Position numbers and translations under genes: made by a program. This document shows, one piece after another, positions 1 through 62,434 of a DNA stretch of 62,434 nucleotides; within the stretch, counting starts at the first letter, position 1, and each line of letters opens with the position of its first letter. Location of the stretch: contig JAGVXA010000012.1 of assembly GCA_018304025.1 (NCBI GenBank), positions 1 through 62,434 on the forward strand. Reading direction: 5' to 3'. The notes beneath the pieces are model-generated. The model had not been told where the DNA came from. It worked only from the letters and a program-made list of their open reading frames with translations, and searched no databases. Origin of the DNA: Candidatus Pacearchaeota archaeon (GTDB taxonomy: Archaea > Nanobdellota > Nanobdellia > Pacearchaeales > GW2011-AR1).

Positions 1-76
1 AAATCAGAAAGTTCATCATGCAATTTAAGGACGCCGTCCTCCGCCGAAGGCGGATTTTTTGCGAAGCAAAAAACCT

Positions 77-547
77 TTAGGGGACGGAGGATGTCACATT
101 TTTATAGAAAAGAGTTATTTCGCTCCGCCTTTCTGAAATTGCAATCGCGAGAGTTTTGGTTTGTTTTGCTGTTCTTTCTGCTGCCTTGTGCCTTGTGCCT
201 GTTTCAGCTGATTTTATCTGGCTGCTTGGAGTCAGCAAAACGTTTGCGGCGTTTATTCTTTTCATGTCTTTTGACAAGATTAACGCGCCGTCCATTTTTG
301 ACAGTTCGATTAATTTTTGCGGAGTGAATTTGCAATTTATTCTGAATCCTCCGTCGATTATCGGGAGAAGAGACTCGTTTTCTATTACTATCAGCGCGCC
401 CTTTCCGGTTTTTAACGCGCCGTCGATTGCTGTTCTGAAGCTGGTTCCTGGAGCGACTAATTTTAGAATTGACAGGAATTCTTCCTGGGAAACTTTTTCA
501 TTAGCTGTTTTTACTAATAAATCCTGCACATCTCTTTTTTGTTCCAT
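77..547 (-). CDS. DisA-type diadenylate cyclase (DAC) domain protein without the DisA linker/HhH half
   Basis: ORF 77..610 trimmed to the first ATG at 547 (156 aa). Collinear with the N-terminal DAC domain of DisA: LVAPGT, DGGF, KMDGALIL, SAETGTRHKAAERTAKQT, AIAISERRSEITLF. The stop follows directly. Confidence 0.75.
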   Translation of the reverse strand: MEQKRDVQDLLVKTANEKVSQEEFLSILKLVAPGTSFRTAIDGALKTGKGALIVIENESLLPIIDGGFRINCKFTPQKLIELSKMDGALILSKDMKRINAANVLLTPSSQIKSAETGTRHKAAERTAKQTKTLAIAISERRSEITLFYKNVTSSVP

Positions 548-667
548 GGTTATTGGAAAAATGTTTATTATATAAAGATTTATCTTTTGATGGTTAAATC
601 CGTTCGCCAAGATGTCGAACGAGAGATTTATCTTAAGTTTTATATAGACGTTTTGTTTGGTTACGTG

Positions 668-2122
668 ATGAAAAAAGGAGTGTTTATTATTCTGCTAATT
701 GGGTTCTTTCTGATTTTTTCTTATTCTGGGGATTTTATTCCTGTACGGGCGGCTGAAGAGGGACAGTATTTCTGCGACGAAAATAATACATTTTATTTTC
801 CAGGCGGACAATTTCCTTGCACAGAAGGCTGCGACAAAATAAAAGATTGTTGCGGGGCATTAGATGAAGACTGTTGCACGGCTGAAAATTCCGACGACGC
901 AGAATGCAAAGAAGGATTAAGTTGTAGCAAAGAGAAGAAATGTGCTGGAAATTTTACGGAAAATGTTGACGATGGCGGAGAAGATGAGATAATTAATGAA
1001 GAGGGATGTTTTGGTTTGAATGAATTAGAATGTAAACAGAAAGAATTAGAGGGAATTTGCGAGGTTGTGACAAAAAAAGAAATTATTTCGAAGAAAGGCT
1101 GTGAGAAATCCAGAGAGATAGAAGTTTTTGATTCCTGCAATGTTATAAATAATTCGATTCCAGTAATTAAAGTTTTTTTTGTTCAGTTTGGCAGCGAAGT
1201 TAAAAGTCCAGAAGAAATAACTGAGCTTATGGTGTACATAAAAAATGCTTTTGCAATATCCACAGAAAATATTGTAAACCTGGGCTTAACCTATGGCGGC
1301 TTCGTACCATTTCCCTTAGAAAGTTCTACTCGCGATTATTCTTCTGCGAAAGATCTCGGAGAGAATCCAGAGATTTTGCAGGAAGATTTGCCAAGAATTT
1401 GGTATTATTATTACGACCCTTCCAGCGGGGATTCTATTTACAGAGGCAGAAATTATTTCAGAGAAGATATACTTAATGCTTTAAATGCTTCAAATCTGAA
1501 CAAGACAAAATATGATTTAGTTATAGTGTACACTGACGCACAGTTTGAGGGGATGGGGGCTTTTTATTACAGATCGTACGGGATACCATTAATTAGGTTA
1601 AATTCTATTGAGCTGGGAGGATGGAGGATTGCAAATGTTGGTTCTCATTATCAAAATAAACAAAGGACGAATACTTTTATTGCTGAAGAAACAGTGCACG
1701 AAACAGGACATTATATGAGCTTGCAGCATTCTTGTCTGAAATGTAATCAAGACATACTTTCAGAGAGTTGCTGTGATCAGTGCTTGTATAGAGATGATGT
1801 TATGAGCTATTGCAGAACTAGGCCGGTTGATAACAGTAAAAAAGTCAATTCATTTTGTGATTGTAATCTTAATTATATTAAAACAATTTTTATTCCTGGT
1901 TTTATGACCGGCAGATGGCCGGAGATTTATAATACTTCTTCTTCATGCGAGTTATATACCAAAGCGAGTGCATCACAACAAAAAGAGATTCAAGAGAAGC
2001 GCTGTCTCTTCGGGGAGATTTGTTCTTCCTGCGGCGGTGTTGGTGAAGAATGCTGTGAAGGAGAAGTTTGTAATGGCGAGAATAGATGCGATTTGCCTAC
2101 GGGCAGATGCTTAGAATTTTAA
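668..2122 (+). CDS. secreted Cys-rich zinc metalloprotease-like protein (HExxH plus Met-turn, metzincin-like)
   Basis: Track ORF starts on TTG at 539. The ATG at 668 gives an MKKGVFIILLIGFFLIF leader. HETGHYMSLQH is followed by DDVMSY. Cys-rich modules at both ends. Confidence 0.6.
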   Translation: MKKGVFIILLIGFFLIFSYSGDFIPVRAAEEGQYFCDENNTFYFPGGQFPCTEGCDKIKDCCGALDEDCCTAENSDDAECKEGLSCSKEKKCAGNFTENVDDGGEDEIINEEGCFGLNELECKQKELEGICEVVTKKEIISKKGCEKSREIEVFDSCNVINNSIPVIKVFFVQFGSEVKSPEEITELMVYIKNAFAISTENIVNLGLTYGGFVPFPLESSTRDYSSAKDLGENPEILQEDLPRIWYYYYDPSSGDSIYRGRNYFREDILNALNASNLNKTKYDLVIVYTDAQFEGMGAFYYRSYGIPLIRLNSIELGGWRIANVGSHYQNKQRTNTFIAEETVHETGHYMSLQHSCLKCNQDILSESCCDQCLYRDDVMSYCRTRPVDNSKKVNSFCDCNLNYIKTIFIPGFMTGRWPEIYNTSSSCELYTKASASQQKEIQEKRCLFGEICSSCGGVGEECCEGEVCNGENRCDLPTGRCLEF

Positions 2123-3867
2123 GATTTATTATGCTCGCGTTCGTGCTTCGGATGCTCGTGTCCGATGGCTTTTCTTTCCCTGATTCTTTTTAGATGCTCG
2201 ATTTTTTCCTTGTTGAATTTTTCCTGGCTCAAGCCGAGTGTTTTAATCAATTGCGCTGTGTGATACCCGCCGAGAAAATGGGGCATGATTATATAATTTG
2301 CTCCTTCTCCGTAAAGTTTTACTGCGTCGTCTAATTGGTGAGAAACGCCGATAAAGACAGCTTCTTTGTTTAATCTTCTTAATTGTTTCAGCAATAAAAG
2401 ATTTGTTTCAAGCTCTGGAATTGTAGAGATAATCATTTTTACTTTTGAGAAATTTAATTCGTCGAGCAGTTCCAAGTCGCCGGCGTCGCCATACTGGCAG
2501 TCAACTCCTTTTTTTTCGAGATACTCGATTGTATTCGGATTGTAGTCGACTATTAGAGTTTTTTTGTTTATTTGCTTCAATGCTTTCAGCAAGTCATAAC
2601 CAATTCTATTGTACCCGAATAAAATTATTTCGTATTGTTCTTTTCCGGAATGAAATGTTTCGTCTATTTGTTTTCCTTTTCTTTCAAATATTGTTAAAGG
2701 TTTGGAGAAAATAGAATAAAGTTTATTTGAATAGTTTATTGCGTAAGTTGAGCCTGCGATTGTTATTAATCCCGCAACTGTTATCAACGACAAAATTTCA
2801 TTTGATAACGGCTCTAAATGTCCGAGTTTAATTCCTAAGAGCAGGATGACGAAAGAGAATTCGCTGATTTGCGCGAGGGACAAGCCGACAAGAAAACCTG
2901 TTCTTTTTGTGTAATTCATTATGCCCATAAAAATCATCATGATTAGCGGTTTGCCGACGAGAACCAGCAGAGAAATTATTGCGATTTGGGGGATGTATTT
3001 GGCGAGATTTACGAAAGTCATTTGAGAGCCGAGGATTACAAAAAATAAGAGAAGGAAGAAATCTCTTAATGGACGCATTCTGGAACTAATCTCGTATCTG
3101 TACGGCGACAGCGAGAGAGTTATTCCGGCCAAGAGCGCTCCGATTTCAATTGAGGAACTGAAATAGTAAAATGTGCTTGCAATGGCAAGACACCAGCCCA
3201 GCGAGAATAAGAGCAGGAGCTCCTGAGATTTGGCTGCGAATTTTGTCAAGTGCGGAAGAACAAAAATTCCGACGACAAACGTTCCGATAATTAACGCAGC
3301 GCCTTTTAGAAGATATTCCAATGTGTTCGTGCTGAGAGACAATGCTTGAACTGAAAGAGAAGAGATTATCAAGACTACCAAGATTGCAATCAAGTCCTGG
3401 ACTATGAGAAAACCGACTGCGAGCTTTCCGTGGAGAGATTCTAGTTCTCCTTTGTCAGAAAATAATTTCATTACAATAACTGTGCTGCTGAACGCCACGG
3501 CAATTGCAACGTACGCAGATATAACTGACGAGAAATTGAAAAGGAGTTTTGATATTGCGAATCCTGCGGCGAAGGTTAGAATTATCTGTCCGAGCCCGCC
3601 GATTAGCGCGACTTTGCCGATGTTCTTTATTACCTTTGGATTTAGGTTCAAGCCGACCATAAACAAAAGAAGAGCTATGCCGAGAGTTGAGAGAGTGGAA
3701 ATGTTTGATTCTGCGCCGATTAAGTTCAGAAAATAAGGGCTGACTAAAATTCCTGTCAGAATATATCCGATAATTATCGGCTGTTTTAGAAATTTTAGGA
3801 TTAGCGAGATGATTAAAGCTATTGCTACAACAGCGCTCAATTCCAGAAAGAAATTTTCTATTACCAT
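2119..3867 (-). CDS. Kef-type cation:proton antiporter (CPA2) with C-terminal RCK/TrkA-N domain
   Basis: 582 aa. Polytopic N-terminal two-thirds typical of the Na/H-exchanger family, then a Rossmann-like YEIILFGYNRIGYDLLKAL segment. Confidence 0.8.
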   Translation of the reverse strand: MVIENFFLELSAVVAIALIISLILKFLKQPIIIGYILTGILVSPYFLNLIGAESNISTLSTLGIALLLFMVGLNLNPKVIKNIGKVALIGGLGQIILTFAAGFAISKLLFNFSSVISAYVAIAVAFSSTVIVMKLFSDKGELESLHGKLAVGFLIVQDLIAILVVLIISSLSVQALSLSTNTLEYLLKGAALIIGTFVVGIFVLPHLTKFAAKSQELLLLFSLGWCLAIASTFYYFSSSIEIGALLAGITLSLSPYRYEISSRMRPLRDFFLLLFFVILGSQMTFVNLAKYIPQIAIISLLVLVGKPLIMMIFMGIMNYTKRTGFLVGLSLAQISEFSFVILLLGIKLGHLEPLSNEILSLITVAGLITIAGSTYAINYSNKLYSIFSKPLTIFERKGKQIDETFHSGKEQYEIILFGYNRIGYDLLKALKQINKKTLIVDYNPNTIEYLEKKGVDCQYGDAGDLELLDELNFSKVKMIISTIPELETNLLLLKQLRRLNKEAVFIGVSHQLDDAVKLYGEGANYIIMPHFLGGYHTAQLIKTLGLSQEKFNKEKIEHLKRIRERKAIGHEHPKHEREHNKS

Positions 3868-4014
3868 ACTCTTTTGTTTTTTAGGGAGAAGTGATATTTA
3901 AAGTTTGAGGGAGCAAAATAATTTGGGATGCGGGCTTTTGGACTCATAATATCCTGATGGATAGGTTTAAATTAATTAATTGTTTGATTTGGGAATGTTA
4001 AAAAAGAGGCTACG

Positions 4015-4464
4015 ATGTTAAAGCGGACGCATTTGGCTGTGGCGTTTGCGAATGGATTTTATTTTTTGCCGTATGTAAATAATAAGCTGGTTTTTTTTCC
4101 GGTTGTTCTTTTGTCGACGCTGCTTCCGGATATTGACAATGCGTTTTCTTCGGTCGGACGCCACAAAGTTTTCAGGCCGCTGCAGTGGGTTTTTACTCAT
4201 AGAGGAATAATTCATAGCTACACTTTTGCGATGGTTTTGTCCCTGGTTCTTGCGTGTTTTTATCCTATTCTGGCATTTCCTTTTTTTCTAGGGTATTCTT
4301 TTCATTTATTTTTAGATTCATTTACTGTTCAGGGAATAGCGCCTTTTTGGCCGTTGAAAAAAAGAGCAGAGGGAAGAATTAATACTGGCGGGAGAGTTGA
4401 GAATGCGATTTTTTTCGTGATGCTGATTGTTGATGTTGCTCTGCTGGTTAAGATATTTTTCTAG
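4015..4464 (+). CDS. membrane-bound metal-dependent hydrolase-like protein (YdjM/DUF457-like)
   Basis: 149 aa, 4 hydrophobic helices. N-terminal THLAVAF, LLPDIDN and HRGIIHS motifs are typical of this family. Confidence 0.55.
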   Translation: MLKRTHLAVAFANGFYFLPYVNNKLVFFPVVLLSTLLPDIDNAFSSVGRHKVFRPLQWVFTHRGIIHSYTFAMVLSLVLACFYPILAFPFFLGYSFHLFLDSFTVQGIAPFWPLKKRAEGRINTGGRVENAIFFVMLIVDVALLVKIFF

Positions 4465-4586
4465 TCTTTGTTGAAAATAAATTGGATTTCGGCGCGAATT
4501 GTCGTAACAGTGCGTAATTTGTTAGAAATTCACTTCGTGAATTTCGCGCGCCGAAATTAATTGTTTTTGATTTTTTCAACAAAGCC
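4465..4586. mobile_element. MITE, short copy (TIR CTTTGTTGAAAA / TTTTCAACAAAG) carrying one CGGCGCG palindromic unit
   Basis: 12-13 bp terminal inverted repeats at 4466-4477 and 4573-4584. Flanked by the direct repeat atttttctag (4455-4464 and 4587-4596). Near-identical to the outer parts of 32265..32586. Confidence 0.7.
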
Positions 4587-4630
4587 ATTTTTCTAGAAAA
4601 ATTTATAAGTCTCTTTTGATTTAATTTGAA

Positions 4631-5062
4631 ATGGGAAAGATTTTTAAGATTTTACTTTTAGTTTTTCTGGTTATTCTTTTGGCTGCTGGTGTTGCGGGAA
4701 TTTATTTTTATAATTATTATGTTTTTAAGACGATGAGAGTCTGCGTTTCTAACGAATCGAAAGATATTCAGTTAAATTGTACTTCTGATTTGGATTGCAG
4801 AACAAAGATTTTGGAAAATAATACGAAATTTGAGGAAATGATTGCAAATGCTCCTGTTTTTATGCAGGATAAAATGAGGGAAATTTTTGACAAATCGATT
4901 TTCTGTGAAGAAACTTGCAGGATAAAATCTGTTTATGGCGACGGTTTTGGAAAATCTATCGACGGCTGCAATACCGGAGATGAGGAAATTTTGATTGAGA
5001 TTCATGGCAAAGAAGGTGTTGAAGCTTTGAAATTTGCTAAAGAGAATTCCGGCAAAAGTTAG
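4631..5062 (+). CDS. hypothetical N-terminally membrane-anchored protein
   Basis: 143 aa. ATG start, one N-terminal TM helix, several Cys. No recognisable family. Confidence 0.5.
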   Translation: MGKIFKILLLVFLVILLAAGVAGIYFYNYYVFKTMRVCVSNESKDIQLNCTSDLDCRTKILENNTKFEEMIANAPVFMQDKMREIFDKSIFCEETCRIKSVYGDGFGKSIDGCNTGDEEILIEIHGKEGVEALKFAKENSGKS

Positions 5063-5079
5063 CATTTATTTGTTTGAAA

Positions 5080-5589
5080 TTAATTATTTTTAAATTTCGA
5101 GATAATAAAATCCGGCAATGCTCCGAGCTTAAGATATTTTAATTTTGTTTTTTTATCAAGATGATAAAATTCCCTGACTATTTTCCTGCAATTTTTTGAA
5201 CCGCATTTGCAGACCATTGAAAATTCCTCGTCGTTAGGAATGTTCCAATTTTCTTCCCAAGAGGTTGTTGAGTAATCGAATGTTATCTCTTCTCCTTTTT
5301 TTATGTCTTTGATTGCGAACAGTTCGTTTTTGCCTTTTATTCCGGCGTTTGGATTGCAGGAATGGTTAAAATAAAGGTAAGGTTCTTCTATGTCTATGTA
5401 CTTTCTTTTTCCTATTTGCAGAGGATCGTTAATTCTTTCTTTGCCCGACAGGACTTCCTTTCTCATCTGAGGTATGTTTTTTTCTTCTCCTTTCAAGAAG
5501 CAGATTGTTTCTCCTTTTTTTATTTTTTCTGACGCAAAGATTCCTCTATTATCGATGCCTGATTTTTTCACCGTAATTTTTTCTTTCAT
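5080..5589 (-). CDS. SET-domain protein lysine methyltransferase
   Basis: GIFASEKIKKGE, FNHSCNPNA, EEITFDY and a post-SET CKCGSKNC. The track start at 5604 is TTG and abuts the tRNA, so the first ATG (5589) is used. Confidence 0.8.
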   Translation of the reverse strand: MKEKITVKKSGIDNRGIFASEKIKKGETICFLKGEEKNIPQMRKEVLSGKERINDPLQIGKRKYIDIEEPYLYFNHSCNPNAGIKGKNELFAIKDIKKGEEITFDYSTTSWEENWNIPNDEEFSMVCKCGSKNCRKIVREFYHLDKKTKLKYLKLGALPDFIISKFKNN

Positions 5590-5604
5590 TTTTTTGATTT
5601 GCAA

Positions 5605-5677
5605 TAGCCCTACCAGGATTCGAACCTGGGTTACGGGAGCCAGAGTCCCGTGTCCTTGACCGCTAGACTATAGGGCT
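5605..5677 (-). tRNA. tRNA-Gln(CTG)
   Basis: Reverse complement folds as AGCCCTA-TA-GTCT..GGAC-A-CGGGA-CTCTGGC-TCCCG-TAAC-CCAGG-TTCGAAT-CCTGG-TAGGGCT-A. 73 nt, no intron. Confidence 0.9.
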
Positions 5678-5730
5678 TTTCTCAGACACTATAGTCTTTT
5701 GAGGCGTTAGCCGATTGAGACTATAGGGCT
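5678..5730 (-). repeat. tRNA-Gln leader: exact copy of tRNA nt 1-13, loop, and antisense of nt 5-13
   Basis: Minus strand reads AGCCCTATAGTCT-caatcggctaacgcctcaaa-AGACTATAG-tgtctgagaa and then the tRNA itself. Confidence 0.6.
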
Positions 5731-5834
5731 TTTCGTTGGCGCTAGAGATAATTGTTTAAAATGATTTTCTCTTTTAAATGTTGCTAAATAACTTTTTTAG
5801 ATAGTATTTTAAATTCTTCTTCATTTACGACTGA

Positions 5835-6464
5835 ATGGGATTGCTGTTAAAAACTTTTAAAAAATTGAGGGAGTTGCCGGAAGAGGAATTAAAGAAAATA
5901 CCTAAAATTCACCTGCATCTGAAGTATCCTAAATTTTTGATGCTTGTTTTGATATCTTTACTTTCTTATTTTATTTTCAAAGATCCTTTGGTTGCAGCTG
6001 AAATATCTAAACTTCAGTCTTTTAGTTATTTTGGGGTTTTTATTTCTGGAATGTTTTTTGCGTTTGGTTTTTCGGCGCCTCTCGCTATTGGATTTTTAAT
6101 TGTGTCCAATCCACAAAATCTTCTTTTGGCTGCGTTTGCCGGGGGCGCTGGCGCGCTTATATCAGACATGCTGATTTTTAAGTTCATAAAAGTTTCATTT
6201 ATGGATGAATTTGAAAAACTCGAGAAAACTAAAATAGTCAGGGAAAGTGTTTTTATGATTAAAACTCATTTTAGAAAAAGAGTAGTTCATTACATTCTTT
6301 ACGCATTTGCAGGAATTCTTATAGCTACTCCATTGCCTGATCAGATTGGGATTATTCTGCTTGCAGGACTTACAAGCGTTAAGCCGAAATTTTTGGCTGT
6401 GATGAGTTTTGTGATTCATACTTCAGCGATTTATTTGATTCTTTTAGCGAGCAGTTCTTTGTAA
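5835..6464 (+). CDS. hypothetical polytopic membrane protein
   Basis: 209 aa. ATG start, about 5 hydrophobic helices. Confidence 0.55.
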   Translation: MGLLLKTFKKLRELPEEELKKIPKIHLHLKYPKFLMLVLISLLSYFIFKDPLVAAEISKLQSFSYFGVFISGMFFAFGFSAPLAIGFLIVSNPQNLLLAAFAGGAGALISDMLIFKFIKVSFMDEFEKLEKTKIVRESVFMIKTHFRKRVVHYILYAFAGILIATPLPDQIGIILLAGLTSVKPKFLAVMSFVIHTSAIYLILLASSSL

Positions 6465-6482
6465 TCGTTAAAAAATATTTTT

Positions 6483-6634
6483 ACGCGATGCAATTGGACT
6501 CGCCTGTTTTTATTGGCAAGTCTTATCTGTAAAATTCACTCTGTTTCGGCACGCAATTGGATTTTGCTTCGCAAAATCTTTTCTGTAAAATTCGCTCCGC
6601 GAATTTGGCGTGCCGATGCGAATTTGCATCGCGT
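6483..6634. mobile_element. nested palindromic repeat units (outer arms CGCGATGC/GCATCGCG, inner unit 6547..6615 with arms CGGCACGC/GCGTGCCG)
   Basis: The inner 69-nt unit is identical to 22075..22143. The outer unit shares the AATTGGAC..GGCAAGTC..GTAAAATTC architecture with 36204.., 52768.. and 56035.. Confidence 0.65.
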
Positions 6635-6674
6635 AAATAGTTAAATTTATAATCTTTAAATTGTTTAATTTGGC

Positions 6675-6923
6675 ATGGCAGGAAAACAAATCGGAATAAT
6701 TTCCAATTATTTTGAACATGTAAAAGCTGCTGCTATAAAACTGACTGCGCCTTTGAAAGTCGGCGACACGATTCGGATTACCGGTGGAGAAAACGAATTT
6801 GAGCAGACAGTTGAAAGCATGCAGATAAACCGCGAGGAAGTAGAGAGCGGAAAGAAAGGAGATGAGATTGGAATTATTGTTGACGAGAGAGTAAGGAAAG
6901 GATATAAGGTTTTCAAGATATAA
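6675..6923 (+). CDS. small EF-Tu domain-2-like beta-barrel protein (translation elongation factor-like)
   Basis: 82 aa. VGDTIRI..G and GDEIGI..V motifs are typical of the translation-factor domain II fold. Confidence 0.6.
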   Translation: MAGKQIGIISNYFEHVKAAAIKLTAPLKVGDTIRITGGENEFEQTVESMQINREEVESGKKGDEIGIIVDERVRKGYKVFKI

Positions 6924-6989
6924 CTTCCTATTTTGCAAAGGATTTTAAAGTGATTTCTATAAAGTTATTTAGAGACTTGCGGATAGATT

Positions 6990-7110
6990 GCTCCCATAGT
7001 CTAAGGTAGATTTAAGAAATCTCCTATGATATTGTAGGCAATCAGAAGCTCCTATAGTCTAAATTGGATTAGTAAATCCTCAAAAGACTATAGGCGCGAG
7101 AAGGAAAGAA
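6990..7110 (+). repeat. two tandem leader units copying the 5' end of tRNA-Glu plus its antisense
   Basis: Unit at 7048: GCTCCTATAGTCTA-aattggattagtaaatcctcaaa-AGACTATAGG. A degenerate unit lies at 6990 (GCTCCCATAGTCTA ... CCTATGA). Confidence 0.6.
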
Positions 7111-7277
7111 GCTCCTATAGTCTAGTGGTCAAGGACGTCGCCCTCTCGACTGCCGAGATTTAAGTCGTTGAGATGATAATCTCTGCTCATCTTTGAGCAG
7201 GCACTTTGTTTAGCGCCTTGAGAATTTCTCAGGCACGGAGAACGGCGGAAACCCGAGTTCGAACCTCGGTAGGAGCA
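7111..7277 (+). tRNA. tRNA-Glu(CTC) with ~94-nt anticodon-loop intron (~7149..7242)
   Basis: GCTCCTA-TA-GTCT..GGAC-G-TCGCC-CTCTCG[intron]-GGCGG-AAAC-CCGAG-TTCGAAC-CTCGG-TAGGAGC-A. Confidence 0.85.
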
Positions 7278-7328
7278 TTTTCTTTTTTAGAAGCAAAGAT
7301 TTTTATAGAATATAATATTGTATAATTA

Positions 7329-7634
7329 ATGGCAATTGGATTTATCATCGCGTTGGTAGTTATGGCGGCAGTTGTGCTTTATCTTTTCCAGGCGCGGAGA
7401 TGGCACGGACCGTTCATTAATTTTTTAATTGTAGTCTTGATAATTGCGCTTATTTTTTCCTTGGTTTTTGTTTACCTGCAGACTCCTGTTGATTTTTCTT
7501 CGCCGCAGGGATTTATGAAATTTACTCAGGCTTATTTCAGCTGGTGGGGTTCGCTTGTGAAAAATACCGGCGGAATAGTTGGGTACGCGGTTAATCAAAA
7601 TTGGGGCGTGAACAACACAGCTCCGACGGAGTAA
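7329..7634 (+). CDS. hypothetical membrane protein
   Basis: 101 aa, two TM helices, ATG start. Confidence 0.5.
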   Translation: MAIGFIIALVVMAAVVLYLFQARRWHGPFINFLIVVLIIALIFSLVFVYLQTPVDFSSPQGFMKFTQAYFSWWGSLVKNTGGIVGYAVNQNWGVNNTAPTE

Positions 7635-7635
7635 A

Positions 7636-7872
7636 ATGAAACTCTGGATGATTTTAGTCAAGTTTTTGTTTATTGGGGGATTGTTCTTAGTCAGCAATCA
7701 CAATCTTTATTTGAATGACGACGCTGATTTGGATAAATTTTTTGAGTTGTATACTAGTTGGCTGAGCCAGTTGTACAGCCAGACAGGTGAAATTGTCGGA
7801 TATGTAACGAATTCTGAATGGCTGCCAGGGCATGAGAGTATTGGGGCTGTTGAAAGTCTTGGCGTGGGGTAA
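7636..7872 (+). CDS. hypothetical membrane protein
   Basis: 78 aa. Starts 1 nt after the upstream stop. One TM helix. C-terminal GEIVGYVTN echoes GGIVGYAVN of the upstream protein. Confidence 0.45.
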   Translation: MKLWMILVKFLFIGGLFLVSNHNLYLNDDADLDKFFELYTSWLSQLYSQTGEIVGYVTNSEWLPGHESIGAVESLGVG

Positions 7873-7908
7873 GTTTTTATATGCTTGGGATGATTTGTTG
7901 TGATAGTC

Positions 7909-8005
7909 GCCTCTATAGCTCAGCGGTAGAGTACTACCTTGGTAGAAAGATTGAAAATTTATTCCAAAAAGGTAGGGGTCCCGAGTTCAAGTCTCGGTAG
8001 AGGCT
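7909..8005 (+). tRNA. tRNA-Thr(GGT) with 25-nt intron (7945..7969)
   Basis: GCCTCTA-TA-GCTC..GAGT-A-CTACC-TTGGTA[intron]A-GGTAG-GGGTC-CCGAG-TTCAAGT-CTCGG-TAGAGGC-T. Confidence 0.85.
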
Positions 8006-8162
8006 TTTACTTCGTAAAAGCCAATCGAACGCCGCAGTAGCGTCATTCGAGAGGGCTTACTCGCTACATTTATATTTTGATGTGCAGGGGGAAGATTTAT
8101 AAACGATTGTGCGTTAAAGATAACTGTTAAAGATTACCTTTAAAACTGAGCATTAATGCACT

Positions 8163-8366
8163 ATGGGGAAAACGAAAAAAGAGCTGGTAGCAGAACTTCT
8201 TAAGAAAAATACAGACGGGCTTACAATAGTGGAAATATCAAAAGAATTGGAGATTTCTAGGAATACTGTTGCAGTTGCTCTTGCAGAATTAAAGGGCGCG
8301 GAAATGATAAGGGTCAGGCCTGTCGGCAAGGCGAAATTAAATTATTGGGGAGGAAATAAACGATGA
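8163..8366 (+). CDS. small winged-helix DNA-binding protein
   Basis: 67 aa. LTIVEISKELEISRNTVAVALAELKGAEMI looks like an HTH plus wing. ATGA overlap with the next gene. Confidence 0.65.
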   Translation: MGKTKKELVAELLKKNTDGLTIVEISKELEISRNTVAVALAELKGAEMIRVRPVGKAKLNYWGGNKR

Positions 8367-10936
8367 GAGCAGATTATTTTATTATTACTTTAATCTTGGG
8401 AATTTTATTTATTAGTTTTGCCTCCGCGGCATGCACAGTTACTTTTGACAAAAGTTCATATTTTCCTTCTGAAACAGTCACTGCCTCCCTTTCTTGTTCT
8501 GGAAACGATGAGAAAAATCAGGCATACACTTTAAACTGGACATTTAACGGAACAACTCAACTAGAATTAGATACGGGAACAACTCCTCCTACTGTAAGCA
8601 CTCTTTTTTATGCTACTTATATTTTAAACTCAAGTTATGCGGGAACAATAAACGCCACGCTTTCTGGAACAAATCTTGAGGGAAATGACGGTGCGAATGT
8701 CTCCGGCACAAGCGCGAAAGTTTTAACAATAACTGACTTGAGTTTTAGTTCCTCAGCATTCATAGGAAGTCTTTTTGCAGTAGATTTTAAAGTTACAAAT
8801 AATCAAGGAAAATCCATTTCGAACGCGCAATGCAAGGTGTACGGAACAGACAACACTGACGCCCCTTTACAAATGGGTGGGACGACTTTAACTTATAACG
8901 GCTTGGGCTCCACAGCTGAAGTTTTGGACTCAATCTTTACAGAGGGGAATCAATACTTATGCAAAATCAGGTGTTTTTGCGGAATAGCCAACACTTCTTC
9001 TTCATGCGTAGACGAGGATGGAAATCAGGTTTTTTCAAGCGCGGGTTCAACATCTGTCCCGTTCACGCTAAACACCTGGCTAACATCCAGCACGTTAGTT
9101 GATCAAACAGAGTATACTGAAAAAGAAGAAATTGTTATTTGCGCTAACCTGACTAATTCAAATTATACGAGCAGGGTTCCTGTTGAAATATATCATCAAG
9201 TCAGATGTTCTTCGGGGATTGATAATAACAACGATTTAGACAGAGTGCTGGTAATCTCCGACGGAGATACTCCCGACAGAAGAGGAATAAGCGCAGGAAC
9301 AACTCAAATGCAATGCAAGAGGTTTGTTGTTCCAGAACCAAGGTATTTGCAAGGAAAATCTTCCCAATGCTATGCTTCAACAGAAGTATGGGTTTTGAAC
9401 AGCCAAAATGAAAAAATTGTAAGATATTTAACAACTTCGCCTGCTTTTAATATAACTATAAGCAGTTTGCAGCTGCAGCCGGATTGGGAAAGAATTGCAG
9501 ATTACCAATGGAATAGTATAATTAATTTAACTGGCGACACTTATCATAACTGGAACGGAACAGGGATAGCAAATATTGATTTAAGACTAGACAAAGTCGC
9601 TTCTTACATCAGGTCTTACGAACAAGATGTCTTGCCAGAAGTAGAATTTAATAATTTCCTTTTGTCTGATTATATAAAGAACTGGACAACGTCTTATTGC
9701 AACGGGACAACGGTAAATTCCGCATTGGAAATAAACGAGGACGGAAATGCAGAATTAGAATTAAGAGATGTTGGAATTTCAAACTCTGGATCAAATTGTT
9801 ACAATGTTACTTTGAATATAAACTCTTTTGAAGAAAGAAGCACGGAAGCATTGGAAGAATTTAACAGCTCGCTTGGAAGAAGCGCGACTGCCTTGGAAGG
9901 AATTGAAAATAAAACCGGAACGTTCCATCTTGATGTGGCGTGTCCGTCGACGAGCACGATAGGAGGAGACATGAGCTGCGTTATTACAGCTTACATAGAA
10001 GATTTCCAAACGGTTCAGAAAGAAGTTGATTTTACCTGCCATATTTCCGACGGAACCAGCCAGTATAGCTCTACGAATTTCAACCAAATGATTACCAAAA
10101 GCGCGGTGTCATTGCCAAAAACTTTTTTAGTTCCTTCAACATTTACCGACGGAACGCAATATGTTTTGCAATGCTACGCAGACTATTATAATTTGGGGAG
10201 CAGAAGGGACAGCTTTTATGATACTTTTATTGCTGCGGCGTCTGCTGGCGGAGGGGGCTCTGCAAGCGGCGCCGGCGGAAACAAAACAGCTGGAAGAGCG
10301 CCAATTACCGGCGGAGCTGTTGACGAGGGCAAGGGAATATTCTCTTCTCCACCAATTGAATATCTCTCTGAAAACAAATGGTGGTTTGTATTTGTCATAG
10401 GAGTTTTAGCACTGTTAATTTTAGTTGTTTTAATTAGAAATAAAAAATACGTTTATTCAACTCATAAAACAAACTGGAATTCGGTTTTGAAAAACGCAGT
10501 TATTTTCTTAACGGCAATTGTTGCCATATTAGGAATTTGTGCTGGAGGATACTATGCTTATAATTCGTTGCAGAAAATTAACAAGGAAATTCAACAATCT
10601 CCTGAAGAAACTGTTCCTTCTGTTATGGCGAAGAGTTATTCGCTAATTCAAGATAATTTATTTAGAGGAATTATTCTTACGGCATTTATTATTTTGATGA
10701 TTGTTATTTTATTTAAAGTATTTAATATTCGGGGAGAGATAAGATTTGGATGCGAAGGTTTGAAGTATAACGGAGACAGAAGATCAGAAAGACTGCATAA
10801 CAAACTAAATAGACTTGCTTTGAAAAATGAGATTGAGAGGGAAAAAGAGAAACTCGGCAATATTTCTAAAACGCGGAAAATTTCCGCGGAGGAGTTTAAT
10901 AGAATTTTGGGAAGGTTTGAGAATAGAGTTACTTAA
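8363..10936 (+). CDS. large surface protein: signal peptide, ~640-aa ectodomain rich in N-x-S/T sequons, Gly-rich linker, 3 TM helices, basic coiled tail
   Basis: 857 aa. Leader MRADYFIITLILGILFISFASA. No recognisable catalytic motif. Confidence 0.7.
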   Translation: MRADYFIITLILGILFISFASAACTVTFDKSSYFPSETVTASLSCSGNDEKNQAYTLNWTFNGTTQLELDTGTTPPTVSTLFYATYILNSSYAGTINATLSGTNLEGNDGANVSGTSAKVLTITDLSFSSSAFIGSLFAVDFKVTNNQGKSISNAQCKVYGTDNTDAPLQMGGTTLTYNGLGSTAEVLDSIFTEGNQYLCKIRCFCGIANTSSSCVDEDGNQVFSSAGSTSVPFTLNTWLTSSTLVDQTEYTEKEEIVICANLTNSNYTSRVPVEIYHQVRCSSGIDNNNDLDRVLVISDGDTPDRRGISAGTTQMQCKRFVVPEPRYLQGKSSQCYASTEVWVLNSQNEKIVRYLTTSPAFNITISSLQLQPDWERIADYQWNSIINLTGDTYHNWNGTGIANIDLRLDKVASYIRSYEQDVLPEVEFNNFLLSDYIKNWTTSYCNGTTVNSALEINEDGNAELELRDVGISNSGSNCYNVTLNINSFEERSTEALEEFNSSLGRSATALEGIENKTGTFHLDVACPSTSTIGGDMSCVITAYIEDFQTVQKEVDFTCHISDGTSQYSSTNFNQMITKSAVSLPKTFLVPSTFTDGTQYVLQCYADYYNLGSRRDSFYDTFIAAASAGGGGSASGAGGNKTAGRAPITGGAVDEGKGIFSSPPIEYLSENKWWFVFVIGVLALLILVVLIRNKKYVYSTHKTNWNSVLKNAVIFLTAIVAILGICAGGYYAYNSLQKINKEIQQSPEETVPSVMAKSYSLIQDNLFRGIILTAFIILMIVILFKVFNIRGEIRFGCEGLKYNGDRRSERLHNKLNRLALKNEIEREKEKLGNISKTRKISAEEFNRILGRFENRVT

Positions 10937-11137
10937 AGATTTTAGAGTGCCGAGGGACATGCGAGAAGGCGAAGACTTGCATGCCCCTCTGTCATCCGAG
11001 AAAAAGAGACAATGATTACATTGTCACGTTTTCCGAACAAGTCGAAAAAGAGACAATGAAAAGAGACAATGATGGGAACGCGGGAAAAGAGGGAAACCGC
11101 GTTCCCTTAGAGACTATAATCTGATTGAATGGAGAGA

Positions 11138-11257
11138 CTATGATAATTTATTTTCTGGCGGCGGCAAATCCATAATTTTATTTGTTGGCGTTCTAGCAAC
11201 ACGACATTTTTTGCAACGGCACAAACCGCAGCAGCAACAGCATTTTTTGTTTTTCAT
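11138..11257 (-). CDS. 39-aa Cys-rich peptide MKNKKCCCCCGLCRCKKCRVARTPTNKIMDLPPPENKLS
   Basis: Below the ORF-track cutoff. ATG preceded by GAGGT 5 nt upstream. 9 Cys in the first 18 residues. Confidence 0.4.
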   Translation of the reverse strand: MKNKKCCCCCGLCRCKKCRVARTPTNKIMDLPPPENKLS

Positions 11258-11464
11258 TTTTAACCTCGTTATTTTATTAATTAATCTAAGAAAAAGGGTT
11301 ATTAAGCACTTGTTAAAGAAAACTCAATAGAACAAATAAAGAGAGATTTTTCATAAGGTTTAAAAGGGAAATATTTGCCGGCGTGCCGACCAATTCAAAA
11401 AAGAAATTCAAAAAGAGAAAATAAAAAACAAGAAAATAAGAGAATAAAAAAGAAAAATAAGTGT

Positions 11465-11800
11465 TTATCTTTTGCTTGTTTCAAAAACAGCTTTTATTGC
11501 CACAACCAATGCTGCTGCGCTAACAAGTGCAATTAAGTTCACAAGGATAGCACTGATGTAAGTACTAATCGACCCCAATACTGAAAGAGCGCCGATACTT
11601 GCAATTCCGCCGACCAACAATGCTATTGATGCAATTAAAAACTTGGTAGATTCTTTTTCAGTTACATTAAGGAATCCAACTACTAATCCTAGTACGAAGA
11701 TTACTAATGCCATTAGTGTTCCGTATCCTGATATAAATCCTGCAAGCACTGCTAGTAACAAGCCGATTAAAAAAGCCCATTTTCCTAAATTGTTTTCCAT
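11465..11800 (-). CDS. hypothetical membrane protein (3-4 TM)
   Basis: The track start at 11806 is GTG. The ATG at 11800 is preceded by GGAGGTG. Confidence 0.6.
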   Translation of the reverse strand: MENNLGKWAFLIGLLLAVLAGFISGYGTLMALVIFVLGLVVGFLNVTEKESTKFLIASIALLVGGIASIGALSVLGSISTYISAILVNLIALVSAAALVVAIKAVFETSKR

Positions 11801-11962
11801 TCTCACCTCCTTTTTGTTTTTCTTTTAAAAATTTAAACAGAAAGATTTTACCAATCCTTCTTTGTTTATACAGCAAATTAAGATATTTAAGTCTTTTTGT
11901 TTAGCTAGTTGAATTATTAGTTATCAGGAAAGATTTAATAATTTGATTTTTTATTTTATAAT

Positions 11963-12223
11963 GTGAAACTTAAAAATTTTTTTCAGCCAAGATGGTATGT
12001 CTATTCAATATTAATTGCGATTTCAATTATTGAGTTTTTCTTTTTACTTCCAGGTACTTTTGGCAGATGGGGCGGGGGAGGATGTCTTACTTGTAAAAAT
12101 ACCGGTCCGCTAATTTTTTCGTATGACTGGTTTGTGCTTATTGGAATGTTTTTAATTCCGATTGTTTTAATTTACATTCTTATTTCTGTAATTGTTTTAA
12201 TCGTCGATAAAATTAAGAAATAG
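11963..12223 (+). CDS. hypothetical small membrane protein
   Basis: 86 aa, two TM helices. GTG start only, so uncertain. Confidence 0.35.
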   Translation: MKLKNFFQPRWYVYSILIAISIIEFFFLLPGTFGRWGGGGCLTCKNTGPLIFSYDWFVLIGMFLIPIVLIYILISVIVLIVDKIKK

Positions 12224-12224
12224 T

Positions 12225-14864
12225 TTATTGATTTTTAGCAGAGTTTTCGCCCTGCCATTCTTCAACGTCTGCTAATTCGATTTCGTTTGTTGTCTCTTCA
12301 ATAAAAGAATCAGAGTCAATTGGAATTGAATCGTTTAAAACCGGAATGTCTGAGTTATCTTCGGGTTCTGAAGTTTCGTATTCTGATTCTATTTTAGGAG
12401 TTTGTTCTGTTTCGAATCTTTCTGGTTCGTCGTTTTCCAATGCCTGCAAAATTAGATTTTCCATATCCTGATCATTTATTACTTCTTCGTGTTTTGCTGA
12501 TGCCTGCGTTTGATTAAAAAAAGATTTTTTTTGAGCAGGTTCAATTGATTCTGTTTCATTTTTTTCGGGAGGTTCTAGCGACTGTTTAGCTGACTGGATG
12601 AATTCCTGCGCTTGTTCTTTTTCTATGTTGTATACAATTTCGCTTATTTCACGGGCTGCGTCTGCGTTCACAGAGATTGAACTGATTCCTTCTCTGGCTA
12701 GAATCCTCGCCATCTCCGGACGCGAGCCTGCCTGCCCGCAAATGCTCGTTTCAACATTATATTTTTTACAAACCCGGATAACGTGCTGAATTGAACGGAC
12801 AACTGCGGGATGGGTCTCATCGAATATTCCTGCGACTTCGTCGTTGTTTCTGTCGATAGCTAAAGTGAATTGCGTCAAGTCGTTGGTGCCGAATGAAATG
12901 AAATCGATTCCTTCCTGGCAAAGCTCTTCAATTATCTGGACAGCTGCCGGTGTTTCAACCATAACTCCGATTTTAATATTCGACGGTATTCCTATTTCAT
13001 CAGCTATTTTTTTTGTTTCTTTTATTTCCTGGACGCTGATTACAAGAGGAATCATTAATCCTATTTTTTTGTTTGGGAAGAACTCGGCAACTTCTTTCAC
13101 GGCTGTTAATTCTGCTTTTAGAATTTCGGGATGCTTTAGGCTAAATCTGATTGCGTGATTTCCCATCATAGGGTTTGATTCGTCATCTTTTGGAGCGCCT
13201 TCGAGATTTGAATACTCGTCTGTTCTTATGTCTGAAGAACGCACCCAAATTTCTTCAAAGGGTTCTGCAATTTTTTTAAGATTTGAAGAAAGCAATTTAA
13301 CATATTCTTTCATGTCTCCTTTTTTGACAAAATAAAACGGATGTTTTCCGCCGATTGCTATAATTCCTTCAAGTCTTGTCAAGCCGATGCTTTTCACTTC
13401 TGATTTTGATGCTCTTAACGCGCCTTCAGGCAAGTCCGCGATAACTTTAATTTTTATTTTTGTTCCGTGAATTATCGGGAGGACTTCTTTCAGTTTAGTT
13501 TTTCCTTTTCCTTCATAAACTTTTCCGACGTTGCCGTCGATAGTTACAATCTGCCCGTCTTTTAGAATTTTTGTTGCTTCGTCTGTTCCGACGACTGCAG
13601 GAATTCCCATTTCCCTGCTCACGATTGCTGCGTGGGAAGTGATTCCGCCTTCGTCTGTAATTATTGCCGCGGATTTTTGCATTGCGACCACCATATCTGG
13701 ATTTGTCATTTCTGTGACTAGAACATCTCCGTTCTGGATTTTTTCTAAATCTTTCATTTCTCTGACAATTTTAACTGGGCCGGATGAAACTCCCGGCGAA
13801 GCTGCCAAGCCGGAAAGAATTGGCTCGCCCTCGACGGTTTCTGTTGATTCCTTGAATTTTGTTGTAATTGGCCTTGATTGAACAATATAAATTCCACCAG
13901 CGTCAATCGCAAATTCGATGTCCTGCGGTTTTTTGTAGTGCTCTTCCAGTTTTTGCGCAAGCTGCGCCAAAGTTTTAATTTCGTAGCTGCTTAAAACCTG
14001 TTGATTGCTTCTTTCTGGAGTTAGCTTGATTGTTTCATTTTTTCCTTCTTCATTTTTTACAATTGCAATTTTTTTATTTGCGATTTTTGTTTCAAGTATT
14101 TTGAAGTTTTCCAAATCTTCTGAAACTACGTGGTGGTCTGGCTTAATCTGCCCGGAAACAATTCCTTCGCCGAGCCCCCAAACCGCCTCGATTATTATGT
14201 GGTCTGCTTTTGTCGTCGGGTTTTGCGAGAACATGACGCCGGATTTTACAGAGTTCACCATTTTTTGGATAACGACAGCGAGCAAAGAGTTTTCGTGGGC
14301 AAATCCTTTTTTTGTCCTGTAATAAGTTGCTCTTGGCGTGAAGAGTGAAGACATGCATTTTTTTACTTTTTCCAGTAATTCTTTGTTTCCTCTGACATTC
14401 AAAAAAGATTCCTGCTGTCCTGCGAAAGATGCGTCTGCCAAATCTTCTGTTGTTGCGCTGGAACGGACAGCCACGAACGGCGCCTCATCTTTTTCTAAAA
14501 GATTATTTGCAGTATCTTTTTGCGGCTCGCTTAAAATTTCGTATGCTTCCAAGATTTGCGTTTCTATTTCTTGCGGCAAAGACTGGGACTCTATTGTTCT
14601 TCTTATTTCTTTAGTTGCTTCGTTTAGCTCTGCTGTGTTTTCCTCGTCGAGGTTTGCCAAAATTTCTTTGATTCTCGCGCTTATTCCTGTTTTTTCTATG
14701 AAGTGCTGATAAGCCTGCGCTGTTATGACAAAACCTGGTGGAACAGGAACATTTAGATTGTACATTTCTGCCAACGAGGCGCCTTTCCCGCCTGCTATTG
14801 CTATGTCTTTATTTGATAATTCAGAAAACCATTTGACAAATTGGGCTTCCTCTTTTTTTAGCAT
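12225..14864 (-). CDS. ppsA: phosphoenolpyruvate synthase (pyruvate, water dikinase) with ~115-aa acidic C-terminal extension
   Basis: N-terminal AIAGGKGASLAEM, phospho-His segment GGITSHAAIVSREMGIPAVVG, and a C-terminal PEP-utilising TIM barrel (FISFGTNDLTQ). Confidence 0.93.
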   Translation of the reverse strand: MLKKEEAQFVKWFSELSNKDIAIAGGKGASLAEMYNLNVPVPPGFVITAQAYQHFIEKTGISARIKEILANLDEENTAELNEATKEIRRTIESQSLPQEIETQILEAYEILSEPQKDTANNLLEKDEAPFVAVRSSATTEDLADASFAGQQESFLNVRGNKELLEKVKKCMSSLFTPRATYYRTKKGFAHENSLLAVVIQKMVNSVKSGVMFSQNPTTKADHIIIEAVWGLGEGIVSGQIKPDHHVVSEDLENFKILETKIANKKIAIVKNEEGKNETIKLTPERSNQQVLSSYEIKTLAQLAQKLEEHYKKPQDIEFAIDAGGIYIVQSRPITTKFKESTETVEGEPILSGLAASPGVSSGPVKIVREMKDLEKIQNGDVLVTEMTNPDMVVAMQKSAAIITDEGGITSHAAIVSREMGIPAVVGTDEATKILKDGQIVTIDGNVGKVYEGKGKTKLKEVLPIIHGTKIKIKVIADLPEGALRASKSEVKSIGLTRLEGIIAIGGKHPFYFVKKGDMKEYVKLLSSNLKKIAEPFEEIWVRSSDIRTDEYSNLEGAPKDDESNPMMGNHAIRFSLKHPEILKAELTAVKEVAEFFPNKKIGLMIPLVISVQEIKETKKIADEIGIPSNIKIGVMVETPAAVQIIEELCQEGIDFISFGTNDLTQFTLAIDRNNDEVAGIFDETHPAVVRSIQHVIRVCKKYNVETSICGQAGSRPEMARILAREGISSISVNADAAREISEIVYNIEKEQAQEFIQSAKQSLEPPEKNETESIEPAQKKSFFNQTQASAKHEEVINDQDMENLILQALENDEPERFETEQTPKIESEYETSEPEDNSDIPVLNDSIPIDSDSFIEETTNEIELADVEEWQGENSAKNQ

Positions 14865-14906
14865 GGGAAGAAAAGATTAGGGAAGTTAATAAAGATTACG
14901 ATAGAA

Positions 14907-15446
14907 TTATCCTAGTTTTTCAAAAACGATTTTCGTCCTGCAGGGAATTTTTGATTTTGTTTTGTTTAATGCGTTTCTCGCGGATTTGACTGCTTTTTCA
15001 TTTGCGCAGGAGATAAAAAAAAGCTCCTTGTTTTTTGGGACGATAGCTGCCCTGCCGATTGCAACGCCGAAAGAATGCTTCATACCTGACGACAAACGGT
15101 CTGCCCCTGCGCCTGCTGCTGTTTTGTTTTCTCTTAAAATATGGTGGGGATAGACTTTTATGTTGAAGGCGTATTCTCCCGGAACTTCTGTTTCCAAAAT
15201 CTTAAAAATTTGCTGCCTGCAAGATTCTAAAGCGTTGTCTCTCATCTGGACTTTTTCAATCGCAATTAATTTGACGACGAGAGGGTGTTTTTTTTGATTG
15301 TAAGCAGCCTGATTGCCCATGCTGAATTTTACGATTTTGCTCGGCGGGACTGTCTTGATGTAAGCTCTGTTTTTTCTGGCTGATTTTCTAGTATACGGGC
15401 GGACGATTTTCTTGGAATATGCGGATGCTTTTCTTAGTGCTGCCAT
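14907..15446 (-). CDS. rpl10e: ribosomal protein uL16 (L10e)
   Basis: MAALRKASAYSKKIVRPYTRKS... is typical of archaeal L10e. The track start is TTG, so the ATG at 15446 is used. Confidence 0.9.
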   Translation of the reverse strand: MAALRKASAYSKKIVRPYTRKSARKNRAYIKTVPPSKIVKFSMGNQAAYNQKKHPLVVKLIAIEKVQMRDNALESCRQQIFKILETEVPGEYAFNIKVYPHHILRENKTAAGAGADRLSSGMKHSFGVAIGRAAIVPKNKELFFISCANEKAVKSARNALNKTKSKIPCRTKIVFEKLG

Positions 15447-15628
15447 TATAATGTCTCCAAACAAAGGTCAAGAAGTGTTGTTCTTTTTGGACAGTCTGGT
15501 TTTACTCTACTGCACAAGTTTTCTCTTTGGTCTAGCAAGTCTTTATTGGTTTTTCCGTCAAGACATTTTCTTGTGTAAGGACATCTTTTGTCGTCGTAAA
15601 ACTCGCATCTGTTTTCGTATTTATTCAT
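15446..15628 (-). CDS. 60-aa Cys-rich protein embedded in the ribosomal-protein operon
   Basis: ATG start 1 nt after the L35Ae stop. Its TAA overlaps the L10e ATG (TAATG). 7 Cys. Confidence 0.5.
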   Translation of the reverse strand: MNKYENRCEFYDDKRCPYTRKCLDGKTNKDLLDQRENLCSRVKPDCPKRTTLLDLCLETL

Positions 15629-15629
15629 T

Positions 15630-15884
15630 TTATTTTACCTCCACGTCTGTTGCGACTGCTTGTCCCGGCAAACCCTTTTCAAAAATCGCTCTTACTAATC
15701 CCTTGTTCCCGTGAGCTGCCGCGATTTTTCCCTTAATTTCTTTGCCTGCGCTGGATTTCCAAATAACTTCTTTTCCGGATAATTTTTTCGCTTCTTCTCT
15801 GCTTGTCAAGCCGAGGTCAATCAAGAAATGCTTCTCGTGTATTTGATGACGTCCGCGCCTGAATTGAACTATTATTCCTTCCAT
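15630..15884 (-). CDS. rpl35ae: ribosomal protein eL33 (L35Ae)
   Basis: 84 aa. GRHQ..., GKIAAAHGNKGLVRA are typical of L35Ae. Confidence 0.85.
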   Translation of the reverse strand: MEGIIVQFRRGRHQIHEKHFLIDLGLTSREEAKKLSGKEVIWKSSAGKEIKGKIAAAHGNKGLVRAIFEKGLPGQAVATDVEVK

Positions 15885-16100
15885 AATTCTTTCTGGAAAT
15901 GTGGGTTTTTAAAAGTTAGGGTTTACTGACTTTGTCAGTTAAAGGGACTTGGTAAATTTTGTTTTAAGGTTATGTGACAGCGTATCGCAGATAATTATCT
16001 TGGATTCGATTAATCGTCGGTATTTTTTATTTCGATTACATGATTACTGTGCTATAGATATTTTACGTATATTTTGGTAAGTTTGCAGTATCTGTTCTTG

Positions 16101-17363
16101 TCAGCAGCCGTTTAGAGTTGTTGTTATTGTTCCAATTCTCCCTGCTGAGTATGAGCAAGTTTCACCTGCCCAGGTAAATGTTTTTCCATTCTTTGTTAGC
16201 AAACCCCCGTCAGAATTTGGAGATATGCTGCACATTTGTTCTGGTGTTGGATCTGTCGTTGTTCCGCTTGTAACCCATAAATCGCTGCCTTGCATTATAG
16301 GAGCAAAAAACGACATGGTTGGATTGTTAGGATTTGCAGGGTTAATTGATATATCAATTCGAACTGCACCTTCATAATAATAGAAATCGAGAGCGCCCCC
16401 CGGAAGCTTAGGCACTATCCAGGTTCCTCCAGAGGAGGGAAATAGTTCAGTGCAGCTAGGACTTGCGTCTCTCACGAATGTTACAGTTATGGAATTCACG
16501 TTTGCTAAATTGCATACTTGGCAAGCGCCCCAGCCCGCTATTGTGCAGGTTTGTTGGCCTATGCATCCTACTGACGGGGTGCAGGGTTGAGTAGTTATTC
16601 CTTCATTTATTTGAGTGTCGCAGTCGTTGTCGACTCCGTCGCAAATTTCTATTGCTCCTGGATGAATACTAATATCATTATCATTGCAATCTAATGAGTT
16701 AGAAACATATCCTGGAGGGGCAGAGCAAGATTGTATTGCGCTAATTAAATTTCCGAAAGTGTCGTCATCAGAATCCTGATAAAATGTTGATGTTAATCCT
16801 TCATCTACTGAACTGTCGCAGTCATTGTCGAGTCCGTCGCAGACTTCTGATTCGCAAGTCTCTCCATTTTGGGTTAACTCTGAGCCGGAAATTCTGTAGG
16901 TTATTTTTGGAAGATTTGACACAACTTGCTTGTTCTGGTCGTTGATTATCGTCGGGTAAATAAGCACTGTGGTGACTTTTTCTAAATTATAGTCTCCTTC
17001 ATTTTGAATTAGCTCTATATTTATTGTTTCTAATTCTGCGATATTTTCATTTTTGTATTTTTCAACAACTTCTGTTTCTCCGTCGATATTTTTTAGGACA
17101 ATTACAATACCTGGAACCTCGGTGCCGCCTGAATTTCTTTTTAGATTGAACGAAATTTGTCCAGGGTTATTTTCTTGGTCTATTATTACGGAATTGGGCA
17201 CGAGCGAGAATTTTAATTTGATAAACTCGTATTCTGTTTTGACTTCGGTATTTGTTTCGGCAATTCTTGAATTATATACTGCCCAAATGATTATTACCAC
17301 GCTGAGTACAAGAAGGACTAGAAGAACAGTTGCGATTAAGTTGCTTAGCCCTCTCTTTTTCAT
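16101..17363 (-). CDS. archaeal type IV pilin-like surface protein with CDGxDNDCD (MopE-like) motifs
   Basis: Class III signal MKKRG/LSNLIATVLLVLLVLSVV. CDGLDNDCDSSVDEG and CDGVDNDCDTQINEG repeats. Confidence 0.65.
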   Translation of the reverse strand: MKKRGLSNLIATVLLVLLVLSVVIIIWAVYNSRIAETNTEVKTEYEFIKLKFSLVPNSVIIDQENNPGQISFNLKRNSGGTEVPGIVIVLKNIDGETEVVEKYKNENIAELETINIELIQNEGDYNLEKVTTVLIYPTIINDQNKQVVSNLPKITYRISGSELTQNGETCESEVCDGLDNDCDSSVDEGLTSTFYQDSDDDTFGNLISAIQSCSAPPGYVSNSLDCNDNDISIHPGAIEICDGVDNDCDTQINEGITTQPCTPSVGCIGQQTCTIAGWGACQVCNLANVNSITVTFVRDASPSCTELFPSSGGTWIVPKLPGGALDFYYYEGAVRIDISINPANPNNPTMSFFAPIMQGSDLWVTSGTTTDPTPEQMCSISPNSDGGLLTKNGKTFTWAGETCSYSAGRIGTITTTLNGC

Positions 17364-17395
17364 CTCGTTCCCAAGAAATCTTATTTAATAAATCT

Positions 17396-18901
17396 TTATA
17401 CCACTTGCCAATACGCCCGAGTTAAAACGCACTGCGCGGGTGGCATCTCGGAGATATATTCATAAGCTCCGATGTCATAACCTTCCCCCTGTGGTCGAAG
17501 AGTTCCATCAATATCTAAAAATGGCGATGGCAAACTTATTCCAATTAAATCTCCTGCGTCGATTGCTGGACTTCCTAATTTTAAATGATAATCATTGTTT
17601 GCTTCATTCTCAAAAAAGGGATCCGCTGATATGCTATGCACTTCCTGAGCAGGATTTGCTTGTTTGAATTGACTTAACGTATCATACCAGCCATTCCAGG
17701 AGATCACACTGTTGTGATACAAATTATAATCTGAAGTAATTACAGCCCCCATGGGACTTAAACCCAAACCAACAAAGTTATCTGTAACAATATTGTCTCT
17801 TAAATTAACATTTCCAGTGATTTGCCCGCAATTTGGACCAATCAAAATAGCTTGGTACATCCCAGATACAGTATTGCTATGAACATTTAGGTTGTTTGTA
17901 ATGCCGCAATAAGGCGCTTGCATAATCACAAATATTCCTTTAGCATCAAAAGTAAAATCCTTTTTGTAAATAAGATTGCCTGCAATTTCAACGTTGTAAA
18001 AATTGTGAGTATTTCCCGTGTCACTCACTAGATAAATATGCTGGGTTGCATCATAAAATTCATTATTCAAAATTTTAAGCCCATTTATTCCCTCCTGAAG
18101 TTGTAAACTGTCCGCATGCCAGGGGCCAAAATTATAGGGTGCTGGATTAGTATGGTCGTGAATCTTATTGTCTTCAATAATCCAGTTATCCCCGTCCCCT
18201 CCCTTAATTCCATCAATTATGTTATCATGAATATTATTATTAATAATTCTAAGATTTAGTATGCTATCCCCTAAAATAATAATTCCATTCTGAAGATTAT
18301 GATAAACTTCATTATTCTCGATTAGTGTATCATCTGAATTTCTTAAGTCAATTCCTCCTTGATCAGCTGCGTGTCCCCATCCGCTTTCTTGATTGATATC
18401 CGGATAAAGATAGGTGTTGTCATGAATATAATTATTAACGACTTCACTTCCAGTATATCCGCCAATAGTCACGCCAGAATTATATCCCTTGCTTATATCA
18501 AGCCCTTCAATCCGAATATAATCTTTGGAAATTACAACTGAATTTCGCGTGTTCTCTCCATCAATTTTTACTTGACATCCATACTTAGTTCCATCGGCAT
18601 TGGTCTTGCATTCCTCTCCAGGATAAGCTTTGTAAGTTATCTTTGCATTAACTGTTCCAGATCTTGCAGAAGCAAGCGTTTCATAATAAGTCCCTTCTTT
18701 CAAACAGACAACATCTCCTGGCTGTGCAGAGCCTACTCCTGTTCCCGAGGCTGTTGCCAAACTGCAAGGATTCACTTCCGTACATGAAGTTCCGACGCCA
18801 ATTGTAGAGACATATTTTGTGCAATTTTCAATAGCACTTACACAACCCAAGCTTGCAAATAAGAATATCAAACTAAAAAATAATCCTCCTTTCTTTTTCA
18901 T
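17396..18901 (-). CDS. secreted right-handed parallel beta-helix repeat protein with C-terminal CVLTRAYWQVV tag
   Basis: Signal peptide ending LGC. Repeated N-x-I-x-x-N rungs (NNYIHDN, NNEVYHN, NNNIHDN, DNKIHDH). Confidence 0.7.
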   Translation of the reverse strand: MKKKGGLFFSLIFLFASLGCVSAIENCTKYVSTIGVGTSCTEVNPCSLATASGTGVGSAQPGDVVCLKEGTYYETLASARSGTVNAKITYKAYPGEECKTNADGTKYGCQVKIDGENTRNSVVISKDYIRIEGLDISKGYNSGVTIGGYTGSEVVNNYIHDNTYLYPDINQESGWGHAADQGGIDLRNSDDTLIENNEVYHNLQNGIIILGDSILNLRIINNNIHDNIIDGIKGGDGDNWIIEDNKIHDHTNPAPYNFGPWHADSLQLQEGINGLKILNNEFYDATQHIYLVSDTGNTHNFYNVEIAGNLIYKKDFTFDAKGIFVIMQAPYCGITNNLNVHSNTVSGMYQAILIGPNCGQITGNVNLRDNIVTDNFVGLGLSPMGAVITSDYNLYHNSVISWNGWYDTLSQFKQANPAQEVHSISADPFFENEANNDYHLKLGSPAIDAGDLIGISLPSPFLDIDGTLRPQGEGYDIGAYEYISEMPPAQCVLTRAYWQVV

Positions 18902-18955
18902 TTCATCTCAAAGAAAATCTAATTAATAAATCTTCTTGTATTTCTTTAAAGAAAC

Positions 18956-20719
18956 CTAGAAAGAAATCTCAAAATCGCCAATTTCTCTTTTCAATACTGA
19001 GAAAACCTCTGAAGAAATAGAACCTTTCAAATCTTTCTTTGTTTCTTTCATTGCTTTTTCAAGCTCTTCCTTATTTGAATTTGTTAATTTGCCGTCGTGG
19101 ATTTTGCTGATTTTTCCGTTTTGCTGGACTAAGAAAGCTCCGCCATTTACCAGAACTAATTCTGCTTTTCCTTCTTTGAGGCTTATCTGCAGGACGTCTT
19201 TCTCGACGCCGACTAAATCCTTTCTCTGCGCAAACTCTGTCAAAGCGTTTGTCAATTCTCCTGCATCGCGGATAATTCTCTGCATTTCGCTTTGAGTTAT
19301 TGCTTTTTTCTTTTTCAATCCTGAAATTTCTCTCGCAATCGGAAGCATTCTTTCGACAATTTTTCCTTTCTTAACCATTTCCTTGTCAAGAGATTTTATC
19401 AATTCGTCGGGAGATTTATCACCCAGATTTTGTTTCATCAGCTTAAATGTTTCGTCCTGAATTTTCTCTGCCTGATGCAGATTCATTCTTTGCTCTAATT
19501 TAGTCCTCAGCTTTTTCATCTTTTCTGTAAATTCCTTTGATTCTTTCAGCAAGTCGTCAATTTCTTTTCCGGAAATTTCTTTTAATTTTCCGTGCTCGTA
19601 ATCTTTGTAATATTTAACGACTTTTTCCAAAGTTTTCAATTCTTTTTCGTCCATAACTTTTTCTTTTTTGACTAAAACTTCTCGGACTTCCTGCACAATT
19701 GTTTTTGGGACTGGCGGGCCGAAATAAATGTCAACCATTGCGTCCATCATTCTTCTTTTTATTATTTCTTCTGTTCTGTCTCCTTCTTTCATGTACAAAT
19801 CAATTGCTTCCGGGGAGGGCTTGATTTTTCCCATCTGCAAAAGTCTTTTCCACGGCGTGAATGTTCCCCTGTCATAAAGCGGAATTCCGTCTCGGATGAA
19901 AGTAAAACCGACTGGCTCTGCGTCTTTAACTCTCTGCCAGAAATCTGTCAAAAGCCAGACCTGAACATTAAGAATATTTTTTACGCCTGCCAGAGCTGTT
20001 GCTTCTTTTATGAAATCGTAGGTAATTCTTCTTCTTAATTTTTCTAAGAGTTCAACTCTCGACATTCTTTTTACGTCTGTGTCGTCGATTATTACGATTG
20101 TGTCGACGTCTGAAGTTTTACTTGCAGTTCCTCTTACTAGCGAGCCGCCTATCGCGTAAGTTGCGACGTACTGCGTTCTTCCTGTATTCAGCCAGTTTAA
20201 TGTCAGGTTTTTGTGGATGGATGCAACTCTTAATGAGCCCAAAAATCCGTCGTCATAAAGCGGGAAACTTGCAGCGATTGCGTCGATAAATTCGAACTTT
20301 GAATCCAATCCGTAATTCCAGACATCAACTTCAGAGGATTTGATATGAACCCACAAATTTTCTTTTGTTTCTTTTACTATCTCGACGACATCTGTTTTTA
20401 TCTTGTTCAAGTCCTTGTATTTTTCTTCAGGAATTATCATCATTATATGCAGAGGTTTTGAATCAATTACTTCTTTAGGCAGGCCTTCGTCTTCTTCAAA
20501 AAACTGGAATGAATTTGCAGGCAAAACTCCCAGCGCTTTTGTGAACGAGAATTTCTTGCAGATTTTTTTTGAAAATTCCGCCAGCTTCTTTTTTAATTTT
20601 TCAAAATCTTCTTTTTTTTGATCCTTATCCGGCTTAGGAAGAGAGGATGGGCTAGATGGGGTGTATTTCATTGCGCTGGATAAATTGTCCGCTAGTGATT
20701 TTGGTTTTTCTTCTGACAT
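18956..20719 (-). CDS. large nucleotidyltransferase-domain protein with Lys/Glu-rich helical C-terminal half
   Basis: 587 aa. Pol-beta-type motif GGSLVRGTASKTSDVDTIVIIDD. Confidence 0.65.
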   Translation of the reverse strand: MSEEKPKSLADNLSSAMKYTPSSPSSLPKPDKDQKKEDFEKLKKKLAEFSKKICKKFSFTKALGVLPANSFQFFEEDEGLPKEVIDSKPLHIMMIIPEEKYKDLNKIKTDVVEIVKETKENLWVHIKSSEVDVWNYGLDSKFEFIDAIAASFPLYDDGFLGSLRVASIHKNLTLNWLNTGRTQYVATYAIGGSLVRGTASKTSDVDTIVIIDDTDVKRMSRVELLEKLRRRITYDFIKEATALAGVKNILNVQVWLLTDFWQRVKDAEPVGFTFIRDGIPLYDRGTFTPWKRLLQMGKIKPSPEAIDLYMKEGDRTEEIIKRRMMDAMVDIYFGPPVPKTIVQEVREVLVKKEKVMDEKELKTLEKVVKYYKDYEHGKLKEISGKEIDDLLKESKEFTEKMKKLRTKLEQRMNLHQAEKIQDETFKLMKQNLGDKSPDELIKSLDKEMVKKGKIVERMLPIAREISGLKKKKAITQSEMQRIIRDAGELTNALTEFAQRKDLVGVEKDVLQISLKEGKAELVLVNGGAFLVQQNGKISKIHDGKLTNSNKEELEKAMKETKKDLKGSISSEVFSVLKREIGDFEISF

Positions 20720-20769
20720 GTATATTGAAAAAAAGTAGGTTTTATAAAGGTGCTGGTTTTGCGAGATTT

Positions 20770-21588
20770 ATGAGAACCATAAGAGCAGACTTGCATAATC
20801 ACTTGAGAACAAGCAGCAGAATGGACGGGCTGTTTAATCCCGCGATTGACAGGGCTGCTGAGAGGTTGGGGAGCGGAGGGATTTTTGGACTTGTGAACTT
20901 TTCCGACCACAGATATGAGGACTTTGCTGGACAGAGAGGATACGAAAGAGAAAATTTTGGGAATGCTGTTTATGTTCCTGAAAAAGATATTTTGGTTGTG
21001 AAAGGGCAGGAAGTTCCGACGGCAAAAGGACATTTGCTTGTTTTAGGTTTGGAAGAAGACAACCATTTGAAAGAGGGAAGGCCTGTTTTGGATTCGATTA
21101 AAGAAGCGAAAGACGCGAATGGAATTATTGTTGCAGATCATCCTTTCGGCAAGGAAGGACTCGGGCATTTTTTTGTCGACGAATACAATTCTCATCGAGA
21201 TTATTTTGGTTTATTAAATGGCTGGGAAGTTTTTAATGGCGAAGCTGCCTTGTGGTTTCCTGGCTTGACTCCGAAAAACGCAAACAATGCGGCGCATGAT
21301 ATTTATGAGTCATACCGGCTTGAAGTAAAAGGCATTGCAGCTGTTACAAGCAGTGACGGACATTCCCTGCGCGAATTAGGAACAAGCTATATGCCTTTGG
21401 AAACATCTGATGACTATGATAATATAAAATCTTCGAATGAGATATCTTCTGTACTGCGCAACTGCCTGGGTTCAACAAAATTTTCAGGATTTTTTGGAAG
21501 GAAGAACGATTCTAAACTGGGTGCGCTGGCTCATCTCGCTGATTTGGCTGTTCTTTCCGGCTTGAGCAAGATTGGGATAAAAATATAA
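20770..21588 (+). CDS. PHP-domain metal-dependent phosphoesterase
   Basis: ATG at 20770 gives MRTIRADLHNHLRTS. Later ADHPF and SDGHS. The track start at 20656 adds an implausible extension overlapping the divergent gene. Confidence 0.7.
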   Translation: MRTIRADLHNHLRTSSRMDGLFNPAIDRAAERLGSGGIFGLVNFSDHRYEDFAGQRGYERENFGNAVYVPEKDILVVKGQEVPTAKGHLLVLGLEEDNHLKEGRPVLDSIKEAKDANGIIVADHPFGKEGLGHFFVDEYNSHRDYFGLLNGWEVFNGEAALWFPGLTPKNANNAAHDIYESYRLEVKGIAAVTSSDGHSLRELGTSYMPLETSDDYDNIKSSNEISSVLRNCLGSTKFSGFFGRKNDSKLGALAHLADLAVLSGLSKIGIKI

Positions 21589-21602
21589 ACCTATTTTTGA
21601 GA

Positions 21603-23327
21603 CTATTCATATAAAATTCTCTTCTGCATTTTTTTCTCTGAGAAAGTTTTAGGAACGTAAATTTTCTTTTTTGTTCTGGGGTTCATTTCAGTATAATACA
21701 TGCAGGTTGAAACAGTCATTGGCGTCGGAGTAAATATCTGGATCTTCTCGGCGTTTTTAATTTTTTTCATGTAGCTTTTCAGCTCTTCTGCTTCTTTCAT
21801 AGAACTTCCCGGATGCGCTGCCATAAAATAGAAACTTAAATCTCCGCAATCAAGTTTTCTGAATTTTCTGATAAATTCATCGAGGTTTCCTCCAGATTTG
21901 TTCATTAATTTCAAAATTTCTGAATTAACATGCTCGGGAGCAATTTTTAACCTTCCTGAAATGTGATGTTTTAATTCTTTCAGATATTCGTCGTTAGCAA
22001 GTTCGTATCTTATTCCGCTTCTTATAAAAATCTTTTTTATTCCTTTAACTTTAGGTGTATAATTCGTTTTGTTTCGGCACGCAATTGGATTTTGCTTCGC
22101 AAAATCTTTTCTGTAAAATTCGCTCCGCGAATTTGGCGTGCCGAAGTTAATCTTTCTCGCTTTTTTTAAAAGTTCAATAAGTTTTTTATTGCTTCTGTCA
22201 AGTTTTTTGCATTCAAGACAGTTGTTTTTGCAGACGTATCTGGCTGGGCAGTCCATTCCGTACATATTTGCAGACGGGCCGCCGAAATCGTCGATGTTTC
22301 CCTTAAAATTCGGCAGAGAGGTTATATATTTTAGTTCTCTCAAAATAGAATCTTCGCTTCTTGAAATTATTTTGTCTCCTGAAGTCAGTCTTAGAGAACA
22401 GAAATTACAATTTCCTATACATCCTCGGTGCGTAACGACGCTGAATTCAAAACCTTTCATTTCTTTCAGGTTAATTTTTCTGCTAAACGGAAGCTCGTAG
22501 TATTTATCCAAATCTTCGGATTTATATTCGGGAAACATATACTGGAGAATGTAAAAGTTCCCTGTTTTTTGCGCAAGGTTTTCTTGATTAGAAAACATAT
22601 TTTGCATATCGCAGAATTTTTCTTTTGATTCGAGAACTTCTTCGTGGGACGGGAGTATTTTTGGTATATAATCTATTTCGTTTTCGGCACGCAATTGGAC
22701 GCCAATTGTAGCGGCTGGCGTCTTGTCTTTATGCAAAATTCCGGAGGAATTTTGCCGGCGTGCCGAATTAACTTGAAAATTCTTTGGAATTTCTCTTGTT
22801 CTGATGCATGTTCCTTTGATTCCTGAAATTTCTTTTTTATTTTTTATTCTCTCGGCGATTTCAAGCACTTGTTTTTCTCCATTTCCGTAGACGAGGATAT
22901 CTGCGCGCGTGTCAAAAAGGATTGATTTTCTCAGAGAGTTGCTCCAGTAATCGTAATGGGTGAATCTTCTTAATGTTGCTTCTGTTCCGCCGAGGACGAT
23001 TTTAGAATCTTTGAAATATTTTCTTACCCAGTTTGCGTAAACAATTACTGCCCTGTCCGGAACTGTTTTTTCGAAATTGAGATTTTCGTCGTTTTCCCTC
23101 GGCCTGTTAAGAGCAGAATAATTTCTTAACATTGAATCAATGCTGCCTGAAGTTATTCCGAAAAATAATTTTGGCTTTCCTAGACATAGAATATCTTTTT
23201 CGTTTTTTGGAGAGGGGATTATTCCGACTTTGTATCCTTCGCTTTCGAGGACTCTTTTTAGTATTGCTACTCCGCATAAAGGATGATCGTAGTATTCTGG
23301 TGTGATGAAAATAATGTCGTAATTCAT
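21603..23327 (-). CDS. ygiQ: YgiQ-family radical SAM protein carrying two in-frame palindromic-repeat insertions
   Basis: N-terminus YDIIFITPEYYDHPLCGVAIL, radical SAM CIGNCNFC, KGIKKIFIRSGIRYEL, HISGRLKIAPEH. All are collinear with UPF0313/YgiQ. Confidence 0.85.
   Translation of the reverse strand: MNYDIIFITPEYYDHPLCGVAILKRVLESEGYKVGIIPSPKNEKDILCLGKPKLFFGITSGSIDSMLRNYSALNRPRENDENLNFEKTVPDRAVIVYANWVRKYFKDSKIVLGGTEATLRRFTHYDYWSNSLRKSILFDTRADILVYGNGEKQVLEIAERIKNKKEISGIKGTCIRTREIPKNFQVNSARRQNSSGILHKDKTPAATIGVQLRAENEIDYIPKILPSHEEVLESKEKFCDMQNMFSNQENLAQKTGNFYILQYMFPEYKSEDLDKYYELPFSRKINLKEMKGFEFSVVTHRGCIGNCNFCSLRLTSGDKIISRSEDSILRELKYITSLPNFKGNIDDFGGPSANMYGMDCPARYVCKNNCLECKKLDRSNKKLIELLKKARKINFGTPNSRSEFYRKDFAKQNPIACRNKTNYTPKVKGIKKIFIRSGIRYELANDEYLKELKHHISGRLKIAPEHVNSEILKLMNKSGGNLDEFIRKFRKLDCGDLSFYFMAAHPGSSMKEAEELKSYMKKIKNAEKIQIFTPTPMTVSTCMYYTEMNPRTKKKIYVPKTFSEKKMQKRILYE
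22075..22143. mobile_element. 69-nt palindromic unit (CGGCACGC arms) inside the ygiQ coding sequence
   Basis: Identical to 6547..6615. Translated in-frame as GTPNSRSEFYRKDFAKQNPIACR. Confidence 0.75.
22685..22765. mobile_element. 81-nt palindromic unit (CGGCACGC arms) inside the ygiQ coding sequence
   Basis: Same arms and AATTGGAC start. Hairpins gacgcc/ggcgtc and caaaattcc/ggaattttg. Translated in-frame as ARRQNSSGILHKDKTPAATIGVQLRA. Confidence 0.7.
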
Positions 23328-23363
23328 ACTTGAGAGATTTAAACCGAATATATAAATAATTCT

Positions 23364-23519
23364 TTATCGTTGTTTTTTCGGCACGAAATACAAAAACCAA
23401 ATGAACCAAAGCAGCCAAAGCATGTCAAGCCAATCTTGCGTTAAGATTCCCGGAATTCCTAACAACCCCAAGAATCCTAAAAATCCCAGCATCCAATCTT
23501 TTCTCAATTTCTTTTTCAT
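23364..23519 (-). CDS. 51-aa small membrane protein MKKKLRKDWMLGFLGFLGLLGIPGIL...
   Basis: Below the track cutoff. ATGA overlap with the stop of 23516..23752. Confidence 0.5.
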   Translation of the reverse strand: MKKKLRKDWMLGFLGFLGLLGIPGILTQDWLDMLWLLWFIWFLYFVPKKQR

Positions 23520-23752
23520 TTTAATTTTTTAATTATATCAATTATTGCAAGCAAAACTCCGACGCCGATTAGACTATATCCGACTAATCTGCTTTCTCCG
23601 AAAATTATTCCTGCCAAGATGAATGCAAATGCAAGACTTGCTAAGATTGTTAATGGTTTTTGTTTTTTGTTTTTCCTTACGAAAAAAATTAGGATAGCAA
23701 TAACTAGTAAAACTAAGATTGAAATCAAGATGTATATTTGGGATGGTTCCAT
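23516..23752 (-). CDS. hypothetical small membrane protein (2 TM)
   Basis: 78 aa, ATG start. Tightly packed with its neighbours. Confidence 0.55.
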   Translation of the reverse strand: MEPSQIYILISILVLLVIAILIFFVRKNKKQKPLTILASLAFAFILAGIIFGESRLVGYSLIGVGVLLAIIDIIKKLK

Positions 23753-23754
23753 TG

Positions 23755-23970
23755 TTATATTCCTAAAAATTTAAACGCTTCGTAGACGAGAAACGCCGGC
23801 CAGACAATCGCTTTTAGTATCCCCAAAACTCCTGCCCAGAACCCGTTTGCTGTGGAGACGTAATAAATTGCCGAGCCGAGAAAACCCAAGCCGTAAACAG
23901 CTCCGCCGCAAGCTCCGCAAGAACTTTTTCCGCAGGATTTATTTTTTTCCTTATTCATCTTTTTATTCAT
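23755..23970 (-). CDS. hypothetical small membrane protein with CGKSSCGACGG segment
   Basis: The track start at 23979 is TTG, so the first ATG at 23970 is used. 2 TM helices. Confidence 0.55.
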   Translation of the reverse strand: MNKKMNKEKNKSCGKSSCGACGGAVYGLGFLGSAIYYVSTANGFWAGVLGILKAIVWPAFLVYEAFKFLGI

Positions 23971-24081
23971 TCTTTTCAATATTTAAACGTTTTTATTTAA
24001 TTCAATATTTAGTATATCTGAAATTGTGCCAATTAAAAAAATATTGATTGGCTGTAAATACTTAATGTATCTGGCAAGGAA

Positions 24082-24411
24082 ATGGAAATTGATTTTGAAA
24101 CTTGTAAATTTCTTATAGAGAGATTTAGGAAGTTGAATAAATTTGAAATATTGGAAGATGACAACCCGCACGGGTTTGGAGACGGCGTAGATTATTGGTC
24201 GTATACTATTTTAGAATCTGCGAATCTTAAAGTAATATATGCGCGATATGATTTATTTGGGCGAAATGATATAACTGTGATTGACAAAGAAAAAAATATC
24301 TGCATTTACTCGAATTCTCCGTATCCGGAAGAGTTTGGAATTGATAAAATGGAAAGGACGAGAATACAAACGCTGGATGAATTAATAAGACGTGTTGAAG
24401 AGAGATTGTAG
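24082..24411 (+). CDS. hypothetical protein
   Basis: 109 aa, ATG start. No recognisable motif. Confidence 0.45.
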   Translation: MEIDFETCKFLIERFRKLNKFEILEDDNPHGFGDGVDYWSYTILESANLKVIYARYDLFGRNDITVIDKEKNICIYSNSPYPEEFGIDKMERTRIQTLDELIRRVEERL

Positions 24412-24420
24412 ATTTTTGGG

Positions 24421-24463
24421 ATGGGCCTGAAGAGAATCGAACTCCTGACTACTCGGTGTAAAC
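24421..24463 (-). repeat. exact copy of the tRNA-Val 3' half (anticodon loop to 3' end), att-like
   Basis: 43 nt identical to 25731..25773. No matching 5' half follows. Confidence 0.75.
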
Positions 24464-24514
24464 AAATGTATCCTAAAGGTAACTTTTTGTAACGAGCTAC
24501 AGAGTTTATGTTTT

Positions 24515-25555
24515 TTATTTAGGATTACAGTAAGATTCTTCTAATTCCTTAAGATAATATTTTGACCAAACAAGTGGACTGTCCATTACCCTCTGGTTAT
24601 CAAATCTTTTTAGATAGGTTTTGCCATCTGAAAACAAATGTTTTCTAAAAACAACTCCAGAGTAACCTTCAATAAAAGTAGGGTCTACCTCGCCTTTGCT
24701 ATACCAGTATCCGCATACATTAATATTTCCACGCACATTCTCTGGAATTAATTCTTTTACCTCAAGGCTATCAAGATAAAAAATATACTGTTTTTGTGGC
24801 AATCCTCCAAGTACAAGTTCATAAATTACAGCATCTCCTTCTGGAGACCATCTCGTAAATCCATAATTGTATCCCCAGCCATCATCCCAACCGCTTGAAT
24901 TGTTTACTGGAATTTTTGTATTAAACGCTTCTTCAAAAACTTTTTTCTCTTCCCTAGTTTCTAAATCGTAAATGAATATCTCGACATGCTGAGTCTGATT
25001 TTTATAAATATCCTCTCCGTAAGTGTATCGTACCCTATCAAATAAAATTTTATCTTCCGTAGAGGATATTCCTAATAAATTACTGATATTTTTACTTACT
25101 ATAAAAAATTCTTGGTTATCAAGGTCATAGCCATAAATATTCTTTTCTGGTCGTGCAAGAATGCCAGTCTTATTATTCACGTATGTTTCAAATGAAGACT
25201 CTTCTGTTTCAAAAAATAAGAATTTCTTGTCTTTAGACAAATGGAGACCAGTTGTACTAACAATATAACAATAATCTAACTTTGTTAAAAGCATTTCTTT
25301 TTCAGAATTAATATTTTTTAGATAAACTTGGCAAGAGCGATCATTATATTTGTCTGTTATTCCTTCTCTTTTAGTAAACAAAACATTTTCTCCGTCTAAA
25401 GTTATTCTTTGAAAAGAATCCCCTTTTTGCCAATTAATATAAAGAAACGGCTTTTCCAAAAGTGGACCTGGAGTTATTAGAGAATAAAACACAACTGAAA
25501 ATATAGCAACCAAAATCAAAATTATAAAAAAGATAATAATCAATTTTTTGCCCAT
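24515..25555 (-). CDS. hypothetical N-terminally membrane-anchored protein
   Basis: The track start is TTG. The ATG at 25555 gives MGKKLIIIFFIILILVAIFSVVF. Confidence 0.6.
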   Translation of the reverse strand: MGKKLIIIFFIILILVAIFSVVFYSLITPGPLLEKPFLYINWQKGDSFQRITLDGENVLFTKREGITDKYNDRSCQVYLKNINSEKEMLLTKLDYCYIVSTTGLHLSKDKKFLFFETEESSFETYVNNKTGILARPEKNIYGYDLDNQEFFIVSKNISNLLGISSTEDKILFDRVRYTYGEDIYKNQTQHVEIFIYDLETREEKKVFEEAFNTKIPVNNSSGWDDGWGYNYGFTRWSPEGDAVIYELVLGGLPQKQYIFYLDSLEVKELIPENVRGNINVCGYWYSKGEVDPTFIEGYSGVVFRKHLFSDGKTYLKRFDNQRVMDSPLVWSKYYLKELEESYCNPK

Positions 25556-25598
25556 GGAGGATGAAAACAAATCTAATTTATAAATCCTTTGAAAATGA

Positions 25599-25650
25599 GC
25601 GGCCCCGAAGAGAATCGAACTGGTGAATACTCGGTGTAAACAAATGTATC
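25599..25650 (-). repeat. degenerate third copy of the tRNA-Val 3' half
   Basis: gcggccccgaagagaatcgaactggtgaatactcggtgtaaacaaatgtatc. It shares the extra aaatgtatc extension with the copy at 24421. The T-stem is broken. Confidence 0.5.
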
Positions 25651-25731
25651 ATAAAGATTCTATTATGTTACATTTTACCAATTTCTTGGTGTGATTCGCT
25701 TGAACCGAGCAATCTATCCCTTTAATTTATA

Positions 25732-25802
25732 TGGGCCTGAAGAGAATCGAACTCCTGACTACTCGGTGTAAACGAGTCATTTTGCCACTAGACTACAGGC
25801 CC
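25732..25802 (-). tRNA. tRNA-Val(TAC)
   Basis: GGGCCTG-TA-GTCT..-ACTCG-TTTACAC-CGAGT-AGTC-AGGAG-TTCGATT-CTCTT-CAGGCCC-A. 71 nt, weak D-stem. Confidence 0.85.
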
Positions 25803-25895
25803 ATATTATTCATGAGAAATTAGCGGTTTTAAATTTATTGTTTGAAAAATTATTTATGACAATCTTTAAATAACTCTTGTTTTTATTTCACTTGA

Positions 25896-26039
25896 GCGAT
25901 ATTAGTTAAGTGGCAGAACGACACGTTGCCAATGTCCAACTTTCTTTAGAAAAGAAAGTTCGGCGCTCAAAGAAACTAATATAGTCTTTGAGAGCAGAGC
26001 AAAAACGTGTAAACCGGGGTTCGATTCCCCGATATCGCA
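25896..26039 (+). tRNA. tRNA-Gly(GCC) with 73-nt intron (25932..26004)
   Basis: GCGATAT-TA-GTT..AAC-G-ACACG-TTGCCA[intron]A-CGTGT-AAAC-CGGGG-TTCGATT-CCCCG-ATATCGC-A. Confidence 0.85.
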
Positions 26040-26040
26040 T

Positions 26041-26100
26041 ATGTCCAACTTTCTTTAGAAAAGAAAGTTCGGCGCTCAAAGAAACTAATATCGTCTCTGT
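26041..26100 (+). repeat. 3' trailer copy of the first ~52 nt of the tRNA-Gly intron
   Basis: atgtccaactttctttagaaaagaaagttcggcgctcaaagaaactaatat is identical at 25932.. and 26041... It contains a 10-bp hairpin and aactaatatcg, the antisense of tRNA nt 2-12. Confidence 0.8.
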
Positions 26101-26177
26101 GAGGATTAGTTCAACTTTTTAGAATTCAATTCAATAAAAAATAAAAATAAAATAAATACAGAAAAATAAATTAAAAA

Positions 26178-26285
26178 TTATTCAAAAGACTCGTCGTCTT
26201 CTTCGGGTTCTTCGTCTTCAGACTCTTCTTCGTCTTCAGACTCTTCTTCGTCTTCAAAGTCGTCTGCGTCTTCAGTTATTTCCAT
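26178..26285 (-). CDS. 35-aa extremely acidic peptide MEITEDADDFEDEEESEDEEESEDEEPEEDDESFE
   Basis: Below the track cutoff. ATG preceded by GAGGT. May instead be a low-complexity artefact. Confidence 0.35.
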   Translation of the reverse strand: MEITEDADDFEDEEESEDEEESEDEEPEEDDESFE

Positions 26286-26417
26286 ATCTTTTTTAACCTC
26301 GGATTTAAGTATCTTTTATAACAATTATTTATTTTTAAATGTTGTTGTTCTTGAACGCGTTTGATAAATTTTAAATACTGATAATTAGTAGTAATAGAAA
26401 TTATCTGAGAGAAACTA

Positions 26418-27872
26418 ATGACAGCAAACACAAAAAAAATTATTTCTAAGAGATATTTAAAATCAAGATGGAAACATTTTCTAAGCAGAAATTCGAACGG
26501 GGTTCTGCTTATCGAGGGTGTCAGCGTCGAAGAGCTTCGGAAAAAGTACGGAACTCCGCTGTATGTTTTCGTCGAAGAAGAAGTCAGAAAACGGCTGAGA
26601 GATTTTAAGGGGGCTTTTGATTATTCTGTGTTCAAGCCGGAGTACGCATGCAAATGCAATTCGAATCTCGAAATTTTGAGAATTGCGAGAGAGGAAGGGT
26701 TTGATTTTGATGCGAGCAGCGTCGGAGAAATTATTCTTGGGCTGCTTGCGGATTTCGAGCCGTGGCAGATTAGTTTTACGAATCTTAACAAGACACAGCA
26801 GGATATTTTATTTGCGGCAAGCATTGGGGTGAAATCTATTACTGTTGATTCTCTTGAAGAAATTGACAAGGCGATTGAGGTTGCTTCTAAGCTGAGGAGA
26901 AAAATTCCTCTTTTAATCCGCGTTAATCCTATGATTAAAGAAGGAAAATACTCGACGCAAAACCAGCAATATGGAATCCCTTACGCGTATGCCAAGCGAG
27001 CGATTAACAAAGTTATTTCGGCAGAGTATCTTGAGCTGAAAGGATTTCATTTTCACGGCTCGTATGCGCATAGCCCGAAGGCTTACATTCTTTCTGCTGA
27101 GAAACTTGTAAAACTTGCGCAGTATTGTTTAGGCAAGGGCGTTGAGATTAGTGTTATTGATTTGGGAGGAGGTTTTCCTCCGGAAGCGCCGAGACAATAC
27201 AAGCCGGGAAAATATTTCACGCCTCAGGAACTTGCGGATAAATTCCTTCCTGCTTTTCACAAGATGATTGAACAGAGCGGAATCAGAAAACCTGCGCTGG
27301 TTTTTGAGCCGGGAAAATATATCGTCGCCAATGCAGGCATCGGACTTTTCGAAGTCATCAGCAAAAAAAATCTCAAGAAAAAAGAAATACTTGTGACGAA
27401 CGCTTCGTGCTATTCGATGTTTCCGGATGTTTTGGTTTCGCATGTTAATTATGAAATCCTTCCTGCAAATGATATGCTGTCGAGGAGAACAAATAAATAC
27501 GACATTGCCGGGTGCACTTGCGACTGCCTTGATGTTATCGCCAAAAATCAGATGATGCCTTACATTAATATCGGCGACATGTTCGCGCTGATGGATTGCG
27601 GCGCTTACAGCTATGTAATGGGCTCGAACTTTAACAATCTAAAAAGACCGCCGATGATTTTAATTAAACAAGACGGGGTTGTGAAAATGATCCGCCGTCG
27701 CGATAGATATTCTGAAATGTTCGCTCCTGAACTTGATGTTCTGAAAGTTGCTGATCCTGAAGAATTGAAAAAGTTTTACAATATGTCGAGGGTAAATTTG
27801 AATACGGTTTGGGGGAAGGCGAAGAATGGGAATGGTAATGGGGAGAATGGTGTTGCGGTTAGTGATAAGTGA
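26418..27872 (+). CDS. PLP-dependent Orn/DAP/Arg decarboxylase family protein (LysA-like)
   Basis: GTPLYVF, YACKCNSN, FDASSVGEI, GFHFHGS, DLGGGF, EPGKYIV, GAYS are collinear with group IV decarboxylases. Confidence 0.8.
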   Translation: MTANTKKIISKRYLKSRWKHFLSRNSNGVLLIEGVSVEELRKKYGTPLYVFVEEEVRKRLRDFKGAFDYSVFKPEYACKCNSNLEILRIAREEGFDFDASSVGEIILGLLADFEPWQISFTNLNKTQQDILFAASIGVKSITVDSLEEIDKAIEVASKLRRKIPLLIRVNPMIKEGKYSTQNQQYGIPYAYAKRAINKVISAEYLELKGFHFHGSYAHSPKAYILSAEKLVKLAQYCLGKGVEISVIDLGGGFPPEAPRQYKPGKYFTPQELADKFLPAFHKMIEQSGIRKPALVFEPGKYIVANAGIGLFEVISKKNLKKKEILVTNASCYSMFPDVLVSHVNYEILPANDMLSRRTNKYDIAGCTCDCLDVIAKNQMMPYINIGDMFALMDCGAYSYVMGSNFNNLKRPPMILIKQDGVVKMIRRRDRYSEMFAPELDVLKVADPEELKKFYNMSRVNLNTVWGKAKNGNGNGENGVAVSDK

Positions 27873-27913
27873 GAATGGGATTTTTTAATGGAGAATGTGG
27901 CATGAGAATTGGA

Positions 27914-28222
27914 TTATAATAAATCATTAATTGTTTCAGACATAATTTTCTCTGCTTCTTCGTCGGGGAATTCAATGTCAGGATATTTTGTGTCTTTCTC
28001 TTTTTTTAAGAGATTTAACGAAATTTCGTGGATTTTCTTTTTGTCAGACTCGTTCCAATTAAATTCCAGCGCTTTATTTTGAGCAACACTTCGGTATTCA
28101 ATTATTTCGGATTCTAAAAAATGCTTTGATTCTGGCTTGTTCGTATGCGCGAATACTAATTTATGCAAAGCTATATTTGCAATAACTTTACTCAGCGATT
28201 TTATCACATCATTTTTTCCCAT
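27914..28222 (-). CDS. hypothetical protein, overlaps the upstream nucleotidyltransferase gene by 14 nt
   Basis: 102 aa, helical and charged. No clear HEPN R-x4-H motif. Confidence 0.45.
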   Translation of the reverse strand: MGKNDVIKSLSKVIANIALHKLVFAHTNKPESKHFLESEIIEYRSVAQNKALEFNWNESDKKKIHEISLNLLKKEKDTKYPDIEFPDEEAEKIMSETINDLL

Positions 28223-29030
28223 TTGAAATTATTTCCTTTCTTGTTAATTCAGTAAGTTTATTAAGATAATTCATAGCAATCTTTTTTTCTAGTTTAGAGG
28301 CGGTGTTGTTTTTTAGATTTGTAAGAAGATTTATTCCTATTTGTTCAATTAGCTTTTTGTAAAGAAGAGTATTATCTATAACGCCTTTTAATAATAATCT
28401 GACTAAAATGGTGTTTCTTATCGCGTGATATATTTCGTTTCCTTCAGAATGCTCGTCGACAATGTCGCTCCAATCTAATTTCATCCGCAAGTCTATTCTA
28501 GTTAGTTTTATTTTTTTTGGTATTTTTATATTTCCGTAAATTATTCTGCAGTCTTTGAGCTGGTAAATCAATGATGGGTTGTGGGGATACTGCTGGTAGA
28601 AAGAAACTTTGTCAACAATTTGTATATCTAGCGGAAGGTTTAGAAATTTTGCGTTTTCTGTCAATGAAGAAATAATCTTGTGTTTTTCACTGGACTTTTT
28701 CCACAATTTCTTTTTTGTTATTATTAATATATCGATGTCTTTGTAAGATTTGTAATTTGAATGAACTGCTGAGCCGTAAATAATAATCGAATCTATGCTT
28801 TTTAGATTTTGGAGAATCATCTGTTTTATTTTGTTTTCTATCGAGGGTGCTTTTTGATTGTAGGAAATTCTTTCTAATAGCTCTTTCGCGTTAATACTTT
28901 CAATTTCTTTTAATTTTGGTCTTACAAATCTGCTGAGATAATTTGAATCTTGCTGGTTTAGCTTTTGGTTTTGCAACTTCTTTTTTATTACTTCCAGTTC
29001 TCTGTTTGTCAGGATTGTGCTTTTTATCAT
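28209..29030 (-). CDS. nucleotidyltransferase-domain protein with N-terminal HTH-like segment
   Basis: IIIYGSAVHSNYKSYKDIDILII (GS..DxD). N-terminal TNRELEVIKKKL. Confidence 0.65.
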   Translation of the reverse strand: MIKSTILTNRELEVIKKKLQNQKLNQQDSNYLSRFVRPKLKEIESINAKELLERISYNQKAPSIENKIKQMILQNLKSIDSIIIYGSAVHSNYKSYKDIDILIITKKKLWKKSSEKHKIISSLTENAKFLNLPLDIQIVDKVSFYQQYPHNPSLIYQLKDCRIIYGNIKIPKKIKLTRIDLRMKLDWSDIVDEHSEGNEIYHAIRNTILVRLLLKGVIDNTLLYKKLIEQIGINLLTNLKNNTASKLEKKIAMNYLNKLTELTRKEIISNGKK

Positions 29031-29119
29031 ATAATAGATATAGTTATTAGGTGGTATTTAAGGTTTTTGGGGTTTTTTAGAAGAGAGTTTTATGAAAGAA
29101 AAGTTTAGAATAATAAAAA

Positions 29120-29269
29120 TCCCCCCACCCAGATTCGAACTGGGGATCTTCCGGGGTCTGCTTTCGCAAACCGTTCAATGGCCGGCTTGTCACGTTTCAT
29201 TCTAATCCAACAGGAATGTCCACGCTAGTTTTCTACAGCCAGACGCTCTAACCACTGAGCTATGGGAGG
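29120..29269 (-). tRNA. tRNA-Tyr(GTA) with ~77-nt intron (~29155..29232)
   Basis: CCTCCCA-TA-GCTC-AGTGGTTA-GAGC-G-TCTGG-CTGTAG[intron]-CCGGA-AGATC-CCCAG-TTCGAAT-CTGGG-TGGGGGG-A. The C1-G72 pair is typical of archaeal tRNA-Tyr. Confidence 0.85.
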
Positions 29270-29357
29270 ATATTGAGATTAGGAGAATTAGGTTATTAAA
29301 GGTTTTTGGTTTGAAGGATTAGATTTGTCGGGTAGACAAAATTAGGAAGTTAATTTT

Positions 29358-29633
29358 TTACTTACTCTTTGAAACTACACTTTCAAATGTTTCTCTTGCA
29401 TAACTGTAAAGCTCAGTCACATCTATTTTTTTAGCTAAACTTCTTGATAATTTTGTTTGGAACTCTGGTATATCAACATTATTTAGTTTTTGATAAATTG
29501 CTCTAGCTTCTTCAACTGTGCTTTGTCTGTAGGTGTCTCTGATATTATGTATAGCTTCAACTATGCTAACGTAACTCTTAGCAATTTCTGCTACTTCTTC
29601 TTCTGTATAAACTCTTGTATGTCCGTATCTCAC
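29358..29633 (-). CDS. hypothetical protein
   Basis: 91 aa. Only a GTG start is available. Confidence 0.4.
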   Translation of the reverse strand: MRYGHTRVYTEEEVAEIAKSYVSIVEAIHNIRDTYRQSTVEEARAIYQKLNNVDIPEFQTKLSRSLAKKIDVTELYSYARETFESVVSKSK

Positions 29634-29735
29634 AAAAGGTGCTGTTTACATCCGTATTTAAATTTTTTTGTTATTCTTTCTTAGAAATTAAACTAAACCG
29701 CATAAAGGTTCTTGGTTCATAAATAAAAAATAAAA

Positions 29736-30074
29736 TTATCTTCGCTTTTTTCTGTTTGGCATTGCCTTTGCTCTTGCCTTCGGTGACATTTTCATCCAGG
29801 TTTTTCTTGCGTGCACTGCTTTTTTGGCGAGTTGTTTTTTCGTGCGCAGTTTTGAATCGGTCCAGCCGTATTTTGTTTTTTTGGCGACGACATAATGATG
29901 CCCTTTTCTGCCGACGTCAATAGTCACGTAGCTTCCGACAGGCAATTTTTTTGAAGGGTGCTTGTTTTTCGGAGGCATTGCTTTCTGCCTTGAAGTCGGC
30001 GACATGTTCATCCATTTCTTTCTTGTTTTATTCAAAGCTTTTCTTCTTGCTGTGGTGAATACGTATTCTTCCAT
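29736..30074 (-). CDS. small basic protein with duplicated K-x-W-M-x-M-S-P-x-x-R-x-K-A-M-P motif
   Basis: ATG at 30074 preceded by AAAGGAGGG. Motif copies are KKWMNMSPTSRQKAMP and RKTWMKMSPKARAKAMP. Confidence 0.5.
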   Translation of the reverse strand: MEEYVFTTARRKALNKTRKKWMNMSPTSRQKAMPPKNKHPSKKLPVGSYVTIDVGRKGHHYVVAKKTKYGWTDSKLRTKKQLAKKAVHARKTWMKMSPKARAKAMPNRKKRR

Positions 30075-30140
30075 ATGGTTCCCTCCTTTAATGATAAATA
30101 TAAACAAGGGAGATTTATAAGGGTTTTCAATTAATAAAAT

Positions 30141-31511
30141 CTAACGACTTTCTGTCGTATCACTCACAAAGAAAACTTTATCCGAGAGAATGTGATATAA
30201 TTTGCCGTCGTGCTCGAATGAGGCTGCTGCTGCGGGCAATTCAAACCTGCCGAATGTTTGAATTTTTGAGTAAATGATATACGAAAATACTCTTGTTTCT
30301 CCGGAATTTAGTCTTGGAATTTTCCAAGAGAGTTTTTTTCCGCCTGCAGCGACGGCGTCTGGCTTTGTGCCCGGCCCCTCGTAAAGTTTTGCCATCGCAG
30401 GCAGAGTGTCTGTAATTTGAATGTTGTCAATATGCTTTTTAGCTGTTACGTGCAGATGAACTTTAAGCGCGAATTCCCCGCCCTTTGTCCTGACGTGAGA
30501 AACTTTTTTGATGACTGACAGGTAAGAGCGCGTGTAATACTTGAGGCACAAGACAATAATGACTAACAAAGCCAAAACTAAAAAAGGAAACGTGTAATTA
30601 GTTGTTGACTCGACGACTAAAGATTCGTTCGGTCCAAGATTTTTGCTCCATAAATAGGTTGTGGCTAATCCTGTTCTTTCCACACTGGAATGCAGGGGGG
30701 AATTTACGGTGAACAGCCTCGACAAAACGTCTTTTTTGATTTCAACTTCAGCTGTCACGGGGATATTGCCGACGTTTGTTTTTGTGACAGTTGTTTTTCT
30801 TATTATAAAACCTCCAGAAACTTTTTCAACACTAAGCCCTTCTTTTTCCAGATAATCAATTACTCCCTCAATTTTACCTTCGGCTCCGCCCGGAGTTTCA
30901 ACTTCAGCTGTCAATGTGTAGGGGCCGGCAACTATTTTTTTTGTATTTTTTGTTATCGGAATTGAGAGAGTTGTTTCTTGGTACGGGGAAAGAGAGATTA
31001 TTTTTTTCTCTTCGAAGAATATTGATTTCAAATTTATTGTTGTATTTTCTAAATATGTATTCTCTTTGTTTTCGATTGTTACCTTGGCTTCTGATTCTTC
31101 AGGAGATAATTGGATTTTTTTTATTTGGACAGCTTTTTTTAAGGGAACAACTTTGAGCAATAATTCGTCTTTGAAAATTCCGGATTTCTGTCCGTAAATC
31201 TGATATTCAAGGTTTAGAAAACCGCCGATTTCTCTTAATTTTTCGTTTGGATTGGCTGTAATTTTAATTGTTGTTTTTCCCGCTGGCAGTTCAAAGAATC
31301 CCTCCGGCAGAATTGACATTCCGACTAGAGAATAGATTTGAAATTTTTCTGCTGCGCCTTTATTATTTATCACGAACTCAAAAAACGCCGGATTGTCCAG
31401 TTCTGCGATTACAACAGAGCCCTTGTCTATTTTTTCTACTTCTAAATTTGGAAGGGCATTAATAACTGGTAAAATTAGGAGAATCACCAAGAAAATAAAG
31501 ATTTTTTTCAT
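30141..31511 (-). CDS. hypothetical envelope protein (signal peptide, TM helix near residue 310)
   Basis: 456 aa. Beta-rich ectodomain. No catalytic motif. Confidence 0.6.
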   Translation of the reverse strand: MKKIFIFLVILLILPVINALPNLEVEKIDKGSVVIAELDNPAFFEFVINNKGAAEKFQIYSLVGMSILPEGFFELPAGKTTIKITANPNEKLREIGGFLNLEYQIYGQKSGIFKDELLLKVVPLKKAVQIKKIQLSPEESEAKVTIENKENTYLENTTINLKSIFFEEKKIISLSPYQETTLSIPITKNTKKIVAGPYTLTAEVETPGGAEGKIEGVIDYLEKEGLSVEKVSGGFIIRKTTVTKTNVGNIPVTAEVEIKKDVLSRLFTVNSPLHSSVERTGLATTYLWSKNLGPNESLVVESTTNYTFPFLVLALLVIIVLCLKYYTRSYLSVIKKVSHVRTKGGEFALKVHLHVTAKKHIDNIQITDTLPAMAKLYEGPGTKPDAVAAGGKKLSWKIPRLNSGETRVFSYIIYSKIQTFGRFELPAAAASFEHDGKLYHILSDKVFFVSDTTESR

Positions 31512-31709
31512 GGTATAAGATGTAAGGGGGAATTATATAAATATTGCTGTACTAATTTGTCCCTACATAAATATGACTATTTTGTGGCGCAAATTTAGTG
31601 CGCCGAATTATTAATAATGACTACGGTAATTAATATAGATATATTTGTTAAAATTGTTCACGTTGTTTATAGAATTTTAAAAAAGATTAAGGTTATGCAG
31701 AAATGCTAC

Positions 31710-32210
31710 TTATCTTTTTCCGATTAAATCGAGAAAACTTTTGAGTTCTTCTTTGAAACTTCTGACGTCGTCTTCTACTTTGCCTTTCATGCTGTTTACT
31801 CTTGCGGGAATCAAGTATTTGTTGTATATTTCTCTGAGGAATCTCCATTGCGGAGAGGTTTCCCATTTGCTGTCGTAATCTTTTACGAGCGTGCCCTTTA
31901 TTTCAGCTCCGATTGTCCCCTTGTTCATTTTCTTTTTTTCTCCGTCGATTTCTACTTCGACTTCTGTCATTCCCCAAACTTCGAATGTTATGTCCAATTC
32001 GATTTTGAAGTAATCAGAAATAGCTTTTGTTGCGGCCCATTCTATTCTCAAATCTCTGGCGTTGCCCTTTACTTTTTCAGAGTATTTTTTTTCATTGACT
32101 CCGTATTTCTGCTCTTTGAACCAGGAATGCGCGAATGAATAAAATCCTGCGAAGTCAAACAACCCGCTATGCTCCACTTTCTCTTTTAAAACCGCATCTT
32201 TATCTGTCAT
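31710..32210 (-). CDS. hypothetical cytoplasmic protein
   Basis: 166 aa, ATG start. Confidence 0.55.
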   Translation of the reverse strand: MTDKDAVLKEKVEHSGLFDFAGFYSFAHSWFKEQKYGVNEKKYSEKVKGNARDLRIEWAATKAISDYFKIELDITFEVWGMTEVEVEIDGEKKKMNKGTIGAEIKGTLVKDYDSKWETSPQWRFLREIYNKYLIPARVNSMKGKVEDDVRSFKEELKSFLDLIGKR

Positions 32211-32264
32211 CTTTTTGCTGGTGTTAATTGGGGAGGGAGATATTTAAAGATTGCCCTTACGAAG

Positions 32265-32586
32265 GCTTTGTTGAAAATATTTTTTAGAGTTATCTTGCTC
32301 CCCACCCACTCGCGATCACGTTCGTCATTTGCTTGTTTTTTACTCGAACGTGATGCGCTCGCCACGCCCTACTTGTCCAAATCTTCTTCGCTTCGCTCAG
32401 AAGAAAAACTTTCGTTTTTCATTCGTCCGCCAAGATGTCGAACGAAAGATTTGGTTATTTGGTGCAAGATAACTAAATTAAATTGGATTTCGGCGCGAAT
32501 TGTCGTAACAGTGCGTAATTTGTTAGAAATTCACTTCGTGAATTTCGCGCGCCGAAATTAATTGTTTTTGACTTTTTCAACAAAGC
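32265..32586. mobile_element. MITE, long copy: same TIRs as 4465..4586, with a further ~187-nt palindromic element (32288..32474) nested inside
   Basis: Perfect 13-bp TIR gctttgttgaaaa/ttttcaacaaagc. 11-bp direct repeat cccttacgaag at 32254-32264 and 32587-32597. Confidence 0.75.
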
Positions 32587-32589
32587 CCC

Positions 32590-33519
32590 TTACGAAGAAT
32601 CGATTAAGGTGATTTCCGCCTGATTATTTTCTTTTGACAATTCTTTTTCGTCTGCCTGCACAATAAACGCGATCTTTTCTGTGTTTCTTGGAATTTTCAA
32701 ATTGGTAGCTGTTAATTTCACGCTAAGGCCTATTTCGAGAGCTTGGATATCGAATGTTTTAATTTCTTCATTATTTGCAGTTAAAACGAGCGTTGAGTTT
32801 TCTGAATTTTCTATTCCTTGGTTGGATATTACCACTTCGAAATCCAGATAGTTTCTTATTTTTGCTGCCTTGGCTGTTTCAATTGTCAAGTCGGGGAGAG
32901 AAGGTTCTGAATAAATTCTTGCGATTTCGTCGACGATTTCCTGGCCAATTATTTGTTCGCATCCTGTTTCCGGGTACATTATGCTTTGGGTATTTGAATT
33001 GTGGTCAAATCCCAGAGCGTGAAGGACTTCGTGTATTGCTACTTGCGGAGTATCGCAACTTTCCGGGCGATACAACGAAATCTTGCCTGCTAGAATAACT
33101 GCGTAATTTGTGGCGTTGATAATTTCGGACGGGCCTCCTTCTCCTGCGATGAAATAGTTTTCCTGTTCTGAAGTTGGCTCGACGTTAGAGCACATTACTA
33201 CAATTTCTGGGTTTTTATTTTGCTCTTGAAATGAAAGGATTGTTTTTTCCTGAATTATCGCAAACGCTTCTTCTGCATCGTTTTTCTTTTTTTGCGAGCA
33301 TACCGGCTCGATGTAATAAGTAATTTCTTTATTCTTGTATCTCATATTTGGATAAAACTGCGAGCTTTGCGCCGGGAATTGATAAGTGATATTCTTATGA
33401 TACGGATTAAATTCCATTGATTCTGCGGGAAGAGCCATCCAAAGAAAATACATTCCTATTCCCAGTCCTGCAAATAAGATTATAAGGAGAACGAAAAGCA
33501 AGAAAGTTGAAAACCTCAT
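32590..33519 (-). CDS. membrane-anchored matrixin-like zinc metalloprotease (metzincin)
   Basis: HEVLHALGFDH...SIMYP (HExxHxxGxxH plus Met-turn). N-terminal TM helix. Beta-rich C-terminal domain. Confidence 0.75.
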   Translation of the reverse strand: MRFSTFLLFVLLIILFAGLGIGMYFLWMALPAESMEFNPYHKNITYQFPAQSSQFYPNMRYKNKEITYYIEPVCSQKKKNDAEEAFAIIQEKTILSFQEQNKNPEIVVMCSNVEPTSEQENYFIAGEGGPSEIINATNYAVILAGKISLYRPESCDTPQVAIHEVLHALGFDHNSNTQSIMYPETGCEQIIGQEIVDEIARIYSEPSLPDLTIETAKAAKIRNYLDFEVVISNQGIENSENSTLVLTANNEEIKTFDIQALEIGLSVKLTATNLKIPRNTEKIAFIVQADEKELSKENNQAEITLIDSS

Positions 33520-33569
33520 ATCAAATCATATATAGAGGATTTTATAAAGTTAATCTCACTTAACTAAAC

Positions 33570-33974
33570 ATGAAATACGAATTTTTAGAACACACTGCTG
33601 ACGTTAAATTCCGGGCTTACGGGAAAAACTTGGGAGAATGTTTTGAAAATGTTATTTTAGCATTCAGCGAAATTATTGCAAAGGGCAACAAGATAACTCC
33701 GACGGAAGTTAGGAATATTTCTGTCAAGGGAATTGACAAGAAAAGTCTTTTTTATAAATTTTTGGAGGAGTTGAATTATTTGGCGGAGGGCGGGTTTGTT
33801 GTTTGCTCGGGGAAAGTTAATGTGACGGGGAATTCTCTGAAAGCTAAATTGTATGGAGATTCTGCGGGGAATTATTCTGGTTTGGGAGAGGTAAAAGCTG
33901 CGACTTATGCCGAGATGAGGATTAGCAAGAAGAGCGCTAAGAGATGGCTTGTGCAGGCTGTGCTGGATGTCTGA
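33570..33974 (+). CDS. archease (RtcB activator)
   Basis: MKYEFLEHTADVKFRAYG... and C-terminal KAATYAEM are typical of archease. Confidence 0.85.
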   Translation: MKYEFLEHTADVKFRAYGKNLGECFENVILAFSEIIAKGNKITPTEVRNISVKGIDKKSLFYKFLEELNYLAEGGFVVCSGKVNVTGNSLKAKLYGDSAGNYSGLGEVKAATYAEMRISKKSAKRWLVQAVLDV

Positions 33975-34011
33975 TAACAAGTTTTAAAACCTTCTATTTC
34001 TCTGATTTTTT

Positions 34012-34689
34012 ATGAAACTTTATCACGAGGATATGCCGGAAGAAGCAGAAGTTGCAGCCGCTGCTTTAGAAGAGGTTTATGGAATAAAAAGCAATTTAGA
34101 AAAGATAGAATTGGATGGCGTTTTTACTCCTCTGCCTGAATTTGATGGTTTTCAATCGTCCTCACAACAAATCAGCCAGCATTTAGATTTGGGAAAAGGC
34201 AAATCTGTTTTGGTATTAACACCGAGAGATATATATTATAATAATAAAAGTAAACTAGATGATTGGATTTTTGGATATAGCAATATTTTCGGTTTAAATG
34301 TTGTTAGTTCAGCTAGGATGAAGGGTTTTGATAGTTCCCCAAGCAGAGAATTGGTTGTGCCTAAAAATGTTTTTTTGGGAAGATTGCTGCAAGTAGTTGT
34401 ACATGAAATTGGACACGATGTTGTTCACGGAAAGCATTTTAAGAAGACTTATTGGGTGAACACAAAAAAAGGTTATAAACTTCCGTTAGGCTCTCATTGT
34501 TCTGATAATCGGTGCGTGATGTATGAAGTTGTAGATATAAACGCACCTCCCCGAGAGGAAGGGCATATGAAACTGGGAAATGAGAAGAAGTATGATACTG
34601 GACTTGATGAAACGATTAAAAGGAGATATCCAGAATGGTTTTGCAACGATTGCAGGTCTTCAGTCCGGATTACTGGTTCTTATAGTTAA
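34012..34689 (+). CDS. amzA: archaemetzincin-like zinc peptidase (M54)
   Basis: HEIGHDVVHGKH, then CSDNRCVM and a distal CNDC, matching the HExxHxxGx3Cx4CxM...CxxC architecture. Confidence 0.7.
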   Translation: MKLYHEDMPEEAEVAAAALEEVYGIKSNLEKIELDGVFTPLPEFDGFQSSSQQISQHLDLGKGKSVLVLTPRDIYYNNKSKLDDWIFGYSNIFGLNVVSSARMKGFDSSPSRELVVPKNVFLGRLLQVVVHEIGHDVVHGKHFKKTYWVNTKKGYKLPLGSHCSDNRCVMYEVVDINAPPREEGHMKLGNEKKYDTGLDETIKRRYPEWFCNDCRSSVRITGSYS

Positions 34690-34736
34690 TTTAGATTTAT
34701 AACAAGACTTAAATGTTATAGTTTCTTTTGGATTAA

Positions 34737-36131
34737 ATGGGAAACATTCATGAAATAAAACAGACGGGGAAGATGCTTGTGCCTGGAATTGTTTTTGCGT
34801 CGGATAAACTTTTTGAAGATATGAAAAAAGACAAGACGCTTGAACAAGTTAAAAACGTAGCTCAGCTTCCAGGAATTATCGACAAAAGCATTGCGATGCC
34901 TGACGCGCATGAGGGCTATGGATTTTGTATTGGTGGTGTTGCTGCTTTTGACGTCGAGAAAGGAGTTGTTTCTCCGGGCGGCGTTGGATATGATATTAAT
35001 TGCTCGGTTCGGCTGCTTCGGACTAATCTAAAATCTTCTGATGTCAAAAACTGGAAAGAAATTTTGCATTCGCTTTTTCGTTGCGTGCCGTCTGGTGTCG
35101 GGCAGGGCTCGAAATTAAAATTAAGCGACGCGGAACTTAATGAAGTTTTGAGCAACGGCGCGCAGTGGGCTGTTGAAAAAGGATACGGCGTTAAGGAAGA
35201 TTATTTGCATACAGAAGATGAAGGGAGATTGAATGGGGGGAATCCGAAAGATATTTCGCAAAGGGCTCGGGCTAGAGGGAAAGGGCAGTTGGGGACATTG
35301 GGGGCGGGGAATCATTTTTTGGAAATTCAAGTTGTTGATGAAGTTTTTGACGAGGAGATTGCTAAAACATTTGGATTGAAAAAAGGAGAAGTTACAATAA
35401 TGGTTCATTGCGGCTCTCGGGGGCTTGGGCATCAAGTTGCTTCGGATTACATTCAAGAGATGGAGAAGAAGATTGGAGTTGCTGGATTGCCGGATAGAGA
35501 ATTAGTCAATGCGCCGATTAAATCTGAACTCGGCGGAAAATATTTATCGGCGATGGCGTGCGCTGCGAATTTTGCGTTTGCGAATAAACAATTAATTACG
35601 CATTGGATTAGAGAGGATTTGAAGCATTATTTTCCGAAGATAAAAATTGAAGTTGTCTATGATGTCTGCCATAATATTGCTAAATTCGAGAAGCATTTTG
35701 TTGATGGGCATGATAAAGAAGTTTTGGTTATGAGGAAAGGAGCTACTCGGGCTTTTGGACCTGGGCGGGCGGAGATTCCTGCGGATTATCGTTCAGTTGG
35801 ACAGCCTGTTATTTTACCTGGCTCGATGGGAACTTCTTCTTATGTTTTAGTTGGTACTAAGGAATCTGAAAAATTAAGCTGGGGTTCGACAGCGCATGGC
35901 GCAGGGAGATTGATGAGCCGCTCTGCTGCGAAGAAAAAATTGAATGCAGGCGATGTTAAACGGAAGATGAGTGAGCAGGGGATTATTTTGGAGTCTGGTT
36001 CTACTGCTGGAATTGTTGAAGAAGCTGCTGAGGCGTACAAAGATGTTGATGAAGTTGTGCGGGTGTCTGATGAGTTGGGGATTGGGAAAATGGTTGTTAG
36101 ATTAAAGCCGTTGGCTGTGATGAAGGGATAA
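34737..36131 (+). CDS. rtcB: RNA-splicing ligase RtcB
   Basis: MPDAHEGYGFCIGGV, GYDINCSVR, GAGNHFLE, HCGSRGLGHQ, HGAGR. Confidence 0.93.
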   Translation: MGNIHEIKQTGKMLVPGIVFASDKLFEDMKKDKTLEQVKNVAQLPGIIDKSIAMPDAHEGYGFCIGGVAAFDVEKGVVSPGGVGYDINCSVRLLRTNLKSSDVKNWKEILHSLFRCVPSGVGQGSKLKLSDAELNEVLSNGAQWAVEKGYGVKEDYLHTEDEGRLNGGNPKDISQRARARGKGQLGTLGAGNHFLEIQVVDEVFDEEIAKTFGLKKGEVTIMVHCGSRGLGHQVASDYIQEMEKKIGVAGLPDRELVNAPIKSELGGKYLSAMACAANFAFANKQLITHWIREDLKHYFPKIKIEVVYDVCHNIAKFEKHFVDGHDKEVLVMRKGATRAFGPGRAEIPADYRSVGQPVILPGSMGTSSYVLVGTKESEKLSWGSTAHGAGRLMSRSAAKKKLNAGDVKRKMSEQGIILESGSTAGIVEEAAEAYKDVDEVVRVSDELGIGKMVVRLKPLAVMKG

Positions 36132-36203
36132 GATTATTTGGATAGAACCAGAAATTTTTATGGAGAGAATAATTAGTGAATTAACATCGAGAAATTAATC
36201 TTT

Positions 36204-36346
36204 CTCGGCGCGCAAATTGGACTTGCATAAGAACACCTTCTCGGTTTTCTTACCAACTTTCCCCTTGCGATACTGCTCATGGCTGATTCTTGCGGCTGGC
36301 AAGTCTTATTGTTAACAGCTCACTCCGTTCGCTGGTGCGCACCGAG
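36204..36346. mobile_element. palindromic repeat unit (arms CTCGGCGCGC/GCGCACCGAG) with ~85-nt loop insert shared with 52790..52870
   Basis: AAATTGGACTTGC...GGCAAGTC architecture. Flanked by tcgagaaatt (left) and aatttccgagaattt (right) outer arms. Confidence 0.6.
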
Positions 36347-36448
36347 CAATTTCCGAGAATTTTGTCATAACGAGATTAAATTAGATTAGGTTTATAGCAA
36401 ATAGAAATTTCCGAGAATTTAATTAGACAATTAATTTGAAGCGACAAA

Positions 36449-37717
36449 TTAAATATTCTGAGTTATCTGAATCGGAGCGCTTATTTTCTGCATCGGATTC
36501 GCTATCGTCGGCATCGGCTCTCTTTCCGGAAGTTTTTCAAGATATGTTTTTGGGATGTTTATTATTTTATTGAATAATTTTCCGTATTCAATCGCGACGT
36601 TTTTCCATGTCATCTGCCTTGTGTACTGGTATGCGTTTTTTTCTATTTCTTTTAATTTTTCTTTGTCTGAAAGAAGTTCGATTATCGCGCTTGAGAATTC
36701 TTCCGGCTTTTTGAAATTAACTAATCGCCCTCTTTTGTAGTTTATAATATCTCTTGCGTGCAAGAATTTCGTCGAGACTACGGCTCTTCCGACTCCCATT
36801 GCATTCACTAGCGTGCCGGAAGTAATCTGGCCTTTTGTCAGCGACGGAGAAATATAAATGTTGCTTGCTTTTAGATACTGGATTATTTCGTCTTGGGTTA
36901 TATATTTGTTGTAGAATTTTACATTTTCCTGGACTCCTCTTTTTTTTGCTCTTTCTTTCAGCCAGGTTCTGTACGCTTCTCCTTCTTCTTCTCTTACTCT
37001 CGGATGAGTTTCACCAATGATTAAATAAAGGAGATTTGGGAACTGATTGACAACTTCCGGCAATGCGTCAATAACGTGCTCATATCCTTTGTTTCGGCTC
37101 ATTAATCCAAAGGACGAGAGAATTATTTTATCTTGATAACCTAGAACTGTTTTTTCTTTCAGCTGCGGTTCGAAAGAAGTGCTTGGAATTCCGTGAGGGA
37201 TTAGATATATCGGCGTGCTTACATTGTATTTTTTTCGGAGCAATTTAATCCCGCTTTTTGTCATGACGACGATTCCCTGAACTCTGTCCGCGATTTCTCT
37301 TACGACTTTTATCATTCTCTCGTCGGGATTAGGAACAACGCTGTGGAATGTTACGACTGTCGGCTTTTCTAATAGCTCTAAGAACGCTAAAAGATTGTCT
37401 CCGAACTCTCCGCCGAACAAACCGAACTCGTGCTGGATAGAAACAAATTTTATTTCTGGAGTGTTATTTATTTTTTTTGCTTTCTCAATATAGTCTGCCA
37501 TGTCGTTGTCAACTATCTGGAACATAATTTTTGTGGAGTAGTTGTAAATGTTTTCGTTGTCGTTGATTGCGAGGATTTTTGTTTCAATAATCGGAGAAAA
37601 TCTTTTGTCGACGGCATCTGTCAAATCTTTTGTGAATGTTGCGATTCCGCATTCTCTTGGGGGGAATGTTCCCATGAATAAAATTATCGGTGCGTTAACT
37701 ATGGCCTCTTTTTCCAT
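36449..37717 (-). CDS. GT4-family glycosyltransferase
   Basis: 422 aa, GT-B fold. C-terminal half has the typical Glycos_transf_1 pattern (SPSLTKGQITSGTLVNAMGVGRAVVST). Confidence 0.8.
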   Translation of the reverse strand: MEKEAIVNAPIILFMGTFPPRECGIATFTKDLTDAVDKRFSPIIETKILAINDNENIYNYSTKIMFQIVDNDMADYIEKAKKINNTPEIKFVSIQHEFGLFGGEFGDNLLAFLELLEKPTVVTFHSVVPNPDERMIKVVREIADRVQGIVVMTKSGIKLLRKKYNVSTPIYLIPHGIPSTSFEPQLKEKTVLGYQDKIILSSFGLMSRNKGYEHVIDALPEVVNQFPNLLYLIIGETHPRVREEEGEAYRTWLKERAKKRGVQENVKFYNKYITQDEIIQYLKASNIYISPSLTKGQITSGTLVNAMGVGRAVVSTKFLHARDIINYKRGRLVNFKKPEEFSSAIIELLSDKEKLKEIEKNAYQYTRQMTWKNVAIEYGKLFNKIINIPKTYLEKLPEREPMPTIANPMQKISAPIQITQNI

Positions 37718-37826
37718 GTGGTTGTTAAAGAGAGCGGAGTTTTAAAACCTTGCGTTATGCGGAGACGAAATTATTTTTTAATAAGATTTAAAACTTGGTT
37801 GAACTAATTAAATTAAAGAAAAGACG

Positions 37827-38561
37827 ATGGCAATTAATAAATTAATTATTTTAAAGAACAAAGAGGAGGCGGCTAGGCGCGCTGCAGAAATTTTTGTCGA
37901 GGCGATTCAACGAAAACCTAATCTTGTTTTAGGCTTGCCGACGGGAAAAACGTTTGTTCCGATTTATCGCGAGATTGTTAAATTGTGCGGGAAAAAGAAA
38001 ATTAGCTTTGCTGGAGTTAAAACTTTCAATTTGGATGAATATTTTGGTTTGAAATTTGGAGACAAAAGAAGTTTTAGATATTATATGAATAGAAATTTTT
38101 TTAGCAAGGCTGGTATGGGGGAAGGAAAGATATTCATGCTAAACGGCGACGTTAAAGATTTTCGGAGAGAATGCTTGGATTACGAGCGGGAGATTAGAAA
38201 AGCCGGCGGAATTGATTTATTGTTTTTGGGTATTGGTTTGAACGGACATATCGGCTTTAACGAGCCGGGCTCTTCGTTTGCAAGCAGAACTCGACGAGTT
38301 AAATTAACAGAGAGCACGCGGAAATCAAATGCTGTCGGAGTTCCTGGTTATGCTTTGACGATGGGGATTGGAACTATTTTGGGGGCGCGGAAAATTGTTT
38401 TAGTAGCGACGGGAAGAAATAAATCTTTGGTTGTTCGGAAAATTATTAATGGAGAAATTACTACAAGAGTTCCGGCTTCTGCTTTGAGGAGACATAAAAA
38501 TACGACAGTGATATTGGATAAAGATGCTGCTTCTGGCTTGAAGAATAATAAGAAGATTTAA
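37827..38561 (+). CDS. nagB: glucosamine-6-phosphate deaminase
   Basis: LGLPTGKTFVPIY, FNLDEY, LLFLGIGLNGHIGFNEPGS. Confidence 0.8.
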   Translation: MAINKLIILKNKEEAARRAAEIFVEAIQRKPNLVLGLPTGKTFVPIYREIVKLCGKKKISFAGVKTFNLDEYFGLKFGDKRSFRYYMNRNFFSKAGMGEGKIFMLNGDVKDFRRECLDYEREIRKAGGIDLLFLGIGLNGHIGFNEPGSSFASRTRRVKLTESTRKSNAVGVPGYALTMGIGTILGARKIVLVATGRNKSLVVRKIINGEITTRVPASALRRHKNTTVILDKDAASGLKNNKKI

Positions 38562-38585
38562 TAAATTGTATTAATACTAATTTGA

Positions 38586-40541
38586 ATGAAAAAAGGCGTG
38601 CTATTTGTTTTTGGAATTTTTGTTTTGGTTTATTTGGTTGAGAATGTTTCTGCTGACTGCGTTGGTGGGTGGACAGAAGGAAATAATATTTCACAATATG
38701 GAATAACTTGGTTTTTTGACAAGCCATATCAATGCGGGACTTTTGTCAATGGAGATTATTGGGTTGTTGGACCAGCAAATATAATAAAAATAATTCCGGA
38801 ATCTGTAGCAATCAATGAATCTGGAATTACTAACAGAATTATTAACGGAGCCATGATAAATATTAATTCTTCGATAAAACAAATAGGTTATGACAGTGCG
38901 ATAACTTCTTTTAGATACAATGAAAGTCTTAACGCTGCAAGAAAAAATGGCGCCCAAATTTCATCTGCGAACTTTTTGGAGTTACCTGCCAATACTTCTC
39001 TGGTTTCTACGATTAGCTTAAATTCAACTTTTTATGATTTTGGGGTCACGCAGGGTTATGTGCTAAAAACAGCTGCGATTTTGACAGTGCTAGATAAAGT
39101 TCCGGCGGAAGGAAGTTTTAGGCCGGCATATTGCGGAAACGATAAAACAATAAAATTTAATGAAAATCAATTGAACTATAATTTGCTGTCAAACTTAGAT
39201 AGAAAAAATTATACTAGCAGTTTGTCTTTGAAAATGTTAAATGAAACTGAAAGCCGCACCGAATCTTCTCCGGCGGAAAGACAGCTAAGCAGACCATGGC
39301 TTGACCACTTGGGGACTGGAATGGGCGATGTAATAATGCCGTATGAAAATGGAAATCGCTACCCAGGGTATCGAAATCAGCATATTCAGATTAGCGCGAT
39401 GATGCTGAATCTTGACTGGACAGGATCTCCAGGTTTTGTAAGCAATGAACAATTCAAGAGAGATTTGTTAGTTGAGAATGTTCAATTGGGAATTGATCTT
39501 TACGGAGTTTACAAATTTAATACCTATTTAGGATGGGATGCAGAGGGGGGGCACGGAATCAGCAGAAAATTTCCGATTATATTTGCGGGGACGATGTTAG
39601 ACGGTTCACAAGCAAACAGCGATGCAAGGGCAATGAAGAATCTTTCATTTTCGCCAGGAATTGAGATTGCTGAAGATCTGCAAATTTTTTATGTTAATCA
39701 AAGCACAATTGACGCCCAGAATAACAACTATAGTTCCAGCAATAATTGCAATCCTCAAAGAATGATACCTTGGGGAGACCCATTAAATGTTTGTGACTCG
39801 AGTGAATGCAATGGAGATGCTTGTGGTAATGCAGTTGGTCCGGATCCTCGTTCTACGTATATCATTCCATACGCTCAAACAGATTTTGGACTTCCTGAAT
39901 GGAAAATTGGCCCAGCACATCCAGGAACTTTTAACAGAGCATGGCGCAGTTACTATCGGCAAGTTTCTCAGGGTTATTTTCCAGGGATAGCACTCGCCGT
40001 AAGAATAATGAATTTAACTAAAGAATGGGATCATAATGAATTTTTAGACTACATGGACAGATATGTGGAAATTGAAAGAGAGTCTCGAAGAAGACTTGTG
40101 AATGCTGGTGGAAGTATGAATTATGGCGAATGCATTTATAATTATACGACGCATGTTTGCGAACCTGGAATTGAATTTAACATTCCTGGGACACCTCAAG
40201 AAGATATTCGTGGAAATGAAGTTCACGAAATTCTTGCAAGACATTACGCTTTTAGCTCTTCGCTTGTTGAAAATCTTTGGAATGATTACAGAGAGAGCTA
40301 TGGTTGTGTTTGGGAATATGATAATCTTACGGATTTGAATTCAAAGTGGCATTACAATTGTTCGGGCGCGCTGGTGCGATGCGAGGGGCACGCGTCTGTA
40401 GTCGGCGATTTAGTTGCGCAATGCAGTGATTATCCTAATCAGCGCGCATTGGAAGATAACCCGTGTGGATTTGGATGCGAAGGAATGGCAATGCCGGTTG
40501 AATCGTGCACAATAACAAAAGCATATTGGCAAATTGTGTAA
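38586..40541 (+). CDS. secreted protein of unknown family (paralogue of 43711..45360) ending in CTITKAYWQIV
   Basis: Signal peptide. The shared N-terminal block GNNISQYGITWFFDKPYQCGTFVNGDYWVVGP and later blocks (GGHGISRKFPIIFAG) match the paralogue. Confidence 0.7.
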   Translation: MKKGVLFVFGIFVLVYLVENVSADCVGGWTEGNNISQYGITWFFDKPYQCGTFVNGDYWVVGPANIIKIIPESVAINESGITNRIINGAMININSSIKQIGYDSAITSFRYNESLNAARKNGAQISSANFLELPANTSLVSTISLNSTFYDFGVTQGYVLKTAAILTVLDKVPAEGSFRPAYCGNDKTIKFNENQLNYNLLSNLDRKNYTSSLSLKMLNETESRTESSPAERQLSRPWLDHLGTGMGDVIMPYENGNRYPGYRNQHIQISAMMLNLDWTGSPGFVSNEQFKRDLLVENVQLGIDLYGVYKFNTYLGWDAEGGHGISRKFPIIFAGTMLDGSQANSDARAMKNLSFSPGIEIAEDLQIFYVNQSTIDAQNNNYSSSNNCNPQRMIPWGDPLNVCDSSECNGDACGNAVGPDPRSTYIIPYAQTDFGLPEWKIGPAHPGTFNRAWRSYYRQVSQGYFPGIALAVRIMNLTKEWDHNEFLDYMDRYVEIERESRRRLVNAGGSMNYGECIYNYTTHVCEPGIEFNIPGTPQEDIRGNEVHEILARHYAFSSSLVENLWNDYRESYGCVWEYDNLTDLNSKWHYNCSGALVRCEGHASVVGDLVAQCSDYPNQRALEDNPCGFGCEGMAMPVESCTITKAYWQIV

Positions 40542-40713
40542 AAATATAAATAGCATTTCTAATTTGGGAAATAGTTATTCTGAGAAGATTAGCTTCGGAG
40601 ATAATTAATGGGAAGAAGAATTTTTGAAGGGTTGTAAGATTACAAAAAATTTTTCTAAACTATAATCTCTGGAATTCATAAAGATTTATAAATTTCCTGC
40701 TGCGTAAAGAGAG

Positions 40714-41280
40714 ATGAAAAAAGCTTTGGTGATTGTCGCGCATCCTGATGATGAAACAATCTGGATGGGCGGAACGATTTTGAGAAACAAGAACTGGGAG
40801 TGGACAATTTTTTCGCTGTGCAGAAAAAATGACGTCGACAGAGCGCCGAAATTCAAAAAAGTTTGCGAGATTTACAACGCTTCTTCGATTATTTCTGATT
40901 TGGATGATGAAATTTTGGAGCCGCTTGATATTTCTGAAGTTGCTGATAAAATGAAAGAAAAAATTTCCGGCGAGTGGGATTATATTTTTACGCACGGTGA
41001 GAACGGAGAGTACGGACACTTGAGGCACAAAGAAGTTCATCGGGCTGTCAAGGAGATGATTAGAAAAAAAGAATTGAATTGCAAGAATCTTTTCTTTTTT
41101 TCCTACGTTTTGCCGTCGGGAAATAAGATTCCTTCTCCAACAGATGCAGCTGATTTGAAAATAAATTTGAACAAAACAGAAATGAACGCAAAACGAAAAG
41201 TAATTAAAGATGTTTATGGTTTCAAAGAGAACAGCTTTGAATTTTTGAGCTGCAAAAAGGAGGAGTCGTTCAATAATTAA
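40714..41280 (+). CDS. PIG-L/LmbE-family N-acetylglucosaminyl deacetylase
   Basis: ALVIVAHPDDETIWMGG and HGENGEYGHLRH. Confidence 0.8.
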   Translation: MKKALVIVAHPDDETIWMGGTILRNKNWEWTIFSLCRKNDVDRAPKFKKVCEIYNASSIISDLDDEILEPLDISEVADKMKEKISGEWDYIFTHGENGEYGHLRHKEVHRAVKEMIRKKELNCKNLFFFSYVLPSGNKIPSPTDAADLKINLNKTEMNAKRKVIKDVYGFKENSFEFLSCKKEESFNN

Positions 41281-41281
41281 A

Positions 41282-42499
41282 ATGAAAATAGTTGTGATGC
41301 ACCCATATCCGTTAGAAAGCGACGGGCAGAGCCTGCAGGGAGATTATCTTTTTCGCGGACTGAAAGAAATCGGAGAAGAAGTCATGCAGTGCGACAGAGG
41401 AAATAGTTTTCACAAGACGTGGGTTTACGAGCATTTCAAGCCAGACGTTGCAATCGGAGTTGGATTTTGGGCAGATACTCCAGAATTAATTCATGCTCCG
41501 CAGGAAGACGGCGTGCTGCCTGTTCCGTGGTTTAATGCCGACGGGTGGGTGGCGAATTACCAAGACGATTTGAACAAACTTCCTCTGATTGTTGCTACAA
41601 GCAACTGGGTTAAATCAACTTACATACGAGACGGCGTGAAAGGAGACAATATTGAAGTATGCTCGATTGGATTTGATCCTGCTGTTTTTTATCCTCGGCA
41701 AAAAAATGATCCTGCTGTTTTGAAATTAAGAGAGATGCTGGAAATTAAGGAAGATGAAAAAATGATTCTTACTGCGGGCGGGGATGTTACTTCGAAAGGG
41801 GCGCAGGAAATGTTGCAGGCGCTTGCGAAGATAGACAAAGAATTTCCGAAATGGAAATATGTCTGCAAGACAATGGATAGTTTTTCTGCGAAGAATCACG
41901 GCAAGGAAGAAAAATCTTTGATAAAAGAATTAGGGTTGGATAAGCACAAGATAAAATATCTTTCTGAAGATTTTTCTCCAGACTTTATGGCTCTTCTTTT
42001 GAACGCCTGCGATATTTACGCTGCTCCGTCGCGATTGGAGGGATTTGGAATGATTCAGGTTGAGGCGATGGCTTGCGGGAAACCTGTTATTTCAATAAAT
42101 GTCGGCGGGCCGAGGGACACGATTGTCCACGACAAAACAGGATTTTTAGTTGATGTTGCGCATGAGATTAAGCTGGAGAAAGAATGGGTTTACAAGCACA
42201 TGGGCTTCAAGGAAAAAATGATGATTGATTTTCCGATTCCGAAGACGTTTGCTTACCGAGCTGATATTAATCAGTTAGCGTCGTGCACTTTGAAATTAAT
42301 GAAGGATGATGTTTTGCGGGAGAAGATGGGGCTTAACGCAGCCAAACACGCTTTAGAGAATTTTCATTACAAAGTTATTGCGAGGAACATGAGGGATTTG
42401 ATTATGCGAAGAGTTTTCGACGGGAATGGGGAGAAGATTGCGCAGGGGATTAAGAATACTGTTGTGAAGAAGGAAGAGAATGGCAACGGGTTAGAGTAA
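41282..42499 (+). CDS. GT4-family glycosyltransferase
   Basis: PSRLEGFGMIQVEAMACGKPVIS..GGPRDTIVHDKTGFLV. Starts 1 nt after the deacetylase stop. Confidence 0.8.
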   Translation: MKIVVMHPYPLESDGQSLQGDYLFRGLKEIGEEVMQCDRGNSFHKTWVYEHFKPDVAIGVGFWADTPELIHAPQEDGVLPVPWFNADGWVANYQDDLNKLPLIVATSNWVKSTYIRDGVKGDNIEVCSIGFDPAVFYPRQKNDPAVLKLREMLEIKEDEKMILTAGGDVTSKGAQEMLQALAKIDKEFPKWKYVCKTMDSFSAKNHGKEEKSLIKELGLDKHKIKYLSEDFSPDFMALLLNACDIYAAPSRLEGFGMIQVEAMACGKPVISINVGGPRDTIVHDKTGFLVDVAHEIKLEKEWVYKHMGFKEKMMIDFPIPKTFAYRADINQLASCTLKLMKDDVLREKMGLNAAKHALENFHYKVIARNMRDLIMRRVFDGNGEKIAQGIKNTVVKKEENGNGLE

Positions 42500-43600
42500 A
42501 ACTTTTTTCTTTTTCAAAGATTCATACGCAAGAATATACATTCCCGCGTTCCACGCCTGATTGCCTTCTTTTGACAAAGAGTTTGGCTTTCCTGTTTTGC
42601 CGTCGAGCCATTCGCTGAATAATGGATTTTGCAAATTGGCTTTTGCAAGTTTTTCTAATTGACTCTTTGCTTCTGAGAATTTTTTCTGCTTGATTAATGC
42701 GAGGATGTAGAAGCCGCCGATGTAAGTCCAGATGCCGCTGTTCGAATATTGGTAGGGCGTGCGCGCGCCGCAGTCGTTAAAATAATCCTGCCAGTCCTTG
42801 CTTCCTTTTTTTATAGGGGGATAGATTGTTTTTATTGGAAATGGTTTTGCGATTTTTTCGTTTTGAATGTGCTGCAGAATTTTTTTAGCTTGTTGTTTTG
42901 AAGCGACATTGAAAATAACTGCTAATAAGTTGCCGAGCGAGTCGAACCATTCTCCTTTTTCCTGATAGGAGTTATGGTTTTTCCAGCGCCAGGGCAGGTA
43001 AAACTTTTCTTTCCAGAGAGAAACATCGCTTATTTCGTTGATTCTTTTTTTTAGTTTTTCTGCCTGCTTTTTTTTATTTGCTAATTTCAGAGCCTTGTAG
43101 TAAAGCGCCTGCGTGTTTATCGTGTGCCCGTATCTGTGGGGAAAGGCGTCCTGCCAATCTGTCGTCGGGAGCTGCTCCAGCATGATGTCTTCTGTTGTGT
43201 CCTGATAGGAAAGCCAGGTGAATGCTTTTTTGATATTCTTTTTTTGGGAGTTGAATAATTTCGAGTCATTGTATCTTTGCCTGTAAATGTAGTGCCCGAT
43301 TATAAACCAGAGAGTTGAGTCGATTGAAGTGAAGTCGACGTGATGTTTTCGTTTTACGAATTTGTCTACTGCGTTTGGGATTTGCCCTTTTTCGCTTTGT
43401 TCTTTCGCGAGAGTTTTTAACGACGCTGCGAATGTTTTTTTGAAGTTTTTTCCGAGGAGAGATGCGCCTAAAGAGGTTATCATTGAGTCTCTTGCCCAGA
43501 CCATGTCGTAGCCGGGGAAAGCTGCGAAAAATCCGTGGGGTGTTTCGCATTTTTTCAGAACTTTGACTGCTTCGCTGTACGCCCTCTTTGTTTCGTCCAT
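42491..43600 (-). CDS. (alpha/alpha)6-barrel glycoside hydrolase-like protein (GDE_C / neutral-invertase-like)
   Basis: GYDMVWARDSMITSLG near the N-terminus. W-rich helical repeats. An alternative ATG at 43666 would add 22 aa. Confidence 0.6.
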   Translation of the reverse strand: MDETKRAYSEAVKVLKKCETPHGFFAAFPGYDMVWARDSMITSLGASLLGKNFKKTFAASLKTLAKEQSEKGQIPNAVDKFVKRKHHVDFTSIDSTLWFIIGHYIYRQRYNDSKLFNSQKKNIKKAFTWLSYQDTTEDIMLEQLPTTDWQDAFPHRYGHTINTQALYYKALKLANKKKQAEKLKKRINEISDVSLWKEKFYLPWRWKNHNSYQEKGEWFDSLGNLLAVIFNVASKQQAKKILQHIQNEKIAKPFPIKTIYPPIKKGSKDWQDYFNDCGARTPYQYSNSGIWTYIGGFYILALIKQKKFSEAKSQLEKLAKANLQNPLFSEWLDGKTGKPNSLSKEGNQAWNAGMYILAYESLKKKKVLL

Positions 43601-43710
43601 TGTTAAATTAATATTTTGGAGTTTAAATTGTTTTGGGAAAATTGTATAAATATTAATAAAAGTCATATAATAACAAATTTTAATAACTCTCCTTATTATT
43701 AATTTGAAAG

Positions 43711-45360
43711 ATGAAAAAGGTGTTAATTCTTTTTGGAATTTTTATTTTATTTAGTTTGAATTTTGTTTCTGCTGAATGCGCCGGCGGAGTTACTGTCGGA
43801 AATAATATCTCGCAATATGGCATAACCTGGACATTTGACAAGCCGTACCAATGCGGTCAATTCGTGAACGGGGATTACTGGGTCGTCGGGCCGGTGACGG
43901 TTCAAAGTGTTAACCCGCCGCCAACCGGCAGTGGCAGTTCCTTTCGCAACGGTTCGATGGTGAATCCACGAACCGGTTTAGACTCAAAACAAGGATATCA
44001 TGGCAATACATACGATTTTGATGCAAGCACATCAACAAGTTTTCCTCTCGATTTGTCTGCGGGTCAAAGTTTGCTTTCGTCAATATCAAACGCGGATGAT
44101 TTTCGTTTACCTAACGGTGTTTATCTTCCTATAAAAGTAATTGCTATTATCACTTGCTTAGATAGTAATCCTGGCGTTGATGCTTTTCGGCCTCAATACA
44201 GCACGGGAGCGAAAACCATTTATCATTCAACCGGATTGCTTACCAATTTGTTGCCGAACCTGACTCCTGCCAGCAATCCCCCCAGTTTAGAGAGTGTCGC
44301 GGCAGTTTTTGAGAAACCTTGGGTGGATCATTTCTGGGAATATCCCGGTGGTACTTTGCACCCACACCTTAATTTTCCGGAATGCACCTATGGCCGAGAT
44401 TCAACCATGCAGGTAGGTCGGGCAGCCCTAATGTTGTGTTCCGATAGTGCGGTTATTGGAGACAAAACTATTTTACTGAACCGGATTGTTCAATTAGGTA
44501 TCGATAATTATGGCTTAGTGCTCGCCGGGCAAAAATGGTCATCGCAGGGTGGGCATCCAATTGGCAGGAAACTCCCGATACTTATCGCTGGCCTAATGCT
44601 GAATGATTCCGAAATGTTTGGTGTCGGTACCAGCTATCCGCCAGACAGCATAACTTTCGGCGAAGATCACCAGATTGCCCACATCACCCAATCAATGATT
44701 GACGCGATTCAGCAACCTGAGGTGAGCGGGATTGTTCAGGGAGCGACGGCTAATACTGTTATTCTGCAAGAGGCTGCTTATCCACAATCATTGAATGATA
44801 TACAAAAAGACAATGAAATTGAAATAATTTCTGGGCGGGGATTGGGTCAACGCAGAACATTTTTGTCTTTTAACGCAAATACAAAAACCGGGACACTGAA
44901 AACCAATTGGGATATTATTCCAGACGGTACTTCGCGTTATCACGTTATCGGTTATGAGTCTAATATGCTTGGGGTGGCCGAATGGGGATCAAACCTGCGG
45001 GCGACAGGCGGCGTGCAAGCTAACCCATCGTGGTACGCTGGTTACCGAACACTCGTAGGATATACTCTAAACGGAGAAGCGTTAGCCGCTTTCATGTTGG
45101 GATTAAAGTCGGCATGGAATAACGACGCCTTTTTCGATTACACGGATCGTTACATGAATGTCACCGCTCCCAACGGAACGTATCCTGGTTATCGCTCCAT
45201 TGATGCGTGGACAGAAAGAATGTGGGACACATATCGTAATTGTTCTAACGGAATCCAAGATGGAACTGAAACAGGGGTTGACTGCGGGGGAATTTGCCCT
45301 GATGTATGCGAAGCGATGACGCAGTGCACGATAACAAAAGCATATTGGAAATTAATTTAA
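43711..45360 (+). CDS. secreted protein of unknown family (paralogue of 38586..40541) ending in CTITKAYWKLI
   Basis: Signal peptide. GNNISQYGITWTFDKPYQCGQFVNGDYWVVGP. Visibly more GC-rich than its surroundings. Confidence 0.7.
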   Translation: MKKVLILFGIFILFSLNFVSAECAGGVTVGNNISQYGITWTFDKPYQCGQFVNGDYWVVGPVTVQSVNPPPTGSGSSFRNGSMVNPRTGLDSKQGYHGNTYDFDASTSTSFPLDLSAGQSLLSSISNADDFRLPNGVYLPIKVIAIITCLDSNPGVDAFRPQYSTGAKTIYHSTGLLTNLLPNLTPASNPPSLESVAAVFEKPWVDHFWEYPGGTLHPHLNFPECTYGRDSTMQVGRAALMLCSDSAVIGDKTILLNRIVQLGIDNYGLVLAGQKWSSQGGHPIGRKLPILIAGLMLNDSEMFGVGTSYPPDSITFGEDHQIAHITQSMIDAIQQPEVSGIVQGATANTVILQEAAYPQSLNDIQKDNEIEIISGRGLGQRRTFLSFNANTKTGTLKTNWDIIPDGTSRYHVIGYESNMLGVAEWGSNLRATGGVQANPSWYAGYRTLVGYTLNGEALAAFMLGLKSAWNNDAFFDYTDRYMNVTAPNGTYPGYRSIDAWTERMWDTYRNCSNGIQDGTETGVDCGGICPDVCEAMTQCTITKAYWKLI

Positions 45361-45424
45361 TATTTTTTCACACGTCGCGTTAAGTTTATAATATCTTATT
45401 GATTTATTATCGAATAGGATTAAA

Positions 45425-45520
45425 ATGAGAGTTGATTGGAAGGATGTGATTATCTGGATTTTGGGAATATTGGCATTGATAGTGATAGCTATAGGTTATT
45501 TTAGAGGAGAATTTGGATAA
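45425..45520 (+). CDS. 31-aa single-TM peptide MRVDWKDVIIWILGILALIVIAIGYFRGEFG
   Basis: Below the track cutoff. Its TAA overlaps the next ATG (TAATG). A paralogue lies at 59499..59603. Confidence 0.5.
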   Translation: MRVDWKDVIIWILGILALIVIAIGYFRGEFG

Positions 45521-45756
45521 TGAAATTAAATATTTATGAAATATTATTTTGGATATTTTTTATACTTGCGATTGTAACTGTTTTCTGGTATATTTTTGGC
45601 GATAGTCCGACGATTGAACAGGCGTTATTAATTTTGGTAATTAGTCTTTTGTTTAAGATTCAGTCTAATGTATCGTTTAATACCGCAGAAATAACTATTC
45701 TGAAAAGAAGTTTTATTAGAATGGCTGACGATTTTAAAATGGCGAGGAAAAAATGA
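45520..45756 (+). CDS. 78-aa two-TM protein (paralogue of 59600..59839)
   Basis: Shared pattern LFWI...W.IFG.SP. ATGA overlap with the aldolase gene. Confidence 0.55.
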   Translation: MKLNIYEILFWIFFILAIVTVFWYIFGDSPTIEQALLILVISLLFKIQSNVSFNTAEITILKRSFIRMADDFKMARKK

Positions 45757-46505
45757 AAATTAAATGGGGAAAACTTTTGAGAAAAGGGAAGGCGATGTTT
45801 CTTGCTTATGATCAGGGAATGGAGCACGGGCCGTCGGATTTTGACGACGAGAATGTTAATCCTTTGGATATTATTTCAATTGCTGAAAAAGGGAAATTTA
45901 CAGGGTTGATTGTGCAGAAAGGGATTGCTGAGAAATATAACGCAGAAATTAGAAAATCGCGAGTGCCTTTGATATTGAAACTGAATGGGAAAACTAATTT
46001 GTTCAAGGGAGAGCCGATTGCTCGGCAGTTATGCAGTGTGCGGGAAGCTCGGAAACTTGGCGCTCGGGCTGTCGGATATACGATTTACATCGGCAGTGAT
46101 TATGAAGATGAAATGGCGCAGGAATTTGAGAGGATTCAGAGAGAGGCGCATAAATTTAGAATGCCTGTTGTTGCCTGGGTTTATCCTCGAGGGAGATCTG
46201 TTAAGGGGAAATCAAAAATAAAATTAATGGCTTATGCTGCGCGGTTTGGATTGGAGGCGGGAGCTGATATTGTCAAGCTGAATTATTTTGGAGAGATGAA
46301 AGATTTGAAATGGGCTGTGAAATCTGCGGGGCGGTGCAAAGTTGTCGTCGCTGGCGGCGTTAAGAAAAATGAGAGAGAGTTAATGAAACAGGTTGGCGAG
46401 ATTATGGTTTCGGGTTGTTCTGGAATTGCAATAGGAAGAAATGTCTGGCAGGCGGATGAGCCTCTAAATGCTGCGGAGAAAATAAGAAACGTCGTTTTCA
46501 GATAA
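45753..46505 (+). CDS. class I fructose-bisphosphate aldolase, archaeal DhnA/FbaB type
   Basis: 250 aa. AYDQGMEHGP, IVKLNY, VVAGG, GIAIGRN. An AroA'-type function cannot be excluded. Confidence 0.75.
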   Translation: MKIKWGKLLRKGKAMFLAYDQGMEHGPSDFDDENVNPLDIISIAEKGKFTGLIVQKGIAEKYNAEIRKSRVPLILKLNGKTNLFKGEPIARQLCSVREARKLGARAVGYTIYIGSDYEDEMAQEFERIQREAHKFRMPVVAWVYPRGRSVKGKSKIKLMAYAARFGLEAGADIVKLNYFGEMKDLKWAVKSAGRCKVVVAGGVKKNERELMKQVGEIMVSGCSGIAIGRNVWQADEPLNAAEKIRNVVFR

Positions 46506-46564
46506 AATAATTAAGTTTAAAATAACAGGATTCTTTTGTTTATCATAAATAGGGTGCAGAAAAT

Positions 46565-47266
46565 ATGCTAAAAGGAAAAATTGCGATTGTTACTGGCGGG
46601 GCAAAGGGAATTGGCAAGAGTATCGCGGATAAATTAATTAAAGAAGGAGCGAAAGTTGTTGTTTTGGATATTGAGAAAGCGAAAACAAAGTATTCTGAAA
46701 TTTGTGATGTTTCTAAATTTGACGACGTGCAGAAAATTATTTCACGCGTCGGAAAGAAGTTTGGAAGGATTGATATTTTAGTCAACAACGCAGGGATTTA
46801 TCCTTTTCAAAATTTAGCGGAGATGGCGGAAGAGGAATGGGACAGAGTTATTGATATTGATTTGAAGAGCGTGTTTAACTGCACGAGGGCTGTTTTGGAT
46901 TTTATGAAAAAAGGCGGGAAGATTGTGAATATAACGTCGATAGCTGGTTCGCGTATTGGATTTTCCGGCTTGACGCATTATTGCGCTGCAAAATCCGGGA
47001 TTGTTGGTTTTACCCGGGCTGCTGCTTTGGAGCTGGCGCCTAAAAAAATTAATGTGAATGCAATTGCTCCGGGCTTGATTATTACGCCGGGCGTGACGAG
47101 CGGGCTGGACAAGAAAGGAATAGAAAGTACTGTTGGGATGGTTCCGTTGAAGAGGGCTGGACAACCAGAAGATATTGCCGACGCTGCTGTGTTTTTGGCT
47201 TCTTCTGGGGCTGATTATATTACTGGGGAGACAATTGCTGTCGACGGAGGATGGACGGTTTCTTAA
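46565..47266 (+). CDS. SDR-family oxidoreductase (FabG-like)
   Basis: TGGAKGIG, NNAG, and the S...YxxxK catalytic pattern (YCAAK). Confidence 0.85.
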   Translation: MLKGKIAIVTGGAKGIGKSIADKLIKEGAKVVVLDIEKAKTKYSEICDVSKFDDVQKIISRVGKKFGRIDILVNNAGIYPFQNLAEMAEEEWDRVIDIDLKSVFNCTRAVLDFMKKGGKIVNITSIAGSRIGFSGLTHYCAAKSGIVGFTRAAALELAPKKINVNAIAPGLIITPGVTSGLDKKGIESTVGMVPLKRAGQPEDIADAAVFLASSGADYITGETIAVDGGWTVS

Positions 47267-47267
47267 A

Positions 47268-47906
47268 ATGATAGTAATAAATTTCAAGAATTATAAATTT
47301 GGGAAAGAAACGGTTGAGCTTGCCAAGAAGATAGAGAAATATTTGCCTTCTGCTATTGCCTGCCCTTCGGCGCTTGACGCCGGCGATGTTTCTTGCTCGA
47401 CTAAATTAAAAGTTTACGCGCAGCACGTTGACAACTTCGATGGCGATAGAGCTACGGGTTTTGTTTTGGCTGGAGGGTTGAAAAAATTGGGAGTTCGCGG
47501 AAGTTTGCTGAATCATTCTGAGCATAGAATTCCTGAGAAAGAAATTGCGGAGACGATTGCGAAATGTAATTCGCTCGGATTGAAAATTATTTTGTGCGCT
47601 GAGAGTGTTGCTGAAGCTCGGAGATTTATTTCTTTGAAGCCCGAGGCGATTGCGTTTGAAGACAGGGATTTGATTGGGAGCGGGAAGTCGATTACAGATT
47701 ACAAAAGCGACGAGGTTAAAAAATTTGTCGGGGTTTTGCGAGGGAGCGGAGTGAAGGCTTTATGCGGCGCTGGGGTGAGTTCTGCGGAAGATGTTCGTGT
47801 TGCTTTTGAATTAGGATGCGACGGAGTTTTGATTGCTTCTGCGATTGTTAAGGGAGATTTGGAGAAAGCGGAGAAATTGCTGAGAGAGATTAGCAGAGTG
47901 AGATGA
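47268..47906 (+). CDS. tpiA: triosephosphate isomerase (archaeal type)
   Basis: The ATG at 47268 gives MIVINFKNYKFG. LNHSEHR, GSGKS, and a C-terminal GVLIASA. Confidence 0.85.
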   Translation: MIVINFKNYKFGKETVELAKKIEKYLPSAIACPSALDAGDVSCSTKLKVYAQHVDNFDGDRATGFVLAGGLKKLGVRGSLLNHSEHRIPEKEIAETIAKCNSLGLKIILCAESVAEARRFISLKPEAIAFEDRDLIGSGKSITDYKSDEVKKFVGVLRGSGVKALCGAGVSSAEDVRVAFELGCDGVLIASAIVKGDLEKAEKLLREISRVR

Positions 47907-47969
47907 ATTTTATTGGAGTTGCGTGCTGAAGAACAGAATATTTTTAATGTTCGTTTTCTTATTTTATCT

Positions 47970-48311
47970 ATGAAAGAGTATAAGGTGTTTCGTTCTCTTG
48001 CTTTTCAAGAGTAGGCTGCGAAGTATGACAAATTTTTTCAGGATAGAATTGATAAAATTGAAGATAAACTTATGTTTAATCCAGAGTACGGAACGCCTCT
48101 TGGGACGAGATGGTTTAGGGAATCACGATTTGAAAATTATCGCATTTATTATTTAATTTATGAAGATTTGCAGGCAGTTTATATGGCTGCGATAAGTGGG
48201 AAGAAGGATCAGCAAAAAACAATTAACACGATTAAACTTTTCTTGGAATTTTTTAGAGAAGAAGTTGAGAAGCTGGTGAACCGAGATGATTTTCAAGACG
48301 AAGAAGCTTAA
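47970..48311 (+). pseudogene. RelE/ParE-family toxin gene interrupted by an in-frame TAG (48012..48014)
   Basis: MKEYKVFRSLAFQE*AAKYDKFFQDRIDKIEDKLMFNPEYGTPLG...YRIYYLIYEDLQAVYMAAISGKKDQ. One frame throughout. Confidence 0.6.
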
Positions 48312-48314
48312 ATT

Positions 48315-48449
48315 TTACTTTACTCTGATTACTCTGCCTTCTTTAATATCTTTTATACTTCTGACTAATTGTTTTAATAAATCTACGTCTATATTTGCCT
48401 GCATTTTCAATCTGTTATATTCTTCTTTTGATATTATAACTTTTTCCAT
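48315..48449 (-). CDS. 44-aa antitoxin-like peptide MEKVIISKEEYNRLKMQANIDVDLLKQLVRSIKDIKEGRVIRVK
   Basis: Below the track cutoff. Convergent with the RelE remnant. Resembles short archaeal antitoxin-type proteins. Confidence 0.4.
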   Translation of the reverse strand: MEKVIISKEEYNRLKMQANIDVDLLKQLVRSIKDIKEGRVIRVK

Positions 48450-48496
48450 ATTAAGAAAGGATGTTTAAAGTTTATAAAACTTGTGAAAAGAAAAAA

Positions 48497-49411
48497 TCAT
48501 TTTACCAGCAGACTAGCTCCGATTGTGCCGGGATGCCTTAGGCGCGAGAATTCTATAGGGGTTGCGTGCGGGAGAATAGAGTATTTTTTCGCTGATTGTT
48601 TTATTTTATTCAGGAGAGGAGCGCCTGCTTCTGTAAATCCGCCGTTTATCACAATTACTTCTGGGTCGAATACATTTATCAGAGAGCCGAGCCCTTGTCC
48701 GATGTAATCATACGTTTCTTCCAAAATTTCTTTTGCTTTTTTATCATCCATTTTTATCAGTTCGGAAATTAACAGGTCTTTTTTGAATGTTTCTTTTATT
48801 TTCTTTTTTGTGTCCTGCCAGAGCGTTTCGAAGAATTTCCCGTCTTGAAGTATTATGTGTCCGAGTTCGCCTGCGAATTTTCTTCCCGTGTAAATATTTT
48901 TTTCGATTACAATTCCTCCGCCAATTCCTGTGCCGAATGCAATTACAATGAAATTTTTTTTCTTTACTCCGAGTGTTTTTTCTGCGAGAGTTATGCAGTG
49001 CACGTCGTTTTCAATTGCTACTTTTCTCTTGAATTTGGTTTCTAAATGTTTTTTTAGATTGAAATTTTTCAGCGGGATGTTTGGGGGGTTTTTTATTATG
49101 CCGTTTTCCAACGGTCCGGGGGAACCCATTCCAATTGCTTTCACGTCTTTGTCAATTAAGGAATCTATTGTATTGTCTAATAGTGCTAGGAGTTCTTCTT
49201 TTGTTTTCGGAGTAATGTTTTTTATGTATTTTATTATTTTATTTCCTTCTACTAAAGCGACTCTTAGGTTGGTTCCGCCGAGATCTACTGCAATGACTTT
49301 TGGTATGTTAACTCTGCTTTTTTTCGGCGCGAATTGTCGTGACAATTCGTTATCTTTATGAAAATTCGCGGAGCGAATTTTCTGCGCGCCGAAATTAATT
49401 TGATTATTCAT
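48497..49411 (-). CDS. ROK-family glucokinase
   Basis: AVDLGGTNLRVA, GTGIGGGIV, GELGH. The first ~30 codons run through a palindromic repeat unit. Confidence 0.8.
   Translation of the reverse strand: MNNQINFGAQKIRSANFHKDNELSRQFAPKKSRVNIPKVIAVDLGGTNLRVALVEGNKIIKYIKNITPKTKEELLALLDNTIDSLIDKDVKAIGMGSPGPLENGIIKNPPNIPLKNFNLKKHLETKFKRKVAIENDVHCITLAEKTLGVKKKNFIVIAFGTGIGGGIVIEKNIYTGRKFAGELGHIILQDGKFFETLWQDTKKKIKETFKKDLLISELIKMDDKKAKEILEETYDYIGQGLGSLINVFDPEVIVINGGFTEAGAPLLNKIKQSAKKYSILPHATPIEFSRLRHPGTIGASLLVK
49325..49391. mobile_element. 67-nt palindromic unit (CGGCGCG arms) at the 5' end of the glucokinase gene
   Basis: cggcgcg-gaattgtc gtg acaattc-..-aaaattcgc gga gcgaatttt-..cgcgccg. Same family as 4490..4553. 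Confidence 0.65.
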
Positions 49412-49620
49412 TTTTCCTCTTTTCTTATTATTGAGAGGCAGAGGAGTATAAAAATTTTGGGATGTTCGGATATTGCAAGAATATTAGAATATGCATAAAT
49501 TATTTATCGTATTAAACTTTTGAAGTTATATGTTTAGAAGGAAAATACCGATGAGAAATACGAATTTAAGATAATTATTTGTGAGATAAAAAGTTACGCT
49601 TCTTATTAACTATGGCGGCA

Positions 49621-49635
49621 GTAAAATATAATAAC
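49621..49635 (+). promoter_or_regulatory. putative TATA/BRE region (gtaaaatataataac) 35 nt before the ATG
   Basis: The identical 15-mer lies at the same distance upstream of the paralogous leader at 53115. Confidence 0.35.
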
Positions 49636-49655
49636 TGTGCAAGACAATTCTATTT

Positions 49656-51683
49656 ATGAAAAAAGAGGGGGCTTTACTTATTGGAGCATTTATTTTAATA
49701 TTTTTGAGCTTTGCTTTTTTCTCTGAGAGGTTTGTTCTTATGGGGCCTGATGATGGGGACTGTGTCATAACTAAAGCGAGGTGGAAAGTTTCTGAGAATA
49801 TTTCTGTTGAAAATATCAGTCAATCAGATACAGACGGAGATGGAATTGGAGATGAATATGATAATTGTCCGAACCATAGCAATGCAAATCAGGCAGATAC
49901 AGACGGAGATGGAATTGGAAATGCTTGCGCTTATATTTGTTTTCATGACGTAACAGGAAATCTTGCTGTTGATACAACCGACCTTGCTAAGGTAAAAGCC
50001 TATAACAGCACGACGAACTGCAGTTTAATAACTAATGCTTCTGATTCAAAACATTCTTTGCCTTGGTGCAATTTTGTTGATGTTAACAGAGACACTGTTG
50101 TTGATTTTATAGATCTTGATATTGTAAGAACTTACATTGGAGGATTATGCTATTGCAGCAGCACAAGGGAAATTTGCGACGGGATTGACAATAATTGCGA
50201 CGGGATTATTCCCGATAACGAGATAGATTCAGATAACGATGGTTTACCTGACTGTTATGGGCAGTGTTACAGCTCTCAGGATACAGATGGCGACGGAGCC
50301 AGAGATTCGTGCGATAATTGTGTGCTTGTCGAAAATTCTGGGCAGGAAGATTCAGATGGCGACGGAGCCGGAGACGCCTGCGACAATTGCGTATTTTATT
50401 CAAACTACAGACAGCCAGATTTAGATTTGGATGGGCTTGGAGATGAATGCGACAATTGTCCTCTTGTCAAAAATCCCCTGCAGGAAAATTCTGACAGTGA
50501 CATGCACGGAGACGCCTGCGACCTATGCCCTGGATTTGAAAATGAAGGAAATTATGATATGGATAAAGATGGGCTTGGAGATGAATGCGATAATTGCCCT
50601 GCAAAGTATAATCCGAACCAAGAAGATGTTGATGGCGACGGAGTCGGAGACGGATGTGATAACTGCTTAGATATACCAAATAACGACCAATTGAATGAAG
50701 ACCGTGACGATTTAGGGGATGCCTGCGATAATTGCCCGGCAGTCTATAATCCTACTCAAAGAGATATTAATGGCAACGGCGTGGGAGATGTTTGCGATTA
50801 CTGTGAACAAAACAGCGATTGTCCGAGCAATTCCTGCTATACTCCCTCCTGCAATGTTTTACTGCATAGATGCGAATATGTCCACAACTGGCAAGTTCCC
50901 GGGTGCTTAGCATGCGGGACAATCATATCAACGAGCAACGTCGTAGTAACTCTGGACAGGAATCTTGATAACTGCAAGGATTTTGGAATTATGATTGACG
51001 CAAATAATGTGACTGTTGACTGCAGCGGATATGAGATAACAGGGACAGAATATATTTCTGCTGCTTATTATCCTTCTTTAAACAAAGAAAGCTGCAGCAT
51101 TCCTGAATTTAATCAATATGTTTATCCGAGCGGAGTTGTAGTGTGCAGAGGCAACCAGAAATACACTGTAAAGAATTGCATGATTCATGATGGCTTTAAG
51201 ACAGGATGGTATGGCGGAGGAATAACTGTTTATGCCGATAGTTCGAGCTATTCGACAGCAGGATTAATAGAAAATAATACTCTCTATAATGTGGCAAATG
51301 GTCTGATGCACTGGGGAGACTTTGATATTGTAAGAAACAACATTTTTGAGAATAATGCTTTGGGTATCTTTGCCGATGAGGTTATGGGGGCAAGCTATGT
51401 GAACAACACATTCAGAAATTCTTCAAAAGCAATAAGCAGGTATTGCGGCGTGTACTGCAATCACCGAGAGTATCCATTGAATATAGCGGACAATCTATTT
51501 GACAAAAATAAAGTAGGAATTGACTTCTGGACAGCAGGTGATGGGGATATAAGAGACAATATATTGAGGAATATCTTCATAACTCTGCCTGGTCAATCTG
51601 CGATAATAAATACATCTTCAATGAAAAACATAACAAACTATTATGAAGGGAATATATTAAACGGAGAGCCTTATTCGCCGTGA
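49656..51683 (+). CDS. secreted thrombospondin type-3 (Ca-binding) repeat protein with C-terminal beta-helix domain and N-terminal CVITKARW tag
   Basis: At least 10 D-x-D-x-DG-x-x-D-x-CDNC repeats, one [10 protein letters not shown] motif, and a NosD-like N-x-x-x-N rung pattern at the C-terminus. Confidence 0.75.
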
Positions 51684-51757
51684 TAAATCTTAATTTGATA
51701 GAGTTTAGATAGGAAAGGTTTTTAATAACTGGATATTAGATTATTTAGAAAAAGAAG

Positions 51758-52738
51758 ATGAATATAGCAATAAACGGATTCGGGAGAATTGGAAGAGCTG
51801 TGTTTAAAATAGCGCTGGAAAAGGGGATGCATATTGTCGCGATTAATGATTTGTCCGACGTGAAAGATTTGGCTTATTTGTTAAAATATGATTCTGTTTA
51901 CGGACGTTATGACAAGAAAGTCGGAATTAAAGGAGGAGATTTGGAAATTAATGGGAAGGTTGTTAAAGTTCTTGCTGAAAAAGACCCTTTGAATTTGCCG
52001 TGGAAAAAACTCGGAGTTGATGTTGTTATTGAATCAACTGGTTTTTTTACAGATAGGATAGGGGCTGAGAAACATTTGAAAGCTGGCGCGAAATTTGTTT
52101 TGATAACTGCTCCTGCCAAGAATCCTGATGCGACGATTGTTTTGGGAGTTAACGACGGAGATTTAAAAAAAGAACATAAGATTATTTCTGCTGCTTCCTG
52201 CACGACGAATTGCCTTGCGCCGATTGTGAAAGTTCTTGATGATAATTTTGGAATAGAACAGGGGATTATGACGACGGTTCACGCTTACACGAATGATCAG
52301 GTTGTGCATGACCAAGTTCACAGAAAAATGCGCCGGGGGCGGGCAGCAGGATTGAATATTATTCCTACTACGAGTGGGGCGAGCGAGGCGATTAACGCTG
52401 TTATTCCGAGATTAAAGGGGAGGATTGACGGCTTGGCTTTGCGAGTTCCTGTTTCTGTGGGTTCTATTGTTGATTTTTCTGCGAGGTTGAAAAGACCTGC
52501 GGATGCTGCGAAAATAAATGAGGCGATGAAGAAAGCAGCGCAAGGGACGATGAAAGGAATTTTGGATTATACTGAAGATGAAATTGTTTCTTCTGACGTG
52601 ATTGGTACGACTTGCTCGTCGTTGTTTGATGCTACTGGGACGATAGTTCTGGGTGATTTAGTAAAGGTATTTTCCTGGTATGATAATGAGTATGGGTATT
52701 CGTGCAGAGTTGTGGATGTTGTTAGGATGCTGAGGTAA
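51758..52738 (+). CDS. gap: glyceraldehyde-3-phosphate dehydrogenase, type I (bacterial/eukaryal class), copy 1
   Basis: INGFGRIGR, SCTTNCLAP, WYDNEYGYS. Confidence 0.92.
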   Translation: MNIAINGFGRIGRAVFKIALEKGMHIVAINDLSDVKDLAYLLKYDSVYGRYDKKVGIKGGDLEINGKVVKVLAEKDPLNLPWKKLGVDVVIESTGFFTDRIGAEKHLKAGAKFVLITAPAKNPDATIVLGVNDGDLKKEHKIISAASCTTNCLAPIVKVLDDNFGIEQGIMTTVHAYTNDQVVHDQVHRKMRRGRAAGLNIIPTTSGASEAINAVIPRLKGRIDGLALRVPVSVGSIVDFSARLKRPADAAKINEAMKKAAQGTMKGILDYTEDEIVSSDVIGTTCSSLFDATGTIVLGDLVKVFSWYDNEYGYSCRVVDVVRMLR

Positions 52739-52767
52739 GAATTTAATTTTTAGTATATAAATTATAT

Positions 52768-53032
52768 CGCTGCGTGACGCATTTGGACTTTTGTAAGAAC
52801 CCTTCTCGGTTTCTTACCAACTTCCCCTTGCAATACGTTCAAGGCTGATTTTTTGCTGCTGGCAAGTCTTATCAGTAAAATTCGCTCTTGATGCGTCGCA
52901 ATTGGACTTGCCAATTCTTGTCGCTGGCAAGTCTTATCGGTAAAATTCGCTCTTGATGCGTCGCAATTGGACTGTAAAATTCGCTCCGCGAATTTAGCGA
53001 CGCATCAACTCCGCGAATTTAGCGCGCCGAAC
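52768..53032. mobile_element. composite of at least three nested/tandem palindromic units
   Basis: The segment ggcaagtcttatc.gtaaaattcgctcttgatgcgtcgcaattggac occurs twice in tandem. Arms gatgcgtcgc/gcgacgcatc. Terminal gcgaatttagcgcgccga. Confidence 0.6.
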
Positions 53033-53079
53033 TAACTTGTTACGAGACAAAAAGCATAGATTCTTATTGAAATGTGATA

Positions 53080-53094
53080 GTAAAATATAATAAC
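53080..53094 (+). promoter_or_regulatory. putative TATA/BRE region (gtaaaatataataac) 35 nt before the ATG
   Basis: See 49621..49635. Confidence 0.35.
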
Positions 53095-53114
53095 CTTGCA
53101 GGACAGTTTTATTC

Positions 53115-55820
53115 ATGAAAAAAGAGAGGGCTTTATTTATTGGAGTATTTATTTTAATAATTTTAATTTTTTCATTTAACTCTTTTGATAAATTCCTTCT
53201 TATGGATCCGGGTGATGGAAACTGTGTCATAACTAAGGCGCGGTGGGAAGTTGCCGAGGATATTTTTGTTGAAGAAAAGGAACCGCTCTTGCTAAATATA
53301 ACTTCATCAAGCTGCAGGAAGTATGGTAATTCTATCGGCGAATTTATGGGTTTGCTCGCTGAAACCGGCAAGACAGCTTTTCCTGTCGGGAGAGGTGTTT
53401 TGGACAATCCAAATGTTAACGGCGCAGATAATCCGAGCGTGTTTTACGACGACAACGGAACACTTTTTCTTATTTTTGGGGACCCTAATGGCGACGGCGG
53501 CGTGTTTAGAGACGGGGCGATGGCATTTACTTCTGAAATTGTTCCGGAGAAAAATCTGGACTTAAAGCATAATCGCAACTGGGCTGTTAGAAGCGACGAT
53601 TACAACAACGACGGATATTATGATGCGGCTTCGTTAGCGGGCAAGGCAGGATACACCCGTGTGAATAATATTGGCGGAGCTGTTTTGGATTTGCCTGACG
53701 GGCGGAAGAGAATTTTATTCATGGCTTATTTTTATATATCGCAGCCTACTAACCCTCAGAGAGTGCAGCTGCTTTATTCAGATGATAATTTTGAGACAAT
53801 GGCTGTTAATAATCCAGAGCTTATATTTTGGGATTATTCTGACGGGGGCTATGGAGCCTATGCGCCGCATGTTTTTCTTGGGTATAGCATGAGAAGGCTT
53901 GGAGATTATATTTATATTGCAATGCCAAGGTCAGGCAGCGGGAATTTAGTAATGTTCAGAGCTAATGTTGGTGACTTAATAAAATCAGATTTATCTTTGA
54001 GCGATTGGGAGTATTTGAATTCGACAAACGCAAGTGGATACGCCTCCTGGATTAAAGGAGTTGAAAGAGGGCAGATTTCTTTAGCATGGGACGATGAAAA
54101 ATACATTCCCCCAGTCAATTTTAGCTCTGCGCCCTCTATCTTGAGTTCGATACATTGGAATCCTTACTTAAACAAATGGATTGCGATGGACACGATTTAT
54201 GTTAATACTTGGGAATCTGATTATTACTGGGGGCCTTATACAAATATTACTTTTATAAATCATTACCCTTATTTCAACGGATATAACGCATTTACTCACG
54301 AAACTTTGCTTGGAGAGAATGGAAGAGATATTTATTACGCGAGGTCAAGATGGCCATCGTCTGGATATTACGGAACATATTGGTTCAAGGCAAGAATGAC
54401 TCCGCTGATGGAAATTGAACTTTCCCAAAAATCTGCTGTGAGAGGAAACAACATTTCTATTACTGTTACTGATAATTCTGGAGATGTCCGCGAGGCAGAC
54501 TTTTATGTTGGTGTCGACGGATGGAAGGCGGATTATACAAAGAGCGAAGGAAACAAACATTTCTTCAGCTATGTTGTTTCAGGAGAAGAAAATAATGGAG
54601 GAGTTGGAGTTGTTAATGTTGCTGCTTACAAGATTTACAGGAATTCTCCGATAAACGCGTCAAACATGAGAGAGGTTGCTTTGGCTGTCAATCATAGAAA
54701 TGATTTGCATTTAGATATAACGTCTCATGCTGAGAATGAAATTGTTTCTGGGACTGTTATTATTAATGCAAGCGCGTGGTATGATACTGCGGTTGAAGAA
54801 AATTCAGAGGGGAAGCCGGAAGTTTATGTTATAAGAACTGTTTTGGAATCTACTGAAAACGAAATGGTTGAGGACGCTGATGTTCTTGCGCCGTATAGTT
54901 TGAAATTGGACACTTCGAGATATGAAAACGGATTGCATGAATTCAAGATTACTGTTTACGATACAATAGACAGAAAAGCTGAGAAGATAATTAGATTGAA
55001 TATTCAGAATGGCGCGGCGCCTGCTGTGGCCGGAAATTATCTTTCTGACGGGGACATGGAAGCTGACGGAACGAGTTCGTGGATGTCTTATACTTCTGGT
55101 GCTTTGCTAAAAGTTTCCGACGGAAGGCAGAGAAATGGGAAGCAGAGCTTACTAATTATTAATAATGACAGCGCCGGAACTGGCGAGTATAGGGGGATGC
55201 AGCAAATTGTGAGCGGGCTTAGCGGGGGAGAGAGTTTATATTATTCTGTGTGGGCAAAAATGCATCAGAATATAACTTCTAAGACTCCGTCTGACATTTT
55301 TGCAGGGGAATATTTGAATAACTCTTTTTACTGCGGGATTTATGCTCCAGGATATAATTGGCTGGATATTTGCTACAACTACTATTCTCCATTTAGCTAT
55401 TTTATTAAATGCGGGAGGCAAATCACAAATCCTTCCGGAAATACAGATCTCTATTTTATATGCGCGGTCAGGGAAAGAAATGTTGATGCGGGCAGAATAG
55501 AATTAATTATTGACGACGCTGTTTTAAGAGACGCTTCTTATCCTGTTGTTGAAGACGCGACAAATTTGAATTTAGATTTGATTGACGGGAGAGTTGAATT
55601 GAGCTGGGAGTTTGCTAGAGATTTGAATGTAGAGTATTATTATATTTATAGAAAATTAATTGGCGGCACTTATGAAAAAATCGGAGAAGTTAGAGATTAT
55701 ATGCGTTCTTTTTCTGATGATGTTTCTTCACTTGCGAGCGGAGAGTATGTGTATAAAGTTGTTTCTGTCGATGAAATGGCTAAAGAAAGCAATGGCGTAG
55801 AGATTGGATTTGTGAAATAG
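53115..55820 (+). CDS. large secreted protein with N-terminal CVITKARW tag, possible glycosidase-like beta-propeller, CBM-like and FN3-like C-terminal modules
   Basis: 901 aa. The leader is paralogous to 49656... LFLIFGDPNGDGG resembles DUF4185-type cores. The C-terminal VELSWE...YYIYRK...GEYVYKVVSVD is FN3-like. Confidence 0.65.
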   Translation: MKKERALFIGVFILIILIFSFNSFDKFLLMDPGDGNCVITKARWEVAEDIFVEEKEPLLLNITSSSCRKYGNSIGEFMGLLAETGKTAFPVGRGVLDNPNVNGADNPSVFYDDNGTLFLIFGDPNGDGGVFRDGAMAFTSEIVPEKNLDLKHNRNWAVRSDDYNNDGYYDAASLAGKAGYTRVNNIGGAVLDLPDGRKRILFMAYFYISQPTNPQRVQLLYSDDNFETMAVNNPELIFWDYSDGGYGAYAPHVFLGYSMRRLGDYIYIAMPRSGSGNLVMFRANVGDLIKSDLSLSDWEYLNSTNASGYASWIKGVERGQISLAWDDEKYIPPVNFSSAPSILSSIHWNPYLNKWIAMDTIYVNTWESDYYWGPYTNITFINHYPYFNGYNAFTHETLLGENGRDIYYARSRWPSSGYYGTYWFKARMTPLMEIELSQKSAVRGNNISITVTDNSGDVREADFYVGVDGWKADYTKSEGNKHFFSYVVSGEENNGGVGVVNVAAYKIYRNSPINASNMREVALAVNHRNDLHLDITSHAENEIVSGTVIINASAWYDTAVEENSEGKPEVYVIRTVLESTENEMVEDADVLAPYSLKLDTSRYENGLHEFKITVYDTIDRKAEKIIRLNIQNGAAPAVAGNYLSDGDMEADGTSSWMSYTSGALLKVSDGRQRNGKQSLLIINNDSAGTGEYRGMQQIVSGLSGGESLYYSVWAKMHQNITSKTPSDIFAGEYLNNSFYCGIYAPGYNWLDICYNYYSPFSYFIKCGRQITNPSGNTDLYFICAVRERNVDAGRIELIIDDAVLRDASYPVVEDATNLNLDLIDGRVELSWEFARDLNVEYYYIYRKLIGGTYEKIGEVRDYMRSFSDDVSSLASGEYVYKVVSVDEMAKESNGVEIGFVK

Positions 55821-55859
55821 ATTTTAGGGTGATTAATATTTTGAGGAGATAGTTAGTGT

Positions 55860-56034
55860 GATAGAATCGAGATTTTATATGGAGGTAATTGTCGGGATAG
55901 ATTCGAGAAATTTAGGAAGAAGATAATTAATAGTTGTTTTATGAGATAATTAATTTTAGGGAATAATTATCTGGATAGAATCGAGAGTTTTAGGAAGAAG
56001 ATAATTATCTGGATAGAATCGAGAAATTGCTCTT
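55860..56034. repeat. four irregularly spaced copies of GATAGAATCGAGA(A/G)(A/T)TT(TAGGAAGAAGATAATTATCTG)
   Basis: Copies start at 55860, 55896, 55974 and 56012. Related ataattat.tggatagaa.c.agaaatt motifs lie at 36131.., 61901.. and 16024.. Confidence 0.55.
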
Positions 56035-56123
56035 CTCGGCGCGCATTTGGACGCACAATTTTATTCGGCTGTGCGTCTTATCATTAACCAAATTCACTTC
56101 GTGAATTTGGAGAGCGCGCCGAG
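56035..56123. mobile_element. 89-nt palindromic unit (arms CTCGGCGCGC/GCGCGCCGAG)
   Basis: atttggacgcac...gtgcgtc hairpin and caaattcac ttc gtgaatttg hairpin. Followed by two aatttccgag.atttt motifs. Confidence 0.6.
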
Positions 56124-56229
56124 CAATTTCCGAGAATTTTACGATAACAGAAATTTCCGAGTATTTTATAATAATAGAAATTTCTGGAACGAAAGCGACC
56201 GACAATATGACGCAGGATTCGGTTTGATG

Positions 56230-56574
56230 TCATTTACATTCAGAATAAGCCTGTTCTTCAAATCTATCCCAATAGTTACCTGTGAATTCTTTGTTATCAA
56301 AAGCTTCTCGATATTCATTAGCTTTCTGTTCATCGAAACATTTACAATCATGTAAAGAACCAATACAGTAATATTCGGTGAAAGCATCTGCCCATCCGCT
56401 TGGGTAATAGCTATAGGCGATTCCTGTACATTGACATATTTTATCTTTAGGTAATCCTGCAAAACCACCGCTATGAGCATACGGTTTAAAGATAAAAAAG
56501 CTCGGATAAGCAATAATAAGAATTACTACGAGAATTACAAGGATTGTGGAGATTATCAGACTGTTTCGCTTCAT
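56230..56574 (-). CDS. hypothetical membrane-anchored Cys-containing protein
   Basis: The track start is TTG, so the ATG at 56574 is used. One N-terminal TM helix. Confidence 0.5.
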   Translation of the reverse strand: MKRNSLIISTILVILVVILIIAYPSFFIFKPYAHSGGFAGLPKDKICQCTGIAYSYYPSGWADAFTEYYCIGSLHDCKCFDEQKANEYREAFDNKEFTGNYWDRFEEQAYSECK

Positions 56575-56754
56575 AAACAAAAATGATTAAAATTCTATAT
56601 AAATATATCGAAAGCTTCAAATTGAGTCCGAGTAATATTGCACATAACTAAAATTTTAGAATTATTCTGATATAGAAATTTCCGAAAGGTTTGGATAAAA
56701 TTTGAAGAGGAAAGGTTTTTAATAACTGGATATTAGATTATTTAGAAAAAGAAG

Positions 56755-57735
56755 ATGAATATAGCAATAAACGGATTCGGGCGAATTGGAAGAGCTGTGT
56801 TTAAGATTGCGCTGGAGAAGGGGATGCACATCGCCGCGATTAATGATTTGTCTGACGTGAAAAATCTTGCTTACTTGCTGAAATATGATTCTGTCTACGG
56901 ACGCTACGACAAGAAAGTCGAAGTCAAGGGAGGAGATTTAGAAATTAACGGCAAGATAATTAAAGTTCTTGCTGAAAAAGATCCTTTGAATTTGCCGTGG
57001 AAAAAACTCGGAGTTGATGTTGTTATTGAATCAACTGGTTTTTTCACGGACAAGACCGGAGCTGAAAAACATTTGAAAGCTGGCGCGAAATTTGTTTTGA
57101 TAACTGCTCCTGCCAAGAATCCTGATGCGACGATTGTCTTGGGAGTTAACGACGGTGATTTGAAAAAAGAGCATAAAATTATTTCTGTTGCTTCCTGCAC
57201 GACGAATTGTCTTGCGCCGATTGTGAAAGTTCTGGATGATAATTTTGGGATAGAGCAGGGGATTATGACGACTGTTCATGCTTACACGAATGACCAAGTT
57301 GTGCACGATCAGGTTCATAAAAAAATGAGGCGCGGGAGGGCTGCGGGCTTGAACATTATTCCTACTACGAGCGGCGCGAGCGAGGCGATTAATGCTGTTA
57401 TTCCGAGATTAAAGGGGCGGATTGATGGGTTGGCTTTGCGAGTTCCTGTTTCAGTTGGTTCTATTGTTGATTTTTCTGCGAGGTTGAAAAGACCTGCGGA
57501 TGCTGAGAGAATAAACGCGGCGATGAAGAAGGCTTCGATGGGCGCGATGAAAGGAATTTTGGATTATACTGAGGATGAGATTGTTTCTACTGATGTGATT
57601 GGGACTTCGTGCTCGTCGCTGTTTGACGCTACCGGGACAATTGTGATAGGGGATTTAGTCAAAGTATTTTCTTGGTATGATAATGAGTATGGGTATTCGT
57701 GCAGAGTTGTGGATGTTGTTAAGATGCTTCGTTAA
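56755..57735 (+). CDS. gap: glyceraldehyde-3-phosphate dehydrogenase, type I, copy 2
   Basis: Same length as copy 1, with about 20 amino-acid differences. The upstream 47 nt are identical. Confidence 0.92.
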   Translation: MNIAINGFGRIGRAVFKIALEKGMHIAAINDLSDVKNLAYLLKYDSVYGRYDKKVEVKGGDLEINGKIIKVLAEKDPLNLPWKKLGVDVVIESTGFFTDKTGAEKHLKAGAKFVLITAPAKNPDATIVLGVNDGDLKKEHKIISVASCTTNCLAPIVKVLDDNFGIEQGIMTTVHAYTNDQVVHDQVHKKMRRGRAAGLNIIPTTSGASEAINAVIPRLKGRIDGLALRVPVSVGSIVDFSARLKRPADAERINAAMKKASMGAMKGILDYTEDEIVSTDVIGTSCSSLFDATGTIVIGDLVKVFSWYDNEYGYSCRVVDVVKMLR

Positions 57736-57765
57736 GTTTATATAGACGACTTCTAAAAATAATTT

Positions 57766-58302
57766 ATGACAATTGAAGAAGAAATTGTGGCTTTTGACGA
57801 CTTGACAAGAACAGTTGCTGAAATAGCTAAAGAACTCGTGGAAAAAGGATATTCTTTAGATACTGTTCGGTGTGCTCTTTATGCGAGCAGAAATGGAATG
57901 AATTTAAAGCAATCTCGGAATATTTATGCTATCAAGAGGGGATTTAATAGCTATAATGATTATACGTATTGCATGCGATTAGTAAATTCGGGAATAATAA
58001 AAAACAAAAAGGGTTATCTTAGAAGAAGAAAAACTAGGTAGCTTGGCGGGGCGAGACTTGCTGCTCCAGAAGTTTTAGACAGAATTCCATCTGAAGAAAG
58101 ATGTGAGGAGCAAAAATTCAAAGATTTGATTTCTGTTCTTGAGGAAGATGAAAAAGATTTGATGATGAAAAGATATTTTGAAGGCAAAACGTTAGATGAA
58201 GTTGCACAAGAAAAAGGCATGACGCATCAAGCAGTCTTTTCCAGAGAACAAAAAGTTTTACAAAAATTTGTAAGGTATTTTAGAAGAGCGAGATTAAATT
58301 AA
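57766..58302 (+). pseudogene. gene for a protein with a C-terminal sigma-70 region-4-like HTH, interrupted by an in-frame TAG (58039..58041)
   Basis: ORF 57766..58041 continues in the same frame to 58302: ...LISVLEEDEKDLMMKRYFEGKTLDEVAQEKGMTHQAVFSREQKVLQKF. No in-frame start lies upstream of the HTH segment. Confidence 0.5.
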
Positions 58303-58359
58303 AAAGAGTTAGGTTTTTATTCTCCTTTTTCTTTAGAATCTGACATAAAAGGAGATGAA

Positions 58360-59502
58360 ATGAAATTCAAAACAATAGATGATTTTAATTTTTCCGGGAA
58401 AAGAGTTTTAGTCAGAGTTGACTTGAATTCTGAAGTCAGCGACGGAAAAATACAAATGAGCGACAGGATTTCCGAGAGCGCGAAGACAATTGCTGAGCTT
58501 TGCAAGAAGGGCGCGCGGGTTGTTGTGCTGGCGCATCAGGGCAGATTAGGCGATGAAGATTTTACTTCTTTAGAGCAGCACGCTAAATTATTGAATAAAA
58601 TTGTGAAGATTAAATTTGTCGACGATGTTATCGGGGAGAAAGCGCTTTCGGAGATTAGTTCGTTGAAAGACGGACAGGCGATTTTGCTGGAGAATGTCCG
58701 CGGATTGAAAGAAGAATCTGACGGCGGGGCTGAAAACAATTTAGTCAGGACTTTGGCTGGGCATTTTTATTTGTATGTTAACGACGCTTTTTCTGTTTCG
58801 CACAGGGAACAGACGTCGATAACTGGCTTTCCAAAAGTTTTGCCTTCTTGCATCGGAAGAACAATGGAACAGGAATTGAATGCCTTGGGGCATTTGGATA
58901 AAATGAAAAATGCTTTGTTTATTCTTGGAGGTTCGAAGACAGACAATGTTTTATTGATGAAGAAGAAAAAAGTTATTACCTGCGGGGTTTACGGGCATCT
59001 TTGTTTAGTTGCCAAGGGAAATGATTTGGGTGCGCAAAATAAATTTCTTGAGAAGACAGTTAAAGATTATTCTGCTGTTCTTGCGGATTTGAAGAAAGTT
59101 GTTCTTGGAGTTCGGACGCCGATGGATTTGGCTGTTAATGCTAACGGGCGGCGGAAAGAGTTAGCGATTTCAGAGTTTCCGTCGGAATATGAGGTTTTTG
59201 ATATTGGCTCGCGAACTATTTCTTTGTATAAAGATTTGATAAAAAATTCAGAGGCGGTTTTTATGAAGGGGACTGCAGGGTATTGCGAGGATGCAAAGTT
59301 TTGTTTTGGTACTCGGGAGTTATTGAATGCGATTGCTTCTTCGAAATGTTTTTCGGTTTTGAGCGGAGGGCATACTTCAACTGCCTTGAAAAAATTTGGG
59401 ATTCCCAAGAAAAAATTTGATTATGTTTCGTTGAGCGGTGGGGCGCTGGTTTGGTATTTGGTTGGGAAGAAATTGCCGGGATTGGAGGCGTTGAGGAAAT
59501 GA
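58360..59502 (+). CDS. pgk: phosphoglycerate kinase
   Basis: GKRVLVRVDLN, AHQGR, and a C-terminal GGGHTS...SLSGGA. Confidence 0.92.
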   Translation: MKFKTIDDFNFSGKRVLVRVDLNSEVSDGKIQMSDRISESAKTIAELCKKGARVVVLAHQGRLGDEDFTSLEQHAKLLNKIVKIKFVDDVIGEKALSEISSLKDGQAILLENVRGLKEESDGGAENNLVRTLAGHFYLYVNDAFSVSHREQTSITGFPKVLPSCIGRTMEQELNALGHLDKMKNALFILGGSKTDNVLLMKKKKVITCGVYGHLCLVAKGNDLGAQNKFLEKTVKDYSAVLADLKKVVLGVRTPMDLAVNANGRRKELAISEFPSEYEVFDIGSRTISLYKDLIKNSEAVFMKGTAGYCEDAKFCFGTRELLNAIASSKCFSVLSGGHTSTALKKFGIPKKKFDYVSLSGGALVWYLVGKKLPGLEALRK

Positions 59503-59603
59503 AGAAAAAAATAAATTGGGACGATGTTGCTTTTTGGATTATTACTATAACTTTAATAATTGTGATAGGATATTTATTCATAACAGGGAGGGCGTTTGAA
59601 TGA
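59499..59603 (+). CDS. 34-aa single-TM peptide MKKKINWDDVAFWIITITLIIVIGYLFITGRAFE
   Basis: ATGA overlaps with pgk upstream and the next gene downstream. Paralogue of 45425..45520. Confidence 0.5.
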   Translation: MKKKINWDDVAFWIITITLIIVIGYLFITGRAFE

Positions 59604-59839
59604 ACTGGAAGAATTTGCTTTTTTGGATATTATCATTACTTGCAGCAATTTTATTATTATGGAATATATTCGGAAATAGTCCGAGCGAATTTATTACTTT
59701 AATTACAATTATTTTTGCGATGGTTGTAAAAATGTGGACTTTAAGCGATAGGCAAATTAAGTCAGAGATGAGGATGAAGGAAGGATTTAATAAAATAAAA
59801 GACGATATGGATTTAATAAAAAAGAAGTTGAAAGTTTAA
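59600..59839 (+). CDS. 79-aa two-TM protein (paralogue of 45520..45756)
   Basis: LFWILSLLAAILLLWNIFGNSPSE. The next gene starts 2 nt after its stop. Confidence 0.55.
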   Translation: MNWKNLLFWILSLLAAILLLWNIFGNSPSEFITLITIIFAMVVKMWTLSDRQIKSEMRMKEGFNKIKDDMDLIKKKLKV

Positions 59840-59840
59840 A

Positions 59841-60782
59841 ATGAAATACGATATAATAACATTAGGCGGGGCAGTTGTCGACGCATTTGTGGAGATGGAC
59901 GTGGCTAAAAAAAATGGCATGCTGAGTTTTCCTGCTGACGAGAAAATGCTCATGAAAGATTTGGATTTTTACACTGGCGGCGGCGGAACAAATACTGCGG
60001 CTGCGTTTTCCAAGATGGGTTTGAAAACAGGCTGCATTGCTGAATTGGGGAGGGACAATAACGCTGAAATAATTTTGAAAGAATTGAAAAAATTTAATGT
60101 TGATTTTTTGGGGACGCGGGGAAAAGAACCGACGGGTTTTTCTGTTATTTTAACTGGGCGGGGCAAGAGCAGAACGATTTTGCAGAAAAAAGGAGCGAAT
60201 GAAACTTTGTCTTTTAGGGAATTGAATCTGAGCAAGTTAAAGACCAAATGGTTTTATTTTTCGTCATCTATTGGGGAGACTTTGAAGACGCAGAAAAAAT
60301 TATCTTCGTGGGCGCGGAAACGCGGGATTAAAATTGCTTACAATCCGAGCAGTTATTTGACTAAGCAAGGCGCGCGGAATCTTCGGGGATTGCTGAGAAA
60401 TGTTGATGTTTTGATTTTGAACAAAGAGGAAGCTTCGGATCTTGTCGGGAAAAGAAGTTTTAGCGGGCTGCATGCGCTTGGGCCGAAGATTGTCTGCATT
60501 ACCGACGGGGCGAACGGAAACCAGGCCTCTGACGGGAAAAAAATTTATTTTGTTGGGGCGAGGAAAATTAAAGTTGTTGAAAGAACGGGCGCGGGAGATG
60601 CTTTTGCGTCGGGTTTTGTTGCCTGTCTGATTAAAACTGGAAAGATTGAAGATGCTGTCAGAATCGGGAGCTTGAATGCAGAATCTGTGATTAAAATTCG
60701 GGGGGCGAAGAATGGGCTTTTGGGGTGGGGGAGGGCGAGGAGAGAGATGGGGAAGATTAAAGTTAAGATTGGGAAATTATAA
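59841..60782 (+). CDS. PfkB/ribokinase-family sugar (phosphate) kinase
   Basis: GGGGTNTA near the N-terminus and TGAGDAFASGF near the C-terminus. Confidence 0.8.
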   Translation: MKYDIITLGGAVVDAFVEMDVAKKNGMLSFPADEKMLMKDLDFYTGGGGTNTAAAFSKMGLKTGCIAELGRDNNAEIILKELKKFNVDFLGTRGKEPTGFSVILTGRGKSRTILQKKGANETLSFRELNLSKLKTKWFYFSSSIGETLKTQKKLSSWARKRGIKIAYNPSSYLTKQGARNLRGLLRNVDVLILNKEEASDLVGKRSFSGLHALGPKIVCITDGANGNQASDGKKIYFVGARKIKVVERTGAGDAFASGFVACLIKTGKIEDAVRIGSLNAESVIKIRGAKNGLLGWGRARREMGKIKVKIGKL

Positions 60783-60965
60783 GTATACTTTTTTTGATTG
60801 ATAATTATGACAGGAGTTGCAGAATAATTCTGAAAGGGACATTGAAGAATTAAGAATTAGATTAAATTTTTCTTATGCCGGGTTTATAGAACAGCTTGAC
60901 GAACTTGACAGGAATAGGGCGGTTAGCTTAAAATTTCTAGACGAAACTGTTTTTGATATTTAGAA

Positions 60966-61811
60966 TTAATCTTCATCATCCTGCAAACTTTTTAGCGCGT
61001 CTTGTTCTTCTTTTAATCTTTTCTGGGCGTCTTTTATTCTCTTGATTTTTTCTATTCTTGAACGGACGTTTTCAATTTCTGCTTCTGTTTTTAAGAGTTC
61101 CTCGTCGATTGGAGTGGCTGATTTTGGCTTGGGCATTATCTGCCCTGAATGTCTCATGTGCTGAACTTTTGGCAGATACGCTGGCGGCGCGCTGCTTAAG
61201 AAAGATCTTCTTACAAGAAATACGACGACAATTGCAATAACTGCTGCTATTCCTACGACCCAGATTGTTGTTTTGGAAGAGAGCCAGTCGCTATTCTTGA
61301 AAATTGCCAAGCCAGTTATTCCTGGTTCGCTTGAAATGTTTTGCATCATTTCTTCAATTGTTTCGTTTACTGTTTCTTCGGTTGTTTGGTTGGTTTCTTC
61401 TTCGACTGTTTGATTGGCAGTTTCAACTGTTTCGTTTTTTATTTCTAAGGTCCTGTAATCTTCGTTTACTTTTCCAGGTATAATCTGGAGATAAAGGGGT
61501 TCGGACATGGACTTTTTACTAAAATATTCAGACATAATTTTTTCATTACCGTTATTTATCTGCACATACAAGTCAATTTCGTTATAATTGTTAGAGGAGA
61601 AAGTAGCTGAAGCCAAACCGCTTGTGTCTGCTGTTTTTTTGATGGATTCCAGTAATTGGTAATCGTCTGAAGGCTCGGCGACATTTATGAAGACGACGTG
61701 GTTTGGGTAGGTTTTGATGTTAATCTCTAATGTTGCTGCGGTTACAACTGGCAAGATTGATAATAAAATCAACAAGAAAATTAATTTTTTCGCCATCTTC
61801 TTTGGATTCAT
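60966..61811 (-). CDS. hypothetical surface protein (signal peptide, acidic T/E-rich linker, TM helix, coiled-coil tail)
   Basis: 281 aa, ATG start. Confidence 0.6.
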   Translation of the reverse strand: MNPKKMAKKLIFLLILLSILPVVTAATLEINIKTYPNHVVFINVAEPSDDYQLLESIKKTADTSGLASATFSSNNYNEIDLYVQINNGNEKIMSEYFSKKSMSEPLYLQIIPGKVNEDYRTLEIKNETVETANQTVEEETNQTTEETVNETIEEMMQNISSEPGITGLAIFKNSDWLSSKTTIWVVGIAAVIAIVVVFLVRRSFLSSAPPAYLPKVQHMRHSGQIMPKPKSATPIDEELLKTEAEIENVRSRIEKIKRIKDAQKRLKEEQDALKSLQDDED

Positions 61812-62052
61812 AGCTATCTCTCCTTTATAAATTTTTTTGTGATTTTTGCCTCATTAAATTTTTTGAGGGAAATTCATTATTTGGGTAATATCATTAAGGG
61901 GAATAATTATTTGAATAGAGTCGAAAAATTAGCCTTCGCTAATTTCCGAGAATTTAACGACATGAATTTGATAGCAACTATTATTTATTTGTTTTACTTT
62001 TTAGTTTTGATTTCGGTAAGATTAAATATTGGGAGTTTTTTCTTTTATTGTT

Positions 62053-62102
62053 CACATGGCACAATCGCGTTAGCTCAAATGCTATGTGGAACGGAGAGTC
62101 AA
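62053..62102 (+). repeat. tRNA-Ser leader: copy of tRNA nt 4-16, then CTCAAA plus antisense of nt 3-12
   Basis: CACATGGCACAAT-cgcgttagCTCAAA-TGCTATGTGG-aacggagagtcaa, then the tRNA. Confidence 0.5.
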
Positions 62103-62184
62103 GCCCACATGGCACAATGGTACTGCGCGCGCCTCGAGAGCGCGTTTCCTTCGGGATTTCCAGGTTCGATTCCTGGTGTGGGCG
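62103..62184 (+). tRNA. tRNA-Ser(CGA)
   Basis: GCCCACA-TG-GCAC..CTGC-G-CGCGC-CTCGAGA-GCGCG-[15-nt variable arm]-CCAGG-TTCGATT-CCTGG-TGTGGGC-G. Confidence 0.85.
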
Positions 62185-62257
62185 TTTATAGCTGAACCTG
62201 GCTTTGATTCGCTCTTGCTCGGGTACTCGCTAGGTGACGAATACGTCCCCATACGTC

Positions 62258-62312
62258 GCCGGAATACCAGCGCCGAGCGGCGAACAAAGTGGTTCGATTC
62301 CTGGTGTCGGCG
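62258..62312 (+). other. tRNA-like fragment sharing the T-loop/acceptor 3' end of tRNA-Ser
   Basis: ggttcgattcctggtgt(g/c)ggcgtttat occurs at 62163.. and 62291... No complete cloverleaf could be folded. Confidence 0.3.
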
Positions 62313-62434
62313 TTTATCGAGATTAATTTCTTATTATGTCGTATCCGATAATTATTTCCTAACGACAAATTAAACTGTTTCTTTATTTTCATTCTTTTCT
62401 CCTTTTCCTTTCAAATGCCTGTGCTGGAGTTTCC

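Follow-up and report, generated by a model that had tools for sequence, protein, structure and literature searches.

The window, by which we mean the whole stretch of 62,434 nucleotides analysed here, carries ~12 units of a family of palindromic repeats when nested and remnant copies are counted (9–12 depending on the count used), equivalent to a density of ~190 units/Mb or ~2% of the window. Three of the units lie in frame inside protein genes, those for a YgiQ radical-SAM protein and a ROK sugar kinase, and several are nested. The contig has a G+C content of 38%; it was assembled from groundwater metagenomes, and at least 15 runs contain it. Introns interrupt the anticodon loop in four of the window's seven tRNA genes (insert lengths of 27–97 nt in cmscan), the window encodes an RtcB ligase and an archease, and the nearest named relatives of two of its proteins are from Pacearchaeota, Nanoarchaeota and Woesearchaeota. 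Together with the groundwater source, these features identify the host as a Pacearchaeota-type DPANN archaeon. Members of the DPANN group are uncultured and their genomes are very small, and little is known of the forces that shape these genomes.

The loci are as follows, with scores from a covariance model (CM) built from 17 units:

4474–4586 (core 4486–4557), + strand: unit of the short-hairpin-1 subfamily; CM 59 bits, E 2e-13; fold z −5.1
6480–6637, + strand: nested pair with outer arms TTTACGCGATGCAA/TTGCATCGCGTAAA; 14-nt perfect inverted repeat plus inner repeats; CM 63 bits
22047–22148 (core 22073–22145), + strand: 102-nt in-frame insertion (34 codons) in the YgiQ radical-SAM gene; CM 69 bits
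22662–22775 (core 22683–22767), + strand: 114-nt in-frame insertion (38 codons) in the YgiQ gene; CM 68 bits; fold z −5.2
31583–31607, + strand: arms-only remnant, GGCGCA-AATTTAG-TGCGCC followed by GAATTATTAAT; recognised by sequence, with a weak CM match (E 3.9)
32475–32587, + strand: second copy of the 4474–4586 unit; 98% identity, CM match
36204–36346, + strand: decayed unit with arms CTCGGCGCGC/GTGCGCACCGAG; CM E 0.012–0.023
49301–49402 (core 49322–49394), + strand: 102-nt in-frame insertion (34 codons) in the ROK sugar-kinase gene; CM 67 bits
52768–53032, + strand: three-unit composite; CM 38–46 bits
56035–56123, + strand: intact unit with hairpin 1 GACGCACA/TGTGCGTC; CM 83 bits, the best in the window; fold z −7.8

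Anatomy, nesting and fold of the element

A complete element is ~100–115 bp long and asymmetric. It consists of a left (5') segment of ~22 nt, A+T-rich and starting (A/T)GGTRTATAAT, a core of 65–95 nt that forms a Y-shaped three-way junction, and a right tail of ~11 nt with the sequence TTAAYTTG or a close variant. Within the core a GC-rich closing stem of 9–12 bp encloses, in order, AATTG, hairpin 1, TTATC and hairpin 2 (AAATTCNC/GNGAATTT). The sequences at the feet are TTCGG at the arms, AATTG at hairpin 1 and, preceding hairpin 2 in only some of the copies, [TG]GTA. The loop of hairpin 1 is conserved (ATTTT..GCGGCT), and extra sequence is tolerated within units only in the terminal loops. 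Folding gives the same three-way junction for every unit, with z = −4.4 to −7.8 on either strand. The CM matches the window at 4488, 6545, 22073, 22683, 32489, 49323, 52895 and 56035 (E 1e-7 to 1e-19), with a further decayed match at 36264 (E 0.01), and the hairpin-2 motif occurs 7 times in the window against an expectation of 0.05.

Nesting takes several forms. The outer unit at 6480–6637 has its hairpin-2 loop occupied by a complete inner unit (6545–6617), which is identical to 22075–22143; these 69-nt cores (6546–6616 and 22075–22143) lie in unrelated flanks, as do the 113-nt stretches 4474–4586 and 32475–32587, which share 98% identity. The first of the latter pair, with partial decay of its hairpin 1, has a + strand gene on either side; the second lies between two minus-strand genes and is therefore antisense to local transcription. 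In the composite at 52768–53032 the outer unit has a ~65-nt foreign repeat in its hairpin-1 loop, and hairpin-2 loops contain the other two units, which have arms TTGATGCGTCGC; the innermost unit (about 52953–53008) has no hairpin 1. Three nucleotides, CTC, are repeated at a nested junction at about 52950/53008, as read directly from the sequence. The decayed unit at 36204–36346 also has a ~65-nt foreign repeat in its hairpin-1 loop (36217–36309), and its hairpin 2 is degenerate. The unit at 56035–56123 is inserted into the loop of a different hairpin repeat (GAGAAATT.../...AATTTCCGAG); the orthologous copy on another metagenome contig (L022) is 93% identical to it, and an empty carrier hairpin lies nearby on that contig. 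The short remnant at 31583–31607 is either an internally deleted unit or a footprint.

An earlier note, made from the sequence alone, had listed ten loci with this architecture and had described new units inside the hairpin loops of older ones. All ten are present where it placed them and have the architecture that it gave, nesting of the kind that it described is seen at 6483–6634 and 52768–53032, and the stem pairs that it quoted are correct. What it missed were the 5' segment and the 3' tail, the three coding insertions and the link between orientation and GC skew. The mobile unit is thus longer than it saw, and comprises 5' segment, core and 3' tail.

In-frame insertions, ends and target site

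The YgiQ radical-SAM open reading frame (574 residues, 21603–23327, minus strand) carries two units as clean insertions of 38 and 34 residues, both absent from the homologs P0002 (76% identity) and P0003 (73%). The corresponding empty sites are visible in the DNA of two relatives (L040 and L041), and the Pfam domains of YgiQ continue on either side of the insertion at 22047–22148. This insertion has the 5' segment AGGTGTATAATTCGTTTTGT and the tail AAGTTAATCTT, with boundaries ambiguous by ~3 nt; that at 22662–22775 has the 5' segment TGGTATATAATCTATTTCGTT and the tail AATTAACTTG and separates the TTTT from the AAAA of the empty site. Reads from four groundwater samples included no variant with an unoccupied YgiQ site. 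An AlphaFold2 model of YgiQ, computed from a 9-sequence alignment, had a mean pLDDT of 46, too poor to place the inserts as surface loops.

The third coding insertion follows codon 3 of the ROK sugar-kinase gene (48497–49411, minus strand). The open reading frame begins MNN[QINFG...VNIP]KVIAVDLGGT, where the bracket encloses the 34 element-derived codons, and the homologs inspected start M..NK(V/I)IAVDLGGT. A DLGGT/DIGGT motif, found in 115 of 119 ROK homologs, lies 7–24 residues from their start (7–16 in all but two) compared with 43 in the window's reading frame, and three relatives (L045–L047) have uninterrupted DNA at this site. The ROK gene had been called from an internal TTG inside the element; inserts of this kind distort gene calls.

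All three coding insertions have lengths that are multiples of three, contain no stop codons and are antisense to the top strand of the element, and two of them share a reading frame (INFG...). The intact frames suggest that the inserts are read through as extra peptide. Translated in this way, they would give the junction peptides ...ARKINFGTPNSR... and ...MNNQINFGAQK.... An archaeal bulge-helix-bulge intron was considered and rejected: the arms form an unbroken helix without 3-nt bulges, and the preserved stop-free frames argue for read-through. When 1.84 billion representative proteins were scanned in full with HMMER, the insert peptide was recovered from the same gene and from no other, indicating that in-frame copies of that subfamily and frame are not widespread in called proteins.

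Other DPANN YgiQ genes have in-frame hairpin inserts of their own that are unrelated to the element. That encoding P0040 (L042) has a 75-nt two-hairpin insert at the codon position of insert 2, and P0006, P0038 and P0098 have a common hairpin insert near insert 1. Either these YgiQ loops are unusually tolerant of added peptide or palindromic gene insertions are common in these lineages.

Four insertions could be delimited, the three coding ones and one unit inside the hairpin-1 loop of another unit (L018). In all four cases the insert consists of the core with ~22 nt on its left and ~11 nt on its right, so that the GC-rich arms are internal and not terminal. The same left segment and right tail flank most intergenic copies. 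From junction to foot of the closing stem the distances are thus ~22 nt and ~11 nt, and the two segments are not complementary.

Read on the top strand, the sequences immediately before the four insertions are AATAATTTT, TTTAACTTT, AATAACTTT and CCAGTTTT, and the elements at these sites end TTAACTTG, TTAATCTT, TTAATTTG and TAAATTTA. Each lies 3' of TAAYTTT or of a T-run; TTT would precede a randomly chosen position with a probability of 0.06. These four events are the basis of the target rule, with one boundary ambiguous by ~3 nt and the ROK boundary inferred from orthologs at 70–74% protein identity. The left junction can be written as TAAYTTT followed by GGTATATAAT and the right junction as TTAAYTTG at the end of the element, whose right end therefore resembles its target.

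No consistent target duplication was found across the four delimited insertions. There is none at YgiQ site 1, and at YgiQ site 2 TTAA could be taken for one; a TTAA or TA duplication fits site 2 only and is absent at site 1 and at the ROK site. We also considered a 7–8-bp duplication of TAAYTTT. We rejected it because the left and right heptamers mismatch at 2 of 7 positions and show no correlation within a locus, so that they do not represent a duplicated target. The pattern fits that expected from a strand-transferase that cuts 3' of one short motif at both junctions.

Covariation, orientation and distribution

Hairpin 1 occurs in eight unrelated and perfectly paired versions (GACTTGCC, GACGCACA, GATTTTGC, GACGCCA, GATTCGC, CTGTTTGAC, AAATTTGC and AATTGTC), and paired variation is likewise seen in hairpin 2 and in the arms. 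MAFFT failed to hold the hairpin-1 stems in register; the pair statistics were therefore calculated on 23 distinct units segmented by hand according to their fold, with a script that mirrors the usual measures. Canonical pairs make up 97% of the 595 stem cells, compared with 68 ± 1% in column shuffles and 22–45% with slid partners, though an alignment fitted by hand to the structure favours this result somewhat. Double-sided changes occur in 25 of 31 pairs, and the number of double-changed cells is 150 against 42 ± 5 in the shuffles, none of which (0/500) reaches the observed values.

Between subfamilies the hairpin-1 stems differ at 60% of positions and the junction AATTG at 11%; within subfamilies the loops differ more than the stems. 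Single mismatches are divided between G.T (9) and A.C (6) as in the neutral 1:1 expectation, and individual copies thus give no sign of selection on one folded strand or RNA. The pairing differences lie between subfamilies, pairing itself being a feature of the founder of each subfamily; selection on source copies would account for these differences as well as palindrome-correcting repair would. The earlier note had read the covariation as pointing to selection on a folded single strand or RNA and had called for a statistical check. The stems do differ between copies and stay paired well beyond the shuffles, as measured with our own script and the hand alignment, but covariation alone is not proof of selection on each copy as a folded strand, the mismatches being 9:6.

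All units in the window (at least 9) are on the + strand. With the CM filters off there is no independent minus-strand copy, the minus matches being weaker mirror images of + strand units. Other contigs also carry co-oriented sets: three units on L031/L039, three in tandem on L030 and two each on L022 and L028. Orientation is not tied to transcription, since five of the window's units lie among or inside minus-strand genes. The top strand of the element is the G-rich strand on 11 of 11 contigs, with a GC skew of +0.09 to +0.38, and with the element in top orientation the skew at third codon positions is also positive on all 11. For genes on the opposite strand the skew averages about zero and is not negative, indicating a strand-wide component beyond the coding effect. 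The usual rule equates the G-rich strand with the leading strand, whose sequence is that of the lagging-strand template, and we assume this rule for the present organism. On that assumption the orientation tracks the lagging-strand template, as in the IS200/IS605 elements, whose active strand is biased to this template (PMC5027513, PMC6006769). The orientation of the units could then mark replichore direction in fragmented metagenome assemblies.

The family extends beyond the window. Ten JGI metagenome contigs (GC 32–39%) contain 18 further units with new stem variants, and in four groundwater samples the contig depth over the unit at 22073–22145 is 8–10 times that of its flanks. The element is present or absent at orthologous sites: the nearest relatives (L040, L041 and L045–L047; 70–76% protein identity, 61 kb in total) have no unit, and one intergenic site is occupied in two species with a different core, the L028 site orthologous to 6480–6637 holding a different family member. 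Some copies are decaying (36204, 4486 and L031b).

In a motif scan of representative genomes 13 loci matched and none was assigned to the family, single matches being taken as chance without being read; the only genome with several matches was a rabbit-gut Clostridia MAG, in which the copy read was a different GC-rich repeat. Either the species is not among the representatives or the repeats differ. A scan of viral contigs gave no family match, and the metatranscriptomes of the same studies contained nothing from this organism. In the Rfam 15 scan only tRNAs reached the gathering score; the best E over the units was 1.2, to an unrelated lncRNA model. We regard the units as very probably a mobile repeat family, and consider the element to be mobile or recently mobile, non-autonomous and lineage-restricted, in a Pacearchaeota-like DPANN archaeon.

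Mechanism of spread and comparison with known systems

Our overall reading, on which we place about even weight, is of a lineage-restricted, non-autonomous mobile DNA element that is probably moved as ssDNA by a trans-acting enzyme of the HUH/Y1 type. The single-strand HUH mechanism taken by itself is tentative, and we give it slightly less than even weight. In outline, the element would be excised and inserted as ssDNA on the lagging-strand template by a trans-acting nuclease-ligase resembling either the TnpA of IS200/IS605 or a RAYT. For this enzyme the folded core would be the recognition signal, and its cuts would fall 3' of TAAYTTK at each of the two junctions. The stems would differ between subfamilies yet remain paired because only foldable source copies were mobilised. 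A single-strand peel and paste fits better than a DDE transposase because of the strand lock, the 5' target without duplication, the asymmetric non-complementary ends and the dependence on fold over sequence.

The hairpin-dependent mobilisation of IS200/IS605 or REP/RAYT type that the earlier note had put forward thus gains support from the strand lock, the target without duplication and the asymmetric linkers, though the element is not a canonical REP. That note had also reported no transposase in the window, and Pfam scans of ~50 window ORFs and of 36 ORFs of related contigs (~110 kb) agree in finding no transposase, integrase or HUH domain. This lack of an enzyme gene in the scanned sequence and several other features speak against the HUH reading. 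The element is one compound structure closed by a long stem and not two subterminal hairpins, and no guide/cleavage-site complementarity was identified in it. The nested insertions at 6545–6617 and 56035–56123 are of the core only, without 5' segment and tail, showing that the mobilised segment is not constant, and the CTC repeat at one nested junction is a further difficulty, as is the 9:6 mismatch ratio, which singles out neither strand as the folded one.

That CTC repeat at about 52950/53008, together with the reading of YgiQ site 2 as a TTAA duplication, would be accommodated by a classical MITE, cut and pasted as dsDNA by a DDE transposase encoded elsewhere with strong specificity for TTAA-like A+T-rich targets. 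DPANN genomes commonly contain MITEs, with 105 MITEs/Mb reported for one Woesearchaeal genome (PMC11602168), in-frame MITE insertions are known (PMC10969869), and the arms of the element are long inverted repeats. Against this, the arms are internal in the three coding insertions, with ~22 nt and ~11 nt of non-complementary sequence outside them, YgiQ site 1 has no duplication and the left and right heptamers mismatch within loci. A double-strand mechanism also does not predict one orientation on 11 of 11 contigs, and we consider a MITE unlikely.

The units might instead be genes for small structured RNAs, or RNA modules that act in cis, for example as stabilisers, terminators or riboregulators, with selection acting on the RNA fold and spread as DNA being secondary. 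The covarying stems, the conserved junctions and loops (AATTG, TTATC and the hairpin-1 loop ATTTT..GCGGCT) and the restriction of extra sequence to terminal loops are all as this would predict, and the 5' segment GGTATATAAAT resembles an archaeal TATA box. The spacing from an archaeal TATA box to the start site is usually ~25 nt. At this textbook spacing a start set by the TATA-like box would fall in the 5' arm and destroy the closing stem. The units match no Rfam family in a scan to E 10 apart from the unrelated lncRNA model at E 1.2, their orientation follows the chromosome strand and not the neighbouring genes (five lie within minus-strand genes or antisense to them), G.U mismatches are not in excess of A.C and many copies are decaying. 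The structured-RNA option of the earlier note is therefore left without support, and we think it quite improbable. A hammerhead or other self-cleaving ribozyme was rejected separately, as the junction sequences mismatch and Rfam gives no match, and a tRNA-like element is called neither by ARAGORN nor by the tRNA model.

Slightly less probable still is a DNA structural element domesticated by the host and kept by selection and not by continuing transposition, its orientation being relevant to replication or chromosome handling, much as for polar sequences or for REP sites to which host proteins bind. Such a role would account for the strict tie between orientation and GC skew, the high density (~190 units/Mb or 2% of the window), the better conservation of stems than of loops within subfamilies and the same intergenic site being kept in two species, though with a different core. 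Close relatives, however, are without the element over 61 kb, so that it has no conserved cellular role, some copies decay (36204, 4486 and L031b), and coding insertions and nesting are typical of selfish spread.

Chance similarity or segmental duplication within the contig, to which only the two near-identical copy pairs (4474/32475 and 6546/22075) lend any colour, can be set aside in view of the motif count of 7 against 0.05, CM E values down to 1e-19, unrelated flanks and family members on ten contigs from other samples, so that the local segmental duplicates that the earlier note had considered as an alternative do not explain the family.

To return to single-strand transposition as the preferred reading, a more specific proposal, which we offer as speculative and rather doubtful, is that bacterial single-strand systems of the REP/RAYT or IS200 type have in this element their first analogue from archaea. 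It would be a compact Y-shaped substrate, evolved in a DPANN lineage, whose one fold carries the signals for both ends. The enzyme that copies it at the replication fork would be an undescribed one acting on single strands, HUH-like or otherwise, and the element would be benign enough to be read through as 34–38 residues in essential-pathway enzymes. A literature search found no description of the Y structure, the strand lock or the in-frame insertions in archaea.

Of the known systems, the IS200/IS605 family, which occurs in archaea (PMC3597680), shares with the element the absence of terminal inverted repeats at the true ends, the absence of target duplication, insertion 3' of a short conserved sequence and a right end that resembles the target. 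In this family the longer linker is always on the left, with 19 nt in IS608 compared with 10 nt on the right (PMC3597680), and the element is alike in this respect (~22 and ~11 nt). In both, the folded structure is conserved rather than the sequence, and orientation is biased to one replication strand (PMC5027513). The differences are that IS200/IS605 elements have separate left and right hairpins whereas ours is a single compound three-way junction, and that no guide/cleavage complementarity was recognised and no tnpA or tnpB is found nearby in the scanned sequence. With its orientation tracking the replication strand and its defined target, our element would offer a direct case of replication-coupled single-strand transposition in archaea, where the mechanism is little studied.

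REP, BIME and REPIN sequences resemble the element as high-copy GC-rich palindromes in genomes that are otherwise ordinary, with several subfamilies per genome that occur in clusters or tandem sets (three in a row on L030). REPs inside tnpA-REP genes are occasionally inserted in frame without breaking the gene (PMC6006769), as the present units are in theirs. The element nevertheless falls outside the strict definition of a REP: GT[AG]G is absent from the hairpin foot, the units are Y structures of 65–95 nt and not hairpins of 20–40 nt, and in place of the inverted doublets of BIMEs and REPINs the units are co-oriented, including the tandem triple of L030. It also differs from REP/RAYT in its archaeal host and in that no RAYT gene is present in the scanned sequence. 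Classical MITEs differ in that the coding insertions have no terminal inverted repeats at their ends and that at site 1 there is no duplication.

Integron attC sites are likewise imperfect palindromes set by structure, and are used as folded single strands in an orientation-specific manner. Unlike these, the units form no cassette arrays, being spaced 0.5–15 kb apart among housekeeping genes, and they have no integrase and no R''/R' core sites; an attC array or CRISPR was rejected on the irregular spacing and the lack of associated genes.

In behaviour, and in behaviour only, the element resembles the Rickettsia palindromic elements (RPEs), which are ~100–150 bp long, lie in frame in unrelated housekeeping genes and are read as extra peptide (PMC10969869). 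Three of the ~12 units here are in-frame gene insertions, with 34, 34 and 38 extra codons. They differ from RPEs in host domain and apparently in sequence, in being antisense to the top strand of the element and in an insert peptide found in no other gene in the search of 1.8 billion representative proteins, and their translation is deduced from the frames. The three in-frame insertions suggest that selfish palindromes can supply new peptide segments to proteins in archaea, as they do in Rickettsia.

One intergenic site in two related species

The intergenic site at 6480-6637 of the window has a counterpart at 1928-2014 of L028, a metagenome contig from a related species, with flanks that are 80-86% identical. 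The Y unit occupying the L028 site has arms and a hairpin 1 entirely different from those of the unit in the window. Such a difference at a shared site implies that one unit replaced another or that the site was targeted more than once, rather than drift by point mutations.

The pattern scan of representative genomes also matched six contigs of CANQOJ01, a rabbit-gut Clostridia MAG. In the one copy inspected (contig L002), a hairpin, AAATTCGC-nnn-GCGAATTT, is followed by GCGCGCCG and lies within a different, GC-rich palindrome (47% G+C). This hairpin, caught by the scan pattern, is unrelated to the archaeal Y family.

Other repeats and hairpin insertions

Two further repeats accompany Y units. 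The second, of ~65 nt (AAGAACACCTTCTCGGTTTTCTTACCAACTTTCCCCTTGCGATACTGCTCATGGCTGATTC), has so far been seen only within hairpin-1 loops of Y units. The third is a hairpin, ATCGAGAAATT..C-loop-G..AATTTCCGAGAAT, with tandem copies upstream of 56035; two Y units, 56035 and 36204, lie in its loop, and the related contig L022 has a copy without interruption.

Positions of the second and third repeats
Window 36217-36309 and 52783-52872, L031 (related contig) about 5560-5730: second repeat
Window 55860-56030, window 36185-36203 with 36347-36365, L022 about 385-420: third repeat

YgiQ genes of other DPANN lineages hold in-frame hairpin insertions unrelated to Y units. One, of 75 nt with two hairpins (P0040), lies at the same site as insert 2 of the window gene; another, a hairpin between repeated KEKFCD coding segments, is near the site of insert 1.

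YgiQ genes with unrelated hairpin insertions
L042 1220-2833: gene for P0040
L043 5663-7255: gene for P0006
L044 159-1859: gene for P0098

The GAPDH gene is present twice, 5 kb apart and 90% identical in nucleotides (51711-52731 vs 56708-57728); the stretch between the copies holds Y units and a gene for a large protein of secreted type.

tRNA genes of the window

Four tRNA genes, all missed by ARAGORN, carry anticodon-loop introns with insert lengths of 27-97 nt according to cmscan, and RtcB and archease are encoded in the same window. Part of one intron is copied immediately downstream of its own tRNA at 95% identity (25932-25994 vs 26041-26103).

tRNA and splicing features of the window
7111-7277, 7909-8005, 25896-26039, 29120-29269: intron-bearing tRNA genes
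34737-36131: RtcB
33570-33974: archease
24421-24463, 25607-25656, 25731-25803: tRNA-Val and repeats of its 3' end

The 43 nt at the 3' end of tRNA-Val, which is on the minus strand, have an exact second copy 1.3 kb off and a further copy at 92% identity. These repeats enclose an ORF (24515-25570, 351 aa) that has no Pfam match. The arrangement looks like a small element inserted in the tRNA gene, with att-type repeats around it.

Follow-up and report, generated by a model that had tools for sequence, protein, structure and literature searches.

The YgiQ-family radical-SAM gene of what appears to be a Pacearchaeota-like DPANN archaeon contains two additional segments, one of 114 nt (38 aa) and one of 102 nt (34 aa), each of which is a copy of a dispersed, hairpin-rich repeat and leaves the reading frame of the gene intact. 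We propose that the two segments stem from independent and recent insertions, at the level of the DNA, of a short, non-autonomous mobile element, and we consider this explanation as a whole likely to be correct. The window, i.e. the entire stretch of 62,434 nt that was analysed, contains additional copies of the repeat, among them one more in-frame copy in a gene, as well as the empty site of an in-frame copy known from a relative and the end of an IS200-type insertion sequence (Table 1).

The gene forms a continuous ORF of 574 aa with Pfam matches to Radical_SAM_N, Radical_SAM, and DUF3362; its orthologues, of which 17 and then 77 were aligned, mostly have a length of ~503 aa. Orthologues with 73-76% identity lack both segments in the protein as well as in the DNA, and display the uninterrupted junctions ARK-(I/V)KGIKK and KNF-KILPSHEE. 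Insert 1 consists of TGGTATATAATCTATTTCGTT, an 85-nt core, and TTAACTTG, and encodes the peptide QVNSARRQNSSGILHKDKTPAATIGVQLRAENEIDYIP; in gene sense, it is flanked by AATTTT^..^AAAATAC, without target duplication. Insert 2 encodes NFGTPNSRSEFYRKDFAKQNPIACRNKTNYTPKV, and its boundary is ambiguous by 5 nt (22047..22148 or 22052..22153): deletion of 22052..22153 gives back AGAAAAGTTAAAGG, which is identical to L001. The boundary fits a TTAA microduplication, yet amounts only to an ambiguous TTAA-like microhomology, and a TTAA (piggyBac-like) target duplication, which insert 2 had brought to mind, was dropped because insert 1 and the copies in the ROK kinase gene and on contig L126 come without such a duplication.

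A sequence-only reading of this locus had described two palindromic cores that are open in the frame of the gene, and had interpreted them as recent insertions similar to the Rickettsia palindromic elements (RPEs). Both cores sit at the positions it gave, with somewhat wider spans (Table 1) when measured between their outer stems, and the one it listed first (22075..22143) lies between ARK(I) and KGIKK, as it had stated. The sizes it assigned require revision: its 81- and 69-nt cores are the central three-way-junction hairpins only, and since the cores carry an arm of ~21 nt on one side and of ~8 nt on the other, the insertions add 38 and 34 residues, not 26 and 23. The interpretation itself is supported. 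In addition to the orthologues without the segments, the 69-nt core together with its stems is identical to the intergenic stretch 6545..6617 at 72 of 73 positions, a degree of agreement that was reached by none of 100 shuffles, and members of the same family reside in-frame in two other genes.

Table 1. Repeat units and associated features, in order of position in the window.
Feature	Position	Strand	Remarks
IS200-type insertion sequence, 3' end	1..98	+	100% identical to L156:14237-14334
Intergenic copy	4488..4555	+	Within a 113-nt repeat that recurs at 32475..32587
Intergenic twin of insert-2 core	6545..6617	+	72/73 identical; nested in the hairpin-B loop of a unit at ~6484..6634
YgiQ-family radical-SAM gene	21603..23327	minus	Continuous 574-aa ORF; inserts are residues 185-222 and 394-427
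Insert 2, 102 nt	within 22047..22153	+	Missing from L001, L002
Insert-2 core	22073..22145	+	R1 69.5 bits; outer stem to outer stem
Insert 1, complete 114-nt repeat unit	22662..22775	+, antisense to YgiQ	Missing from orthologue DNA in L001, L002
Insert-1 core	22683..22767	+	10-bp outer stem and two internal hairpins (three-way junction); R1 67.7 bits
Intergenic copy	32489..32556	+	Family member
GDE_C/GH100-like glycosidase, empty site	42491..43666	minus	79%-identical orthologue on L126 holds a 90-nt (30-aa) in-frame unit
ROK sugar kinase copy, 102-nt unit	49301..49402	+	Between codons 3 and 4 of gene 48497..49411 (minus)
Intergenic cluster	52850..53031	+	Nested or partial units; each occupies the hairpin-B loop of the unit around it
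Intergenic copy	56035..56123	+	Family member

At the protein level, all invariant YgiQ residues are intact, including the CxxxCxxC cluster motif (C303/C307/C310). An AF2 model of the 574-aa protein (mean pLDDT 87, pTM 0.86) shows low confidence at the two inserts only, with pLDDT values of ~40 for residues 190-219 and of 49-68 for residues ~394-427, and confident elements are found beside both; insert 2, for example, is located between a helix (381-391) and a strand (429-433). To judge from pLDDT and predicted secondary structure, the segments may map to loops, and a search for a solved YgiQ structure on which to map the inserts found none. Judged from the model, both segments would form excursions at loops, and this location could be the reason why they are tolerated. 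The inserts do not resemble inteins, which exceed 130 aa and carry a nucleophile at the first and the +1 residue: they comprise 34 and 38 aa, have N or Q as their first residue, and have K directly after the last.

Both YgiQ cores are predicted to fold into a 10-bp stem (TTCGGCACGC/GCGTGCCGAA) around two hairpins; for both strands, the z-scores lie between -4.5 and -6.5. The complete repeat unit has a length of ~90-116 nt and is asymmetric. In + orientation, it starts with an arm of ~21 nt (consensus TAGTATATAAATTATATGCGT), followed by a stem of 9-10 bp, TTCGGCRCG(C), the sequence AATTG, a variable hairpin A, TTATCNGT, hairpin B (AAAATTnnC-TTC-GnnAATTTT), the closing stem, and an arm of ~8 nt, YTAAYTTG. 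Covariation backs the structure: the outer stem shows compensatory changes, with A-U in 17 sequences and G-C in 11, as do three pairs of hairpin B. The unit lacks the terminal inverted repeats (TIRs) of classical MITEs, its inverted repeat being subterminal and its ends, TAGTATATAAA... and ...YTAAYTTG, not forming inverse complements of each other; it likewise lacks their target-site duplication (TSD). Left flanks are T-rich in + orientation (TATTTT^, AACTT^, GACTTT^, and commonly TTT^ in metagenome copies) without a strict tetranucleotide, and the tendency of the unit to sit just 3' of a T-run hints at a weak target preference. The ~21-nt arm contains an archaeal TATA-like box on the opposite strand, TTTATATA, and was also considered as an outward promoter; the orientations of neighbouring genes in the window show no consistent role of this kind.

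Using a covariance model of the unit (R1), we found eight strong copies in the window; every one is on the + strand, three are genic, and five are intergenic, so that the family counts at least eight members here. None of the five intergenic copies splits a gene. The metagenome scan gave ~45 further R1 matches on contigs, and ~30 distinct further copies were found on related contigs of low GC content. Copies share one orientation on all 13 contigs that hold more than one, and units are arranged in tandem or nested one within another. Rfam contains no family that matches the repeat units, and searches of GTDB species genomes with an exact 17-mer and a gapped pattern gave only chance matches in high-GC bacteria, the host lineage being outside this collection. 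At the protein level, a concatenate of the four insert peptides had no scored matches, the window's own protein included, and when the ROK insert peptide was compared with 1.8 billion representatives in a full phmmer search, there was no match at E <= 0.001.

The third genic copy in the window resides in a ROK sugar kinase gene, the product of which reads MNN|QINFGAQKIRSANFHKDNELSRQFAPKKSRVNIP|KVIAVDLGGTN. Orthologues of this kinase have ~271 aa and start with MAGNKVIAVDLGGTN, and the window's protein matches Pfam ROK from residue 40 onwards. The fourth case is provided by the glycosidase on L126, whose counterpart in the window represents the empty site. The lengths of the four genic insertions (114, 102, 102, and 90 nt) are all divisible by three, and all four insertions are stop-free and in one orientation. 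Across the family, the proportion of open frames is 15% for one orientation and 29% for the other, and seven of 32 units have a nominal length divisible by three, from which we estimate that an unselected insertion would keep an ORF ~7% of the time. The screen for genic copies detects only ORF-preserving ones on short contigs, and the clean census is that of the window alone.

The preservation of frame also bears on the fate of the units in the mRNA. Given that splicing does not require a constraint on frame, stop codons, and orientation, the genic units would seem to be translated rather than spliced out, and we hold it to be very probable that they stay in the mRNA. The sequence-only reading had raised the opposite scenario, removal from the RNA by the tRNA-splicing endonuclease and RtcB. 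In full, the units would be RNA introns of the YgiQ and ROK mRNAs that are cut by the endonuclease at a structure similar to the motif known as bulge-helix-bulge (BHB), followed by joining of the exons by RtcB, resulting in mature proteins without the segments. The setting is favourable: tRNA introns abound in the organism, with four tRNA genes in the window measuring 97-167 nt, the window encodes an RtcB RNA ligase (34737..36131, +; Pfam RtcB, E 1e-168), on the related contig L156 an EndA homologue adjoins a family copy, the sense strand of the units is very strongly structured, and archaeal pre-mRNA splicing of such kind is known for cbf5 (PMC2738675). However, in a search of +-25 nt around the boundaries, none of the three insertions in the window showed a helix-bulge-helix-bulge-helix match (0.3-0.9 for random pairs in the same genes), although the weight of this negative scan is small, since the control on the window's four tRNA introns was unconvincing: under the strict search, two had no match and the other two only ambiguous ones. 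In addition, pairing in the outer 10-bp stem is perfect, and the junctions defined by the orthologues are located 8 and 21 nt outside of it. Together with the frame-keeping of all four genic copies, these observations make RNA removal very unlikely, and still a little less credence is due to a version in which, for example, a DPANN splicing endonuclease of relaxed specificity acts with RtcB on the three-way junction itself to remove the units from the YgiQ, ROK, and glycosidase mRNAs. If true, one and the same archaeal repeat would be both mobile DNA and an mRNA intron that spreads. Six metatranscriptome runs of the same studies contained none of the words of the YgiQ gene, four of these runs yielded nothing that maps to it, and neither RNA reads nor contigs covering the gene were found. 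Alternatively, the insertions might have inactivated YgiQ, leaving a very young pseudogene with an open frame by coincidence. Decay has had little time, as another copy matches the insert-2 core almost perfectly, and YgiQ may be dispensable; yet the chance of a random insertion keeping the frame open is ~0.07 each, which, given two events in YgiQ plus those in ROK and the glycosidase, makes coincidence very unlikely. The invariant residues and the confident model of the remaining protein, as well as the fixation of the insert-bearing allele across several samples, likewise speak against decay, and we regard this possibility as improbable. An empty-site allele of YgiQ was found neither in four DNA metagenomes nor via the contigs of the neighbouring gene. 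There is almost no room for a repeat-induced assembly artefact. It is true that Logan contigs are interrupted at the insert-2 core, a high-copy sequence with a depth ~17x that of its flanks in four groundwater metagenomes; however, the independent JGI and ENA assemblies L003, L187, and L188 hold the 574-aa ORF or both inserts, so that the segments are not an artefact of one assembly, and one Logan contig covers insert 1 entirely (piece 22115..23327).

With the units being DNA-level insertions, a candidate for their mobilisation is found at the left edge of the window. Positions 2..28 correspond to the last eight codons of a Y1 transposase (NQKVHHAI*) and 29..98 to the right end of the insertion sequence, with an outer stem (CCGTCC/GGACGG) and two GAA-loop hairpins. 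The identical stretch on L156 adjoins an intact ORF of 151 aa (L156:14307-14762; Pfam Y1_Tnp, E 1.1e-24), and this contig bears four family copies. The IS copy truncates a DisA-like gene (77..610, minus) and is missing from L185, a strain contig with 97.5% identity, on which the DAC gene encodes 353 aa. The element is multi-copy, its end having a depth of 4-13x that of the flank and at least three other right flanks, and the right-end module outnumbers its transposase gene, which is what mobilisation of end-only derivatives would produce. The right end has the same architecture as the repeat units, i.e. an outer stem enclosing two GAA-loop hairpins, and shares with the insert-2 unit the 15-mer hairpin TTTTGCGAAGCAAAA, which occurs at only three places in the window. 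This resemblance points to an IS200-type element as a likely mobiliser, and on balance we favour mobilisation by an IS200-type Y1 transposase. The element at the window edge may not carry the cognate enzyme, given that its outer stem and terminal arms differ from those of the family and that R1 misses it; its hairpin loops also have a polarity opposite to that of the eight units. The differing stems and arms and the lack of an R1 match suit a different agent, such as another recombinase or a mechanism like that of SMR-A in Haloquadratum, and so do the size of ~100-116 bp without target duplication and the frequent nesting in hairpin-B loops, which resembles SMR-A as portrayed in PMC3119063. 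The common architecture and hairpin, the strict co-orientation typical of single-strand transposition, and the excess of right-end modules over transposase genes argue against such an agent, which we consider possible, albeit rather unlikely.

Under the proposal of Y1-driven DNA insertion, the unit would move as single-stranded DNA by means of an IS200/IS605-type Y1 (HUH) transposase supplied in trans, and the ~90-116-nt sequence would have landed in the YgiQ gene of the DPANN host twice, independently. Mobilisation in trans would make the unit similar to the PATEs of Haloquadratum walsbyi, the candidate transposase gene here being the one that abuts the left end of the window. Genic copies would be retained only when they contain no stop in the frame of the gene and have a length divisible by three; the survivors would remain in the mRNA and be translated, in YgiQ as loop excursions of 38 and 34 residues. 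The end result would be the same as for RPEs.

In-frame persistence of selfish palindromic repeats in essential-looking genes is best known from Rickettsia. Our literature search found no description for DPANN archaea, and such repeats are only sparsely mentioned in archaea. The present case allows a direct comparison of filled and empty sites, the boundaries are mapped at nucleotide level, and an IS200-type transposase, a plausible mobiliser, is present in the same genome as the units. If confirmed, the family could provide a tractable system for studying how HUH single-strand transposition seeds peptide segments in genome-reduced archaea. In practical terms, gene callers and orthologue aligners will show such units as unexplained, lineage-specific inserts of 30-40 aa.

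The archaeal units and RPEs have in common that they are short (~100-150 bp for RPEs), palindromic, present in multiple copies, and inserted in unrelated housekeeping genes, where they are open in the frame of the gene; four such cases in three gene families are now available for the archaeal units. To our knowledge, no mobilising enzyme has been identified for RPEs, in contrast to the candidate IS200-type mobiliser of the archaeal units, which also differ by their three-way junction, asymmetric arms, and strict co-orientation. The hosts are distant, a DPANN archaeon as opposed to an alphaproteobacterium, and no sequence relationship is seen; we do not claim descent from RPEs. The peptide segment added by an RPE is thought to be compatible with the fold of the protein (reviewed in PMC10969869).

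In their structure and putative mode of transposition, the units resemble the IS200/IS605-derived PATEs. According to PMC3119063, PATEs have no inverted terminal repeats, carry palindromes near their ends, create no target duplication, and lack the length for a transposase gene. The units likewise combine the absence of TIR and TSD with near-terminal palindromes and insufficient length for a transposase, and share with PATEs a 5' arm that is longer than the 3' arm; they may also share a relation to the ends of IS605-type elements. The strand specificity expected of such elements is also seen in our data, with eight of eight window copies on the + strand and co-orientation on 13 of 13 multi-copy contigs. 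PATEs, as described there, have separate left and right hairpins, whereas in the archaeal unit one composite palindrome covers nearly the full length, and the units' tie to an IS200 element consists of architecture and one common hairpin, not of matching ends. A report of in-frame persistence in genes was not found for PATEs in the passages of PMC3119063. SMR-A, as described in the same paper, is similar to the units in its size of ~110 bp, its prominent inverted repeat, the lack of target duplication, and a strong tendency for insertion into palindromes of other elements, comparable to the nesting in hairpin-B loops, yet has terminal inverted repeats, while the stems of our units are subterminal and their arms unrelated.

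REP/BIME/REPIN-RAYT systems provide another example of clustered hairpin repeats associated with an IS200-like Y1 (HUH) transposase. REPs, however, are 20-40 nt long, extragenic, and marked by a GTAG/CGTC tag, according to the abstracts of PMC3733652 and PMC2817692; compared with that description, the archaeal units reach 90-116 nt, are found in genes, and have no conserved GTAG beside the palindrome. The transposase, too, differs, as it belongs to a multi-copy IS and not to a single-copy, domesticated RAYT. Finally, the archaeal BHB introns of cbf5 resemble the units in being structured intervening sequences in a protein-coding gene, and the organism studied here encodes RtcB; the units differ in that the (weak) scan placed no BHB at their junctions, in their frame constraint, and in forming a dispersed repeat that is also common between genes. 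By analogy with RPEs and PATEs, we suggest that the units are of the RPE/PATE-like kind and probably represent an archaeal counterpart of the Rickettsia palindromic elements.

The YgiQ-family gene carries two in-frame insertions of short hairpin-rich repeat units, and its product matches Radical_SAM_N (E 4e-75), Radical_SAM, and DUF3362 in Pfam, which by sequence is the YgiQ architecture. Palindromic cores are present where a sequence-only reading had placed them; read from either strand, both fold as two hairpins enclosed by an outer stem of 10 bp, with z-scores of -4.5 to -6.5 against dinucleotide shuffles. The intergenic copy reported in the same reading lies at 6545..6617 and is identical to core 22073..22145 at 72 of 73 bases including stems, a match not obtained with shuffles. 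A database search gave more than 5000 YgiQ relatives, of which the closest with names belong to Pacearchaeota, Woesearchaeota, and other DPANN archaea and are mostly ~503 aa long; in alignments of 18 and 78 sequences, no protein other than that of the window and its 99%-identical partial copy (P0001) has the extra blocks. Aligning the gene to the DNA of its two nearest orthologues (L001, 76% identity; L002, 73%) set the insert boundaries and sized insert 1 at exactly 114 nt (22662..22775) and insert 2 at exactly 102 nt (within 22047..22153). Both segments are missing from orthologue protein and DNA, as expected of insertions, and deletion of 22052..22153 gives back AGAAAAGTTAAAGG, the L001 sequence, letter for letter. 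The units of 81 and 69 nt proposed earlier are thus real cores, but only the centres of longer inserts. No target duplication is seen at insert 1 (AATTTT^unit^AAAATAC), and at insert 2 there is no more than ambiguous TTAA-like microhomology.

Features of the YgiQ gene, the repeat units, and related loci (window coordinates, or residues where stated)
Feature	Position	Strand or orientation	Description
YgiQ-family radical-SAM gene	21603..23327	minus	574 codons, single unbroken ORF
Cores of insert 2 and insert 1 (in that order), including stems	22073..22145 and 22683..22767		start TTCGGCACGC, end GCGTGCCGAA
Insert 1, protein block	residues 185-222		QVNSARRQNSSGILHKDKTPAATIGVQLRAENEIDYIP
Insert 2, protein block	residues 394-427		NFGTPNSRSEFYRKDFAKQNPIACRNKTNYTPKV
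Unit, long arm (~21 nt)		window +	consensus of aligned family TAGTATATAAATTATATGCGT
Unit, outer stem		window +	TTCGGCRCG(C), then AATTG
Unit, hairpin A			variable length, then TTATCNGT
Unit, hairpin B			AAAATTnnC, loop TTC or TCC, GnnAATTTT, then closing stem
Unit, short arm (~8 nt)			YTAAYTTG, after closing stem
ROK sugar kinase gene	48497..49411	minus	102-nt unit 49301..49402 between codons 3 and 4
GDE_C-like glycosidase gene, contig L126			90-nt, 30-aa unit inside
IS200-type element end	1..98		2..28, last eight transposase codons; 29..98, right end

An assembly artefact was ruled out, given that independent assemblies from other samples hold the same allele. The 574-aa ORF recurs in JGI and ENA assemblies (L187, L188), and both inserts are also present on contig L003, which shows two mismatches over 1361 nt. 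L003 (JGI Ga0103682_10034132) matches the window YgiQ gene only over these 1361 nt (99.85%; window 21853..23213), its flanks (1..719 and 2081..2961) being unrelated to the window; the contig is a chimeric assembly or comes from a rearranged strain. Four groundwater metagenomes contain the YgiQ gene with its two inserts, and no empty-site YgiQ contig was found in them; relative to flanks, depth there is ~17x at the insert-2 core and ~2x at insert 1.

Scanning a metagenome collection with a gapped family pattern returned 68 loci, of which ~26 are low-GC contigs (0.31-0.39) with true relatives and the remainder high-GC chance matches; Rfam holds no family matching the units. The arm lengths account exactly for the insert sizes (21 + 85 + 8 = 114; 21 + 73 + 8 = 102). 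Other arrangements are head-to-tail units and units nested within another's hairpin-B loop (e.g. 6484..6634 and 52850..53031). Among 30 distinct cores, RNAalifold revealed compensatory changes: an outer-stem pair is A-U in 17 sequences and G-C in 11, and three hairpin-B pairs also vary in this way. Structure is therefore conserved beyond sequence alone. A covariance model from the cores picked out eight strong window copies, each in + orientation, and in 13/13 multi-copy contigs the copies are co-oriented. When the ~21-nt arm (e.g. L103, L142, L153; window 22662..22682) is read on the opposite strand, it contains TTTATATA, which reads as a good archaeal TATA-box consensus directed out of the unit. 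Units could in principle supply outward promoters; no consistent gene-orientation pattern of this kind was seen around the window copies.

Two further genic cases emerged when every family copy was scanned for a spanning open frame. The ROK kinase N-terminus reads MNN / QINFGAQKIRSANFHKDNELSRQFAPKKSRVNIP / KVIAVDLGGTN and its Pfam match begins only at residue 40, while ~120 orthologues of ~271 aa start with MAGNKVIAVDLGGTN or similar; translation could alternatively start at a TTG within the unit, as in database entry P0121. For the L126 glycosidase, the window provides the empty site, since its 79%-identical orthologue (42491..43666) is without the unit. Directly downstream of the ROK gene, 49656..51683 (+) encodes a 675-aa protein with thrombospondin type-3 (calcium-binding) repeats, from 69/138-nt periodic DNA repeats. 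The glycolysis-rich region holding ROK, PGK, TIM, DeoC aldolase, PfkB, and PPDK also contains local segmental duplications: two full-length GAPDH paralogues 5 kb apart (51758..52738 and 56755..57735; 89% identity over a 300-nt stretch), and the ~75%-identical 5' regions of two large genes lacking Pfam matches (38545..38773 and 43667..43892).

All four genic insertions have a length that is a multiple of three, are stop-free in the gene frame, and share one orientation relative to the gene. Given that, across 32 family members, 15% of + frames and 29% of frames in the opposite orientation are open, and that nominal unit length is divisible by three in 7/32, random insertion would keep an ORF intact ~7% of the time. 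The census is complete for the window: its three genic copies all preserve the ORF, and none of its five intergenic copies splits a recognisable gene. Such a filter is expected if ribosomes must read through the units, and not if they are cut from the RNA, as the sequence-only reading had considered through splicing endonuclease and RtcB. The lineage does have the splicing machinery that such removal needs, as EndA is encoded on the related contig L156. No helix-bulge-helix-bulge-helix was found within 25 nt of the junctions of the three window insertions (random position pairs, 0.3-0.9 each). This negative is weak, because the same strict scan did not cleanly call the introns of the four intron-containing tRNAs of the window (two without match, two ambiguous). 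Taken together, removal of the units from mRNA appears very improbable.

The same control suggests that these four tRNAs have non-canonical intron motifs and an endonuclease of relaxed specificity. These tRNA genes (7111..7277, 7909..8005, 25896..26039, 29120..29269; 97-167 nt) were found by Rfam and missed by ARAGORN, implying long or multiple introns. On L156, EndA (12518..13030, minus) adjoins a family copy (13106..13176) and is followed by eIF-1A and an IS200 element.

No solved YgiQ structure was found, and we used an AlphaFold2 model from the 78-sequence alignment (mean pLDDT 87, pTM 0.86), whose low confidence is confined to the two inserts. Insert 1 is modelled as coil (residues 190-219, pLDDT ~40), and insert 2 as two short helices (~394-427, pLDDT 49-68) between helix 381-391 and strand 429-433, a predicted helix-to-strand connection of the radical-SAM barrel. 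From general barrel topology, insert 2 would lie opposite the barrel face with the strand C-termini, the face at which radical-SAM enzymes bind their cluster. The C303/C307/C310 cluster motif and all invariant residues are intact.

The units lack TIRs and target duplications, have asymmetric arms around a palindrome, tend to follow a T-run, and are strictly co-oriented, a combination that suggests IS200/IS605-type single-strand transposition. For IS608, orientation bias is tied to replication. IS200/IS605-type transposition is described as passing through ssDNA and using a targeting sequence of 4-6 nt, and as having given rise to transposase-free PATEs in haloarchaea (PMC3119063). Screening every ORF of the window and of the related contigs for motifs yielded one candidate transposase, a 151-aa ORF on L156, which carries four family copies (Y1_Tnp, IS200-like, E 1e-24; HUH motif; C-terminal YIKNQ). 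Window 1..98 is the 100%-identical 3' end of this element. Relative to flank, metagenome depth is 4-5x at the transposase end and ~13x at the right-end module, and beyond position 98/99 the sequence continues in at least three other ways, indicating a multi-copy, recently mobile element. The element cuts short a DisA-like diadenylate cyclase gene (77..610, minus) at position 98; the gene is full-length (353 aa) and the IS absent in a 97.5%-identical strain contig (L185). Elsewhere in the window, the 3' part (~41-45 nt) of tRNA-Val(TAC) occurs three times (24423..24493, 25601..25671, 25733..25803), only the last being a complete tRNA and the others flanking a 351-aa ORF without Pfam match (24515..25570, minus); the arrangement resembles the att-site duplications that an integrated element leaves behind.

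The IS right end has the same design as the units, an outer stem (CCGTCC/GGACGG) around two GAA-loop hairpins, and one of these hairpins, TTTTGCGAAGCAAAA, a 15-mer found at only three places in the window, exactly matches hairpin A in the unit of insert 2. Stems and arms differ, however, and the covariance model does not match the right end, both of which count against a simple cognate relationship. We slightly favour mobilisation of the units by this or a sister Y1 transposase, the main alternative being another mechanism, as for the Haloquadratum SMR-A repeats.

By their defining tests, the units do not qualify as classical MITEs, REPs, BHB introns, or inteins. PATEs are closest in anatomy, whereas the likeness to Rickettsia palindromic elements, which lie in-frame within unrelated metabolic genes (review PMC10969869), is one of outcome; this parallel, drawn earlier, is borne out by in-frame units in YgiQ, ROK, and the L126 glycosidase. 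No account of comparable elements in DPANN archaea came up in the literature searched, whose incomplete coverage does not prove absence. Of added interest here are filled and empty sites that are known exactly, more than one independent insertion into genes, and a candidate transposase next door.

Follow-up and report, generated by a model that had tools for sequence, protein, structure and literature searches.

In Cys-containing sorting signals, a short signature that includes an invariant Cys stands at the C-terminus of secreted proteins that are numerous and unrelated but belong to one lineage; it fills the slot after the last folded domain, and cleavage by Rce1-like CPBP proteases has been proposed for these signals (Haft 2023, bioRxiv 10.1101/2023.06.07.544157). 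The PGF-CTERM/archaeosortase A and PEP-CTERM/exosortase systems are likewise based on lineage-specific C-terminal tags on surface proteins. Dockerin–cohesin pairs, the C-terminal domains (CTD) of T9SS substrates and SLH modules represent C-terminal add-ons that sit behind a linker on secreted glycan-active enzymes and are swapped between carriers; they are folded domains of ~60–100 residues with Pfam models. In donor-strand complementation, known from chaperone-usher pili and from archaeal thread filaments (PMC9715654), a short terminal beta-strand-like extension completes or extends the sheet of another protein. The CaaX box, processed by Rce1, places an invariant Cys fourth from the end of a cytosolic substrate, ahead of a short, partly aliphatic tail. 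The archaeal and bacterial lipobox ([LVI][ASTVI][GAS]C) places a Cys soon after an N-terminal hydrophobic leader, and lipoproteins are reported to be prevalent in DPANN (PMC12462473).

We analysed a 62,434-nt stretch of archaeal DNA (the window), in which five proteins share an 11-residue peptide, C-x-[IL]-T-x-A-[YR]-W-x-Φ-x (the tag). The tag shares signature type, carrier range and slot with the Cys-containing sorting signals, but it has only 10 residues past the Cys, contains neither a TM helix nor a basic tail, occurs also near the N-terminus and is matched by no NCBIfam model. The lack of helix and basic tail, confirmed here from the sequence, had already led the initial annotation to separate it from PGF-CTERM and PEP-CTERM signals, from which it also differs in its signature residues. 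Unlike dockerins, T9SS CTDs and SLH modules, a peptide of 11 residues cannot fold alone. The likeness to donor-strand systems is confined to functional analogy: large enzymes or adhesins carry the tag, not self-polymerising subunits, a Cys lock is no feature of those systems, and no acceptor with a missing strand for the tag was identified. In contrast to the CaaX box, the tag Cys is extracytoplasmic and lies 10–11 residues from the end. A lipobox reading of the N-proximal copies, in which a Cys does follow the leader, was rejected, as DGD or DGN precedes the Cys at ~12 residues past the hydrophobic core.

Tag copies and their carriers

The carriers, their tags and associated elements are located in the window as follows.

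38586..40541, + strand: carrier 1, 651-aa protein; Sec-type leader (VSA/DC), body without known family, Cys-rich C-terminal module (...YPNQRALEDNPCGFGC) and, behind 9 linker residues, the tag
40506..40538, + strand: C-terminal tag CTITKAYWQIV of the 651-aa protein, then TAA
43711..45360, + strand: carrier 2, 549-aa paralogue of carrier 1 (33% identity)
45325..45357, + strand: C-terminal tag CTITKAYWKLI of the 549-aa paralogue, then TAA
17396..18901, − strand: carrier 3, 501-aa protein with a Sec-type leader and a right-handed beta-helix (Pfam Beta_helix match)
17456..17593, − strand: choice-of-anchor Q domain, aa 437–482 of carrier 3 (NF041518, E 1.5e-10, 41.2 bits vs a cut-off of 25)
17399..17431, − strand: C-terminal tag CVLTRAYWQVV of the beta-helix protein, then TAA
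49656..51683, + strand: carrier 4, 675-aa protein with an N-terminal hydrophobic anchor, the tag, thrombospondin type 3 repeats (Pfam TSP_3) and a C-terminal region
49761..49793, + strand: N-proximal tag of the 675-aa protein (Cys36), ~12 residues past the hydrophobic leader
53115..55820, + strand: carrier 5, 901-aa protein with the same N-module as carrier 4 and no Pfam family
53223..53255, + strand: N-proximal tag of the 901-aa protein (Cys37)
49561..49814, + strand: duplicated 5' module, copy 1 (~95 nt upstream, leader, tag, ENISVE segment; boundaries approximate)
53014..53276, + strand: duplicated 5' module, copy 2 (boundaries approximate)

Three copies lie at the extreme C-terminus, where they close the 651-aa, 549-aa and beta-helix reading frames (...SCTITKAYWQIV, ...QCTITKAYWKLI and ...QCVLTRAYWQVV, each followed by the stop), and two lie just past an N-terminal membrane anchor. 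A six-frame search of the 62 kb with the regular expression T[KR]A.W gave exactly five matches, corresponding to the five tag sites, and a degenerate 24-nt pattern, TGYRYNHTNACNMRNGCNHRNTGG, matched the same sites five times in the window at an expectation of 0.01, a count reached by 0 of 100 shuffles. All five copies listed in the initial annotation were recovered; the span it assigned to them, 38586–55820, holds four and omits the beta-helix copy at 17396–17446. It had named random internal positions in cytoplasmic proteins among the observations that would speak against a tag, and within the window 5/5 copies are at protein ends and 0 are internal.

The carriers differ as had been described, with matches to Beta_helix in the 501-aa and to TSP_3 in the 675-aa protein and none to a Pfam family in the 651-, 549- and 901-aa proteins. 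The family of the 549-aa carrier is widespread and has neither a Pfam model nor a fold match in the PDB. Between the last folded module and the tag lies a linker of 5–9 residues that varies in length and sequence, and the choice-of-anchor Q domain of carrier 3 stops 8 residues ahead of the tag Cys.

Because the tags of the 651- and 549-aa proteins are paralogous and both N-terminal copies sit on one duplicated module, the five window copies represent about three independent contexts. The duplicated module comprises ~95 nt of upstream DNA and the first 53 codons (66% aa identity between copies), beyond which the 675- and 901-aa proteins are unrelated; in it the tag is followed, behind a short turn, by another segment that looks like a strand (SENISVEN / AEDIFVEE). 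The tag DNA of the 651- and 549-aa genes shows 1 difference within the first 24 nt. The earlier statement on codon differences at numerous synonymous positions applies between the three classes of copies and fails within them.

Distribution of the tag and termini of related proteins

Public metagenomes contain four further tag copies, each ending 2–3 residues past the Trp: CVLTRAYWQIV (P0004/L010), CMITKAYWQIA (L133), CTITKAYWKLA (L123) and CTLTSARWEV (P0122/L137). Over all nine copies C1, T4, A6 and W8 are invariant, and the motif reads C-[TVM]-[IL]-T-[KRS]-A-[YR]-W-[QKE]-[ILV]-x. The tag-bearing lineage is DPANN (Woesearchaeota-like) from groundwater, and with nine known copies from ~five populations, distribution statistics are thin. 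L133 (628-codon ORF) and L123 (665-codon ORF) were obtained from a scan of JGI metagenomes with DNA patterns that contained no stop codon, and the Cys lies exactly 11 residues ahead of the stop in both. Two pattern scans of 185,579 GTDB species genomes gave no real tag copy.

Enzyme-family carriers share only 26–37% pairwise identity, yet the tag is kept, and some copies sit on unrelated proteins. The 658-aa L123 protein resembles the beta-helix protein of the window only over the last 27 residues, and it shows a weak choice-of-anchor Q match ahead of the tag. At the level of sequence, conservation of the peptide far exceeds that of its carriers, the peptide is transferred as a module between unrelated carriers, and its end position is strict, in agreement with the earlier description as a terminal tag of extracytoplasmic proteins that is modular and conserved as a peptide.

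No N-terminal version was found outside this genome, where it is known as a single duplicated module. A JGI scan with a pattern able to match CVITKARW[KE]V yielded no N-terminal copy; its only match besides the two C-terminal copies lies antisense within a bacterial 355-aa ORF resembling pilM by eye. The orthologue check went against the N-terminal version, as the five homologues of the 901-aa protein (P0127–P0131, 37–42% identity) lack the tag. Since the version is confined to one module of one genome and absent from homologues, the evidence for tag use at either chain end rests on one evolutionary event. These findings weigh against a heterotypic docking pair, the second idea of the initial annotation, in which membrane-anchored N-tag proteins would act as receptors and the C-tag of a secreted enzyme would pair with the N-tag strand to strand under a Cys–Cys lock. 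Both versions do co-occur within the 62-kb window, the N-tag is usefully placed for a tether outside the membrane anchor, the second strand-like segment could provide a sheet edge, and the N-tag sequence does not depart from the variation among C-tags (P0122, too, has ARWEV). The JGI scan, however, gave two C-terminal and zero N-terminal copies, and the C-tag contigs L010, L123 and L133 carry no N-tag over 9–22 kb; together with the restriction to one module, this makes such pairing quite unlikely.

Bacterial relatives of the 549-aa carrier bear a C-terminal T9SS (PF18962), dockerin (PF00404), FlgD-Ig (PF13860) or PF18998 module, and one (P0116) ends in a PEP-CTERM-like tail, judged by eye. 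Among archaeal relatives that share the Cys-rich module, some end in ...GCN or ...G(G/N)(S/N)C, and others run on into further domains or into an unrelated tail of ~35 residues with a Cys at its end. The proposal of a new sorting or anchoring tag stands as regards a modular terminal tag that follows a choice-of-anchor Q domain in the beta-helix protein and fills the slot taken by anchoring modules in relatives of the enzyme carrier; that it serves sorting, anchoring or docking at all we infer.

An enzyme-processed signal would also account for some of these termini: a peptidase or transferase would read the motif, modify the Cys (e.g. by lipidation or by a thioether or thioester to a surface polymer) and trim the residues that follow. 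The invariant Cys opens the motif, the terminal Cys of P0053 (...GCDGNC) and L142 (...GCGGSC) aligns with the tag Cys, as expected of a processed product, several DPANN relatives and a pilin-like protein encoded next to the beta-helix gene end in Cys, and the Cys-containing signals with their proposed Rce1-like CPBP cutting (10.1101/2023.06.07.544157) set a precedent. We nevertheless consider processing unlikely. An intramembrane enzyme would need a precursor that stays at the membrane, yet the tag has neither TM segment nor Arg cluster to keep it there; with E values up to 10 admitted, the tails still match no model of NCBIfam or Pfam. No CPBP protease, sortase or archaeosortase lookalike was seen among the scanned subset of window ORFs, and tag-bearing contigs show no conserved neighbour enzyme, the window and three other such contigs having no gene families in common besides the carriers. 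In the N-terminal copies, trimming after the Cys would delete the whole protein.

The pilin-like gene starts 32 nt after the beta-helix gene; it is a neighbour and only a putative part of the system.

16101..17363, − strand: 420-aa protein with MopE motifs and a Cys at its end; N-terminus resembling type IV pilins (MKKRG/LSNLIATVLLVLLV)

This adjacency, the position of the L123 tag gene among at least six small genes with pilin-like N-termini (by eye) and the donor-strand complementation in archaeal threads (PMC9715654) would fit a tag that acts as a donor strand plugging enzymes onto the pilin-like proteins of a type IV pilus-like fibre. The pilin assignment is weak, with a TIGR02537 match below cut-off in the window (E 0.0077) and no family matches for the L123 genes, and none of the enzyme-family tag genes (two in the window, L010, L133) has a pilin-like gene as neighbour. 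Such genes abound in DPANN genomes, so the two adjacencies may be chance, and we regard fibre attachment as very improbable.

State of the tag Cys and placement of the tail

Counted by eye, untagged Cys-rich C-terminal modules contain 6 or 8 Cys (P0005, L141), and tag-bearing modules contain the same even set plus the tag Cys, that is 7 or 9; the odd total fits a tag Cys that is unpaired within its module. Whole-protein Cys counts are even for the 651-, 549- and 901-aa proteins, which would allow the tag Cys an intrachain partner. A Cys is present at mature position 2–4 in all three window C-tag proteins (mature N-termini predicted by eye: VSA/DC, VSA/EC, VSA/IENC), and extracellular proteins of these archaea are very Cys-rich. 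Such features, including the even totals of the 651- and 549-aa proteins, are consistent with an intramolecular element without sorting role, whose strand and Cys would fold back on the carrier or on its mature N-terminus and staple the chain end against proteolysis. We doubt this explanation, as fold-specific packing is hard to square with an 11-mer that recurs at either chain end and on three or more unrelated folds, the mature N-terminus of the L123 carrier has no Cys nearby, and the length of the preceding linker varies. The AF2 model of the 549-aa protein also leaves the tail undocked: the body is predicted at pLDDT >90, and residues 516–549 (~40) are not packed on it. The underlying alignment held the tag in only three rows, so that the predicted disorder is weak evidence that the tag would not be part of its own carrier's fold. 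For the 901-aa protein the AF2 model, with a mean pLDDT of 57, is of insufficient quality to be interpreted.

Proposed recognition in trans

Our preferred reading, held tentatively, is a surface-retention or docking peptide recognised in trans. Sec would export the carrier, which would present the tag on a short flexible linker at the free end of its ectodomain, mostly at the extreme C-terminus and, in the one duplicated module, just outside the N-terminal membrane anchor. We infer that a common cell-surface partner would bind the tag as an extended amphipathic strand (beta-augmentation), and the invariant Cys could lock the complex through a disulfide. Against this reading, no gene family besides the carriers recurs between the window and the three other tag-bearing contigs. 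The motif would be a free-standing extracellular address peptide of a narrow groundwater DPANN clade, by which glycan-active and adhesive proteins, whether secreted or tethered to the membrane, may be kept at the cell surface, and it looks like a new surface-attachment tag of very narrow distribution.

Tagged proteins in the window

Translation of the window confirmed all five tag copies claimed in the initial annotation. The tag is an 11-residue peptide of the form C-x-[IL]-T-x-A-[YR]-W-x-Φ-x, which closes three proteins and follows the hydrophobic leader of two others.

Tagged open reading frames (ORFs), with the translated C-terminal ends
38586-40541, plus strand: 651-aa ORF, C-terminal tag, ends ...SCTITKAYWQIV and stop
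43711-45360, plus strand: 549-aa ORF, C-terminal tag, ends ...QCTITKAYWKLI and stop
17396-18901, minus strand: 501-aa ORF, C-terminal tag, ends ...QCVLTRAYWQVV and stop
49656-51683, plus strand: 675-aa ORF, N-terminal 11-residue tag from Cys36
53115-55820, plus strand: 901-aa ORF, N-terminal 11-residue tag from Cys37

A six-frame search of the 62 kb returned T[KR]A.W at exactly these five sites and at no others, and the back-translated pattern TGYRYNHTNACNMRNGCNHRNTGG gave 5 matches in the window compared to 0.01 expected from shuffles. All three C-terminal copies terminate in TAA, and the DNA 3′ of them is mutually unrelated and rich in stops, so that they represent true protein ends rather than truncated domains, and read-through of the stop is ruled out. 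Between the three tag classes, ~14 of 24 nt are common and the changes are concentrated at synonymous positions. The peptide-level conservation proposed earlier is thus borne out between classes, and the same differences, with the unrelated flanks, rule out that the element acts as DNA, be it as recombination site or as terminator.

With 33% identity, the 651-aa and 549-aa proteins form a paralogous pair, and the tags of their genes differ by 1 base in the first 24 nt. Homology between the 675-aa and 901-aa proteins is confined to the first 53 residues (66% identity), and the DNA similarity of their genes begins ~95 nt upstream of the ATG. A 5′ module was duplicated onto two unrelated bodies; it comprises upstream DNA, in which the promoter presumably lies, together with the leader, the tag and a short ENISVE/EDIFVE segment. 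Counting the paralogous enzyme tags and the duplicated module once each, the window holds three independent tag contexts. The surrounding region contains a segmental duplication (49456-52738 and 52915-57735) with one GAPDH gene per copy:

51758-52738: GAPDH gene copy 1, downstream of the 675-aa gene
56755-57735: GAPDH gene copy 2, downstream of the 901-aa gene

The two GAPDH copies encode nearly identical proteins, and the bodies of the tagged genes upstream of each are unrelated.

The three proteins with C-terminal tags carry classical Sec-type leaders (VSA-DC, VSA-EC and VSA-IENC, by eye). Pfam identifies the 501-aa protein as a right-handed beta-helix, and the protein scores 41.2 bits, above the curated cut-off of 25, for a choice-of-anchor Q domain (NCBIfam NF041518) at residues 437-482, which ends 8 residues before the tag Cys; the name of this class reflects domains that precede alternative anchors. 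The leader of this protein reads ...FASLGC20VSA at residues 16-20 and beyond, where ASLGC fits the permissive PROSITE lipobox profile and does not fit the strict [LVI][ASTVI][GAS]C; judged by this stretch, the protein might be a lipoprotein instead of being cleaved by SPase I after VSA.

The 651-/549-aa family has no Pfam model. Of the 8,000 candidates scored, 648 matched it at E up to 1e-3, some of them labelled Planctomycetes, Bacteroidota or Woesearchaeota, and its members share the N-terminal signature ISQYGITWTFD...NGDYWVVGP. The AlphaFold2 (AF2) model of the 549-aa protein is confident (mean pLDDT 89.6), and no PDB relative was found for it by fold (Foldseek) or by sequence, nor did these searches return a match for the other carrier bodies. 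The family is large, secreted and uncharacterised, and its members are probably glycan-active enzymes. Among the carriers of N-terminal tags, the 675-aa protein contains thrombospondin type 3 repeats, and the 901-aa protein has no family match in Pfam or NCBIfam. Both begin with MKKE followed by 18 hydrophobic residues, and lipobox, prepilin-type site and conserved signal-peptidase site are all absent from both; the simplest reading is that of type II anchored proteins that expose the tag ~12 residues outside the membrane.

Further copies and distribution

RtcB of the window organism is 70% identical to that of a Woesearchaeota MAG, followed by Pacearchaeota and Nanoarchaeota MAGs, which places the source organism among the DPANN archaea by sequence. 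Genes identical to those of the window occur in groundwater metagenome PRJNA292723, whose runs SRR2177950 and SRR2177968 represent the sample from which the window and P0004 come. Public data contain four further genuine tag copies:

P0004, database protein (contigs L010-L012): 587 aa, CVLTRAYWQIV and stop, 37% identity to the 549-aa protein
P0122, database protein (contig L137): 209-aa fragment, CTLTSARWEV and stop
L133, metagenome contig: 621 aa, CMITKAYWQIA and stop, relative of the 651-aa protein
L123, metagenome contig: 658 aa, CTITKAYWKLA and stop, like the window beta-helix protein only in the last 27 residues

C1, T4, A6 and W8 are invariant in the nine copies, and positions 3 (I/L), 5 (K/R/S), 7 (Y/R), 9 (Q/K/E) and 10 (I/L/V) vary. 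The carriers are mutually just 26-37% identical, and the linker before the tag varies in both length and sequence. The L123 protein scores 22 bits for the choice-of-anchor Q domain, below the cut-off of 25.

The DNA search patterns contained no stop codon and were therefore blind to position in the protein, and the two real metagenome matches (L123 and L133) place the Cys exactly 11 codons before the stop. All other pattern matches lie in short ORFs, antisense to genes or inside unrelated bacterial genes. Two pattern scans of the 185,579 species genomes of GTDB gave 15 matches, none of them real, so that the tag-bearing clade is either very narrow or unrepresented among the species representatives; scans of IMG/VR gave nothing useful. 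A padded tag-only profile yielded no candidates in a homologous-protein search. The tag profile used against protein representatives kept 35 flank columns, with matches listed at E at or below 1e-3, and for this reason recovered relatives of the carrier, namely the query itself, P0004 and P0122; its three other matches (P0123, P0124 and P0125) were spurious.

Several candidates were rejected. (i) P0123 and P0125 contain 4-6 repeats of EGCTDTNAYWK and look like translated tandem-repeat DNA, a trap for motif searches that is unrelated to the tag. (ii) P0124, a protein of repetitive sequence, aligned to the flank columns only. (iii) The ORF of 'archaeon SMAG_U8126' (L006/L122) ending in ...KCTITNAYWELRGVS and stop has 46 codons, lies between real genes on a contig of 45% GC and is a chance match rather than a sixth carrier. 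(iv) The L111 match to a 10-residue form of the tag is antisense within a bacterial 355-aa ORF resembling pilM. (v) The L125 and L130 matches are internal to bacterial ORFs read by eye as TruA, have Q or H at position 7 and are likewise taken as chance matches. To date the tag is known in nine copies, spread over about five uncultivated populations, and this very narrow distribution is the main limit on the impact of the finding.

Known signal classes and the ends of homologues

In tripartite sorting signals, a short signature lies near the C-terminus of numerous unrelated secreted proteins; the seven C-terminal copies of the tag, found on at least three carrier types, share this placement. 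Tripartite signals are defined by a motif, a transmembrane (TM) segment and a basic cluster (Haft 2023, bioRxiv 10.1101/2023.06.07.544157), and the Cys-containing signals of this kind, together with PGF-CTERM and PEP-CTERM, are the nearest described systems. Their TM and basic parts hold them in the membrane for the sortase, whereas the tag has neither: the chain runs on for only 2-3 residues after the Trp and 9-10 after the Cys, K/R and Q among them, and the proteins end in QIV, KLI, QVV, QIA, KLA or EV with no Arg/Lys cluster at the extreme C-terminus. No CTERM model in NCBIfam matched the full proteins (E up to 1) or the isolated tails (E up to 10), and no sortase, archaeosortase or CPBP protease was detected among the ORFs scanned within the 62-kb window. 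The earlier statement that the tag lacks a TM helix and a basic tail and differs from PGF-CTERM and PEP-CTERM accordingly holds.

In class III (prepilin-type) signals, cleavage occurs at [KR]-[GA] immediately ahead of the hydrophobic stretch; the N-terminal modules read MKKEG-ALL and MKKER-ALF, with E at -2 in both and R at -1 in the second, and neither protein matches TIGR02537. The N-terminal copies (...LMGPDDGD-C and ...LMDPGDGN-C) also lack a lipobox, the [LVI][ASTVI][GAS]-Cys motif that closes a lipoprotein signal peptide (PMC12462473). Dockerin and T9SS C-terminal domains (PF00404 and PF18962) are folded and span ~60-100 residues, compared to 11 for the tag, and Pfam detected neither in the five window carriers. 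CaaX motifs place the Cys fourth from the C-terminus, while all seven C-terminal copies have it at position 10 or 11 from the end. In the literature searched, we found no sorting signal of this kind described for DPANN archaea.

Homologues show what else can fill the same position. Bacterial relatives of the enzyme carrier bear T9SS (PF18962), dockerin (PF00404), FlgD-Ig (PF13860) or PF18998 modules, or a PEP-CTERM-like tail (P0116, by eye). Archaeal relatives share a Cys-rich C-terminal module (...YPNQRA.DYDPC.LGC) with varying continuation: P0005 and L141 end right behind it, P0053 (...GCDGNC) and L142 (...GCGGSC) end at the Cys aligned to the tag Cys, L140 adds an unrelated tail of ~35 residues ending in Cys, and L139 adds further domains. 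Pfam and NCBIfam at E up to 10 matched neither the tag nor the alternative Cys-ending tail. In the 901-aa family, the five homologues are devoid of the N-terminal tag, and one of them, P0131, has a hydrophobic C-terminal segment instead (by eye). These variable ends indicate that the protein end is a swappable slot for attachment devices, of which the tag would be one, and by this comparison the tag sits where anchoring modules sit. The ends of P0053 and L142 at exactly the aligned Cys would fit a processed signal whose Cys is modified and whose tail is removed; we regard such processing as improbable, as the tag contains no membrane-retention element and also occurs at N-termini.

Among related DPANN archaea, many secreted proteins end in Cys (...GNC, ...GSC, ...ETGC, ...RTGC or ...YACC). 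Those noted were P0053, P0028, P0036, L140:3001-3300, L142:431-650 and window 16101-17363 (minus strand), the last a pilin-like 420-aa protein that adjoins the beta-helix gene and ends ...LNGC. Two relatives have a common unannotated Cys-ending tail with a repeated L..[MA]I..W[KR].G motif. Such ends may serve as further means of attachment.

AF2 modelled the body of the 549-aa protein confidently, but residues 516-549, among them a small Cys-rich segment and the tag, have a pLDDT of ~40 and are not packed on it, in agreement with the presence of the tag on unrelated folds; since only three rows of the alignment contain the tag, the disorder of the tail is weak evidence. The model of the 901-aa protein (six sequences; mean pLDDT 57, tag region ~30-37) is too poor to interpret. 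In Cys-rich modules the Cys count is even when the tag is absent and one higher when it is present, which fits a tag Cys left unpaired within the module. The Cys count of the whole protein is even in three of the five window carriers, which makes an intramolecular partner of the tag Cys also possible. That the tag is purely an intramolecular staple is an explanation to which we give a low probability.

Interpretation and genomic setting

The tag is a short, strongly selected, modular and strictly terminal peptide on extracytoplasmic proteins. We tentatively favour, at somewhat less than even confidence, a surface-retention or docking peptide that is read in trans by a shared partner. The tag would probably bind this partner as an extended strand, with its Cys able to form a locking disulfide, and may by analogy resemble docking modules or donor strands in function. 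Donor-strand systems rely on a partner whose incomplete Ig-like fold takes up the terminal strand, and no such acceptor came to light. A wider claim is possible and rather doubtful: that the TM-less, 11-residue Cys/Trp peptide represents a new kind of signal for surface attachment in archaea, functions at either free end of an ectodomain and is recognised by a DPANN receptor or ligase.

The initial annotation had proposed either a sorting or anchoring tag or a docking pair of N-terminal and C-terminal tags. The first proposal stands in so far as a terminal, modular and selected peptide occupies the anchor position; it does not extend to conservation of the N-terminal tag in orthologues, as this copy is missing from five homologues of the 901-aa protein (37-42% identity). 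The docking pair is quite unlikely, given that the N-terminal tag represents a single event confined to the window genome. We annotate the peptide as a putative terminal surface-sorting or anchoring tag of very narrow distribution.

The tagged genes lie within a sugar-metabolism region, the genes of which (45753-47906, 48497-49411, 51758-52738 and 56755-60782) are interleaved with those of the tagged secreted proteins. Pfam identified a ROK-family kinase, a DeoC-family aldolase, an SDR, TIM and two GAPDH genes on the matching ENA contig; PGK, a PfkB-like kinase, glycosyltransferases and an LmbE-like deacetylase were recognised by eye. The set is unusually complete for a DPANN locus. Elsewhere, Rfam matched four tRNAs:

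7111-7277, plus strand: tRNA match
7909-8005, plus strand: tRNA match
25896-26039, plus strand: tRNA match
29120-29269, minus strand: tRNA match

Their spans of 97-167 nt presumably reflect intron-containing archaeal tRNA genes; ARAGORN found three ordinary tRNAs only and missed these four.

No neighbouring gene, as a candidate partner, is conserved across the tag-bearing contigs. On L123 (2163-8727), the 658-aa tag gene lies among at least six small genes whose products have a K-rich start and then a long hydrophobic stretch; such N-termini resemble the signals of type IV pilins or archaellins, a reading that no NCBIfam model supports. Pilin-like neighbours thus occur at two tag genes, that of the window beta-helix and that of L123, as would be expected if tagged proteins attached to pilin-like fibres. 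Family support for these neighbours is weak, and we consider such attachment very unlikely. On L133, positions 10544-11764 (minus strand) encode a 406-aa protein, 3 kb from the tag gene. It carries a signal peptide, shows a thioredoxin-like CPHC motif close to the N-terminus, has no Pfam match and may act as an extracytoplasmic thiol-disulfide oxidoreductase.

The biology of DPANN archaea, which are tiny and mostly live as episymbionts, hinges on surface display, and to our knowledge almost nothing has been reported on how they retain secreted enzymes and adhesins. If the surface-retention reading is true, the tag would broaden prokaryotic sorting signals beyond the plan of motif, TM segment and basic cluster, and would point to a new receptor or modifying enzyme. 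Should the wider claim hold, the DPANN superphylum would gain its first described short tag for sorting or anchoring, and tag and catcher would make up a natural pair that biotechnology might exploit. Covalent binding through the Cys, if it occurs, could turn tag and partner into a compact means of peptide tagging. By marking the surface-retained part of the secretome, a short, easily spotted tag would make the displayed proteome of DPANN archaea predictable from metagenomes.
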